A stretch of DNA of 47,314 nt from Candidatus Phoenicimicrobium oleiphilum (GCA_039638295.1 JBDIWJ010000009.1:1-47314), one strand, 5' to 3'. Positions 1-47,314 are shown, numbered from the stretch's first letter. Program-made: numbers and translations. Notes: generated from the sequence alone by a model not told the origin.

Positions 1-1
1 A

Positions 2-100
2 CCTTCTTATTATCTCCAATTGATTAAGAAGATTCCCTTTGAGCTAACCCAAGCAAGTGATAAAAAGGTGGTAGACTTTTATTTGTCATATAACCGTTAA
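2..100 (+). CDS. 3' end of an upstream gene truncated by the window edge (unknown product)
   Basis: Frame 2 is open from base 2 to TAA at 98-100 (PSYYLQLIKKIPFELTQASDKKVVDFYLSYNR*); same strand as all other genes. Confidence 0.45.
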   Translation, partial: PSYYLQLIKKIPFELTQASDKKVVDFYLSYNR

Positions 101-212
101 AGAATTAAAATCAAATTGGTTAACTGTATCAATTAACTCTCACCTTGCAACTTTTTTCTATACGCTATACAATACTCTTTACGAGATACAATTCACGAGA
201 TACAAATTATTC

Positions 213-241
213 TTGCTTAAATAAAGAAAAAATATTATAAT
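213..241 (+). promoter_or_regulatory. sigma70-type promoter for the tup/moa operon
   Basis: TTGCTT-N17-TATAAT just upstream of the riboswitch. Confidence 0.6.
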
Positions 242-284
242 AATTGAAAATATTTATTACTTATCGTTCTTTTATAAAAAAAAT

Positions 285-382
285 ATTCTCCGAGCTATTA
301 CACCTAAAGTAAAAATGATGGTGGATTAGCCGATAGGGAATGAGAGGAAACTCTTATTCCTCCCGTGTTTGGAAAGGAGGAT
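285..382 (+). ncRNA. Moco RNA motif riboswitch, P3-less (Tuco, tungsten-cofactor type)
   Basis: CTCCGAGC...ACCTAA...GGT...GCCGAT-AGGG..GAG-GAAA-CTC..CCTCCCG-TGTTT-GGAAAGGAG; P1, P2, P4, P5 present, P3 absent; lies upstream of tupA. Confidence 0.88.
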
Positions 383-405
383 TGATATTATGAGTTAAAC
401 TTATT

Positions 406-436
406 AACCAACACCAAACACAGTGTTGGTTTTTTT
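406..436 (+). terminator. Intrinsic terminator forming the riboswitch expression platform
   Basis: AACCAACAC/GTGTTGGTT stem followed by a T-run, between aptamer and tupA RBS. Confidence 0.75.
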
Positions 437-482
437 GTTTGAATGGTTTTAAATTTAATTAAAAGAAAGGAAAGAAAAATCA

Positions 483-1301
483 ATGAAAAGAAATATTATT
501 TTTAAGGCAGTATTTTTATTTGCCATTAGTATGATATTAATTAATTCAGTTTATGCCAGCCCTATTCACCTAAAATTAGCCACTACTACCAGTACAGAAA
601 ATTCAGGGTTGCTGGGAGTTTTGTTGCCTCCTTTTGAAGAAAAATATAATATTAAGGTTGATGTTATTGCGGTTGGTACAGGCAAAGCTATTAAATTAGG
701 AGAAAATGGAGATGTAGATGTTATATTAGTTCATGCTCGAGAAGCAGAAGATAAGTTTATTGAAGAGGGTTTTGGAGTAAATCGTAGAGATGTTATGTAT
801 AATGATTTTATTATCCTTGGACCATCTGATGACCCTGCGAAGATTAAGGATGAAAGCAATATAGTTTTAGTTTTAAAAAAGATTGCTAATTGTGGTGCTT
901 ATTTTGTTTCTCGGGGTGATGATTCTGGGACTCACAAAAAAGAAAAGAGTTTATGGCAAAAGGCAGGAATTGCTCCAGAAGGGGAATGGTATATGGAAAT
1001 TGGGCAAGGGATGGGGGTGACTTTACAGATTGCTGATGAAAGACAAGCTTATGTCCTTTGTGATAGAGGTACATTTTTAGCCTACAAGGGTAAGATAGAT
1101 TTAATTATTCTCTCCGAAGGAGATCCTCTACTCTTTAATCCCTATGGCATAATGGCAGTTAATCCCGCTCGTTATAACCAGGTTAAATATATGGAAGCAA
1201 TGCAATTAATTGCCTGGGTAACTTCAGTGGAAGGTCAGAAAATAATTGGAGAATATAAGAAAGAAGGAGAAATTCTTTTTTATCCAATGGCAATTGAATA
1301 G
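483..1301 (+). CDS. tupA: Tungstate ABC transporter substrate-binding protein
   Basis: Signal peptide; LATTTSTENSGLL (TTTS tungstate signature), GTGKA, SRGDDSGTH. Confidence 0.93.
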   Translation: MKRNIIFKAVFLFAISMILINSVYASPIHLKLATTTSTENSGLLGVLLPPFEEKYNIKVDVIAVGTGKAIKLGENGDVDVILVHAREAEDKFIEEGFGVNRRDVMYNDFIILGPSDDPAKIKDESNIVLVLKKIANCGAYFVSRGDDSGTHKKEKSLWQKAGIAPEGEWYMEIGQGMGVTLQIADERQAYVLCDRGTFLAYKGKIDLIILSEGDPLLFNPYGIMAVNPARYNQVKYMEAMQLIAWVTSVEGQKIIGEYKKEGEILFYPMAIE

Positions 1302-1532
1302 TCATTAGCATAGAATTAGCGTATAGGGGGTAGCGTTTAGCGTATAGAAAAACAGTAACATGTCCTTCGGCCTGATCGGGGAGCAGGAATCTAGGGCAGT
1401 TCTATCTACATATATAAATTAAATTAACTAGCAAACTGGTTAACTGGATAACTAATACATACGAGATACTGGTTTTTGACGCTATACTCTATACGCAATA
1501 CCCGATACGAATTTATTTATTGAGGTGCTATT

Positions 1533-2225
1533 TTGGATTTTATTATCGAAGGAGTACGAAAAGCCTTTCAATTGATTTTTTCTTTAGATAGAGAAATATT
1601 TAATATAGTCTTACTTTCACTAAGAATCTCTTTAACTGCTATAATACTGGCTTCGTTTCTAGGTATACCCCTGGGATTTTTAATAGGGGTAAAGGATTAT
1701 TGGGGGAAGAAATTTACTATAGCTTTAGTGAATACTCTGTTAGCCCTACCTACAGTAGTGGTAGGATTAATAGTTTATTCTGTAATTTCTCGCAGAGGGC
1801 CATTAGGAGTCTTTGGTTTACTGTACACTCCTTCTGCTATGATTATCGGTCAATTTATTTTAGCTACCCCTATTATTATTGCTCTTACTCATTCAGCAAT
1901 ACAGGGAATCGATAGAAGAGCGAGAAGTACTGCTTTGACTCTGGGAGCAACAGAAATTCAATCTGCCTGGACAGTGATTAAAGAAGCTCGCTATGCGGTG
2001 ATAGCTGCAGTAATTACTGGATTTGGAAGAATAATTGCTGAAGTAGGAGCTGCTATGATGTTGGGAGGGAATATTAGAGGGACTACTCGAGTTATGACCA
2101 CAGCCATTGCCCTCGAGACTTCCAAAGGAGAGTTTGGTTTTGGTATTGCTCTGGGAATTATTTTATTATTTATTGCTTTTAGCATAAATATTTTACTACA
2201 TTATTTTCAAAGTAAGAAAGTTTAA
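1533..2225 (+). CDS. tupB: Tungstate ABC transporter permease
   Basis: Hydrophobic; LPTVVVGL, FGRIIAEVGAAMMLGGNIRGTTRVMTTAI; TTG start with GAGGTG RBS. Confidence 0.92.
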   Translation: MDFIIEGVRKAFQLIFSLDREIFNIVLLSLRISLTAIILASFLGIPLGFLIGVKDYWGKKFTIALVNTLLALPTVVVGLIVYSVISRRGPLGVFGLLYTPSAMIIGQFILATPIIIALTHSAIQGIDRRARSTALTLGATEIQSAWTVIKEARYAVIAAVITGFGRIIAEVGAAMMLGGNIRGTTRVMTTAIALETSKGEFGFGIALGIILLFIAFSINILLHYFQSKKV

Positions 2226-2234
2226 ATATAAAAT

Positions 2235-3251
2235 ATGAATAAAACAATACTTAAAATTAGAAATATAAAAAAGATCTATAATAATAAAACAGTATTAGAT
2301 GTTGATTGTTTAGATTTTCAAGAGGGTAAAATTTATGCCATTGTAGGCCCAAATGGGTCAGGCAAAACTACTTTGCTTAATATTTTAAATTTATTAGAGA
2401 ATCCAGATGAAGGTCAGACATTTTTTTATGGTCAAGAAATTAATTATAAGTCAAATTATCATATTTTAGGAATTCGACGACAGATGACTTTGGTAAATCA
2501 GAATCCTTTCTTATTTCATTCCACAGTCTATGATAATATTGCTTATGGATTAAAAATAAGAGGAATACCGTCTAAAATTCAGCAAAATAGAGTCAGAAAT
2601 GCTTTAAGTATGGTAGGACTCTCTGGTTTTGAAAAGAGAAAAGTTAATCAATTATCAGGGGGAGAAGCTCAGCGAGTAGTAATTGCCAGGGCTTTGGTGA
2701 TAGAACCAAAAATTCTTTTTTTAGATGAACCTACTGCAAATATAGACCAAAGACATATAGATGTAGTAGAAAGAATTATTAAAAAAGTAAATAAGGAGAC
2801 TAAAACAACTATAATATTTACTACTCATGACCTTTCCCAGGCCTATCGTTTAGCTGATGAGGTAGTATCTTTTTTAGAAGGCAAAATAATTAAAGAAGTT
2901 CCAGAAAATATTCTTCGGGGAGAAATAATAGAAAAAGATGGTTTAAAATGGTTTAAAGTTGCAAAAGATATAAAGATAGCTATAGTGACTGAAAAAGTTG
3001 GAATGGCATATATTTATATCGACCCCAAAGATATAATCTTGTCTTATCAGCGGTTTCAATCAAGTGCCAGAAATTCATTTTCGGGGAGAATAATAAAGAT
3101 TGCCGAGAAAAATCATTTAATAAAATTGGAAGTAGATGTAGGTGTCAACTTAGTAACCATTATTACCCGAGAATCATTTCAAGATATGAATCTCAATTTA
3201 GGAAGCAAAGTTTACTTAACTTTTAAAGCTTCAGCAGTAAAACTTTATTAA
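2235..3251 (+). CDS. tupC: Tungstate ABC transporter ATPase with C-terminal TOBE domain
   Basis: GPNGSGKTT, LSGGEAQR, LDEPT; C-terminal SSARN...FKASAV TOBE. Confidence 0.88.
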   Translation: MNKTILKIRNIKKIYNNKTVLDVDCLDFQEGKIYAIVGPNGSGKTTLLNILNLLENPDEGQTFFYGQEINYKSNYHILGIRRQMTLVNQNPFLFHSTVYDNIAYGLKIRGIPSKIQQNRVRNALSMVGLSGFEKRKVNQLSGGEAQRVVIARALVIEPKILFLDEPTANIDQRHIDVVERIIKKVNKETKTTIIFTTHDLSQAYRLADEVVSFLEGKIIKEVPENILRGEIIEKDGLKWFKVAKDIKIAIVTEKVGMAYIYIDPKDIILSYQRFQSSARNSFSGRIIKIAEKNHLIKLEVDVGVNLVTIITRESFQDMNLNLGSKVYLTFKASAVKLY

Positions 3252-3267
3252 TTTTAAGAAAATATAA

Positions 3268-3377
3268 TGATTGAAATCCAAAAAAGTAGACAAAATGGTA
3301 AGGTAAGGGCATGATGCATCGTGTCTACAGGAGAAATTAGGCAATAATATGGCGAGGGCACAATTCATTGTGCAAAC
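3268..3377 (-). repeat. Degenerate GTAG-type REP doublet (REPIN), inverted paralog of 38927-39035
   Basis: Reverse complement GCACAATGAATTGTGCCCTCGCCATATTATT...ACACGATGCATCATGCCCTTAC aligns with the 38927 copy including its flank. Confidence 0.75.
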
Positions 3378-3378
3378 A

Positions 3379-3417
3379 TAGGGGTTTCAGAGGGAGTTTG
3401 CTCTCCTGATAATCTTG
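3379..3417 (+). repeat. Right half of the CAAGATTGTCAGG inverted-repeat element
   Basis: GGGGTTTCAGAGGGAGTTTGCTCTCCTGATAATCTTG matches the 3' halves of the four full copies. Confidence 0.7.
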
Positions 3418-3464
3418 GAAAATAACATGTTTAAACAATTAATAATAGGAGATGAATAGCTAAT

Positions 3465-4721
3465 ATGGCAAAACCTTTATTTAAAGTTAGTACCCCCCAA
3501 GAAGTAATTAGAGAATTAAAGAATCATTTAAATTTAAAGGAGATTATAAAGAACAATATAGAAATAATTGATATTAAAGATTCCCTGGATAGAGTCTTGG
3601 CTGAAGAAATTATCCCTCCTTGTAATCTACCAGGTTTTACTCGTTCAACAATGGATGGTTATGCTCTTAGGGCGGAGGATTCTTTTGGAGCGACTGAGAG
3701 TCTCCCTTCATATTTGAGACTTATAGGAGAAATAAAAATGGGCAAAAGACCCGAACTTAAGATCAATCGTGGAGAAGCAGTAAAAATTTCTACTGGTGGA
3801 ATGTTACCAGAAGGTGCGAATGCAGTAATAATGTGGGAATACACTTCTAAGATTGATGATACCACTATTGAGTTACGGAAGCCAGTTGCGCCAGGAGAGA
3901 ATATATTACGAGAAGATGAGGATCTAAAGGCGGGAGAGGTCTTATTAAAAGAAGGTCATAAATTACGGCCCCAAGATATAGGAGTATTGGCTGGGATAGG
4001 GAAGGTAAAAGTAAAGGTTTTTAAGAAACCTCGAGTAGCGATTATTTCAACGGGTAATGAAGTTATTCCTCCTCAGGATGAGCCACAAATAGGAGAAGTA
4101 AGAGATATAAATTCTTATACTCTTGGTGCTTGTGTAAAAAAGGCAAATGGGATTCCTATATACAGCGGAATTGTTAAAGATGAAGCCAATTTTCTCGAAC
4201 AAGAGATAAGAAAATCTATAGAAAAAGATAAAGTAGAGGTAGTAATCATATCTGGAGGGAGTTCGATGGGGACTAGAGATATCACTCTTGAGGTCCTTAG
4301 TAAATTAGGAAAGCCAGGAGTGTTGGTTCATGGTGTATCTGTAAAACCAGGGAAACCTACTATAGTTGCCATAGTGGATAATAAACCCATATTTGGCTTA
4401 CCAGGTCATCCAGTTTCAGCTATGATTATATTTAGTCTCTTTGTCCAACCATTGATAAGTTGGTTACAAGGAGGAGATTATAATGATGATTTTCACCAAA
4501 AAATTGAGGCTGAACTTATTTGTAATGTAGTATCAGATCCTGGACGGGAGGACTATATTAGAGTCGTTTTGTGGAAAGAGAATGGTAAATTTTATGCTAA
4601 GCCGATTTTAGGAAAATCAGGATTAATCTCTACAATGGTTCACGCTTCAGGTTTAGTAAAAATTGGATTAAACATAGAAGGACTAAAAAAAGGTAACAAA
4701 GTAATGGTCAAATTATTTTAA
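3465..4721 (+). CDS. moeA: Molybdopterin molybdo/tungstotransferase MoeA
   Basis: RSTMDGYA, ISTGGMLPEGANAV, ISTGNE, SGGSSMG, KPGKP, GLPGHPVS. Confidence 0.93.
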   Translation: MAKPLFKVSTPQEVIRELKNHLNLKEIIKNNIEIIDIKDSLDRVLAEEIIPPCNLPGFTRSTMDGYALRAEDSFGATESLPSYLRLIGEIKMGKRPELKINRGEAVKISTGGMLPEGANAVIMWEYTSKIDDTTIELRKPVAPGENILREDEDLKAGEVLLKEGHKLRPQDIGVLAGIGKVKVKVFKKPRVAIISTGNEVIPPQDEPQIGEVRDINSYTLGACVKKANGIPIYSGIVKDEANFLEQEIRKSIEKDKVEVVIISGGSSMGTRDITLEVLSKLGKPGVLVHGVSVKPGKPTIVAIVDNKPIFGLPGHPVSAMIIFSLFVQPLISWLQGGDYNDDFHQKIEAELICNVVSDPGREDYIRVVLWKENGKFYAKPILGKSGLISTMVHASGLVKIGLNIEGLKKGNKVMVKLF

Positions 4722-4957
4722 TATATCGAGCCAAAAGCTTAAATTAAAAAGCGAAAAATCCTATTCGTATCTCGTATCTCTTATGTATTAGTTATCTGGT
4801 TACCCGGTTTGCCAGTTAAGGATTAGTTAACCAGTCATCAGTAAGAAGGGTGTATAGCAATACGCCTCTACTTACTGAAAACTGTAAACTAAAACTTGTT
4901 TTAATACTAGCGACTAACAACTATTCACTAAAGACTAAATAAGGGGGAGAAACTGAT

Positions 4958-6949
4958 TTGAAGAGAAATATTTATTTGAGTAAATTGACCTTAGAAAAGG
5001 CACAAGAAAAATTTAATAGAGCTTTAACAGATCTCGGAATTAATCAACCTTCAAAAGGAGAGAAGGTTTCAACCGAAAACTCTCTTAAACGAGTTACAGC
5101 TGAACCAATTTTTGCTAAAATATCTTCTCCACATTATCAAGCCGCTGCTATGGATGGGATAGTGGTTAGAGCGAGAGATACTTATGGTGCCTCTGAATCT
5201 TCTCCTCTTAGATTAAGAATTAATAAAGACTTTTATTTTATAAATACTGGTAATCCTATACCTTTTGGATTTGACGCAGTGATAAAAATCGAAGATATTA
5301 ATCCAGTAAGCAAGGAAACAAATCATAGAGAATTAAACAAAGAAAATATTAATGAATTGATCAAGAACGAAGAAGATGAAGGTATTGAAGAAATTATAAT
5401 ATTTTCTCCAGTTCCTCCTGGGCAGCATATACGTAATATTGGAGAAGATATAGTAGCCAATCAGTTACTCATTCCTATTAATCATTTAATTCGTCCCATA
5501 GATATTGGATCCTTATTGAGTGGAGGGATAGGGCACCTTTTAGTGCGCCAAAAACCCAAAGTAGCAATTATCCCTACAGGAGATGAATTGATTCAATTAG
5601 GAGAGAAAATCACTCCTGGAAAAATTATCGAATATAATTCTAAAATGATTGAAGGTTTAATCTCTGAATGGGGAGGAGAAGCTAAGGTTTGTGAAATTGT
5701 TAAAGATATTCCTGGTGATTTAAAGAAGGTTTTGCTTGAGGCTACTATTGAAAATGACATTATCGTGGTTATCGCTGGTTCCTCCGCCGGTTCAAAAGAT
5801 TTCACTACCGAAATTGTTAAAGATATAGGGGAAGTATTAGTACACGGAGTGGCCATTATGCCTGGGAAGCCAACCATATTAGGAATTGTTAATAAAACCC
5901 CTTTAATTGGTCTCCCCGGTTATCCTGTTTCTGCAATCATATCTGCTGAGCAGTTTTTAAGACCTTTAATATTTAAAAGATTAAATCTACCTGTACCAAA
6001 ACGGCAAAAGGTTAAAGCTCGAATGGCTCACCAAGTAGTTTCTCGATTGGGAGATGAGGAGTTTTTAAGAGTGAGATTAGGGAATATTGCCGGAAAAATA
6101 ATGGCTTATCCTTTACCCCGAGGTTCAGGGGTAATAACTTCCTTAGTGGAAGCAGATGGCATAATTTGTATTCCTTCACTAAAAGAAGGTTTAGCTCTCG
6201 AAGAAGAAGTATATACTGAACTTTATAAGGATATGGATACCATAATGAATAATATTATTGTAACGGGTAGTAATGATCTTATTTTAGATATTTTAAGAAA
6301 TGAGTTGCAGGATAATTTTCCTAATTATCGGTTAGTTTCATTTAATGTAGGTAGTATGGGAGGATTAATCGCTTTAAAACAGAATCGAACTCATCTTGCT
6401 ACTGCTCATCTCTTGGATCCTGAAAGCGGAGAATATAATTTTCCTTATTTAAAGAGAATACTTCCCCAGAAAGAATTAATGGTAGTGAATTTAGCTTATC
6501 GGGAGCAAGGGATGATGGTAAAAAAGGGGAATCCAAAAAATATAAAAGAATTGCTTGATTTAACCAGAGAAGATGTCAAATTTATAAACAGACAGAAGGG
6601 GTCGGGAACCAGGATATTATTAGATTATTTATTAAAAAATAAAGGTATTAATCCTTTAGATATTCAAGGTTATTTCCAGGAAGAGTATACCCATTTGATG
6701 ATAGCTTCTGCGGTGGCGGAGGGTAATGTGGATGTAGGAATGGGAATTTTGTCGGCAGCTAAGACCTTTGGTTTAGATTTTATACCAATAGCTAAAGAGA
6801 GATATGATATAATTATACCCAAAGAGTATTATTCTTCTTTAAAAATTCAAAGGTTATTAAATATTATTAGATCAGATAAATTTAAGAAAAAAGCTTTGAG
6901 TCTGGGTGGATATGACCTTTCTCAGGGTGGAAAGGTGATAAATGAATGA
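4958..6949 (+). CDS. moeA: MoeA fused to a C-terminal periplasmic-binding-protein-like (PBP) domain
   Basis: AAAMDG, PTGDEL, AGSSAG, PGKP, GLPGYPVS; then GSND..VGSMGGL..NRQKGSGTR PBP_like domain. Confidence 0.9.
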   Translation: MKRNIYLSKLTLEKAQEKFNRALTDLGINQPSKGEKVSTENSLKRVTAEPIFAKISSPHYQAAAMDGIVVRARDTYGASESSPLRLRINKDFYFINTGNPIPFGFDAVIKIEDINPVSKETNHRELNKENINELIKNEEDEGIEEIIIFSPVPPGQHIRNIGEDIVANQLLIPINHLIRPIDIGSLLSGGIGHLLVRQKPKVAIIPTGDELIQLGEKITPGKIIEYNSKMIEGLISEWGGEAKVCEIVKDIPGDLKKVLLEATIENDIIVVIAGSSAGSKDFTTEIVKDIGEVLVHGVAIMPGKPTILGIVNKTPLIGLPGYPVSAIISAEQFLRPLIFKRLNLPVPKRQKVKARMAHQVVSRLGDEEFLRVRLGNIAGKIMAYPLPRGSGVITSLVEADGIICIPSLKEGLALEEEVYTELYKDMDTIMNNIIVTGSNDLILDILRNELQDNFPNYRLVSFNVGSMGGLIALKQNRTHLATAHLLDPESGEYNFPYLKRILPQKELMVVNLAYREQGMMVKKGNPKNIKELLDLTREDVKFINRQKGSGTRILLDYLLKNKGINPLDIQGYFQEEYTHLMIASAVAEGNVDVGMGILSAAKTFGLDFIPIAKERYDIIIPKEYYSSLKIQRLLNIIRSDKFKKKALSLGGYDLSQGGKVINE

Positions 6950-7962
6950 ATCAATTGGTGGATAGTTTCGGGCGAAAAATTACCTATTTAAGGGTTTCTA
7001 TTACTGACCGTTGTAATTATAGATGTATTTATTGCCAACCTGAAGAACAATTTAAATTTATTCCTCATGAAGAAATTTTAAGGTATGAAGAAATTATAGA
7101 AATTATTCAAGAGGCAGTAGACTTAGGTATCACTAAAGTTAGAATTACGGGTGGTGAACCTTTAGTAAGAAAAGGGGTCGAAAATTTTATAAAGGAATTA
7201 AAAAAAATTGAAAAATTAGAAGATATATCTTTAACTACTAATGGATTTTTTTTAGCCGAGTATGCTAAAAAATTGAAAATGGCGGGGTTAAACAGAGTAA
7301 ATGTTAGCCTGGATTCCCTCCAGAAAAATAAATACCGAAAAATTACTCGGGGAGGAAATTTAGAGAGAGTATTAAAAGGGATTGATTACGCCTTTAAGGA
7401 AGGATTACTTCCCATTAAGATTAATACTGTACTGATGAAAGGAATTAATGATGATGAAATAGAAGATTTTACAAGATTCACCCTGGAAAGACCAATAAAT
7501 ATTCGATTTATAGAATTAATGCCTTCCGAAGAAAACCTTATAGATAATTATAAAGATAAATTTATCTCAGTATTAGAGGTTAAGGAGAACTTAGCAAAGA
7601 AATATTCATTTAATCCTATTGATATTGGTTCAAGCAATGGACCAGCAAAATATTACCAAATTGAAGGCGGGAAAGGTACCATAGGTTTTATTACCGCTCT
7701 AAGCCAACATTTTTGCCAATCTTGTAATCGGATTAGGTTGACTTCTGAGGGGAAGATCAGACCCTGTCTTTTTTCTAATCAGGAAGTTGATCTTAAAAAA
7801 ACTATAAGAGAGTTGAAGGACATAAAAAATAATCAGATTTTGAAAAGTAAAATAATAAAGGAAAAAATAGAAATGGCAGTAAAAATAAAACCAAAAGGTC
7901 ACGAAATTAAAGAGGGAAGTTTAAATAATATGACTTTTAAAATGTCACGAATTGGGGGTTAG
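6946..7962 (+). CDS. moaA: GTP 3',8-cyclase (radical SAM)
   Basis: [16 protein letters not shown], CxxC..RIRLT..C, C-terminal MSRIGG. Confidence 0.96.
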
Positions 7963-7966
7963 TAAA

Positions 7967-8452
7967 GTGCAGGCAAAAGAATTAAGTCACTTTAATAATG
8001 AAGGAAGAGCTCGTATGGTAGATGTGGGAGATAAAGAGGATACCAGGAGGATGGCAATTGCTCAAGGTGAAATAATTATGCAAGCGGAAACCTTAAAGTT
8101 GATTAAGGGAAGGAAAATTGCTAAAGGAGATGTATTGGCGGTAGCTCAAATAGCTGGTATTATGGCAGCTAAACAGACTAGTCAGATTATTCCTATGTGT
8201 CACCCTTTAATGCTTACCAGTGTGGACCTTAATTTTGAGATTAAAGAAAAAGCTCGCAAAATTGTTATAAAATCAAAAGTCGAGACCATAGGTAAAACAG
8301 GTGTAGAAATGGAGGCTTTGACTGCGGTTGCAGTAGCTGGGCTTACTATATATGATATGTGTAAAGCAGTAGATAGGGGTATTACTATAAAAAATATTTA
8401 TCTGATAGAGAAGACCGGAGGAAAAAGCGGGCATTATCAGCGAATTGAATAA
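7967..8452 (+). CDS. moaC: Cyclic pyranopterin monophosphate synthase
   Basis: LSHF...[33 protein letters not shown] at 7967 preferred to TTG at 7952. Confidence 0.95.
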
Positions 8453-8510
8453 GCAAGATTAAGTGAACAACAATTAAAAGTGAACCAAAAAGATAGGGGA
8501 TGGAATATAA

Positions 8511-8972
8511 ATGAAAATGAATAAAAAAGTAAAAGGAAAAATTTTAGCAGTATGCCGAAGTGAGGAAAAGGGGACAGTAAAAAGAGAAATAGGAGAAGGT
8601 TTACTTATCGAGGATTTCGGTTTAAAAGGCGATGCTCATGCAGGTAAATGGCATCGGCAAATTAGCTTATTGGGAGTAGATAGTATTAACAAGATGCGAG
8701 GCAAGGGATTTATAATACAATATGGAGATTTCGCTGAAAATTTAACCGTGGAAGGCGTCGTTCTGCACCAGCTACCATTAGGGACAAAGTTGAAAATTGG
8801 AGACAATATTTTATTAGAAGTTACCCAAATAGGGAAAGAATGTCACCAGGGTTGTGAAATTAGAAAAAAAATTGGAGATTGTGTAATGCCCCGAGAAGGC
8901 ATTTTTGCTCGAGTTTTAAAAGGAGGCAAGGTAAAAGCAGGGGATAGTATCGAGGTGTTATTAAATGATTAA
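8511..8972 (+). CDS. MOSC domain protein
   Basis: GLKGDAHAG, HRQISLL, GDFAENL, TQIGKECH..C..GDCVMPREG. Confidence 0.88.
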   Translation: MKMNKKVKGKILAVCRSEEKGTVKREIGEGLLIEDFGLKGDAHAGKWHRQISLLGVDSINKMRGKGFIIQYGDFAENLTVEGVVLHQLPLGTKLKIGDNILLEVTQIGKECHQGCEIRKKIGDCVMPREGIFARVLKGGKVKAGDSIEVLLND

Positions 8973-9468
8973 GGTAGGAATCTTAACTGTAAGTGATAAG
9001 GGGGCACGAAGAGAGAGAGAAGATCAGAGTGGAAAAGTAATTAATGAAATAGTTAAAAAAATCAAGGGAGAAACTAAATATTATCGGATTATCCCTGACG
9101 AAAAAGATATTATTCAAGATGAGTTGATAAAAGCTGTTGATGAATTGCATCTGGATTTAATTTTAACTACCGGAGGGACAGGTTTGGGAGAAAGAGATGT
9201 TACTCCAGAGGCTACTTTATCAGTTATAGAAAAAGAGGTTCCAGGGATTAGTGAAATTATTAGAAGTGAAAGTTTTAAAAAGACCAGCCGGGCGATACTG
9301 TCTCGTGCAGTAGCAGGAGTGAGAAAAAAATGTTTAATTATAAATTTACCTGGCAGCCCTAAAGGGGTAAGAGAATCATTGGAGATAATTTTAGATACTA
9401 TCCCTCATGGTATAGAAATTCTTAAAGGTAAGGCTACTGAATGTGCAGGGCAAGAGAAGGGAAATTAG
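8965..9468 (+). CDS. mog: Molybdopterin adenylyltransferase (MogA/MoaB)
   Basis: LTVSD, TTGGTG..RDVTPEAT, LSRAVAG, NLPGSPK. Confidence 0.9.
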   Translation: MIKVGILTVSDKGARREREDQSGKVINEIVKKIKGETKYYRIIPDEKDIIQDELIKAVDELHLDLILTTGGTGLGERDVTPEATLSVIEKEVPGISEIIRSESFKKTSRAILSRAVAGVRKKCLIINLPGSPKGVRESLEIILDTIPHGIEILKGKATECAGQEKGN

Positions 9469-9475
9469 GTGATAG

Positions 9476-10423
9476 TTGGTGAAAATTGTATTTTTAGGTA
9501 CAGGTTCTGGGATGCCTACTATAAAACGCAATGTATCTTCAATCGCCCTTGTTTTTACTAACAGTAATAAATTATGGTTATGGGATTGCGGAGAAGGTAC
9601 CCAGCATCAAATACAAAAAACTTCTTTAAAATTATCTAAATTGGAGAAAATATTTATTACGCATTTACATGGAGACCATACTTTTGGTCTTCCCGGCCTA
9701 TTGGCTTCTCGGGGATTAAGAGGTGGTCAAGATCAGGGAAATGTTCAGATATTTGGACCGAGTGGCCTTGATAGTTATTTGGAACAAATTCAAAATATAA
9801 CTAAGACTTATTTTCCTTATAAAATTGAAATAAACATTATCCCTCAGGTTTTTTCAGAGGGAATACTTTATGAAAACGAAGAGTATCTGGTTCGATACAC
9901 TGAGGTATTTCATAATATTAAAACTTATGCCTATTCTATTGAAGAGAAAAAGGGAAAATGTCATTTCTTAATAGAAAAAGCCAAGAAATTTAATATACCA
10001 CCAGGTCCAATTTATCGGGCTTTAAAAAATGGGGAGAAGGTAAAGTTACCTGATGGAAGGATCTTTTATGGTAAAGACTTTGTAAGTAATATCGAGAAAG
10101 GTAGAAAAATTGTTTTTGGTGGAGATACAGTTTTTTGTGAAAATTTGGTGTATATATCCAAGAACGCAGATCTTTTAATTCATGAGGCAACCTTTTCTCA
10201 ACAAGAAGAAGATTTAGCCAAAAGAAATTTTCATTCAACCACATCAGTAGCTGCCCAAATAGCCAGAAAGGCTCAAGTGAAACAGCTCATATTAACTCAT
10301 ATAAGTCCTCGGTATAGTTCAAATAATAAATTAACAATAAGCGAAAAGGATTTACTTTGTGAAGCACAGAGCATATTCCCCGAAACTTTATTAGCTGAAG
10401 ATTTTATGGAATATAATATTTAG
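9476..10423 (+). CDS. rnz: Ribonuclease Z
   Basis: FLGTG..PT..RN, DCGEGTQ, THLHGDH, exosite PPGP, HEAT, HST, THISPRY. Confidence 0.94.
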   Translation: MVKIVFLGTGSGMPTIKRNVSSIALVFTNSNKLWLWDCGEGTQHQIQKTSLKLSKLEKIFITHLHGDHTFGLPGLLASRGLRGGQDQGNVQIFGPSGLDSYLEQIQNITKTYFPYKIEINIIPQVFSEGILYENEEYLVRYTEVFHNIKTYAYSIEEKKGKCHFLIEKAKKFNIPPGPIYRALKNGEKVKLPDGRIFYGKDFVSNIEKGRKIVFGGDTVFCENLVYISKNADLLIHEATFSQQEEDLAKRNFHSTTSVAAQIARKAQVKQLILTHISPRYSSNNKLTISEKDLLCEAQSIFPETLLAEDFMEYNI

Positions 10424-10573
10424 AATATGGAATTATGGATTGTAAAAATAAAAAACTTGAAATATATTAATTTTTGAGTTATTCTTTATGTTAACAATAT
10501 TTCTGCCTTATTGCCTTCAATATTTACGAGGATATTATAAGTAATATCTATAATAAAAGGAGGAAGATTTAAA

Positions 10574-10759
10574 ATGAAAGTAGTAATTGATAAAGATCTA
10601 TGCACGGGATGTGGACTTTGTGAGGATACTTGCCCCGAAGTTTTTGAGGTTAAAGATGGGGTAGCAACATTAAAAGTTAGTAAGGTACCAGATGACTTAA
10701 TCGAATCATGTAAAGAGGCTGCTGATGGTTGCCCAGTAGAAGCTATAACCTGTGAATAA
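10574..10759 (+). CDS. Single-cluster [4Fe-4S] ferredoxin
   Basis: CTGCGLC...CPEVF...CPVEAI; AGGAGG RBS. Confidence 0.92.
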   Translation: MKVVIDKDLCTGCGLCEDTCPEVFEVKDGVATLKVSKVPDDLIESCKEAADGCPVEAITCE

Positions 10760-10780
10760 GAAAAAGAAAATAAAATATAT

Positions 10781-10823
10781 AAATAAAAAAGAGCAGATTA
10801 ATCGAATCTGTTCTTTTTTATTT
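10781..10823 (+). terminator. Intrinsic (possibly bidirectional) terminator
   Basis: AAAAAAGAGCAGATT/AATCTGTTCTTTTTT stem with A- and T-tracts. Confidence 0.8.
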
Positions 10824-10911
10824 TAGCAATGTTAGTTCCCCTCCCAAGTTCTCATTTAATTTAAAAAGATAAGATGCAAATAAAATGAGAACTTGAGTTG
10901 CTTACCAGCAT

Positions 10912-10944
10912 AATGTTGACAATAATAGTCATAAATAATATAAT
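10912..10944 (+). promoter_or_regulatory. Consensus sigma70 promoter overlapped by an IscR type-1-like operator
   Basis: TTGACA(10916)-N17-TATAAT(10939); TGAC-N7-GTCA dyad over the -35. Confidence 0.72.
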
Positions 10945-10999
10945 TTCCTAGTAAAGTGAAGAAGTTTATGTTAAATATTATTTAAAAGGAGAAAGAACT

Positions 11000-11467
11000 A
11001 TGAAGTTATCTACTCGAGGAAGATATGCACTTCGTGCTATGATAGATTTAGCTCAGATTCAATGTAATGATTCAAAACCGATTTCTTTAAGAGATGTTTC
11101 TCTGAGGCAAGGTATTTCATTACAATATTTAGAACAATTGTTTAATAAACTAAAGAAAGCGAATTTAGTAGAAAGCACTAGAGGAGCAGGCGGAGGATAT
11201 CTATTAGCCAAAGAAGCCAAAGAGATTAGTGCTGGTGATATAATAAGGGCAGTGGAAGGACCGATAGTTTTAGTTGATTGCCTTCTAACTGGGGGAAAAA
11301 TTAAAAAGGATGCACCAAAAGAATGTAAAAAGATAGAAGATTGTGCTATCAAGATATTATTAGAGAAGATAACCCAGCAGATAAATCAAACTTTAAATAA
11401 GACTACTTTAAAGGATTTGTGTAAAATAGCTCAAAAAATAGAAGAAGGGCGAAGAGATGGAAGATAA
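11000..11467 (+). CDS. Rrf2 family transcriptional regulator, IscR-like (three Cys)
   Basis: MKLSTRGRYALRAM, YLEQLF, RGAGGGY; C..C..C in the C-terminal half. Confidence 0.9.
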   Translation: MKLSTRGRYALRAMIDLAQIQCNDSKPISLRDVSLRQGISLQYLEQLFNKLKKANLVESTRGAGGGYLLAKEAKEISAGDIIRAVEGPIVLVDCLLTGGKIKKDAPKECKKIEDCAIKILLEKITQQINQTLNKTTLKDLCKIAQKIEEGRRDGR

Positions 11468-12455
11468 GATAAAAGCAGTAGCTTTGTTCTCTGGGGGTTT
11501 AGATAGTATTTTAGCAATAAAAATTATCCAGGCACAGGAAATAGAGGTAATAGGAGTAAATTTTAAGAGCCCTTTCTTTGGTTTGGATAAAACTTTGGTA
11601 ATTGCGAAGGATTTGAATGTAAATTTAGAAATAATAGATATTACCGAAGAGCTTCTGAAGATATTAAAAGAACCCAAGCATGGATTCGGAAAGAATATGA
11701 ATCCCTGTATAGACTGTCATACCCTTATGTTTAAGAAGGCAGGAGAATATATGACTAAAATAGGAGCTTCTTTTATTTTAAGTGGAGAAGTCTTGGGGGA
11801 AAGACCGATGTCTCAGAATAGGAGTAGTTTAAGTATAATTGAAAGAGAATCAGGATTTGAAGGCAGAATTCTTCGTCCATTATCTGCTCTATTATTACCA
11901 GAGACTATTCCCGAAAAAGAAGGATTGGTGGATAGAAATAAATTATTAGATATTTCTGGCCGCTCGAGAAAAAGACAGATAGAATTAGCTGCTAATATGG
12001 GAATAGAGAATTATCCTTCTCCTGCTGGAGGTTGCAAATTAACTGAGCCGGCTTTTTCTAAGAGATTAAAAGATTTATTTACTCAGGAAAAATATTCTTT
12101 AGAGGAGATAGAGCTGTTAAAGTTAGGTCGACACTTTAGATTAGGCAGAGATGTTAAGTTAGTAGTGGGGCGTAACAAAAATGAGAATGAGAAAATACAA
12201 AAATTTTTTCAAGAAGGAGATTTGCTTTTTAAAGCAAAAAATTTAAAAAGTCCGGTTTCTTTATTAAAAGGAGCTTATCGAATAAACGATGATTTTGTTA
12301 GTAAATCCTGTCAGATTACTGCCAGGTATTGTGATAGAAATGGAGAAGAAAATGACGAAGTGTATATAAATTATTTTGATAAGTTTAAGAAATGTATTAA
12401 AACAAAAAAAGTAAAACCGATGAAAGAAGAAGAATTAAAAGTTTTGAGGATTTAA
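11457..12455 (+). CDS. PP-loop tRNA thiouridylase-like protein (ThiI/MnmA-related)
   Basis: SGGLDS PP-loop, NPCIDCH, GEVLGERPMSQ, PAGGCKLT, GRHFRL. Confidence 0.75.
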   Translation: MEDKIKAVALFSGGLDSILAIKIIQAQEIEVIGVNFKSPFFGLDKTLVIAKDLNVNLEIIDITEELLKILKEPKHGFGKNMNPCIDCHTLMFKKAGEYMTKIGASFILSGEVLGERPMSQNRSSLSIIERESGFEGRILRPLSALLLPETIPEKEGLVDRNKLLDISGRSRKRQIELAANMGIENYPSPAGGCKLTEPAFSKRLKDLFTQEKYSLEEIELLKLGRHFRLGRDVKLVVGRNKNENEKIQKFFQEGDLLFKAKNLKSPVSLLKGAYRINDDFVSKSCQITARYCDRNGEENDEVYINYFDKFKKCIKTKKVKPMKEEELKVLRI

Positions 12456-12496
12456 ATATATAAAAAATAAAATAATACAAAGGAAATAAAATATTA

Positions 12497-13546
12497 ATGA
12501 GTAAAAATATAAAAAAGAAAGTAATGGTAGCTATGAGCGGAGGAGTAGATAGTTCTGTGGCAGCTGCTTTATTAAAAGAAGAAGGTTATGAAGTTTTTGG
12601 TTTTACTATGAATCATTATAAAGGAAAAAATGATTTAGAAATAGCCCGCCAAGTTGCCCAAAAATTGAAAATTCCCTGGAGTATTGTTGATTGCACAAAA
12701 GAGTTTAAAAAATTGGTGATAGATTATTTCTGCAGAGAATATTTAGCAGGTCGCACTCCTAATCCCTGTGTAGTTTGTAATTTAAAGATAAAGTTTGGCT
12801 TATTGCTGAAGAAAGCGAAATCTTTGGGTATGGATTATTTTGCTACAGGTCATTATGCTATTAATGAGTATGACCAAGAGAGTAATAAGTTTTTACTAAA
12901 AAGAGGAGTAGATAAAAGTAAAGACCAATCTTATTTTCTTTACCGATTAAACCAAGATATATTGCCCTATGTTTTATTTCCTTTAGGCGAACTTAGGAAA
13001 AGTCAATCTCGAGAATTAGCTAAAAAATATGAGTTCAGTAATTATAAAAAAGAAGAAAGTCAAGAGATTTGTTTTATTAGGGAGGGAGATTATAGAAAAT
13101 TTTTTAAACAAAATGTTTCTGAAAATATAGAGCAGGGTAAATTTAGAGATAAATCCGGGAATATATTGGGGTTACATCAAGGTATACCCTTCTATACCAT
13201 TGGACAAAGAAAGAAATTGGGTATCTCTTCTAATGAGAGGACATATGTAATTAAAATAGATTATCGAAAAAATGATATCATTTTAGGGGTGGAAAGAGAC
13301 CTGTATCAAAATAAAACAATAGTTAAAGATCTAAATTTTGTATCTGATATTAAATTTTCAGGACCTATGAAAGTAGAGGTTAAAATAAGATATAATAGCA
13401 AAAAATCTTCTGCAATTATTTCCCCTTATGGCAAGAGTAAAGTGTTGATTAGTTTTTATGAGCCCCAAAGAGCGATTACTCCAGGACAGTCCGCAGTTTT
13501 CTACCAAGGTGATATAGTAATAGGAGGTGGGATAATAGAGAAATAG
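12497..13546 (+). CDS. mnmA: tRNA 2-thiouridine(34) synthase
   Basis: AMSGGVDSS, GRTPNPCVVCN, ATGHY, KDQSYFL, ESQEICF, TPGQSAVFY. Confidence 0.95.
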   Translation: MSKNIKKKVMVAMSGGVDSSVAAALLKEEGYEVFGFTMNHYKGKNDLEIARQVAQKLKIPWSIVDCTKEFKKLVIDYFCREYLAGRTPNPCVVCNLKIKFGLLLKKAKSLGMDYFATGHYAINEYDQESNKFLLKRGVDKSKDQSYFLYRLNQDILPYVLFPLGELRKSQSRELAKKYEFSNYKKEESQEICFIREGDYRKFFKQNVSENIEQGKFRDKSGNILGLHQGIPFYTIGQRKKLGISSNERTYVIKIDYRKNDIILGVERDLYQNKTIVKDLNFVSDIKFSGPMKVEVKIRYNSKKSSAIISPYGKSKVLISFYEPQRAITPGQSAVFYQGDIVIGGGIIEK

Positions 13547-13713
13547 TAAACTTTTGCTTTGCTATTTAAACTTTTATCTTCTTTTATCTTCTTTTATTTC
13601 CCCTTAAACCTACAAATTTAAATTGCCTTCCAAAAAAGTTAAAAATATTATTTTGAAATTTGTATTTTTATTTTTTAAAAAAATTTGCAATTACCAGAAA
13701 TTTATGTTATATT

Positions 13714-13739
13714 TCCTGTATACAAAAATGTATACAGGA
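13714..13739. promoter_or_regulatory. Perfect palindrome overlapping the RBS; candidate operator or RBS-sequestering hairpin
   Basis: TCCTGTATACA-AAAA-TGTATACAGGA, downstream of a TTGCAA..TGTTATAT promoter-like sequence. Confidence 0.55.
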
Positions 13740-13750
13740 GAATATAATAA

Positions 13751-14275
13751 GTGCAGTTTATTCGAATAGGCGAAAAAATTATATGTAAAGAAAAACTAAA
13801 TAGAGAAATTGAAAAGATTTTAGAATTAAGAACTAAAGGGATAACTCAGGAGGGAGTAGCTCGTAAATTAGGAGTGGAAAGAACCTTTGTTTCTCGATTA
13901 GAAAGTTTAGGCGAGATAAGAAGAGGTAAGAAGATTGCCCTCGTCGGTTTTCCTATTAAGAATAAAGAAGAATTGACTCATTTAGCAGAGGAACTGGGGA
14001 TTGAATATGTCTTCCTTTTAACCCAAGAAGAACGTTTTGAATTTATAAAGAAAAAAGGAAAAAGTGAATTGTTTAATGAGATTATAGAAATAATTGTAAA
14101 CTTATCAGATTTTGATTTGATTATCTTTCTGGGTTCAGATATGAGGGTGCCAGTGGTGGAGAAAATATTTAGTGTACAGGTAATTGGTATTGTTATTGGT
14201 CATTCACCCATCAAAGAAAGCAAATATGTAAACCCTAAAAGAATAATAGAAATTGTGAGACAGGTTAAGAATTAA
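13751..14275 (+). CDS. HTH-containing putative transcriptional regulator
   Basis: GITQEGVARKLGVERTFVSRLE helix-turn-helix; GTG start. Confidence 0.75.
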   Translation: MQFIRIGEKIICKEKLNREIEKILELRTKGITQEGVARKLGVERTFVSRLESLGEIRRGKKIALVGFPIKNKEELTHLAEELGIEYVFLLTQEERFEFIKKKGKSELFNEIIEIIVNLSDFDLIIFLGSDMRVPVVEKIFSVQVIGIVIGHSPIKESKYVNPKRIIEIVRQVKN

Positions 14276-14377
14276 AAAATTATGTTTGAGCATCGTAATT
14301 TCAAAAATTCCGATGCTCTTACAAGGATACTTTTACCCGTTTTCACGGGTACAAGTTTAAAAAACAATATATTCTAA

Positions 14378-14472
14378 CAAGATTATCAGGAAAAGTTTTA
14401 TATAAAATCGAAATGGAGTAAAAAAGAGATAGAGAGAGGTTTTGCGGGGAGTTTACTCCCCTGACAATCTTG
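14378..14472 (+). repeat. ~95 bp inverted-repeat-bounded element, copy 1
   Basis: CAAGATTATCAGG...GGGAGTTTACTCCC-CTGACAATCTTG. Confidence 0.85.
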
Positions 14473-14507
14473 ATTTTTATTTTTGTATTGGTTAAGGAGG
14501 TATTAGA

Positions 14508-15416
14508 ATGAAAAAAGTTTTGGGAGTTAGCCTTGGTTCTTCGAAGAGAGACCATAAAGTGGTAATAGAAGTGTTAGGAGAAAAGGTTGAGATCGAAAGA
14601 AGAGGAACTGATGGTGATGTTAAAAAGATGATGCAAATATTTCAGGAATATGATGGGAAGGTTGATGTCTTTGGCTTGGGAGGAACAGATTTATATTTGT
14701 ATTCTGGGCCACAGGGTAAGAAATATACTATAAAGGAATCAGAGAGAATTGTAAAAGTTATCAATAAGACTCCAATTGTAGATGGTACAGGGATAAAGTA
14801 TGTTTTGGAAAAGAGCGTAGTAAAATATGTTGATACTCATACTGACATAGTTTTTACAGGAAAAAAGGCTTTGGTGCCAATTACTGTAGATAGATTTGGA
14901 ATGGCTGAGGGTTTGATGGAAGCAGGATGTGAGATGACTTTTGGAGATTTGATATTTTGTCTAAACATACCCATCCCACTTCATTCTTTTAAGAGTATTG
15001 AAATTTTAGCTCGGTTACTTTTACCTGTGTTGGTTTATGTTCCAATAAAATATTTATATCCCACTGGTAAAAAACAGGAAGAATCAAATTTAAAGTATGT
15101 CAAATATTTCCAGGATTCCGATATCATAGCTGGTGATTATTTAGGTATAAGTCAATATATGCCCACAAATATGGAAGGGAAAATAATTATCACCAATACT
15201 GTTACTAGCTCTAATGTGGAGGATCTTAAAAAGAGGGGAGTGAGCTATTTAATTACCACTACCCCAGAATTAAATGGAAGGTCTTTTGGAACTAATGTAT
15301 TTCAGGCTACTCTGGTAGCAATATCTGGGAAGTCTCCGGAAGAGTTAAAGCCAGATGATTATTTAGAATTAGTAGAAAAAATAGGTTTTAAACCAAGGAT
15401 AGAAAGACTAAATTAA
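14508..15416 (+). CDS. Conserved uncharacterised protein (family often auto-annotated 'quinate 5-dehydrogenase')
   Basis: VSLGSSKRDH, ERRGTDGD, GLGGTD, DRFGMAE, TTPELNGRSFGTNV; function not established. Confidence 0.65.
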   Translation: MKKVLGVSLGSSKRDHKVVIEVLGEKVEIERRGTDGDVKKMMQIFQEYDGKVDVFGLGGTDLYLYSGPQGKKYTIKESERIVKVINKTPIVDGTGIKYVLEKSVVKYVDTHTDIVFTGKKALVPITVDRFGMAEGLMEAGCEMTFGDLIFCLNIPIPLHSFKSIEILARLLLPVLVYVPIKYLYPTGKKQEESNLKYVKYFQDSDIIAGDYLGISQYMPTNMEGKIIITNTVTSSNVEDLKKRGVSYLITTTPELNGRSFGTNVFQATLVAISGKSPEELKPDDYLELVEKIGFKPRIERLN

Positions 15417-15449
15417 GTACAAATCTGATATTAAAAAAGGAGAAAAGAA

Positions 15450-16640
15450 ATGGCAATTTTATTAGAAGATAGAATAAATGAACTTCAACAAAGATTGAAA
15501 AAAATGAAGGAAGAAAAAAATTATTTTTACCTAAAAAGCATTGATGGTGCATCTGGGTCAAGGGTTACTATTGATGGTAGAGAGATGATAATGTTTGCTT
15601 CTTATAATTATTTGGGACTGATTACTCATCCCAAGATAAAAAAAGCTGCTATTGAGGCTATTGAAAAATATGGAACTGGTGCTGCTGGGGTTAGGTTGTT
15701 GGCAGGAACTACCAAGGTTCACGAAAAATTAGAAGCAAAGATTGCAGAATTTAAAGGAGCGGAGGATGCAGTTACTTATAGCAGCGGGTATGTAACTAAT
15801 TTAGCCGCTATAACTACTCTTTGCCAAAGAGGGGATTTAGTTATAATTGATAAATTAGATCATGCCAGTATAATTGATGGCTGTCTGCTTTCTGGAGCAA
15901 CTCATAAATCATTCATACATAATGACATGCAGAGTCTGGAAAGAATTTTAGCCAATTCTGAAAAGTATGTTAATAAATTAATTGTAGTTGACGCAGTATA
16001 TAGTATGGATGGGGATGTATCTAATTTACCAGAAATATCTCGTTTGGCTAAAAAATATAATGCTAAAGTTATGGTAGATGAGGCTCACTCTATAGGTGTA
16101 TTAGGAAAGACTGGACATGGTATAGAAGAACATTTTGGCCTTAAAGGTGCTGTGGATATTCATATGGGGACATTAAGCAAGACTATTCCCAGTATCGGAG
16201 GTTATTTAGCAGGGGATAAGGATTTAATCAGTTATTTAAAACATAATTCTAGGCCCTTTATATTTTCAGCAAGTCTTCCTCCTGTAGCAGCTGCAACTGC
16301 GATTGCTTGTTTTGAGGTTATTGAAGATGAGCCTGAACGTATAGAGAATTTACAGAGAAATGTCAAACACTTTAAGAATGGCTTAAATTCAATGGGCTAT
16401 AATACTATGAATAGTACAACAAGTATTGTACCTATCTTAGTGGGTGAAGAAAAAGAAACATTAGAGTTATGCAAAATGGTTAATGATGAAGGAATCTTTA
16501 TTTGTCCTATTCTCTTCCCCGCAATTCCTAAAGGGACCAATCGACTTAGAGCACATGTACTTGCTACTCATACTTCTGAAGATATTGATAAAGCCTTAGA
16601 TGTTTTTAAAAGGGCTGGGGAAAAATTAGGTTTAATCTAA
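15450..16640 (+). CDS. PLP-dependent alpha-oxoamine synthase (BioF/Kbl/SPT family)
   Basis: ASYNYLGL, GTGAAGVRLLAGT, DHASIIDG, YSMDGD, DEAHS, GTLSK. Confidence 0.88.
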   Translation: MAILLEDRINELQQRLKKMKEEKNYFYLKSIDGASGSRVTIDGREMIMFASYNYLGLITHPKIKKAAIEAIEKYGTGAAGVRLLAGTTKVHEKLEAKIAEFKGAEDAVTYSSGYVTNLAAITTLCQRGDLVIIDKLDHASIIDGCLLSGATHKSFIHNDMQSLERILANSEKYVNKLIVVDAVYSMDGDVSNLPEISRLAKKYNAKVMVDEAHSIGVLGKTGHGIEEHFGLKGAVDIHMGTLSKTIPSIGGYLAGDKDLISYLKHNSRPFIFSASLPPVAAATAIACFEVIEDEPERIENLQRNVKHFKNGLNSMGYNTMNSTTSIVPILVGEEKETLELCKMVNDEGIFICPILFPAIPKGTNRLRAHVLATHTSEDIDKALDVFKRAGEKLGLI

Positions 16641-16705
16641 TAATAACTAATAACCGAATATAACAATAAAAGTTAGTGCAAAATTTAGTGGGGTAGCAAA
16701 TTTAT

Positions 16706-16734
16706 TTGACAAGGGAATATTAATATCTTATAAT
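16706..16734 (+). promoter_or_regulatory. Consensus sigma70 promoter upstream of greA
   Basis: TTGACA-N17-TATAAT. Confidence 0.75.
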
Positions 16735-16875
16735 TTCTATTAAAGATTATTATAATGTTATAAATATAAGCACTATTATTTCAAAAGTTTGATAGTGCTT
16801 ATATTTTAGAGCATCGGAGTTTTAATAAATTCGATGCTCTAAAATATATATTTTTTAAATAAGAAATGGATTTTA

Positions 16876-16975
16876 GCAAGTTTGCCAGGGTCAAGAAAGG
16901 TATTTTATAAAACCCAAAAGAAATAACAAAAGGCATAAGGATTTCAAAGGGAGTTTACCTCCATGACAATCTTGC
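16876..16975 (+). repeat. Inverted-repeat-bounded element, copy 2
   Basis: GCAAGTTTGCCAGGG...GGGAGTTTACCTCCATGACAATCTTGC. Confidence 0.78.
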
Positions 16976-17024
16976 AGTAATTGTAGTTTTAAATATATCA
17001 TGATATCCACTAAGGAGAGAAATA

Positions 17025-17495
17025 ATGCTTGAAAAAAAAGTAATGTTAACCGAAGAAGGCCTAAAAAAAATTGAAGAAGAACTTCGGTACCTTAAATCTG
17101 TAAAGAGAAAAGAGATTGCTGAAAAAATTAGAAATGCAATAACCTTTGGTGAAATTGCTGAGAATGCAGAATATAATGCTGCCAAAAACGAACAAGCCTT
17201 TATCGAAGGCAGAATTTTAACTTTAGAGAAAATTATAGAAAATTATGAATTAATAGATAAAGAAAAAAACCTGGATTTTGTATCACTAGGGTCGGAAGTT
17301 TTAGTTGAAGATTTAGATAAACATAAAAAGATTAAGTACACTATTTTAGATTATGTAGAATCTGAACCTGATTGCGGAAAAATATCAATTTCCTCACCTA
17401 TTGGTAAGGCACTTTTGGGAAAAAAGAAAGGTGATGTAATAGAAATTAGAGTTCCTGCGGGACATCTCAAATATAAAATTTTGGATATTAAATAA
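17025..17495 (+). CDS. greA: Transcription elongation factor GreA
   Basis: LTEEG..L, ENAEY.AAK.EQ..IEGRI, ISISSPIGKALLG. Confidence 0.9.
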   Translation: MLEKKVMLTEEGLKKIEEELRYLKSVKRKEIAEKIRNAITFGEIAENAEYNAAKNEQAFIEGRILTLEKIIENYELIDKEKNLDFVSLGSEVLVEDLDKHKKIKYTILDYVESEPDCGKISISSPIGKALLGKKKGDVIEIRVPAGHLKYKILDIK

Positions 17496-17748
17496 TATAA
17501 GTTATAGAAATTAGGAAAATTCTTATATCTCAAATTAAATAATATAAAAAATATTGATTATAATAATGAACAAAGTTTTTTAAAATAAAAATGCTTTGTT
17601 CATTATTTATTTTTAAACTCTTTATAATGTGGTAAAATAAATATAAAATGATTTAATTTCATTATTAAAAATATCACGGAGGATGTTATAATGAATTTAA
17701 ATTTGAGTAAAAATTTTTAGCTAATATGATGAATATGAGGTGAACTAG

Positions 17749-19230
17749 ATGGACACAAAGAAGAGCATAACAGAAATAATATCTAATAAATGGGAAGAAA
17801 TAGAAGAATTAAGGAAAGAGAATATAGACCCTTTTGGACATAGTTTTGTTAGAACTTGCAAAATAAGCGATTTAATAGAAAAAAATAAAAATATAGAGAT
17901 TGGCGAATGCAACCAAGAAGAAATCTCTATAGCAGGTAGATTAATGGCTTTGAGGAGACACGGGAAAGCCATCTTTGGCAACATCGAAGATATTAGCGGT
18001 AAAATACAAATTTATATCAAGTCAAATGAAATTGGAGAGAGCGCATTTGAAATTTTTGGGAAGATAGATATCGGAGATATTTTGGGAGTAACTGGTTTGG
18101 TCTTTAAAACCAGAACTGGTGAGATTACTATTTTGGTGAAGAAATTTACTCTTTTATGTAAATCTATACGCAGCTTACCTGAAAAGTGGCATGGCTTAAA
18201 AGATGTAGAGATAAGATACAGAAAGAGGTATTTAGATCTAATAGTAAATTCACAAGTCAGAGAAATTTTTATTAAAAGAAGCAGATTAATACAATCTATA
18301 AGAGATTTTTTAAATGATAGAGGTTATTTAGAGGTAGAAACACCTATAATGCAACCAATTCCTGGCGGAGCTACAGCTCGTCCTTTTATTACCCACCACA
18401 ATGCCCTTCATAGAGATTTTTATTTACGAATTGCCCCAGAATTATATTTAAAACGTTTGCTGGTTGGGGGGCTCGAAAAAGTATATGAGTTAAGCCGCAA
18501 TTTTAGAAACGAAGGTATTTCCACTAAGCATAATCCAGAATTTACGATGTTAGAATTATATGAAGCATATGGAGATTATCATACTATGATGCAAATTACT
18601 GAGGAATTAGTATCTTATACAGTCAAAAATGTTTCAGGAAGTTTAGAGGTGGAATACCAGGGGAACAAGATTAATTTTGCTCCACCCTGGAGAAGGATAA
18701 GTATGTATAAAGCAATCGAAGAAGCTGCAGGTGTTCAAATTAGTAAATTAACCCCTGCAGATTATGAAAAAATTATTAAAAAACATAGTTTAAATATAAA
18801 AGGTGATGTAAACAAAGGCGAAATTGCCAATGAACTATTTGAAAAATATGTTGAACCTACTTTAATTCAGCCAACTTTTGTTCTTGATTACCCGGTTGAG
18901 CTTTCACCTCTTTCAAAACAGAAGAAGGATTATCCAGAATTGGTAGAGCGTTTTGAATTGTTTATCAATTCAATGGAATTAGCCAATGCCTTTACTGAAT
19001 TAAATGATCCAGCGGAACAGAAACGTCGGTTTGAAGAGCAGGTTGCCAAAAAAGAAGCTGGAGATATGGAAAGCCACTTTATGGATGAAGATTATATTGA
19101 GGCTTTGGAATATGGAATGCCTCCCGCTGGAGGTTTAGGTATAGGTATTGATAGATTAGTAATGTTACTTACTAATTCTAATTCAATTAAAGAAGTTATA
19201 CTCTTCCCGCAATTAAAATCAAAAGAATAA
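17749..19230 (+). CDS. lysS: Lysine--tRNA ligase (class II)
   Basis: LPEKWHGL, RKRYLDL, GGATARPF, FRNEGIS..HNPEF, YGMPPAGGLGIGIDR. Confidence 0.97.
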   Translation: MDTKKSITEIISNKWEEIEELRKENIDPFGHSFVRTCKISDLIEKNKNIEIGECNQEEISIAGRLMALRRHGKAIFGNIEDISGKIQIYIKSNEIGESAFEIFGKIDIGDILGVTGLVFKTRTGEITILVKKFTLLCKSIRSLPEKWHGLKDVEIRYRKRYLDLIVNSQVREIFIKRSRLIQSIRDFLNDRGYLEVETPIMQPIPGGATARPFITHHNALHRDFYLRIAPELYLKRLLVGGLEKVYELSRNFRNEGISTKHNPEFTMLELYEAYGDYHTMMQITEELVSYTVKNVSGSLEVEYQGNKINFAPPWRRISMYKAIEEAAGVQISKLTPADYEKIIKKHSLNIKGDVNKGEIANELFEKYVEPTLIQPTFVLDYPVELSPLSKQKKDYPELVERFELFINSMELANAFTELNDPAEQKRRFEEQVAKKEAGDMESHFMDEDYIEALEYGMPPAGGLGIGIDRLVMLLTNSNSIKEVILFPQLKSKE

Positions 19231-19650
19231 ATTCGTATATCGTATGTAGTATATCGTGATGAATAGGGTGGTGTATATAGCGTTTAGGGCATTAGATATA
19301 GTGATGAGTAATAAGTAATGAGTAATAAGTAATAAATAATAAGAAAAGAAAGTTGGCAGGTTAATGTTACCTGGTTAATTGGTTAAGAAAATAAAAGATA
19401 AAAATTAGCAGTCGGGAACCAAAATTTAGAATCCATTATTCAGAATTACTTTCTAACCCAGCTAAATAAATGTAATTGAAGAATTGATATTAAACTAATT
19501 AACTAACAAACCAATTGACTAGCTAACCAAGTACTAACGACTATCCACTATCGAATATATTAACTGGCTAACCGGGTAACTGGTAAACTGGATAACTAAT
19601 GTAAATGGTTAATTGGTAAATTGGAGAATTGGAGAATTGGTTAATTAGAA
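19231..19650. repeat. Modular 7/8-mer intergenic mosaic repeat
   Basis: TATCGTA, TAGCGTT, (AGTAATR)n, TTGAAGAATTGATATTAAAC, ACTAACGACTA, (AACTGGNT)n, (AATTGGAG)n modules. Confidence 0.8.
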
Positions 19651-19653
19651 TAT

Positions 19654-19920
19654 ATGCGATTAGATAAATTTTTGAAGATAAGTAGAATAATCAAAAGAAG
19701 GACAGAAGCTAAAAAAGCATGTCTCGCTAAATGTGTTAAAGTTAATGATCGAATTGCTAAAGCTGGAGATGAAATTAAAATTGGCGATGAAATAGAAATT
19801 AATTTTGCTCACAAAATACTACAAGCAAGGATATTAGATGTCCCTCTGAAGAACATTCCAGCAGAGAAAGCAATTTCCTTGTATGAGGTAATAAAAGAAA
19901 TTAAAAAGGAAAAAAATTGA
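19654..19920 (+). CDS. S4-domain RNA-binding protein (RqcP/YabO/Hsp15 family)
   Basis: MRLDKFLKISRIIKRRTEAK...VND..AK. Confidence 0.9.
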   Translation: MRLDKFLKISRIIKRRTEAKKACLAKCVKVNDRIAKAGDEIKIGDEIEINFAHKILQARILDVPLKNIPAEKAISLYEVIKEIKKEKN

Positions 19921-20023
19921 AATTTTAAAAAACAATCGGGCAATCAGAAGTCAGAATATAATCGTATGGGGTACGCAATACGCTATACGATATAAGAACG
20001 ACTAAAAAAGAGGTTTTAATCAA

Positions 20024-21379
20024 ATGGAAGAATTATCAGAAAAAATAATAAAGCTGTTAGAAGAGAAAAAAGTCCAGGAAGTAAAAGAAATTATCGACGA
20101 CCTCTACCCCACAGAATTTGCAGAAATAACTGACTATTTATCATTAGAGCAAGTTGTTGAAATATTTAAATTACTTAAAGACGACGAAAGAATTGCTGAA
20201 TTACTTTCAGAATTAAGTTCAGAATTACAAGCAAGTATTATGTCTGCCCTGGGTAAAGAGAAAGCTTCTGATATCTTAGAAGAAATGGATGCTGATGATG
20301 CAGCTGATTTTTTAGGGGAAATTGCTCCTCAAGAGTCCAGAGAATTATTAGATTTAATGCCCAAGGAAGAAGCAGAAGATATCGAAGAATTATTAAAATA
20401 TAAAGAAAATACAGCTGGAAGCATAATGACCAATGAGTTTGTTGCTCTTACTGAGGATCTTACTGCGGAGGAAGCTATAAACAAGATAAGAGAGCTTAGT
20501 CCAGAAGCAGAAATGATTTATTATGTCTATATCGTAGATAAAAGAGGAAGGCTGGTTGGAGTTATATCTTTACGAGATTTAATTGTTGCTGATCCCAAGG
20601 CCAAGATAACGGAAATTATGGAGGAAGATGTAATTAGTGTCTTGGATACCGACGACCAGGAAACTGCAGCTCAAAAAATGTCAGATTATGATTTTTTAGC
20701 TTTACCAGTTGTGGATGAAAAGGGGGTCTTAGTAGGGATCATTACAGTCGATGACATTATTGACGTAATGCGCGAAGAAGTTACCGAGGATATCCATAAA
20801 ATGGTTGGTACATCTGAGGTATATGAAGATAAACTTGTTAAGGCAAGTTCATTAGATAGAGCAAAGGCGAGGGTTCCCTGGTTATTTGTGTGTATATTTG
20901 GAGATATTATTTCTGGTTCTATTATAAAATTTCATTCTGAACTGTTGCAAGCAGTAATAGCTATGGCTTTTTTTATACCTATAATTATGGATATGGGTGG
21001 GAATGTAGGATCCCAATCTTCCACCATTACTGTTCGTGCTTTGGCGACTGGTCAAATTAGAGCAGATGAATTATGGAAAAATATATGGGCTGAATCTAAG
21101 GTAGGATGTATAATAGGTTTGATTGCAGGAGGAATTATTTCTATTGTTGCACTTACTTGGCAAAATGATTATTTATTGGGAGTGATAATAGGTATATCAT
21201 TATGTATAACTATGGTTACTGCTGCTACTGTGGGGGCGTTATTACCATTAATTTTTACAAAAATTAAAATTGATCCTGCAATTGCTGCTGGTCCCTTTAT
21301 TACTACTGCAATTGATGTGAGTGGTTTATTAATTTATTTTAGTTTAGGTACTTTTTTATTTAGATATTTTGGTGGATAG
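20024..21379 (+). CDS. mgtE: Magnesium transporter MgtE
   Basis: N-domain, two CBS domains, R.PWL, MGGNVGSQS, DPAIAAGPFITT.ID. Confidence 0.95.
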   Translation: MEELSEKIIKLLEEKKVQEVKEIIDDLYPTEFAEITDYLSLEQVVEIFKLLKDDERIAELLSELSSELQASIMSALGKEKASDILEEMDADDAADFLGEIAPQESRELLDLMPKEEAEDIEELLKYKENTAGSIMTNEFVALTEDLTAEEAINKIRELSPEAEMIYYVYIVDKRGRLVGVISLRDLIVADPKAKITEIMEEDVISVLDTDDQETAAQKMSDYDFLALPVVDEKGVLVGIITVDDIIDVMREEVTEDIHKMVGTSEVYEDKLVKASSLDRAKARVPWLFVCIFGDIISGSIIKFHSELLQAVIAMAFFIPIIMDMGGNVGSQSSTITVRALATGQIRADELWKNIWAESKVGCIIGLIAGGIISIVALTWQNDYLLGVIIGISLCITMVTAATVGALLPLIFTKIKIDPAIAAGPFITTAIDVSGLLIYFSLGTFLFRYFGG

Positions 21380-21434
21380 AAGATGGGGGCATTTATTTAA
21401 ATTAGACTAAAATATTAAAAAAGAACTTTATTAA

Positions 21435-23020
<1,586 letters not shown>

Positions 23021-23025
23021 AATTA

Positions 23026-23127
23026 GTATCTCGTATTTAATTAGATAGTTGATTGGTTACCTGGTTAGTTAGTTGAAGAATTAATATAAACTAACTAACC
23101 AGCTAACTAAGCAACCAACTAACGATG
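23026..23127. repeat. Modular palindromic element with a perfect 14 bp inner stem
   Basis: CTGGTTAGTTAGTT-GAAGAATTAATATA-AACTAACTAACCAG (23061-23102). Confidence 0.8.
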
Positions 23128-23195
23128 CTGGGTTCTAAATACTAAGAACTTGACCAACTAACAAATTTATAAACATAATAATTATTTGTGAGCTA

Positions 23196-23224
23196 TTGAC
23201 GAGTAAAAAGATTTATCATATAAT
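23196..23224 (+). promoter_or_regulatory. tRNA-Leu promoter
   Basis: TTGACG-N17-TATAAT. Confidence 0.7.
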
Positions 23225-23236
23225 TAATTGCAGTCT

Positions 23237-23322
23237 GCCGGAGTGGCGGAATAGGTAGACGCACAGGACTTAAAATCCTGCGGATCGTAAGATTCGTGCC
23301 GGTTCGATTCCGGCCTCCGGCA
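23237..23322 (+). tRNA. tRNA-Leu(TAA), CCA not fully encoded
   Basis: GCCGGAG acceptor stem, CAGGA-CTTAAAA-TCCTG, long variable arm, GGTTCGATTCC. Confidence 0.95.
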
Positions 23323-23333
23323 CCTATCCTAAA

Positions 23334-23362
23334 TTGACTTAACTAAAAAACAGTGTTAAAAT
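23334..23362 (+). promoter_or_regulatory. Promoter for the tRNA-Met pair
   Basis: TTGACT-N17-TAAAAT with extended TG. Confidence 0.68.
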
Positions 23363-23439
23363 AGTTTATGGCGTTGGAATTTCAAAGGAATACCAATGCT
23401 AAAAAGTGAATTATGTTTTAAATGCAGAATTGAATTTAA

Positions 23440-23532
23440 CAAGATTGTCAGGGAAGGTATCGTATAAAACTGAAAAGAAACAACCAAAGGCATAATAGGA
23501 TTTTAGAGGGAGTTTACTTCCCTACAATTTTG
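23440..23532 (+). repeat. Inverted-repeat-bounded element, copy 3
   Basis: CAAGATTGTCAGGG...GGGAGTTTACTTCCCTACAATTTTG. Confidence 0.8.
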
Positions 23533-23572
23533 AGAAATAAGAAAGTTAAATTAAAAAACTATTATAATACGA

Positions 23573-23649
23573 CGCGGGGTGGAGCAGTCAGGTAGCTCAT
23601 CAGGCTCATAACCTGAAGGTCGGTGGTTCGAATCCGCCCCCCGCAACCA
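23573..23649 (+). tRNA. Initiator tRNA-fMet(CAT)
   Basis: CGCGGGG start with C1:A72 mismatch, CAT anticodon, CCA end. Confidence 0.95.
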
Positions 23650-23698
23650 ATTTTTAAAGACCTCTTAATCAAAATGATAGAGGTTTTTTGTTAATTTA

Positions 23699-23775
23699 GG
23701 CGGTGTAGCTCAGATGGCTAGAGCATGCGGTTCATACCCGCAGTGTCCTGAGTTCGAGTCTCAGCACCGCCACCA
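23699..23775 (+). tRNA. tRNA-Met(CAT), elongator-type
   Basis: GGCGGTG acceptor, TGCGG-TTCATAC-CCGCA, CCA end; resembles Firmicutes elongator Met more than Ile2. Confidence 0.88.
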
Positions 23776-23846
23776 AAGAATATATAGTACCAATTAGATT
23801 AAAGGCCTTTCAATTGCAAAGGCCTTTAATTACAAGGGGACTAAAA

Positions 23847-25316
23847 ATGTTGGAAAAGAAAGTATTGGAGACAATAAAAAAAAATAATATGCTTTCTTTC
23901 AATGATAGAATTCTGGTAGGAGTATCAGGTGGTCCCGATTCAGTTACCCTGTTAAAAATTTTATTGTCTTTTCAACAAGAGTACAATCTTTCAATCTATA
24001 TTGCTCACCTCAATCATATGTTAAGGGGCAAAGAATCAGACAAAGATGTCGAATTTGTTAAAAATTTAGCCCAAGGTTTAAATCTACCCTGTGAAGTTGA
24101 AAGTTGCAATTTAACTAAAATTGCCCAAAAGAAAAAATTAACCCTTGAAGAGGCTGCTCGGGAATATCGCTATATGTTTTATTTTAGAACTGCTGAAAAA
24201 TTTGGGGCGAATAAGATTGCTTTAGGACACAATGCTGATGATCAGGTAGAAACTGTTTTAATGAGATTTCTAAGAGGGAGTGGGCTGGAAGGATTAATGG
24301 GAATCCCACCAGTTCGAGGTAAAATAATAAGACCTTTAATAGAATGTACCCGAGAAGAAATTGAAGAATATTGTCAGGAACATAAAATTGAATATAGAAT
24401 AGATTCTACCAACAAAGAAGCGATATATTTTAGAAATAAGATAAGATTAGAACTTTTACCCCTTCTTGCCCACGAATATAATGAAAATATTAAAAATGTT
24501 ATACTGCGCTTACAGATTATTATTAGTGAAATTTCAGAGTATCTCCAACAAAAAACAGAATTAATATTTAAAGAGATAGCAGAAGCAGAAATCCAAGGAA
24601 AGGTAATTATCGATTTAGAAAGATTAAACTCGCTCCCCCTGGTTTTCAAGAGAAGGATTATCAGGAAATCTATAGAGGTGATAATAGGAAATTTAAATTC
24701 TATTAGTTTTGCCCATAATGATGAGATATTAAGGCTTATTGAAAATCAATCTGGTGAAAAGGAAATTTATCTTCCCAATAATTTAAGAATTAAAAAGGTT
24801 TACAATCAACTAATAATTTATAAAAATAAAATTTTTAAACCTCATCCCATAGATAAATCTACTTTTTGGGAATATAATTTATCTGTCCCAGGTTACACAG
24901 AGATTAAACCCCTTGGCATAAAAGTGGAAACTAAAATATTGGACTTTATAAATGTTAAAACTTCTTTGCACTATAATAGGGAAAAATCTGATTCGGAATT
25001 TGCAGAACTTATTGATTATAACAAAGTTAAACATCCTCTAAAATTAAGGAATAGAAGGACAGGGGATAGATTTTACCCCTTAAATATGAGAGGCGAAAAA
25101 AAGGTTAAGGATTTTTTTATTGATAATAAAGTTCCTAAAAGTAATCGGGATTTAATCCCTATCTTGGTTGATGGGGATGGTAAGATCATATGGATTGTGG
25201 GGATGAGATTAGATGAACGGGTAAAGATTACTTCTAATACTAAAAAGGCACTACATATAAATATAAAAACAAAGAATAATTTATGGTATCAATTTTCAAA
25301 AATATCTGTACTATAA
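23847..25316 (+). CDS. tilS: tRNA(Ile)-lysidine synthetase
   Basis: SGGPDS, HLNHMLRG, EEAAR..RY, GHNADDQVET, RNKIR; ATG at 23847 after AAGGGGA. Confidence 0.95.
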   Translation: MLEKKVLETIKKNNMLSFNDRILVGVSGGPDSVTLLKILLSFQQEYNLSIYIAHLNHMLRGKESDKDVEFVKNLAQGLNLPCEVESCNLTKIAQKKKLTLEEAAREYRYMFYFRTAEKFGANKIALGHNADDQVETVLMRFLRGSGLEGLMGIPPVRGKIIRPLIECTREEIEEYCQEHKIEYRIDSTNKEAIYFRNKIRLELLPLLAHEYNENIKNVILRLQIIISEISEYLQQKTELIFKEIAEAEIQGKVIIDLERLNSLPLVFKRRIIRKSIEVIIGNLNSISFAHNDEILRLIENQSGEKEIYLPNNLRIKKVYNQLIIYKNKIFKPHPIDKSTFWEYNLSVPGYTEIKPLGIKVETKILDFINVKTSLHYNREKSDSEFAELIDYNKVKHPLKLRNRRTGDRFYPLNMRGEKKVKDFFIDNKVPKSNRDLIPILVDGDGKIIWIVGMRLDERVKITSNTKKALHINIKTKNNLWYQFSKISVL

Positions 25317-25364
25317 ATTATAGTATTTTAAAATAGGTGATTTAAAAATAAAAGGAGGGAAAAT

Positions 25365-25919
25365 ATGCTAAATAATAATGAAGTTGATGAGATATTAATT
25401 ACTGAGAAAGAAATCAAAGAGAAAATTTTAGAATTAGGGGAAAAAATAACCGAAGACTATCAGGACAAAGATCTTGTCTTTGTTGGTGTATTAAGAGGAG
25501 CAGTGATCTTTATGGCTGATCTGGCTCGAGCAATCTCTGTACCTATGGTATTTGATTTTATAGCTATTTCCAGTTATGGTGCGGCGACTGAATCTTCTGG
25601 TGTAGTTAGAATATTAAAAGATTTAGATGAAACTATCGAAGGCAAAGATGTCCTAATAGTAGAAGATATAGTCGATACCGGTTTAACTCTTGATTATCTA
25701 ATTCGTATATTTAAATCACGTAAACCTGCCAGCTTAAAAGTCTGCACTTTTTTAAATAAAAGTGCCAGAAGAAAAGTAAGAGTTAAGGTTGATTATTCAG
25801 GGTTTGACATCCCTAATAAATTTGTAGTAGGCTATGGTTTGGATTATGCAGGAAAGTTTAGGAATATCCCTTATGTTTTTACTCTTAATCCCAAAATATA
25901 CAAGGGAGAATTAAAGTAA
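25365..25919 (+). CDS. hpt: Hypoxanthine phosphoribosyltransferase
   Basis: VLIVEDIVDTGLTL, FVVGYGLDY; tilS-hpt-ftsH synteny. Confidence 0.96.
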   Translation: MLNNNEVDEILITEKEIKEKILELGEKITEDYQDKDLVFVGVLRGAVIFMADLARAISVPMVFDFIAISSYGAATESSGVVRILKDLDETIEGKDVLIVEDIVDTGLTLDYLIRIFKSRKPASLKVCTFLNKSARRKVRVKVDYSGFDIPNKFVVGYGLDYAGKFRNIPYVFTLNPKIYKGELK

Positions 25920-26052
25920 GTAATTAGTCGTTAGTGAATAGTCGATAGTATTAGTACAGCGTTTAGCGTATAGGATAAATCAATAAGCTTAAAGCTAAAA
26001 GCCATAATTAAAACTTAAAACTTTTTTGTATTTCAAATAAAGTATTTTTTTA

Positions 26053-26112
26053 ATGTAGGGGTCGGATTTATCCGACCCGTGTTTACGGGCTTGATAAATC
26101 AAGCTCCTACAT
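26053..26112. repeat. GTAG-type REP doublet
   Basis: GTAGGGGTCGGATTTATCCGACCC...GGGCTTGATAAATCAAGCTCCTAC. Confidence 0.8.
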
Positions 26113-26325
26113 CTGTCATTCCCATAAAATTTGCAATTTTCAACTTATTACTTATTACCGTATTTTAACTGGCCAACTAACTAAATGTGAGATACGATTC
26201 ACGAGATATGATTGATATGTTTGTTTTTATTTAAAAATTATGTTAAAATTATTTTGCGATAAGCTTATTAATATTAAAGTATATCAAAAATATTATAATA
26301 AAAGGAGAAGTTATTCTTAGATAAG

Positions 26326-28191
26326 ATGCCAAATTTTAATAAAGGAAATTTAAAAGGAAATAAAAATTATAGAAATATAGGTTTATATTTGCTGGTATTG
26401 ATTATAACAGTGTCAATTATAAGTTCATTTTTTGAGCCAAAATCTTCTACTCAAGAATTTACCTATTCCCAATTTTTAAAAGAAGTAGAGGCAAATAATG
26501 TATCTATAGTGACCATTACAGAGAATTCTATCACTGGCAGTCTAATTGATGGCACAAAATTTTCTACATATTCACCCAATGATCCCGAATTGATAAATAT
26601 TCTTCGAAGTAAAAATATAATAATAGAAGCTAAACCTCCTGTGGAGGTATCCTGGTGGATGCGTTTACTTTCATCTATCTTGCCTATGCTATTGATCATT
26701 GGGGTATGGTTATTTATGTTACAACAGATGCAAGGTGGGGGGAATAAAGTTATGTCTTTTGGCAAAAGTAGAGCCAAACTTTTAGGAAAAGAAACCCCCA
26801 AGGTAACCTTTAAAGATGTAGCTGGAATTGATGAGGCAGAAGAGGAGGTTGCGGAAGTAATTGAATTTTTAAAGAATCCAGTAAAATTTAAAAAATTAGG
26901 TGCTAAAATACCTCGAGGAATCCTGCTTTATGGACCACCAGGAGCAGGTAAAACCTTACTAGCTCGAGCTATTGCTGGCGAAGCCGGGGTACCTTTCTTT
27001 AGTATCAGTGGGTCTGATTTTGTAGAGATGTTTGTAGGGGTTGGTGCTTCTCGAGTAAGGGATTTATTTAAACAGGCGAAAACTAATGCACCTTGTATTA
27101 TCTTTATGGACGAAATTGATGCAGTAGGTAGACATCGGGGGGCTGGCTTAGGCGGAGGACATGATGAGAGGGAGCAGACCTTAAACCAGTTGTTGGTGGA
27201 AATGGATGGTTTTGATCAGAATTTAGGAATTATTATGATTGCTGCCACTAACCGCCCAGATATTTTAGATCCAGCACTATTACGACCAGGTAGATTTGAT
27301 CGACGTATTGTGGTAGACCGACCTGATATATTGGGTCGGGAAGCAATTTTGAAAGTCCATACCAGAGGGAAGCCTTTGGCTAAAGATGTGGATATTAAAG
27401 TTTTAGCCAGAAGAACTCCGGGATTTGTTGGTTCTGATTTGGCTAATATGGTGAATGAAGCAGCTTTATTAGCTTCAAGAAAAGGCAAGAATGAAATAGG
27501 AATGGAAGAATTAGAAGCAGCTATAGACCGAGTTATTGCTGGGCCCGAAAGAAAGAGTAGATTAATTAGCGAAAAAGAAAAGGAGATAATCGCCTATCAT
27601 GAATCAGGTCATGCCTTAGTGGCTAAACTTTTACCTAATTGTGACCCCGTGCATAAAATTTCCATAATCCCTCGGGGTAATGCTACTTTGGGTTATACTT
27701 TGCAGCTTCCTACTCAAGATAGGTATCTAATTAGTAAAATAGAGTTAATGGATAGATTAGCAGTTCTATTAGGAGGAAGAGTAGCTGAAGATATAGTATT
27801 TAAAGATGTTACTACTGGAGCTCAGAATGATTTGGAAAGAGCTACTAAAATTGCTCGTCAGATGGTAACCGAATTTGGTATGAGTGAGAGTTTGGGTCCT
27901 ATTACTTTGGGGAAGAAAGAACATCAAATATTTTTGGGTAGAGATATTTCCGAACAACGTGATTATAGTGAAGAAATTGCTAACAAAATCGATAAAGAAG
28001 TTAGAAAAATTATTGAAAGTGCTTACACGCGAGCCAAAGATATTTTAACAAAAAACAAAAGAAAATTAAAAAAGATTGCCCGTAAATTGATAGAAAGAGA
28101 AACCTTAGATGGAAAAGAATTAGATAATTTGTTAAATGGAATAAAATTGGTCAAATTAAATGAGTTTAAGGCAAACTTTTTATTAATTTAA
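26326..28191 (+). CDS. ftsH: ATP-dependent zinc metalloprotease FtsH
   Basis: Two TM helices, [28 protein letters not shown]. Confidence 0.97.
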
Positions 28192-28200
28192 AAATAATAA

Positions 28201-28453
28201 TTAGACGTTAGTGAATAGTAGATAGTATATAGCGAAAAACAAAAAGTGCAAAACAAAATTTTTATCTTGAGCAAAATACATTAAAACGAGTAATATGTAA
28301 TGTGTAATAATGTTTAATAAGGAAAGAGTTAGATAGTTAGCGCTAGTTAGCTATTTGAGGAGTAAATATATTGAAGAACTAATATAAACCAATTAACCAA
28401 TAAATCAGTTATCTAGGCAACCAATTACCAACGACTATTTACAAATCACTAAG
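28201..28453. repeat. Modular intergenic element, paralog of 34471-34748
   Basis: Shared TAGTGAATAGT..TATATAGCGAAAAACRAAAAGTRCAAAACWAAATT; right arm AACGACTATT. Confidence 0.75.
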
Positions 28454-28470
28454 TTGAGAGGTGAAATAAA

Positions 28471-28683
28471 ATGGAAAAGGAAGATGTTAAACGAGAAAAA
28501 GAAGAAGATAAAGAAGAAGTAGAGAAGAAAAAGAAGGAAGAGTGGCTTAAAAAAGAGAAGATAAGGATGATCGAACAAAGAAAAGAATATATGAGTTACA
28601 TAAAAGGAGTAATGCGGAAAAAAGGGTTTAATCCAAAATTAAAAAAGGATAAATTTTTAGGTGGAGTGAGAGGAAGAGGATAA
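28471..28683 (+). CDS. Small highly charged hypothetical protein
   Basis: 70 aa, GAGAGGTG RBS, Lys/Glu-rich N-terminus, basic GGVRGRG tail. Confidence 0.6.
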   Translation: MEKEDVKREKEEDKEEVEKKKKEEWLKKEKIRMIEQRKEYMSYIKGVMRKKGFNPKLKKDKFLGGVRGRG

Positions 28684-28954
28684 GAACAAAATATTGAAAA
28701 TTTTTTATAGAAAAGAAGGAATTTTGGAATAAGATGTAGTATATAGTTAATTACTAATAATTATTTGCCTTTTTGTATAAAGATGTTAGTACCATGAGAT
28801 AAGGAGTGATTTTTAATTTTTGGAGTTAATGATCAAAAGAGCAAAAAGGCAAACAAAATTAGAAAGGAGGTGTAAAAAGGGATACAAAACATAAAAAGAG
28901 TTAGAGTTAATTTTTTGATAAATTAAAAAATATTAAGGAGGAGAACAATTAATA

Positions 28955-30544
28955 ATGAGAAAAAATATTTTAATATTAATTTTATCTTTAAGTCTAATAA
29001 TGGGGTTTAGTTTGGCAGCTATTACAGCACCAGTAACACTACAATGGAATTTAGGTACAGAGCCCCCCACCTTAGATCCTGCTTTAGCTACTGATACAAC
29101 TTCGGTTGATGTAATAGAACAGCTGTTTTTGGGCTTAACCGATTATGATGATGAGACTATGGAAGTTGTCCCTGAACTGGCTACCTCTTGGGAATGTTCA
29201 GAAGATGGACTGGTTTGGGCTTTCCATCTAAGAAAAGATGTAAAATGGACTGACGGAAGACCGGTTACTGCTCATGATATAGAATATGCAGTTAAAAGAA
29301 CTTTAGACCCGGCAACTGCCTCCGATTATGCCTATGTACTCTATATTATTAAAGGAGCTAAAGAGGTTAACACCGGCGAAATAAAAGACCTGAACTATAT
29401 AGGAGTAAAGGCAATAGATGATTATACTATTCAGTTTGCTTTAAATCATCCTGCCGGTTATTTCCCCTGTATAGCCGGTATGTGGGTGACCAGACCTGTT
29501 CCCAGATGGACTATCGAAAAGTATGGTGATAAATGGACTGAACCAGAAAATATCGTCACCAATGGTCCTTATCTCCTAACAAAATGGGCCCACGAAGATG
29601 AAATAATTTTGGAAAAGAATCCTGATTATTTTGATGCTGATAATGTCCAGATAGAAAGGGTTCATTGTGTGATGATTGTAGAGGCTTCTACTGCTATGGC
29701 TATGTATGAAGAAGGAAAATTGGATTCTGTAGGAGTTCCTTTAGATGATATGGATAGGGTAAAAGCAGATCCAGTATTAAGCAAAGAACTGACCATTGCG
29801 CCTTATCTTTGTACTTACTATTATGGATTTAACAATAGTAAACCGCCAATGGATAATCCTTTAGTCCGCAAGGCATTTTCTGCTGCTATTGACAGGAAGA
29901 GCTTAATAGATTACGTTACCAAAGGTGAGCAGGTACCTGCCACTACCTTCACCTGCCCGGGTATCTTTGGTCATGTACCTCCTGAAGAAGGAATTGGAAT
30001 AGGTTATGACCCGGAAGCAGCAAGGAAATATTTAGCTGATGCCGGATATCCTGAAGGTAAAGGCCTTCCAGAAATTACTTTAATGTTTAACACCTCTGAA
30101 GGGCATCGGAAAATTGCTCAGGCTATTCAGCAGATGTGGAAGGAAGTATTAGGGGTAGAAGTTAATTTAACTAACCAAGAGTGGAAGGTATATCTTAAGA
30201 CTTTAAGTGAGGACGCTCCCCAGATATTCCGCTTGGGTTGGTGTGCTGATTATCCTGATGCCAATAACTGGCTTTACGAAGTTTTCCACTCTACCGATAG
30301 TGAGAACAGGATTAAATGGCATAATGCGGAATTTGATAGGGTAGTAGAAGAGGCAGCAAGAGAGTCCGATTCAGCAAAGAGGTTGGAACTTTACAAGAGA
30401 GCAGAACAGATTCTTTGTGAAGAAGAAGCCGGTATAGCTCCAATCTATTTCTACACCATAGTAAATCTTACCAAACCTTACCTTAAACGTACTTTTGCTC
30501 CGATGGGTGGAGAACATTTTAGAGATTGGAGAATTACAAAATAG
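28955..30544 (+). CDS. oppA: Oligopeptide ABC transporter substrate-binding protein
   Basis: Signal peptide, EPPTLDP, PELATSW, WTDG.PVTAHD, NGPY, GWCADYPD. Confidence 0.92.
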   Translation: MRKNILILILSLSLIMGFSLAAITAPVTLQWNLGTEPPTLDPALATDTTSVDVIEQLFLGLTDYDDETMEVVPELATSWECSEDGLVWAFHLRKDVKWTDGRPVTAHDIEYAVKRTLDPATASDYAYVLYIIKGAKEVNTGEIKDLNYIGVKAIDDYTIQFALNHPAGYFPCIAGMWVTRPVPRWTIEKYGDKWTEPENIVTNGPYLLTKWAHEDEIILEKNPDYFDADNVQIERVHCVMIVEASTAMAMYEEGKLDSVGVPLDDMDRVKADPVLSKELTIAPYLCTYYYGFNNSKPPMDNPLVRKAFSAAIDRKSLIDYVTKGEQVPATTFTCPGIFGHVPPEEGIGIGYDPEAARKYLADAGYPEGKGLPEITLMFNTSEGHRKIAQAIQQMWKEVLGVEVNLTNQEWKVYLKTLSEDAPQIFRLGWCADYPDANNWLYEVFHSTDSENRIKWHNAEFDRVVEEAARESDSAKRLELYKRAEQILCEEEAGIAPIYFYTIVNLTKPYLKRTFAPMGGEHFRDWRITK

Positions 30545-30579
30545 CAGAATTTAAAAACATCGATTTGTTTTAGTTTCTT

Positions 30580-30631
30580 AAAATAGCCATGCATCCTTAA
30601 ATAAAAATATGAGGATTGCATGGCTATTTTT
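30580..30631 (+). terminator. Hairpin after oppA (terminator or mRNA stabiliser)
   Basis: AAAATAGCCATGCA/TGCATGGCTATTTT. Confidence 0.65.
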
Positions 30632-30760
30632 CGGCTTTATTTTTTATCACTTTATGATATAATATTTTGGTAAAATTCCAAGAGATAAATTAATTATTTT
30701 TTTATTTATCTGATGCTATAATAAAACTTAATAAAAATTGAAAAGAAAAGGAGGAGAAGT

Positions 30761-31678
30761 ATGATCAATTTTGTTATTAGGAGAATTTTATGGTCAATAC
30801 CGGTTTTATTGATAATATCTTTAGTAACTTTTGGTTTAGGTCATGCTATTCCTGGAGGTCCCTTCGATAAAGAAAAACCATTACCAGCTGAGATTATCGC
30901 CAATTTAGAAGCTTACTATGGTTTAGATGACCCTTTATGGAAGCAGTATACAGATTATTTATGGAATGCCCTTCACGGTGATTTCGGCCCTTCTTATTCT
31001 TCTCGAAGTAGGACGGTAAATGATATTATAAGCACACATTTTCCCGTTTCAGCCCAACTGGGGGTATTAGCTTTAATTGTAGCTATGGTGGTGGGAATTC
31101 CTCTGGGGATGATTTCTGCCCTAAAACAAAATTCTTTTATAGATTATTTCTGTATGTTCCTTGCTTTATTAGGGGTTTCTGTCCCAGCGATGACTTTAGG
31201 GCCCCTTCTAATCTGGTTTTTTGCTTTAAAATTGCATATCTTACCTGTAGCGCGATGGGGGACCTGGCAGCAAGCGATTTTACCTGCTGTTACCTTAGGT
31301 ATAGGAAGTGCTGCACTACTGGCTCGATTGACTCGGGCAAGCATGCTACAAGTAATTAGAGAAGATTACATTAGAACTGCAAGAGCGAAAGGAGTTTCGG
31401 AGAAAAATGTTACTATCCATCATGCATTGAAAAATGCCCTTATTCCGGTGGTAACTGTAATAGGTCCCATGTTTGCTGCCTTAGTTACCGGTTCTTTAAT
31501 TGTAGAGCAGATATTTGCTATCCCGGGTTGTGGCAAATATTTCGTAACCAGTATTACCAATCGAGATTATCCCGTGGTTTTAGGTATTATGTTACTTTAT
31601 GCAGTTATAATAATTGCAGCTAATCTATTGGTTGATATCACCTATTCCTGGATTGATCCTCGGATTAGGTATACTTAA
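30761..31678 (+). CDS. oppB: Oligopeptide ABC transporter permease
   Basis: PGGPF, YGLD.PL..QY, DYIRTARAKG, NRDYP, DPRI. Confidence 0.93.
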   Translation: MINFVIRRILWSIPVLLIISLVTFGLGHAIPGGPFDKEKPLPAEIIANLEAYYGLDDPLWKQYTDYLWNALHGDFGPSYSSRSRTVNDIISTHFPVSAQLGVLALIVAMVVGIPLGMISALKQNSFIDYFCMFLALLGVSVPAMTLGPLLIWFFALKLHILPVARWGTWQQAILPAVTLGIGSAALLARLTRASMLQVIREDYIRTARAKGVSEKNVTIHHALKNALIPVVTVIGPMFAALVTGSLIVEQIFAIPGCGKYFVTSITNRDYPVVLGIMLLYAVIIIAANLLVDITYSWIDPRIRYT

Positions 31679-31710
31679 GAATAATAAGGTAATAAGGAGG
31701 AAAGATTATC

Positions 31711-32679
31711 TTGGAAGTGAAATTAAAAGAAAAAGAAAAGTTTGAGGATGAAACAGTTATTTCGGAAAGACCTGAGGTAAATCTATGGAAAGATGCCTTT
31801 CGAAGAATGTGTAAAAATAAAATGGCTGTACTGGGTGCGATAATTATTATGGTCTTGTTTATTATTGCTGTTTTTGCCCCTTACATTGCTCCTTATCATT
31901 ATGCCGAAGGCAGCCTAAAAGATAATTTTGCTCGACCAGGGTCTAAATTTTTATTGGGAGCTGATTTTATGGGCAGGGATCTCTTAAGTAGAATTATTTA
32001 CGGCACCAGAATATCATTAAGTGTAGGAATAGTTGGAGCTGTTACTGCTTTTCTAATTGGAGTGTTTTACGGAGTTGTTTCGGGGTATTATGGCGGGAAA
32101 GTAGATAATATTATGATGCGTATTGTAGATATTATGTATGGTTTCCCTACTTTACTATTAATTATTTTATTAATGGTTCTCTTTAAGTCTACTTTTGCCA
32201 TTGCTACTCCTGGGACCTTTGCTGGATTCCTTAATAATATTGATAGGGCATTTGGGGGGTTATTCTTTATTTTTATTGGTATAGGAGTTACTGCCTGGCT
32301 TGGGATGGCTCGAATTTCACGAGGAATGGCTCTCTCCTTACGGGAAAAGGAATTTATAGAAGCCGCTCGGGCGACAGGAAACAGTAATTTACAGATAATG
32401 TTAAAACATGTATTACCCAACTTGATAGGCCCCTGTATTGTAAGAGTGACCTTAGCAATACCTGGATATATTACTTTTGAGGCATTTTTAAGTTTTATTG
32501 GTTTAGGAGTAAATCCTCCCACTCCAAGTTGGGGGATGATGATTTCAGAGGGATATCAAGCAATGCGTTCTTACCCTCATTTGGCAATATATCCTGGATT
32601 GGCTTTAGCTATTACTATGTTGGCTTTTAATTTTTTGGGTGATGGATTGCGTGATGCTTTAGATCCTCGTATGAAATAA
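31711..32679 (+). CDS. oppC: Oligopeptide ABC transporter permease
   Basis: GRDLLSR, EFIEAARATG, PTPSWG, LGDGLRDALDP. Confidence 0.93.
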   Translation: MEVKLKEKEKFEDETVISERPEVNLWKDAFRRMCKNKMAVLGAIIIMVLFIIAVFAPYIAPYHYAEGSLKDNFARPGSKFLLGADFMGRDLLSRIIYGTRISLSVGIVGAVTAFLIGVFYGVVSGYYGGKVDNIMMRIVDIMYGFPTLLLIILLMVLFKSTFAIATPGTFAGFLNNIDRAFGGLFFIFIGIGVTAWLGMARISRGMALSLREKEFIEAARATGNSNLQIMLKHVLPNLIGPCIVRVTLAIPGYITFEAFLSFIGLGVNPPTPSWGMMISEGYQAMRSYPHLAIYPGLALAITMLAFNFLGDGLRDALDPRMK

Positions 32680-32700
32680 ATAAATTTAAGATAGATTTTT

Positions 32701-32776
32701 GCGCCCGTGGCTCAATGGATAGAGCAGGGGCTTCCTAAGCCCTTGGTTGGAAGTTCGACTCTTCCCGGGCGCACCA
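32701..32776 (+). tRNA. tRNA-Arg(CCT)
   Basis: GCGCCCG acceptor, TTCCTAA anticodon loop, GTTCGACTC, CCA end. Confidence 0.93.
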
Positions 32777-32792
32777 CTTAAAGGATTTTTAA

Positions 32793-34469
32793 ATGAAAAT
32801 AAATTTAACCGATGAAATTAAGAAAATTTTATTGAATTCTATTGAAAAAAATATAAGACAGGGTAATTTTCATATTAAGGATGTTCCTGAGATAATATTA
32901 TTAACCCCTAAAAATAAGACTTATGGCGATCTATCCACTAATATAGCTATGCAATTATCCCGAGAATTGAGGTTAAAACCGCTGGATATTGCTAATTTTA
33001 TTGTGAATGATTTAGATATTCAAGATACAATTATTGATAAAGTTAAAATTGCCGGTCCAGGTTTTATAAACTTATGGTTAAAAGAAAATTGGTTATATCA
33101 AACCTTGAATGAGATTAGGGAAAAGGGAGATGATTATGGCAAGGTAGATTTGGGAAAAAGAGAAAAGGTTCAGGTTGAGTTTGTCAGTGTTAACCCTACT
33201 GGCCCCTTACATGTTGGTCATGGAAAATGTGCTGCAGTAGGAGATGCTTTATGTAATATATTAAAGGCAGCAGGATATGAAGTAGAAAAAGAATATTATA
33301 TAAACGACCAGGGAAGACAGATTGATCTCCTGGGACAATCAGTTCAAGCAAGATATAATAATCTTTTAGGAGAAAAGATGGAATTCCCTGTTGACGGATA
33401 TAAAGGTGAGTACATTGTTGATATAGCCAAAGAGGTTATAGATAAATTTCAAGATAAGTATAAAGGAAGAGACGACCAGGAAAGTCGGGAGTTTTTTAAA
33501 GAATTTACTTTGAGGAAGATCTTAGAAGGAATCAAAAAAGATTTAAAAGATTTTGGAGTAGAGTTTGACGTTTGGTTTAGTGAGAGGTCACTTTATGAAC
33601 AAAATAAACTCCAGGAAGTTATGGAATTACTTAAGCAGAGAGGTTTCCTGTATAAAAAAGAAGGTGCATTCTGGTTAAAAACTACTGTATTTGGTGATGA
33701 AAAAGATAGAGTAGTAATTCGGGAGAATGATATACCTACTTATTTTGCTTCTGATATAGTTTATCATCAAAATAAGTATCAAAGAGGGTTTGATAAAGTA
33801 ATAGATATTTGGGGTGCTGATCATCACGGTTACATAAAAAGGATGAAAGCAGCAATTCAAGCATTAGGTTATCCGGAAGATTTTTTAGAAGTATTAATTG
33901 TGCAATTTGTAACTCTCATAAGAGAGGGCAAGGAAGTAGGAATGTCTACTCGAGGAGGGGAATTTGTTACCCTGAGAGATTTAGTCCGAGAAGTTGGTAA
34001 AGACGTAGCGCGTTATTTCTTTTTGATGAGAAGTTATGATAGTCATACGGAATTTGACTTAGATGTGGCAAAATCTCAATCAATGGAAAATCCAGTCTAT
34101 TATATTCAATATGCGTATGCTCGAATATGTAGTATAATAAAAAAAGCAAAAGAATCGGGGATAAGAATTGATAAAGGCGAGAAGGTTAATCTTCAATTAT
34201 TAAATAAAGAAGAAGAATTCGAATTGATTAAAAAACTATCTTCGTTAAAAGAAGTAATCAAAAAGGTTGCGTTAACTTGGAAACCGCATCTTTTAACCAC
34301 TTATCTTTATGATTTAGCCTCCTCGTTTCATAGATATTATACTGTGCATCGGGTAATTACTGATGATAAAGAATTAACCAAAGCTCGTTTGATATTAATT
34401 GATTGTACCAGAATAGTATTATTTAATACTCTTAAGATTTTGGGAATTTCAGCTCCAGAGAGAATGTGA
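32793..34469 (+). CDS. argS: Arginine--tRNA ligase
   Basis: AGPGFIN, VEFVSVNPTGPLHVGH, GADHHGY, MSTRGG, YIQYAYAR, SAPERM. Confidence 0.97.
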   Translation: MKINLTDEIKKILLNSIEKNIRQGNFHIKDVPEIILLTPKNKTYGDLSTNIAMQLSRELRLKPLDIANFIVNDLDIQDTIIDKVKIAGPGFINLWLKENWLYQTLNEIREKGDDYGKVDLGKREKVQVEFVSVNPTGPLHVGHGKCAAVGDALCNILKAAGYEVEKEYYINDQGRQIDLLGQSVQARYNNLLGEKMEFPVDGYKGEYIVDIAKEVIDKFQDKYKGRDDQESREFFKEFTLRKILEGIKKDLKDFGVEFDVWFSERSLYEQNKLQEVMELLKQRGFLYKKEGAFWLKTTVFGDEKDRVVIRENDIPTYFASDIVYHQNKYQRGFDKVIDIWGADHHGYIKRMKAAIQALGYPEDFLEVLIVQFVTLIREGKEVGMSTRGGEFVTLRDLVREVGKDVARYFFLMRSYDSHTEFDLDVAKSQSMENPVYYIQYAYARICSIIKKAKESGIRIDKGEKVNLQLLNKEEEFELIKKLSSLKEVIKKVALTWKPHLLTTYLYDLASSFHRYYTVHRVITDDKELTKARLILIDCTRIVLFNTLKILGISAPERM

Positions 34470-34470
34470 T

Positions 34471-34748
34471 ATAGTCGTTAGTTAATAGTGAATAGTATAT
34501 AGCGAAAAACGAAAAGTACAAAACTAAATTCGTTTCTTGCATTATGCAGATAGAATTAGTAATGAGTGATATGTAATAGGTGATAAGTTAATATTGTTTA
34601 GTTTATAGTTAATAATTGCAAGTTACAAGTTTGCAGACAGGAGTTGGAGAGGTAGGGGCATGGTGTTGCTAGATTAACTGGTAAACCGGCTAACTGGTAA
34701 ACTGGGCAACTAAATACTAACGACTATTCACTAACAACTAACGAATAT
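34471..34748. repeat. Modular element closed by 26 bp terminal inverted repeats
   Basis: ATAGTCGTTAGTTAATAGTGAATAGT vs ACTATTCACTAACAACTAACGAATAT (23/26 complementary). Confidence 0.85.
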
Positions 34749-34768
34749 GTAGGAGAGGTTAAAAGCAA

Positions 34769-35656
34769 TTGGATAAAACCAGATTTGTAATAATTACTGG
34801 GCTGTCAGGGGCAGGGAAGAGTATAGCGGTTAAGTGTTTTGAGGATTCAGGTTTTTTTTGTGTAGATAATATTCCTTCTCAATTAATCCTTAAATTTGCA
34901 GAGATTTGTTTAAAATCAAGGGGTAAGTTGTCTAAAATCGCTTTAGTGGTTGATATAAGAGGAGGGATATTCTTTAAAGATTTATTCAAATCACTTAATT
35001 ATTTAAAAGAATTGGGAATTAATCGAGAAATCCTATTTTTGGAAGCGAGTGATGAAGTATTAATTCGTCGATTTAGCGGTACCAGAAGAAAACATCCATT
35101 AAATATCTCCAGCAGTATTTTAGAAAATATCCAGGCAGAGAGAGAACAATTAAAAGAATTAAGATCGCAAGCTGATTTAATAATAGATACTTCAGATTTA
35201 ACTCCTAAGCAATTGAGTAACGAAATCATTAGAAGTTTTATAAAAAGAAAAAGGCAGGAAATTCAGATAACCCTCATTTCTTTTGGCTATAAATATGGTA
35301 TTCCCATTGATGTAGATATAGTTTTCGATGTTAGGTTTCTTCCCAATCCTTTTTATATAGAAAAATTAAAAGTTTTGCCCGGGACAAATAAGGAAATTGA
35401 AAAGTATGTATCTGAATTTCCGGTAACCCAACATTTTATAAAAGTTTATTTTGATTTGCTGGATTATTTAATCCCTTATTACCTTAAAGAAGGTAAGACT
35501 TATCTGTCTATTGCATTTGGATGTACGGGAGGCAGACACAGATCGGTAGTTCTAATAAATAGCTTTGCCAAGTATTTACGGGAAAGAGGGTATAAAATAT
35601 TTGTAAAACACCGAGATATGGAAAAAGAAGAAATAAAAATCGAACGTGATTTATGA
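34769..35656 (+). CDS. rapZ: RNase adapter RapZ/YvcJ (P-loop)
   Basis: ITGLSGAGKS, CVDN.P, TRRKHPL, DVRFLPNP, GCTGGRHRSV. Confidence 0.93.
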   Translation: MDKTRFVIITGLSGAGKSIAVKCFEDSGFFCVDNIPSQLILKFAEICLKSRGKLSKIALVVDIRGGIFFKDLFKSLNYLKELGINREILFLEASDEVLIRRFSGTRRKHPLNISSSILENIQAEREQLKELRSQADLIIDTSDLTPKQLSNEIIRSFIKRKRQEIQITLISFGYKYGIPIDVDIVFDVRFLPNPFYIEKLKVLPGTNKEIEKYVSEFPVTQHFIKVYFDLLDYLIPYYLKEGKTYLSIAFGCTGGRHRSVVLINSFAKYLRERGYKIFVKHRDMEKEEIKIERDL

Positions 35657-36636
35657 AGATATTTAGAGTCAAAAATCAATTAAATAAAGGACCAAGAATC
35701 GTAGTTATTGGAGGAGGAACAGGTCTTTATGTTCTATTACGAGGGTTAAAGAAATTTACCAATAATATTACTGCAGTGGTTACAGTATTTGATACTGGTG
35801 GAAGTTCGGGAAGGCTAAGAAAAGAATTAGGGGTTCTTCCGCCTGGGGACATCAGGAATTGTTTAGTTGCTTTAGCTACTGCTGAACCGTTAATGGAAAG
35901 GTTGTTCCAATACCGTTTTACTAATGGCAGCTTGAAGGGACATAGTTTTGGAAACTTATTTCTTAGTGCAATGTCAGAAGTGAGTGGAGATTTTATAAAG
36001 GCAATAGAAAAATCAAGTGAAATACTTGCAATTCGAGGAAAAGTTTTACCTTCTTCTTTAAAAAATGTTACTTTATCTGCTAAAATGAAAGAAGGAATAG
36101 TTGTTAAAGGAGAAACAGAGATAACTCAGAGTAGTAGAGTTATTGATAAGATATATTTAGAGCCTTCACCCGTATTACCCTTACCTGAAACTTTGAAAGC
36201 CATAGAGGAAGCAGAAGTTATTGTATTAGGACCAGGTAGCCTTTATACTAGTGTAATATGTAATCTTTTAGTAGAAGGAATACCAAAAGCAATTGTTAAC
36301 TCTACTGCGGTAAAAATATATGTCTGTAATGTTATGACCCAGAAAGGAGAAACAGATAATTATACTGCTTCACAACATTTAAGGGAAGTAGAAAAGTATT
36401 TAGGATCCAATTGTATCAATTATATTATAGTAAATACTGCAAAAATTGATACTGAATTAAAAAAGAAATATGCTCAAGAAGGTTCATATCAAGTAGTTGT
36501 TGATAAATCAGAAATATTGAAGACAGGTGTTAAGTTGGTAAGTAGGGAATTATGGCTTGATCAAAATTTGGCGAGACATGATTCAGATAAGTTAGCCCAA
36601 ACAATTATTGATTTAATATTGGAGAGGAAGAGTTAA
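35653..36636 (+). CDS. yvcK: Gluconeogenesis factor YvcK/GlmR (CofD-related)
   Basis: IGGGTG, D.GGSSG.LR, PGDIRN, GHSFGNL, GPGSLYTS, RHD. Confidence 0.92.
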   Translation: MKIFRVKNQLNKGPRIVVIGGGTGLYVLLRGLKKFTNNITAVVTVFDTGGSSGRLRKELGVLPPGDIRNCLVALATAEPLMERLFQYRFTNGSLKGHSFGNLFLSAMSEVSGDFIKAIEKSSEILAIRGKVLPSSLKNVTLSAKMKEGIVVKGETEITQSSRVIDKIYLEPSPVLPLPETLKAIEEAEVIVLGPGSLYTSVICNLLVEGIPKAIVNSTAVKIYVCNVMTQKGETDNYTASQHLREVEKYLGSNCINYIIVNTAKIDTELKKKYAQEGSYQVVVDKSEILKTGVKLVSRELWLDQNLARHDSDKLAQTIIDLILERKS

Positions 36637-37560
36637 GTGTTATTTTTTTATCGAGTAAAAAATGAGTTAGCCAGAATTGTTCCCAAAAATATATATGAAA
36701 AGAGAGGTGAATTACTGGCTTTTATACAATTAAGGGGTAGAACTGCTATAAAAGATAAAAAAATGGATTTAAATATTATCTTGGAAGACCCTGCTATAAC
36801 TCGGACAGCTTATAATTTAATCAAACAAGTCTTTAAAATTCATCCTGTAATAAAGACAGAACATTTGTCTAATAATGAAAAACACTATGTAATTGAAATA
36901 TCACTTGTAAAAGGATATGAAAGAATATTTCAGGAGTTTAATCAAATCTATGAGCAATCTATAAAAGAGAAAAGATTTATTTTAAATAATAATTTTTTTT
37001 CGAAAGTAGCATACTTGAGAGGAGCCTTTTTGGTAAATGGTTTTGTAAATGACCCAGAAAAGATGTATCATTTAGAAATTTCGGTTAATGACGAGATTGA
37101 GGCAAATTTTATTCATATTCTTTTTAACTTTTATCATTTAAACTCTCGAGTTAGTTTTTGGAAGAAGAAATGGCTGGTATATTTAAAAAAAGGTGATAGT
37201 ATCTTTGAATTTCTACGTTTGATTGGCGTTCAAAATGCTTTATTATACTATCAAGATATTAGGGCTAGAAAAGATATGGTAAATACAGTAAATAGATTAG
37301 TTAATTGTGAGACAGCTAATTTAGATAAAACAATCTTTTCTGCAGTTGAACAATTGCATAAAATAGATATAATAGAAAGGAAAGTGGGATTAAAAAATAT
37401 CCCACCTAAATTAGCTAAAGTAGCTGAAATCAGAAAAAAATTACCTTATGCTAGTTTGCGGGAAATGGTTGAAGAGGTAGATTATGAAATTACCAAATCG
37501 GGAATTTACCATCGTTTAAAGAAAATTTCTCAAATAGCTGATGAGTTACTCGAAAGCTAA
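36637..37560 (+). CDS. whiA: DNA-binding protein WhiA
   Basis: YLRGAFL..G...DP...YHLEI, NRLVNCETAN, TKSGI.HRL. Confidence 0.92.
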   Translation: MLFFYRVKNELARIVPKNIYEKRGELLAFIQLRGRTAIKDKKMDLNIILEDPAITRTAYNLIKQVFKIHPVIKTEHLSNNEKHYVIEISLVKGYERIFQEFNQIYEQSIKEKRFILNNNFFSKVAYLRGAFLVNGFVNDPEKMYHLEISVNDEIEANFIHILFNFYHLNSRVSFWKKKWLVYLKKGDSIFEFLRLIGVQNALLYYQDIRARKDMVNTVNRLVNCETANLDKTIFSAVEQLHKIDIIERKVGLKNIPPKLAKVAEIRKKLPYASLREMVEEVDYEITKSGIYHRLKKISQIADELLES

Positions 37561-37577
37561 AAAATAGTATATTCTAA

Positions 37578-37669
37578 CAAGATTGTCAGGAAAAGTTTTA
37601 TATGAAATCGAAATGGAGTAAAAGGGAGATAGAGGGATTTCAGGGGAGTCTACCACCCCGACAATCTTG
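37578..37669 (+). repeat. Inverted-repeat-bounded element, copy 4 (closest to copy 1)
   Basis: CAAGATTGTCAGGAAAAGTTTTATATGAAATCGAAATGGAGTAAAA...CCCGACAATCTTG. Confidence 0.85.
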
Positions 37670-37699
37670 AAAAAATAATAATAAGGAAGGGGAAATAAA

Positions 37700-38800
37700 A
37701 TGGCAAATGTTATTTTAAAAAATTTTACAAAAAAATTTAAAGATGTAACTGCAGTAGATAATGTAAATCTAGAGATAAAGGATAAGGAATTTGCAGTCTT
37801 AGTCGGCCCCTCTGGTTGTGGTAAGACCACAACCCTAAGGGCAATTGCAGGATTAGAAGAAGTAACCTCAGGAGAGATATATATTGGAGATAGGTTGGTA
37901 AATGATGTTCAACCTAAAGATAGAGATATTGCTATGGTCTTCCAGAACTACGCTCTCTATCCTCATATGGATGTTTACAATAACATGGCATTTGGATTAA
38001 AATTGCGGAAATTTCCCAAGAAGGAGATTGATCAAAGAGTGCAGGAAGCAGCTGAAATTTTAGGAATAGAAAATTTATTAGATAGAAAGCCCAAGCAACT
38101 CTCTGGTGGACAACGACAGCGAGTAGCAGTAGGAAGGGCTATAGTGAGAAAACCAAAAGTATTTTTATTTGATGAACCTCTTTCGAACTTAGATGCCAAG
38201 CTAAGAGTAGCTATGAGAGCAGAAATCAGCAAGCTTCACCGTAGATTAGAGGCTACTATAATTTATGTAACCCATGATCAGGTAGAGGCGATGACCATGG
38301 CGAATAGAATATTTATTATGAATGATGGTCGCCTGCAACAATCAGGTTCACCTTTAGAAGTTTATAAAAAACCGGCTAACAAATTTGTAGCTGGTTTTAT
38401 TGGTTCTCCAGCAATGAATTTTATAGATTCTAAGATTATTAAAGAGAATGGAGACTATTTTATCGATGCAGAAAGCTTTAAAGTAAAACTTCCCCAGTCT
38501 TTTTATTCTAAAATATCGGCTTATGAAGGTAAAGAAGTGATTTTTGGGGTAAGACCGGAGGATATTCATGATAAAAAATTCTTTTCTGAGGCTTCACCTT
38601 CTAATACTCTGAAGGTTAAAGTAGATGTAATTGAACCTTTGGGTGCAGAGGTCTTTATTTACCTTGCTTGTGGTAAGCATTCTCTAATAGGGAAAATGGA
38701 TACTCGCACTCAAGTGGAAGTGGAACAAAATATGGAAGTAGTAGTAGATATGGAAAAGACTCATATTTTTGATCCCAAAACTTTATTAACTATAGTGTGA
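37700..38800 (+). CDS. Sugar ABC transporter ATPase (MalK/MsmX/UgpC family)
   Basis: [40 protein letters not shown]. Confidence 0.93.
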   Translation: MANVILKNFTKKFKDVTAVDNVNLEIKDKEFAVLVGPSGCGKTTTLRAIAGLEEVTSGEIYIGDRLVNDVQPKDRDIAMVFQNYALYPHMDVYNNMAFGLKLRKFPKKEIDQRVQEAAEILGIENLLDRKPKQLSGGQRQRVAVGRAIVRKPKVFLFDEPLSNLDAKLRVAMRAEISKLHRRLEATIIYVTHDQVEAMTMANRIFIMNDGRLQQSGSPLEVYKKPANKFVAGFIGSPAMNFIDSKIIKENGDYFIDAESFKVKLPQSFYSKISAYEGKEVIFGVRPEDIHDKKFFSEASPSNTLKVKVDVIEPLGAEVFIYLACGKHSLIGKMDTRTQVEVEQNMEVVVDMEKTHIFDPKTLLTIV

Positions 38801-38926
38801 CTAAAGTATAATTAATTAAATATATAGTTATTTTCCAAAAAGCCAAAAATATTTTCAAAATATTATATGTATGGTATGCTAAAGATAATATTATAGCAAA
38901 TTATAATTTTTGGTTATAATTAAGTT

Positions 38927-39000
38927 GTAGGGGCACAATGAATTGTGCCCTAGCCATATTATTTAATTTATCCTTGGGGCACAATACATCGTGCCCCTAC
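38927..39000. repeat. GTAG-type REP doublet (REPIN)
   Basis: GTAGGGGCACAATGAATTGTGCCC...GGGGCACAATACATCGTGCCCCTAC. Confidence 0.85.
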
Positions 39001-39111
39001 ATTAACATTTTGTTTGCTTTTATAGGTTGCAATCAAAATAATACACTATTATATATATTTACAATTTTTAAAAAACAACATTATTAATGGGTTATGATAA
39101 ATGAGTGAAAT

Positions 39112-40599
39112 ATGAAATATGAACTATCAGTAAAACAAAAACAAAAACTAATTCTTACTCCCCAGTTGTATCAGGCAATAAATATATTACAATTGAATTT
39201 AGTAGAATTAAGAAATTTAATTGATAAAGAACTGGTAGAAAATCCTTTATTAGAAGTTAATCAAGTGGTAAATTCTGAAGCAGAAAATGTAATCCAGAAG
39301 GAAAATTCTAATAGCAAAATTGAAAATAAAGACGAAAATGCGGAAGAAAATAACTTTAAGGATTGGCTAAGTTATCTGGAGGAAAAAGGCAATCAACCCT
39401 TTTTAGAAAAATCAATTTTGAAAAAGGAAAATAGTTTCGAGAATTTTATTCATTATGGAGAATCATTACAAGATTATTTATTAATTCAATTAGGTATGAC
39501 TGTAAACAATAACATAGATTACAAGATTGGCGAGTATTTAATAGGCAATATTGATGATAATGGTTATTTGACTATTAGTTTAGAAGATATTTCTCATGAC
39601 CTGAATGTAAAAATAGATAAAATAGAAGAAATATTATTTTTAATTCAAAGTTTTGATCCACCCGGAGTTGGAGCAAGAAACTTAGAAGAATGTTTATTGA
39701 TTCAAGCAAAATATCTGGGTATTAATGATGTCCATATAGAGAAGATAATAAAAGACCATTTAGATGATTTAGCTCGAAAAGCATATCAAAAAATTGCTAA
39801 AGATTTGGAAATATCAGTTTCTGGAATTCAATCTTTAGCTGATATAATCAAAAAAAGCTTTGATCCCAAACCAGGGAGGAGAATAGATAATTTAAAGGAA
39901 ACTAAATATATTATTCCGGATTTAACCCTAATAAGGGAGGAGGGCGGTAGGTATAGATTACTTCTGAATGAGGATTATTTACCTCAAATAAAGATAAATC
40001 CTTTATATAAAAAATATTTATGTTTAGATAATATTAAATCTCCAGAGGGTATTGAAGAATTAGTCGGTAGAAAAGATATTTCTGGTCACGAAACTAAAGA
40101 CACTATTGAATATGTTAAAGAAAAATTGCAATCAGCGAGGTCTTTGATTAAAGGGATAGAACAAAGAAAAAAAACCATATATCGGATTGCAGAGATTTTA
40201 ATAGATTACCAAAAAGAATTTTTAGATAAAGGTATTTTATATATTAGACCTCTATCTTTAAAAGAAGTTGCAGATAAGTTAGGTATTCACGAATCTACTG
40301 TATCCAGGGCGATTCATAATAAAATTATTCAAACTCCACGGGGAGTTTTTAAAATGAAATTTTTCTTTTCTAAAGGAGTAAATACAAAAGGGGGAGATAT
40401 TGTTTCTACTGACAAAGTAAGAAGATTAATAAAAGAGTTTATTGAGAAGGAAAATCCTTTAAAACCTTGGAGTGATCAAAAATTAACAGAGTTATTGAGT
40501 AAGAAAGAGAAGATAAAAATCTCCCGGCGAACAGTTACTAAATATCGGGAGATGTTAAAAATACCATCTTCTAATATGCGTAAAAGATTTGATATTTAG
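39112..40599 (+). CDS. rpoN: RNA polymerase sigma-54 factor
   Basis: Gln/Leu-rich region I, DPPGVGARNL.ECL, HESTVSRA, RpoN box SRRTVTKYRE. Confidence 0.95.
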   Translation: MKYELSVKQKQKLILTPQLYQAINILQLNLVELRNLIDKELVENPLLEVNQVVNSEAENVIQKENSNSKIENKDENAEENNFKDWLSYLEEKGNQPFLEKSILKKENSFENFIHYGESLQDYLLIQLGMTVNNNIDYKIGEYLIGNIDDNGYLTISLEDISHDLNVKIDKIEEILFLIQSFDPPGVGARNLEECLLIQAKYLGINDVHIEKIIKDHLDDLARKAYQKIAKDLEISVSGIQSLADIIKKSFDPKPGRRIDNLKETKYIIPDLTLIREEGGRYRLLLNEDYLPQIKINPLYKKYLCLDNIKSPEGIEELVGRKDISGHETKDTIEYVKEKLQSARSLIKGIEQRKKTIYRIAEILIDYQKEFLDKGILYIRPLSLKEVADKLGIHESTVSRAIHNKIIQTPRGVFKMKFFFSKGVNTKGGDIVSTDKVRRLIKEFIEKENPLKPWSDQKLTELLSKKEKIKISRRTVTKYREMLKIPSSNMRKRFDI

Positions 40600-40703
40600 T
40601 TAACTGGTTATTTGGTTAATAAATCAATATCAAACAGGTTAACGCACTATCTAACCAGGAACTAGTTAACCAGCTACCCAAAAAGTACTAATTAAAAAAA
40701 TAA

Positions 40704-41711
<1,008 letters not shown>

Positions 41712-41719
41712 AAAATATA

Positions 41720-41920
41720 GTATCTCGTTAAGATGGTTAGCTAGTTAGCTAGTATACCGGTTATCTGGTTTAAGAATTAAATTATTTCTATTAAATGTAT
41801 CGAGTATCTCTAATCTTTTAACTTGAGAACTTGTATTTGGAATTAACGAATAAAATTAACTGGTTAAATGGCAAACGGGGTAACTGGGTAACTATTATAT
41901 ACGAGATACGAATAACGAAT
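41720..41920. repeat. Modular palindromic element filling the gap-tpiA spacer
   Basis: GTATCTCGT..(TAGTTAGC/CTGGTT)n left arm; (AACTGGGT)n..ACGAGATAC right arm. Confidence 0.78.
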
Positions 41921-41943
41921 CAATCAATTGGAGGGTTAAAAGA

Positions 41944-42705
41944 ATGCGTATTCCAGTAATTGCTGGGAATTGGAAGATGAATAAAACAGTAGTAGAGTCA
42001 ATTGCTTTAGTTAAAGAGCTAACAGATTTTGTTAGGAGAATTCAAGGGGTAGATATTGTAGTTTGCCCTCCCTTTACCTCTCTTTGGGTGGTTAAAGATA
42101 CAATCAGCGGAACAAATATTCATTTGGGAGCTCAAAATATGCATTGGGAAACTAAAGGGGCATTTACTGGAGAAATATCTCCTCTTATGCTTAAAGATGT
42201 AGGTTGTGAATATGTGATATTAGGACACTCCGAAAGAAGAGGATATTTTAAAGAGACTTCGGAAGAAGTAGCTAAAAAAGTTAAAGCTGCTTTTTCAGTA
42301 AATCTCATACCAATTGTATGTGTAGGTGAAAATTTAGATGAGAGAGAAAGTGGAAAAACTAAAAGTATAATAGAAGAGGAGATTAAGGCTCTATTTTTGG
42401 AGATTGATTCCACTTTAGCCAGGGGAATGATTATAGCTTATGAACCTATATGGGCTATTGGTACAGGTAAATCTGCTAGCCCCCAAGATGCTAATTTGAT
42501 AAATAAATTTATTAGGGAGTTATTTTCTTCCCAATATGGAAGTAAAATAGGTGAACAGGTAAAAATATTATATGGTGGGAGTGTAAACTCTGAAAATATT
42601 AAAGGTTTTATGGATGAGCCTGACATTGATGGTGCTTTAGTTGGTGGAGCAAGTTTAAATGCTTTGAGCTTTTCTCAGATAGTAAGAGCAGCTGAAATAC
42701 TATAA
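41944..42705 (+). CDS. tpiA: Triosephosphate isomerase
   Basis: AGNWKM, GHSERR, AYEPIWAIGTG, YGGSV, LVGGASL. Confidence 0.97.
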   Translation: MRIPVIAGNWKMNKTVVESIALVKELTDFVRRIQGVDIVVCPPFTSLWVVKDTISGTNIHLGAQNMHWETKGAFTGEISPLMLKDVGCEYVILGHSERRGYFKETSEEVAKKVKAAFSVNLIPIVCVGENLDERESGKTKSIIEEEIKALFLEIDSTLARGMIIAYEPIWAIGTGKSASPQDANLINKFIRELFSSQYGSKIGEQVKILYGGSVNSENIKGFMDEPDIDGALVGGASLNALSFSQIVRAAEIL

Positions 42706-42914
42706 AATTAACATAAACTTTTTTATAATTTCCCCTGCTTTCGCAGGGGCAGGCCTCGTAAAATATGTACTCATAAAAATGAGTAATGGGGGATACGAAA
42801 TAAGAGTATTTATCTTGAAGTTAAAATATAATTGTGTTAAAATAAAAATCCAAAATTCAAACTAAAGAAAAAATATATAAATTGCGAAGAAATAATTAGT
42901 AAAGGAGCTATAAG

Positions 42915-43139
42915 ATGTCTACTGTATTAATGTCTATTCAAATTATAATAAGTATAGCTTTAATTTTGACAGTAATACTTCAACAAAGAAAATCAAGCAG
43001 AGCTTCAGGTATATTTGGTGGAGGAACAACTGCTGACTATGGAGGGAAGAAAGGTAGGGAAGCATTTTTAATAAAGCTTACTGCTATTGTAGCCATACTT
43101 TTTATGTTATCTTCTCTCTTACTTAGCTTAATTAAATAA
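42915..43139 (+). CDS. secG: Preprotein translocase subunit SecG
   Basis: Two TM helices with ILQQ..SG.FGGG loop; follows tpiA. Confidence 0.88.
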   Translation: MSTVLMSIQIIISIALILTVILQQRKSSRASGIFGGGTTADYGGKKGREAFLIKLTAIVAILFMLSSLLLSLIK

Positions 43140-43163
43140 ATAGAAGGAATTACTTTATTTAGA

Positions 43164-44201
43164 ATGAATAAACCTATTAGTTCAATTGATGAAATCGAGA
43201 ATTATTTTATAAATTCAGAGAGAAAATTTTTTTCAGCTACTCACGAAGAAATTGAAAGAGGGTTAACCAGTGACATATATTTCGTGAGAGCTCAAGAAAT
43301 ATTAAGATATCTCCAGTTAGAGAGTACTGTAGTAACGGCAGAGATTTTCCCCCGAGAAGGGGGTATATTTGCTGGCACCAAAGAAGTTTATAATCTTCTA
43401 AAAGATAAGAAGATAAAATTGTGGTCTTTAGAAGAAGGGGAAGAGTTCCATTTTAAGGACACAGTAATGAGAATTGAGGGTCCTTATTCTGAATTTGGTG
43501 TTTTTGAAACTGTTATTTTAGGGATTTTAGCCAGTAGTTCAGCGTGGGCTACTGCAGCGCGTGAATGTAAAGATGCTGCTGGAGGGAAAAAGGTCCTCTG
43601 TTTTGGTTCTCGACATATTCACCCTGCTGTAGCGCCAGTTATGGAAAGGGCAGCTCTAATAGGTGGAGTAGATGGAGCAAGTTGTATATTGGGTGCAAAA
43701 CTATCAGGGAGAAAACCCCAAGGAACTATCCCTCACACCGTAATGATTATTTCTAAAGATACCGTAAAAGCCGCACTTGCTTATAATGTTAGTATGCCTA
43801 AAGATGTTCCCCGAGTTATTCTTATCGATACTTTTAAGGATGAAGCAGAAGAATCTATAAGGGTAGCTCGGGCTTTAGGAAAAGATTTATCGGGTGTGAG
43901 GTTAGATACCCCAAGTGAGAGAGGTGGAGTAACTCCAGATTTAGTAAAAGAAGTAAGAGTAAGATTAAATCAAGCTGGATTTCCTGAGGTAAAAATCTTC
44001 GTTTCAGGTGGTCTTACTCCAGAAAGGATCAGCATATTAAGTAAAGAACAGGTTGAGGCTTTTGGGGTAGGTAGTTATATAAGTGATGCCAGTCCCATTG
44101 ATATGACTCTGGATATAAAGGAAGTTGAGGGGAAGCCTATTGCCAAGAGAGGGAGAATCCCTGGGAAAATAGAAAATAATAAATTAAAACGAATGATATA
44201 A
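43164..44201 (+). CDS. pncB: Nicotinate phosphoribosyltransferase (short, Thermoplasma-like type)
   Basis: SDIYF, FGSRH.HP, GTIPH, VRLDTPS.RGG, SGGL, GVGS, AKRG. Confidence 0.85.
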   Translation: MNKPISSIDEIENYFINSERKFFSATHEEIERGLTSDIYFVRAQEILRYLQLESTVVTAEIFPREGGIFAGTKEVYNLLKDKKIKLWSLEEGEEFHFKDTVMRIEGPYSEFGVFETVILGILASSSAWATAARECKDAAGGKKVLCFGSRHIHPAVAPVMERAALIGGVDGASCILGAKLSGRKPQGTIPHTVMIISKDTVKAALAYNVSMPKDVPRVILIDTFKDEAEESIRVARALGKDLSGVRLDTPSERGGVTPDLVKEVRVRLNQAGFPEVKIFVSGGLTPERISILSKEQVEAFGVGSYISDASPIDMTLDIKEVEGKPIAKRGRIPGKIENNKLKRMI

Positions 44202-44232
44202 AAAGTAAATTTGTATCGGAGGAAAAAATTAT

Positions 44233-45261
44233 ATGGGAAAAATACTACTGCAGGTTAAGGGCTTAAAAACTTATTTTTATACTGATGATGGTGTAGTTAA
44301 GGCAGTTGATGGTGTTGATTTTACCATTAGAAAAGGGGAAACTCTGGGTATGGTTGGTGAATCAGGATGTGGCAAAAGTGTTTCTGCCCTTTCCATACTG
44401 CGATTGATTCAAGAGCCTCCAGGGAAAATTATTGATGGTGAGATTTGGTTTAAAGGGGAAGATTTATTAAAGAAAAGTCCTGAACAAATGAGAAAGATTA
44501 GAGGGAATGATATCTCAATGATCTTTCAAGAACCGATGACCTCCTTAAATCCTGTCTATACTATAGGTGAACAGATTTCAGAAGCTATAATACTCCATCA
44601 GAAATTAGATAAAGAAAAGGCCCTAAAGAAAACTGTGGAGATGTTAAGACTGGTAGGTATACCTACTCCCGAAACTAGAGTTCATGAATATCCTCATGAA
44701 TTAAGCGGAGGACAAAGGCAGAGGGCAATGATTGCTATGGCTTTATCTTGTAATCCAGATTTATTAATTGCAGATGAACCCACAACCGCTTTAGATGTTA
44801 CTATACAAGCTCAGATTTTAGAACTGATAAAGAAATTGAAAGATGAAATTGGTATGTCAGTTTTGATGATTACCCATGACTTAGGAGTAATTGCTGAAGT
44901 GTCGGATAATGTAGTAGTGGTATATGCTGGTAAAGCGGTAGAGTATGCAGATGTGGTGAGTATTTTTAAGAATCCCCGACATCCCTATACTATGGCTCTC
45001 CAAAATTCTATTCCTCGTCTAACAGATAAACAGGGGAAAAAACTGGATGCTATCCAGGGTGGAATTCCTGATCCTTTGGCCTTGCCCTCTGGATGCAAGT
45101 TTCATCCTCGTTGTAAGTTTGCCATAGATCTTTGTAAAAAAGAAGAACCAGAACTTGAAAAGATAGAAGATAACCATATTGTACGGTGTTGGATATACAA
45201 TAAAGATAAGGCAAAAGAATTTAAAGTCAAGCAAGAAGTGGTAAGTATAACCCAAGAGTAA
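44233..45261 (+). CDS. oppD: Oligopeptide ABC transporter ATPase
   Basis: [30 protein letters not shown], Cys-rich C-terminus. Confidence 0.92.
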
Positions 45262-45294
45262 TAAATGCTAGAAAGAAAATAGGAGGAAAAAAGT

Positions 45295-46269
45295 TTGGAA
45301 AATAATATATTACTTAAAGTAAAAAATTTAAGAAAATATTTTCCAGTAAGAGGAGGAATATTCTCCAAGATAATAGGATATGTTCAGGCAGTAGATGGTA
45401 TAAGTTTCGATATTAAAAAGGGAGAAACCTTAGGCTTAGTAGGAGAATCAGGCTGTGGTAAAACTACTACGGGGAGAACAATTATCAGACTTTTAGAGCC
45501 TACTGCTGGAGAGGTTGATTTTGAAGGAGAAAATTTTTTTAAATTAAGCAAAGAAAAACTTAGAAAAGTCCGACGTAATATTCAAATTATATTCCAGGAT
45601 CCTTTTGGTTCTCTTAATCCCCGAATGACTGTTGGTGATATAGTGGGGGAATCATTACTTATCCATAACATAGTAAAGAACAATAAAGAAAAAGAGGAAA
45701 TAGTTAAGGATTTGTTAGAAACTGTAGGCTTAAATGCTGGACATATAAGAAGATATCCTCATGAGTTCAGTGGGGGGCAGAGACAGAGAATTGGGATAGC
45801 TCGGGCATTGGCTCTGAGACCTAAATTAGTAATTTGTGATGAACCTGTATCTGCACTCGATGTTTCTATCCAAGCTCAAGTTATAAACTTATTAGAAGAA
45901 TTGCAAGAGAAATTCCACCTTACTTACTTATTTATTGCCCATGATTTAAGTGTGGTAAAACATATTTCTAATAGAGTTGCCGTAATGTATCTGGGAAAGA
46001 TTGTTGAATTAGCTTCTACTTATGAATTATATGAAAACCCTCAGCACCCTTATACAAAGGCGCTTCTTTCTGCAGTTCCTATCCCTGATCCAACCTTAAA
46101 GAGGCAAAGAATTGTTTTAGATGGAGATGTTCCCAGTCCCTTTAAACCTCCGACAGGTTGTCGTTTTCATCCGAGATGTAAATATATTAAACCAATTTGT
46201 AGACAGGAAGAACCTAAATTAATTGATATAAATGGTGGACATTATGTAGCCTGTCATTTAGAAAGATAA
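45295..46269 (+). CDS. oppF: Oligopeptide ABC transporter ATPase
   Basis: [44 protein letters not shown]. Confidence 0.92.
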
Positions 46270-46312
46270 AAGGACACAAAGTACAGTAGAGTTTTGTTTA
46301 GTTTAATAAATT

Positions 46313-46400
46313 GCCGGGATGGCGGAATAGGTAGACGCGCCAGCTTGAGGGGCTGGTGAGCATATTGCTTGTGGGGGTTCAAATCCCCCTCCCGGCACCA
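46313..46400 (+). tRNA. tRNA-Leu(GAG)
   Basis: CCAGC-TTGAGGG-GCTGG, long variable arm, CCA end. Confidence 0.94.
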
Positions 46401-46407
46401 ATAAATA

Positions 46408-46451
46408 TTTCAGCAAAAAGAGGAAGTTATCACTTCCTCTTTTTGCTGAAA
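46408..46451 (+). terminator. Long perfect hairpin after tRNA-Leu
   Basis: TTTCAGCAAAAAGAGGAAGT/ACTTCCTCTTTTTGCTGAAA. Confidence 0.7.
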
Positions 46452-46519
46452 GTTAATTAGTTGTCCGGTGACTTTTTTAAGAAATAAATTGACTAACTAA
46501 CCAAATTCAGGAAAAAAAT

Positions 46520-46861
46520 ATGCATGAAGCTTCGATTGTTCAAAATCTATTAGAAGTTGCTTTAGAGAAAGCTAAAGATTATAAAGCAAATAAAATAACT
46601 CTTATTCGAATAAAAGTAGGAGAATTTGCTGGCGTGAATCAAGAGGCTTTAAAGTTTGCTTTTGAAAATTTTACTAAACAGACTATTGCAGAAAAAGCAT
46701 CTTTGCAGATAATACCGTCTCCTTTATTAGGAAAATGCCAAGAGTGTGATGAAGTTTTTGAGATTACAAAAAATAGTTTTAAATGTTCAAAATGTAATAG
46801 CCTGAAGATAGATATAATTTCTGGGCAGGATTTGTATATTCAGGACATTGAAATAGAATAA
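46520..46861 (+). CDS. hypA: Hydrogenase maturation nickel metallochaperone
   Basis: MHE N-terminus, CxxC...CxxC, SG.DL.I..IE. Confidence 0.95.
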   Translation: MHEASIVQNLLEVALEKAKDYKANKITLIRIKVGEFAGVNQEALKFAFENFTKQTIAEKASLQIIPSPLLGKCQECDEVFEITKNSFKCSKCNSLKIDIISGQDLYIQDIEIE

Positions 46862-47014
46862 ATTGTTTAATTTTTTAAAAAAATACTTTACAACTAATAA
46901 AACAAAATGGTATAATTTTCTCTGTTAATTTAATTGTAGAAGAATTTCCTATTTTTGCAATTTTTCTGTTTATAGGGGGAATTCACTAACGACTAATTTA
47001 AGAGAGGTGAAGTA

Positions 47015-47314
47015 ATGTTGGATTTTATTATAACCTTTTTACTTAGCCTGATAGTCTATCTTTTTCTTGTCGCAAGCACAGGTGAAATAGCAGGATTATG
47101 GAGTATTTTCGAAATTATACTTGGAATTATTCTTTCCATAATTGTATCGATTATTGCTACAAAGGTACTATTTCAAAAAAGGAGTTATAGGATGTTAAAT
47201 CCACTTAGGTGGGTAATTTTTTTGATTTATTTAATCGGTCCATTCTTCTTTGCAATGGCTAAAGCCAATATTGATGTCGCTTATCGAGTGATTACCGGCA
47301 GAATAAACCCTGGT
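47015..47314 (+). CDS. MnhE/MbhA-type Na+/H+ antiporter subunit (truncated at window end; not in ORF track)
   Basis: ATG 47015 after GAGAGGTG; MLDFIITFLL...LNPLRW...FFFAMAKANIDVAYRVITGRINPG, resembling Thermococcales MbhA. Confidence 0.85.
   Translation, partial: MLDFIITFLLSLIVYLFLVASTGEIAGLWSIFEIILGIILSIIVSIIATKVLFQKRSYRMLNPLRWVIFLIYLIGPFFFAMAKANIDVAYRVITGRINPG

Follow-up and report, generated by a model that had tools for sequence, protein, structure and literature searches.

Tandem heptamers are known from several bacterial settings. Coxiella burnetii's 23S intervening sequence (IVS), as described by Warrier et al. (2016, PMC4990558), carries an S23p open reading frame (ORF) with tandem heptamers upstream of it and has terminal inverted repeats, with RNase III cutting within the stem. 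Intergenic heptamers include STRR in heterocystous cyanobacteria, GGGGA(T/C)T in Nostoc and GGGAATC in Xanthomonas, where 70-75 convergent pairs could form stem-loops; array length varies among relatives, the type is kept and function is given as unknown (Rehm et al., 2015, PMC4692102). TAACTGA direct repeats, patchily distributed across phyla (marine Beggiatoaceae, cyanobacteria and Bacteroidetes), are nearly all intergenic and mostly in one orientation, a few nucleotides upstream of start codons; they were proposed to be sites for a translational regulator, and the account of the repeats ties them to no cassette or gene (MacGregor, 2015, PMC4679880). Geobacter metallireducens has four- and five-fold tandem heptanucleotide elements at dozens of dispersed sites (Aklujkar et al., 2009, PMC2700814). 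Arrays of heptamers between genes, arrays paired in inverted orientation and heptamers in 23S IVSs have therefore been published already (PMC4692102, PMC4679880, PMC4990558), and an earlier, sequence-only reading that called the repeats described below undescribed holds only for their link to four-helix-bundle cassettes: in the literature searched, we found no paper joining gene-less heptamer arrays to such cassettes.

The window, a 47,314-nucleotide stretch of the Candidatus Phoenicimicrobium oleiphilum genome, includes 13 spacers that had been singled out as built from tandem 7- and 8-nucleotide modules. Eleven of the 13 contain arrays with a period of 7 or 8, as judged from TRF together with the spacer sequences; TRF reported no array in 115-205, 46450-46505 or 46981-46996, which hold single module words. 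Among 218,823 intergenic and 1,359,769 coding 7-mers across the whole genome, CGTTAGT was counted 121 and 30 times, respectively (24-fold enriched between genes), TAGTCGT 125 and 43 times (18-fold), TCGTATC 112 and 54 times (13-fold), TAGCGTA 61 and 29 times (13-fold) and TCTCGTA 76 and 79 times (6-fold). An 18-mer of module words, TAGTCGTTAGTGAATAGT, occurs with at most two mismatches at 11-172 copies per genome in 18/18 same-family genomes, against 0-1 matches per genome for the reversed-pattern control, and in 3/12 genomes of the sister family; it is conserved across 7 genera. The proposed arrays are thus real, and their module words are shown to be strongly intergenic and family-wide.

The suggested kinship with cyanobacterial STRR elements fell away. 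STRRs consist of three canonical heptamer units in tandem and belong to heterocystous cyanobacteria; this organism is an uncultured member of the Atribacterota, and its genome has 0 tandem copies of each heptamer taken as an STRR unit or of GGGAATC. Like the heptamers of Rehm et al. (PMC4692102), tandem 7-mers are concentrated between genes here, but the units differ and several types are mixed and layered in one spacer; the treatment of the repeats in that paper favours G-quadruplexes, without mention there of four-helix-bundle genes. The TAACTGG/AACTG right arms resemble TAACTGA in their placement upstream of start codons, yet TAACTGA was described as direct repeats with one inverted set only (PMC4679880), and exact TAACTGA in tandem has 0 copies in this genome. 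The Geobacter elements also comprise four to five tandem heptamers of unknown function, some drawn as two-stranded loops, but those units are GC-rich, occur within genes too and were read as regulator sites or RNA elements (PMC2700814). The individual spacers, all of them between protein or tRNA genes, are listed in Table 1 with the cassette genes found elsewhere in the genome.

Table 1. Repeat-bearing spacers of the window and four-helix-bundle loci of the same genome. Positions without a contig prefix are those of the window; z values compare folding energies with those of dinucleotide shuffles.
Location	Strand	Feature	Units and remarks	Folding
98-152 (in 98..205)	.	Partial conserved core of 180-nt hairpin family	nhmmer C9:98-152, E 3.6e-9	
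98..205	.	Core copy and the part after it	After the core, words of the right arm alone (TACGCTA, TACGAGA, CACGAGA); left arm missing	z +0.6
1302..1512	.	modA-modB spacer	Left array TAGCGTA-type; right arrays AACTGG, TACGAGA, TACGC-type	MFE -50.7, shuffles -41.2; z -2.4
4762..4940	.	moeA-moeA spacer	Left TCGTATC and CTGGTTA/CCAGTTA arrays; right AACTG and ACTAAC arrays	z -2.9; 0/40 shuffles as stable
19231..19650	.	lysS-S4 spacer	Composite of several arrays	Overall z +0.4
19601-19646	.	AATTGGnn array	Immediately ahead of S4-domain gene	
19960..20005	.	Short TCGTAT/TACGC hairpin and solo ACGACTA	Ahead of mgtE ribosome-binding site	z -5.1
23026..23127	.	Near-perfect hairpin after divIC-like gene	GGTTA/TAGTTAG against CTAACTAACC arrays	MFE -32.5, shuffles -14.5; z -6.4
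25925..26210	.	hpt-ftsH spacer, layered	TAGTCGT/TAGTGAA outermost, next TAGCGTA, next AAGC-AAAAC-type module; centre GTAGGGG...CCTAC hairpin and GTCATTCC word; right arrays TATTACT, TAACTGG, CGAGATA	z -2.95
28201..28453	.	Post-ftsH spacer	Left TAGACGT/TAGTGAA arm, AGCGAAAAAC module, GTAATA array; right ACCAAT and ACGACTA arm, ending ahead of 70-aa ORF	z -1.9; 2/40 shuffles as stable
34471..34748	.	argS-rapZ spacer	Left arm TAGTCGT/TAGTGAA; right arm TAACTGG and ACTAACGACTATTCACTAAC	z -5.4
40597..40690	.	rpoN-gap hairpin	CTGGTTA against TAACCAG units; overlaps rpoN stop codon	z -2.4
41715..41920	+	gap-tpi spacer, full copy of ~180-nt hairpin family	Arms GGTTAGCCAGTT... and ...AACTGGGTAAC; outer TCTCGT/ACGAGA units	z -5.3
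41770-41855	+	Asymmetric ~90-nt core of gap-tpi copy		
46450..46505	.	Weak, short TTAGTTG...CTAACTAACC pair	After tRNA terminator	z -0.8, not beyond shuffles
46981..46996	.	Solo right arm TTCACTAACGACTAA	Immediately ahead of ribosome-binding site	
C3:957-1316		Four-helix-bundle gene	TAGTATA arms	
C43:7674-8039		Four-helix-bundle gene	AGTCAGA-type arms	
C35		49-aa four-helix-bundle remnant	Between TAGTCGT/TAGTGAA and TTCACTA/ACGACTA	

The sequence-only reading was right on two further points, namely that such repeats flank TIGR02436-type four-helix-bundle genes and that the window has no such ORF. Two intact TIGR02436 genes, whose proteins also weakly match DGR Avd, and one remnant carry repeat arms in this genome, which has no intact gene with TAGTCGT arms. 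Relatives yielded 62 four-helix-bundle matches in 18/21 genomes, and the flanks of 19 of the 28 scored genes pair at z <= -3 against shuffles with a period of 7 or 8, their arm units being TAGTCGT/TAGTGAA, TCGTATC/GCGTAT, AGTAATA, TAGTATA, GGTTAGC/TAGTTAG, CCAATT/AATTGG and TAGCGTA. The 12-mers drawn from the arms that flank 26 genes of relatives have a density of 25.9 per kb in the window's spacers versus 4.8 per kb in coding DNA, and in the 13 named spacers left-arm words are split 57:9 between first and second half, right-arm words 10:55; by this test the window spacers share both units and order with gene-bearing cassettes. Within the window no TIGR02436/PF05635 gene was found, and six-frame peptides of the spacers held no detectable fragment of one (best E 0.87) or of a GIY-YIG protein (best E 0.79), so the window copies are at most gene-less derivatives.

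Gene and arms behave as one unit. On the four-helix-bundle protein tree 12 changes, the fewest there can be, suffice to place the 13 arm classes, where label shuffles need 18-21 (10 listed of 200); the tree, as these sequences show, tracks arm type with no exception. Gene plus arms were copied as a block at two loci in one relative (94.3% identical) and at two in another (90.8%), the flanks being 40-45% identical in each case, and the homology stops where the arrays end on the outside, 5-9 nt past a stop codon and a few nt short of the following ribosome-binding site. Target-site duplications were visible neither at copied cassettes nor at dispersed hairpin copies. The cassette that is whole here between pilB and alaS is reduced in a same-genus relative, where all that is left is the 18-nt gene fragment GTATCAATTCCTGCTAAT, which matches the SIPAN-coding part at 18/18 positions, along with the 3' end of the gene and the arm on the right. 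Between these two genomes genes are 88-92% identical and spacers not alignable, and at argS-rapZ the same-genus relative has another spacer, of 137 nt, in which only a left arm is present; array turnover at orthologous sites is evidently much quicker than that of the genes on either side. Gene-less pieces are shown to be dispersed as well, both as hairpin units and as 200-nt array blocks: the 23026..23127 hairpin has full-length relatives in at least 10 other spacers, and 19411-19612 shares 93.6% identity with C65:2130-2331, whose flanks are unrelated.

We therefore favour, with some reserve, the reading that the window spacers are gene-less derivatives of IVS-type four-helix-bundle hairpin cassettes whose transcribed stems would probably be cut by RNase III. 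It agrees with the earlier suggestion of a non-autonomous element. As in the Coxiella IVS, a small TIGR02436-family ORF is enclosed by inverted repeats with adjoining tandem heptamers, and the ORF decays as the RNA part stays (PMC4990558). Terminal inverted repeats able to form a long stem, as in an IVS-type hairpin cassette, are present in the 8 of 13 spacers whose folds are more stable than those of 40 dinucleotide-shuffled versions (z -2.4 to -6.4); the expected folding advantage was thus borne out in these eight, fell to z -1.9 in 28201-28453, and was absent in 115-205, 19231-19650, 46450-46505 and 46981-46996. Unlike the Coxiella IVS, the cassettes occupy gaps that separate protein-coding genes and are not inserted in rRNA (the 23S rRNA gene is absent from the assembly, and no insertion in a 23S rRNA helix was found), their arms are long, degenerate multi-unit arrays, and most copies have no ORF. 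Most gene-less arrays probably arose from cassettes through gene loss, slippage and nested insertion; GIY-YIG genes bearing arms of their own lie inside such arrays. By looping the insert out of the operon's transcript, the stem would make insertions that fall between a stop codon and the following ribosome-binding site tolerable, and RNase III, whose gene is present (C13:29832-30494), would probably process the transcribed stem as in 23S rRNA intervening sequences; the Coxiella IVS stem is an RNase III substrate (PMC4990558). The direction from cassette to array is evident at two sites only, the same-genus pilB-alaS site and the remnant on C35.

Arrays might instead have come first, as slippage-prone repeats made by the host and retained for some role in cis, for example in starting translation or in punctuating or stabilising transcripts, with small selfish genes, four-helix-bundle and GIY-YIG, later homing into the hairpins and adopting their arms. 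We regard this as unlikely, though it accounts for several observations that count against gene-less relics. An AATTGGnn array stands ahead of the S4-domain gene in 16/17 orthologous lysS-S4 spacers across genera (judged by eye), a retention that looks like upkeep for a host function. Both arm kinds occur in 143 spacers of this genome, against two intact genes and one remnant, an excess of about 50 to 1. Arms are interchangeable between loci: a left arm gains little by pairing with the right arm of its own spacer instead of a foreign one (-26.1 versus -23.5 kcal/mol; own partner better in 46/84). Two unrelated cargo types sit in the same arrays, as GIY-YIG genes with arms of their own lie within them and the AGCGAAAAC and GTCATTCC modules of the hpt-ftsH spacer flank GIY-YIG genes elsewhere. 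The favoured reading is further weakened by outer left and right units that are frequently of different types; spacers lacking the 16 listed words also beat shuffles in folding (n=206, mean z -1.8), which makes them a weak control. The Beggiatoaceae TAACTGA repeats just upstream of start codons, with their proposed translational role (PMC4679880), fit an arrays-first origin too. Against it stand the joint, sharp-ended copying of gene and arms, the exact match of arm type to protein tree, the decay of a cassette to a solo arm seen directly, and orthologous sites without conserved array content: the lysS-S4 spacers of all 17 genomes have arrays, but units differ and lengths range over 54-423 nt.

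It is less probable still that the arrays are sense-strand RNA elements, selected for mRNA structure in an operon-internal processing or regulatory system and truly polar. The sequence-only reading leaned this way, claiming a strict strand polarity, one orientation just after the upstream stop and its reverse complement just before the downstream ribosome-binding site or promoter, that argued for selection on RNA structure or strand-specific propagation. All long ORFs in the window are on the + strand, which leaves no basis there for assessing polarity against gene direction. Genome-wide, forward words lie mostly in the first half of a spacer and complements mostly in the second. This order is strong for TAGTCGT (34:7, first:second half) and ACGACTA (5:55) and for TCGTATC (48:4) and GATACGA (10:33), weak for AGTAATA (36:21) and TATTACT (19:27), and absent for CTGGTTA (24:14) and TAACCAG (15:12) as well as for TGGTTAA and AAGTTAC; it is limited to the outer modules and not strict across the whole vocabulary. 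A word preceding its reverse complement (W...rcW) prevails in every spacer class (++ 65:10, -- 42:4, -+ 10:4, +- 7:1), divergent and convergent ones included. What looked like polarity is the invariant arrangement of an inverted repeat, unaffected by the direction of the flanking genes, and each unit type is shown to have a fixed 5'-arm or 3'-arm assignment independent of gene direction. Because an inverted repeat reads W...rcW on both strands, the order is uninformative about transcription and about any strand-specific mechanism; of the overall observation, the arrays stand and the strict polarity does not.

Placement and folding bear on the same alternative. Many arrays lie between a stop codon and the following ribosome-binding site, but the first left word is within 10 nt of the stop in only 42/111 spacers (median 23 nt) and the median distance from the end of the last right word to the start (crude start calls) is 50 nt, so the claimed abutment holds in part. 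Both-arm spacers are about equally common among divergent (14/69), convergent (8/68) and co-directional (121/845) gene pairs; co-directional spacers with right-arm words only number 81 and with left-arm words only 110 (16-word list, whole genome). The 77 array-bearing spacers beat shuffles (mean z -2.9), but sense and antisense RNAs do so equally (z -2.9 versus -3.2), and energies of -52.5 versus -48.2 are matched by the same gap in shuffles (-42.1 versus -37.6), hence no extra G-U signal. The asymmetric core of the ~180-nt hairpin family is biased to sense (19 versus 7 copies), yet the consensus fold of 21 copies has almost no covariation. RNA-library contigs bridge the rpoN-gap and gap-tpi spacers, in a library where DNA is not excluded. 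Rfam families at or above gathering score were only a Moco riboswitch and five tRNAs, with no hairpin among them; the sole matches of the hairpins at E <= 0.5 are to miRNA-precursor models, with scores well under the cut-offs of those models.

An ordinary MITE family moved in trans by an unrelated transposase, such as an HUH/Y1 enzyme acting on hairpins, is improbable to a slightly greater degree. Like MITEs and REP/BIME, the elements are short, gene-less, hairpin-forming, intergenic and multi-copy, with ends related to a gene-bearing element. The ~180-nt family with its conserved core has 13 copies here and 19 in 8 relatives, and the gap-tpi copy is 93% identical at the orthologous site of another genus. 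Inverted ends and dispersed copies are thus present, but no target-site duplication was seen and no cognate transposase found; the parent cassette has none, its ends are tandem 7/8-mers, and the arms are built of the units found in four-helix-bundle cassettes. Neither a transposase nor a reverse transcriptase was linked to arrays or cassettes, and RVT_1 was not found in the 91%-complete genome. The single Y1_Tnp gene (C23), RAYT-like, is flanked by its own AAAGGTGCCAGGCACCTTT hairpins, unlike the module words, and REP/BIME with RAYT was rejected accordingly.

Chance, or decaying microsatellites of separate origins, has in its favour the scarcity of homogeneous arrays (0-14 per unit type with at least 3 near-identical units) and weak spots such as 46450-46505, but is ruled out by the 6- to 24-fold intergenic enrichment, the reversed-pattern controls (0-1 matches against 11-172), the fixed word order and the 18-mer kept across 7 genera, and merits hardly any credence.

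Intergenic heptamer repeats and 23S rRNA intervening sequences were each known; what is new, as far as the literature found goes, is the proposed connection between them.

The heptamer arrays are a real, lineage-wide feature. Of the 13 intergenic spacers in which a sequence-only reading had placed them, 11 yielded arrays of period 7 or 8 in Tandem Repeats Finder, and the words named by that reading are visible in the sequences. Genome-wide, the module words are 6-24 times commoner in intergenic than in coding DNA, as divided by a crude prediction of 1,415 ORFs, which take up 83% of the genome. Allowing at most two mismatches, the 18-mer TAGTCGTTAGTGAATAGT has 91 copies in this genome and 11-172 copies per genome in all 18 same-family genomes (7 genera), against 0-1 matches for the reversed pattern used as a control; in the sister family it occurs in 3 of 12 genomes, at low copy number. 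The window is contig C9 of an assembly that comprises 1.65 Mb in 83 contigs and is 91% complete. The window has a GC content of about 33% and carries all its long ORFs on the + strand, and its lysyl-tRNA synthetase has its nearest homologues, at 75-82% identity, in Candidatus Atribacteria, uncultured Atribacterota and Candidatus Sediminicultor, with the next tier at about 55-58%. An ORF of 70 aa beside one of the arrays falls under our cut-off of 80 aa and may be a genuine small gene.

Selection on RNA structure had been proposed for these spacers. Compared with 40 dinucleotide shuffles, eight of the 13 folded clearly better, one was borderline and four had no advantage. Across the genome, 77 co-directional spacers with arrays had a mean fold z of -2.9, and spacers lacking the 16 module words had a mean of -1.8, the latter being a poor negative control because other hairpin elements lie inside them. 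Homogeneous arrays of each unit type were too few in the genome census to compare units with and without a resident gene, and no Rfam family fits the array hairpins.

The suspected tie to TIGR02436 four-helix-bundle genes held when we searched for array copies that enclose an ORF. This genome encodes two intact proteins of the family (119 and 121 aa, both with weak matches to the Avd protein of DGRs) and a 49-aa remnant, all three within heptamer arms, and the arms of the remnant are the most common outer module of the window. No four-helix-bundle fragment is detectable in the window, in agreement with the sequence-only reading. Among the relatives, 18 of 21 family genomes yielded 62 matches, about 15 of which have in-frame stops or cover less than three quarters of the model. 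Of 30 loci inspected, 28 had sufficient flank for scoring, and at 19 of these the upstream and downstream flanks pair at z <= -3 relative to shuffles, with a period of 7 or 8. A gene of this kind with its facing heptamer-array arms is called a cassette here.

The arms of these cassettes are homologous to the gene-less arrays of the window. Arm units in the relatives are the window vocabulary itself: TAGTCGT/TAGTGAA, TCGTATC/GCGTAT, TAGCGTA, AGTAATA, TAGTATA, GGTTAGC/TAGTTAG and CCAATT/AATTGG. Words of 12 nt drawn from the arms around 26 genes of relatives reach a density of 25.9 per kb in window spacers versus 4.8 per kb in coding DNA, where the matches are mostly A-rich low-complexity words; the test used 11-13-mers, 9-mers being uninformative in this AT-rich genome (49% of coding DNA 'covered'). 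Within the 13 spacers, left-arm words fall in the first and second halves at 57:9 and right-arm words at 10:55. A left arm pairs with its own right arm at -26.1 kcal/mol, with the right arms of other spacers at -23.5 and with other left arms at -19.3; left arms therefore accept foreign right arms almost as well as their own, indicating a vocabulary common to the whole genome.

The same order had earlier been read as strict strand polarity relative to transcription. Forward words do lie in the first half of the spacer, with their complements in the other half (TAGTCGT 34:7, ACGACTA 5:55, TCGTATC 48:4), but AGTAATA follows this order weakly and CTGGTTA, TGGTTAA and AAGTTAC do not follow it. As a transcription signal it fails: the arrangement of a forward word in the left arm and its reverse complement in the right is kept whatever the strands of the flanking genes (++ 65:10, -- 42:4, -+ 10:4, +- 7:1), and minus-strand genes show the same word order in contig coordinates, because an inverted repeat reads this way on either strand. 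The polarity argument was mistaken. Each unit type is found almost exclusively in this arrangement and not inside-out; this speaks for a shared ancestry in elements whose ends were defined, not for transcription. A comparison of sense and antisense folding gave no sense-specific signal of G-U pairing: sense RNA was 4.4 kcal/mol stabler, the shuffles behaved likewise (-42.1 versus -37.6), and the fold z was -2.9 for sense and -3.2 for antisense. The only asymmetric marker found was the core, about 90 nt long, of a family of hairpins of about 180 nt. Of the 11 co-directional copies of this core in this genome, 8 run in the sense of the genes on either side; in relatives 10 of 14 do so, plus one orthologous copy placed by hand. 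The total, 19 sense to 7 antisense over copies that are not independent, is a bias and not a rule. Folded as a consensus, 21 copies of this family give a near-empty structure (-2.6 kcal/mol), and unit slippage makes the alignment unfit for counts of covariation. The window region is present in three RNA-library runs as Logan contigs, which carry no information on RNA ends, strand or level; one library (X1) has even depth over everything and may contain DNA. At 34712-34744 and 41720-41897 these contigs show breaks and cross-joints that resemble assembly effects caused by repeats.

Gene and arms are copied as a unit. Two cassettes at separate loci of one relative (G018) are 94.3% identical across arms and gene, and two in another (G016) are 90.8% identical, while the flanks of both pairs are 40-45% identical. 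In an alignment of these four copies, homology begins and ends with the outer array edges, at 5-9 nt past the stop codon of the preceding gene and a few nt short of the following ribosome-binding site; no target-site duplication was seen. When 13 arm-unit classes, assigned by eye, were mapped on a tree of 26 proteins, 12 changes sufficed, as few as 13 classes allow, against 18-21 changes among the 10 listed of 200 label shuffles, a result that overstates independence because some of the rows are orthologous loci. Four-helix-bundle genes also occur in 15 of 20 sister-family genomes, so that the presence of the gene alone fails to explain why TAGTCGT arrays are limited to one family.

Decay from cassette to gene-less array is visible at two sites. 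At one of them, the gap from pilB to alaS, this genome has a complete cassette; the same-genus relative G001, whose flanking genes are 89-91% identical, retains only 18 nt of the SIPAN-coding gene core, identical at 18 of 18 positions, together with the last codons and the right arm. At the pilB-alaS site of another relative, G004, a GIY-YIG gene lies between GTCATTCCCGCGAAAGCGGGAAT hairpins, within AGCGAAAAAC.../...GTTTTTCGCT arms, within TAGCGTA arrays. Small GIY-YIG genes, nested in AGCGAAAAAC-type and heptamer arrays, are a second type of cargo in these spacers, and one is followed by at least seven tandem 21-mers. No GIY-YIG gene fragment is detectable in the window, and pieces of the outer modules of these genes are present in spacers 25925-26210, 28201-28453 and 34471-34748, and these spacers thus resemble layered sites at which small cassettes of more than one kind have landed.

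The arrays turn over fast. A check of orthologous spacers against G001 revealed that those between argS and rapZ, between gap and tpi and after ftsH differ in arrays and length, with genes 88-92% identical. The spacer between lysS and the S4-domain gene has arrays in all 17 genomes examined, at lengths of 54-423 nt and with differing units, and window 19411-19612 within it matches, at 93.6% identity, a block of contig C65 that lies in an unrelated spacer. Judged by eye, the AATTGGnn array before the S4-domain gene persists across genera, in 16 of 17 orthologous spacers (relatives' loci L011-L026), while the remaining spacer changes; this array may serve translation. The gap-tpi hairpin belongs to the 180-nt family, which has a conserved core and 13 copies in this genome and 19 in 8 of 20 relatives. 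The core of the gap-tpi copy is 93% identical to that at the orthologous site of G018, which is of another genus and has Gap and Tpi at 85% and 79% protein identity; the spacer of the same-genus G001 is nevertheless different. This likeness across genera suggests that the core either is strongly constrained or has been exchanged between lineages.

The single Y1 transposase gene has its own AAAGGTGCCAGGCACCTTT hairpins on both sides, unrelated to the heptamer modules. Neither a reverse transcriptase (PF00078) nor a GxxExxY gene (TIGR04256) was found in this 91% complete genome. The high-copy CAAGATTGTCAGG element, which has no Rfam match, is separate from the arrays, and the heptamer modules are not its building blocks. 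A REP-like hairpin (GTAGGGG...CCCCTAC) lies centrally in spacers, its word CGTGCCC (29x) is among the top enriched intergenic words, and its 26 pairs 50-80 nt apart enclose no gene in this genome.

Features of the window, the genome and its relatives, with coordinates where available
Feature	Location	Description
Intact four-helix-bundle gene 1 (C3:957-1316)		TAGTATA / TATACTA array arms
Intact four-helix-bundle gene 2		AGTCAGA-type / TCTGACT array arms
49-aa four-helix-bundle remnant		TAGTCGT/TAGTGAA + TTCACTA/ACGACTA arms
Small GIY-YIG genes	G000 (this genome) C3:13937-14161 and C2:85311-85532; G004 C103:3630-4336	First 104 aa; bracketed by GTCATTCCCGCGAAAGCGGGAAT hairpins
Y1_Tnp gene	G000 C23:17607-18491 (L047 1468-2352)	294 aa; IS200-like, RAYT-like
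CAAGATTGTCAGG ... GGGGAGTTTACTCCCC TGACAATCTTG element	window 14378-14472, 37578-37669; partial/degenerate ~3405, 16877-16974, 23440-23540	About 70 nt between 13-bp inverted ends, inner GC hairpin; 25-60 nt upstream of start codons or a tRNA; 8-37 other genomic matches per window interval; 142 end-words genome-wide
REP-like double hairpin GTAGGGGCACAATGAATTGTGCCC ... GGGGCACAATACATCGTGCCCCTAC	window 38927-39000; variant 26055-26125	GTAGGGG...CCCCTAC
gap-tpi core	window 41762-41862; L102 (G018:C144:474-569)	Orthologous sites
AATTGGnn 8-mer array	window 19601-19646	Directly upstream of S4-domain gene; GGAG words ~20 nt from ATG
70-aa ORF	window 28471-28683	Lys/Glu-rich, highly charged, with ribosome-binding site; adjoins right arm of spacer 28201-28453
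Stretch free of ORFs >=80 aa and of module arrays	window 10424-10999	576 nt
Moco (molybdenum/tungsten cofactor) riboswitch	window 276-395	87.7 bits; precedes modABC + moeA/moaA/moaC block
Housekeeping genes	window	mod, moa/moe, lysS, S4-domain gene, mgtE, eno, tilS-hpt-ftsH, opp, argS, rapZ, whiA, rpoN, gap, tpi

The window spacers are probably gene-less derivatives of hairpin cassettes carrying a four-helix-bundle gene of the intervening-sequence (IVS) type. Paired arms would loop the insert out of an operon transcript, and this would account for the survival of copies precisely in the gap from a stop codon to the ribosome-binding site that follows. The stem might then be cut by RNase III, for which this genome has a gene (C13:29832-30494), by analogy with the 23S IVS of Coxiella. 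There, RNase III cutting was shown in vitro and tandem heptamers precede the S23p ORF (PMC4990558), a likeness to the four-helix-bundle genes with heptamer arms seen here. Slippage, deletion and nested insertion could have produced the shuffled modules. Published work also describes over-represented heptamer repeats, with 70-75 convergent pairs in Xanthomonas (PMC4692102), TAACTGA arrays immediately 5′ of start codons (PMC4679880) and heptanucleotide elements in Geobacter (PMC2700814). Within a literature coverage that leaves subscription journals mostly outside and gives papers in part, we found none joining gene-less intergenic arrays to four-helix-bundle genes. A broader reading, tentative and in our judgement rather unlikely, is that four-helix-bundle (Avd-like) genes with heptamer arms form an undescribed and very widespread class of mobile hairpin cassette that inserts past a stop codon and ahead of the following ribosome-binding site, where arm pairing and excision from the transcript would make it harmless; much of what is known in bacteria as 'STRR-type' heptamer repeats between genes would be its gene-less progeny, and the exact match of protein clade to arm unit would mean that each protein recognises its own arms.

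To our knowledge, neither the heptamer repeats of intergenic DNA (STRR, long simple-sequence repeats, TAACTGA) nor the family of the '23S rRNA intervening-sequence protein' has found an explanation in decades. The arrays have practical consequences, in that they break metagenome assemblies (cross-joints between 34.7 kb and 41.9 kb) and inflate spacers within operons, and, because they evolve more quickly than genes, they could be used to mark strains of Atribacterota. In this genome family, heptamer repeats and the IVS-type protein come together in a single object whose passage from gene-bearing to gene-less forms can be seen, and the heptamer puzzle becomes a set of testable questions: whether the protein binds the arms, whether the stem is cut and what moves the unit.
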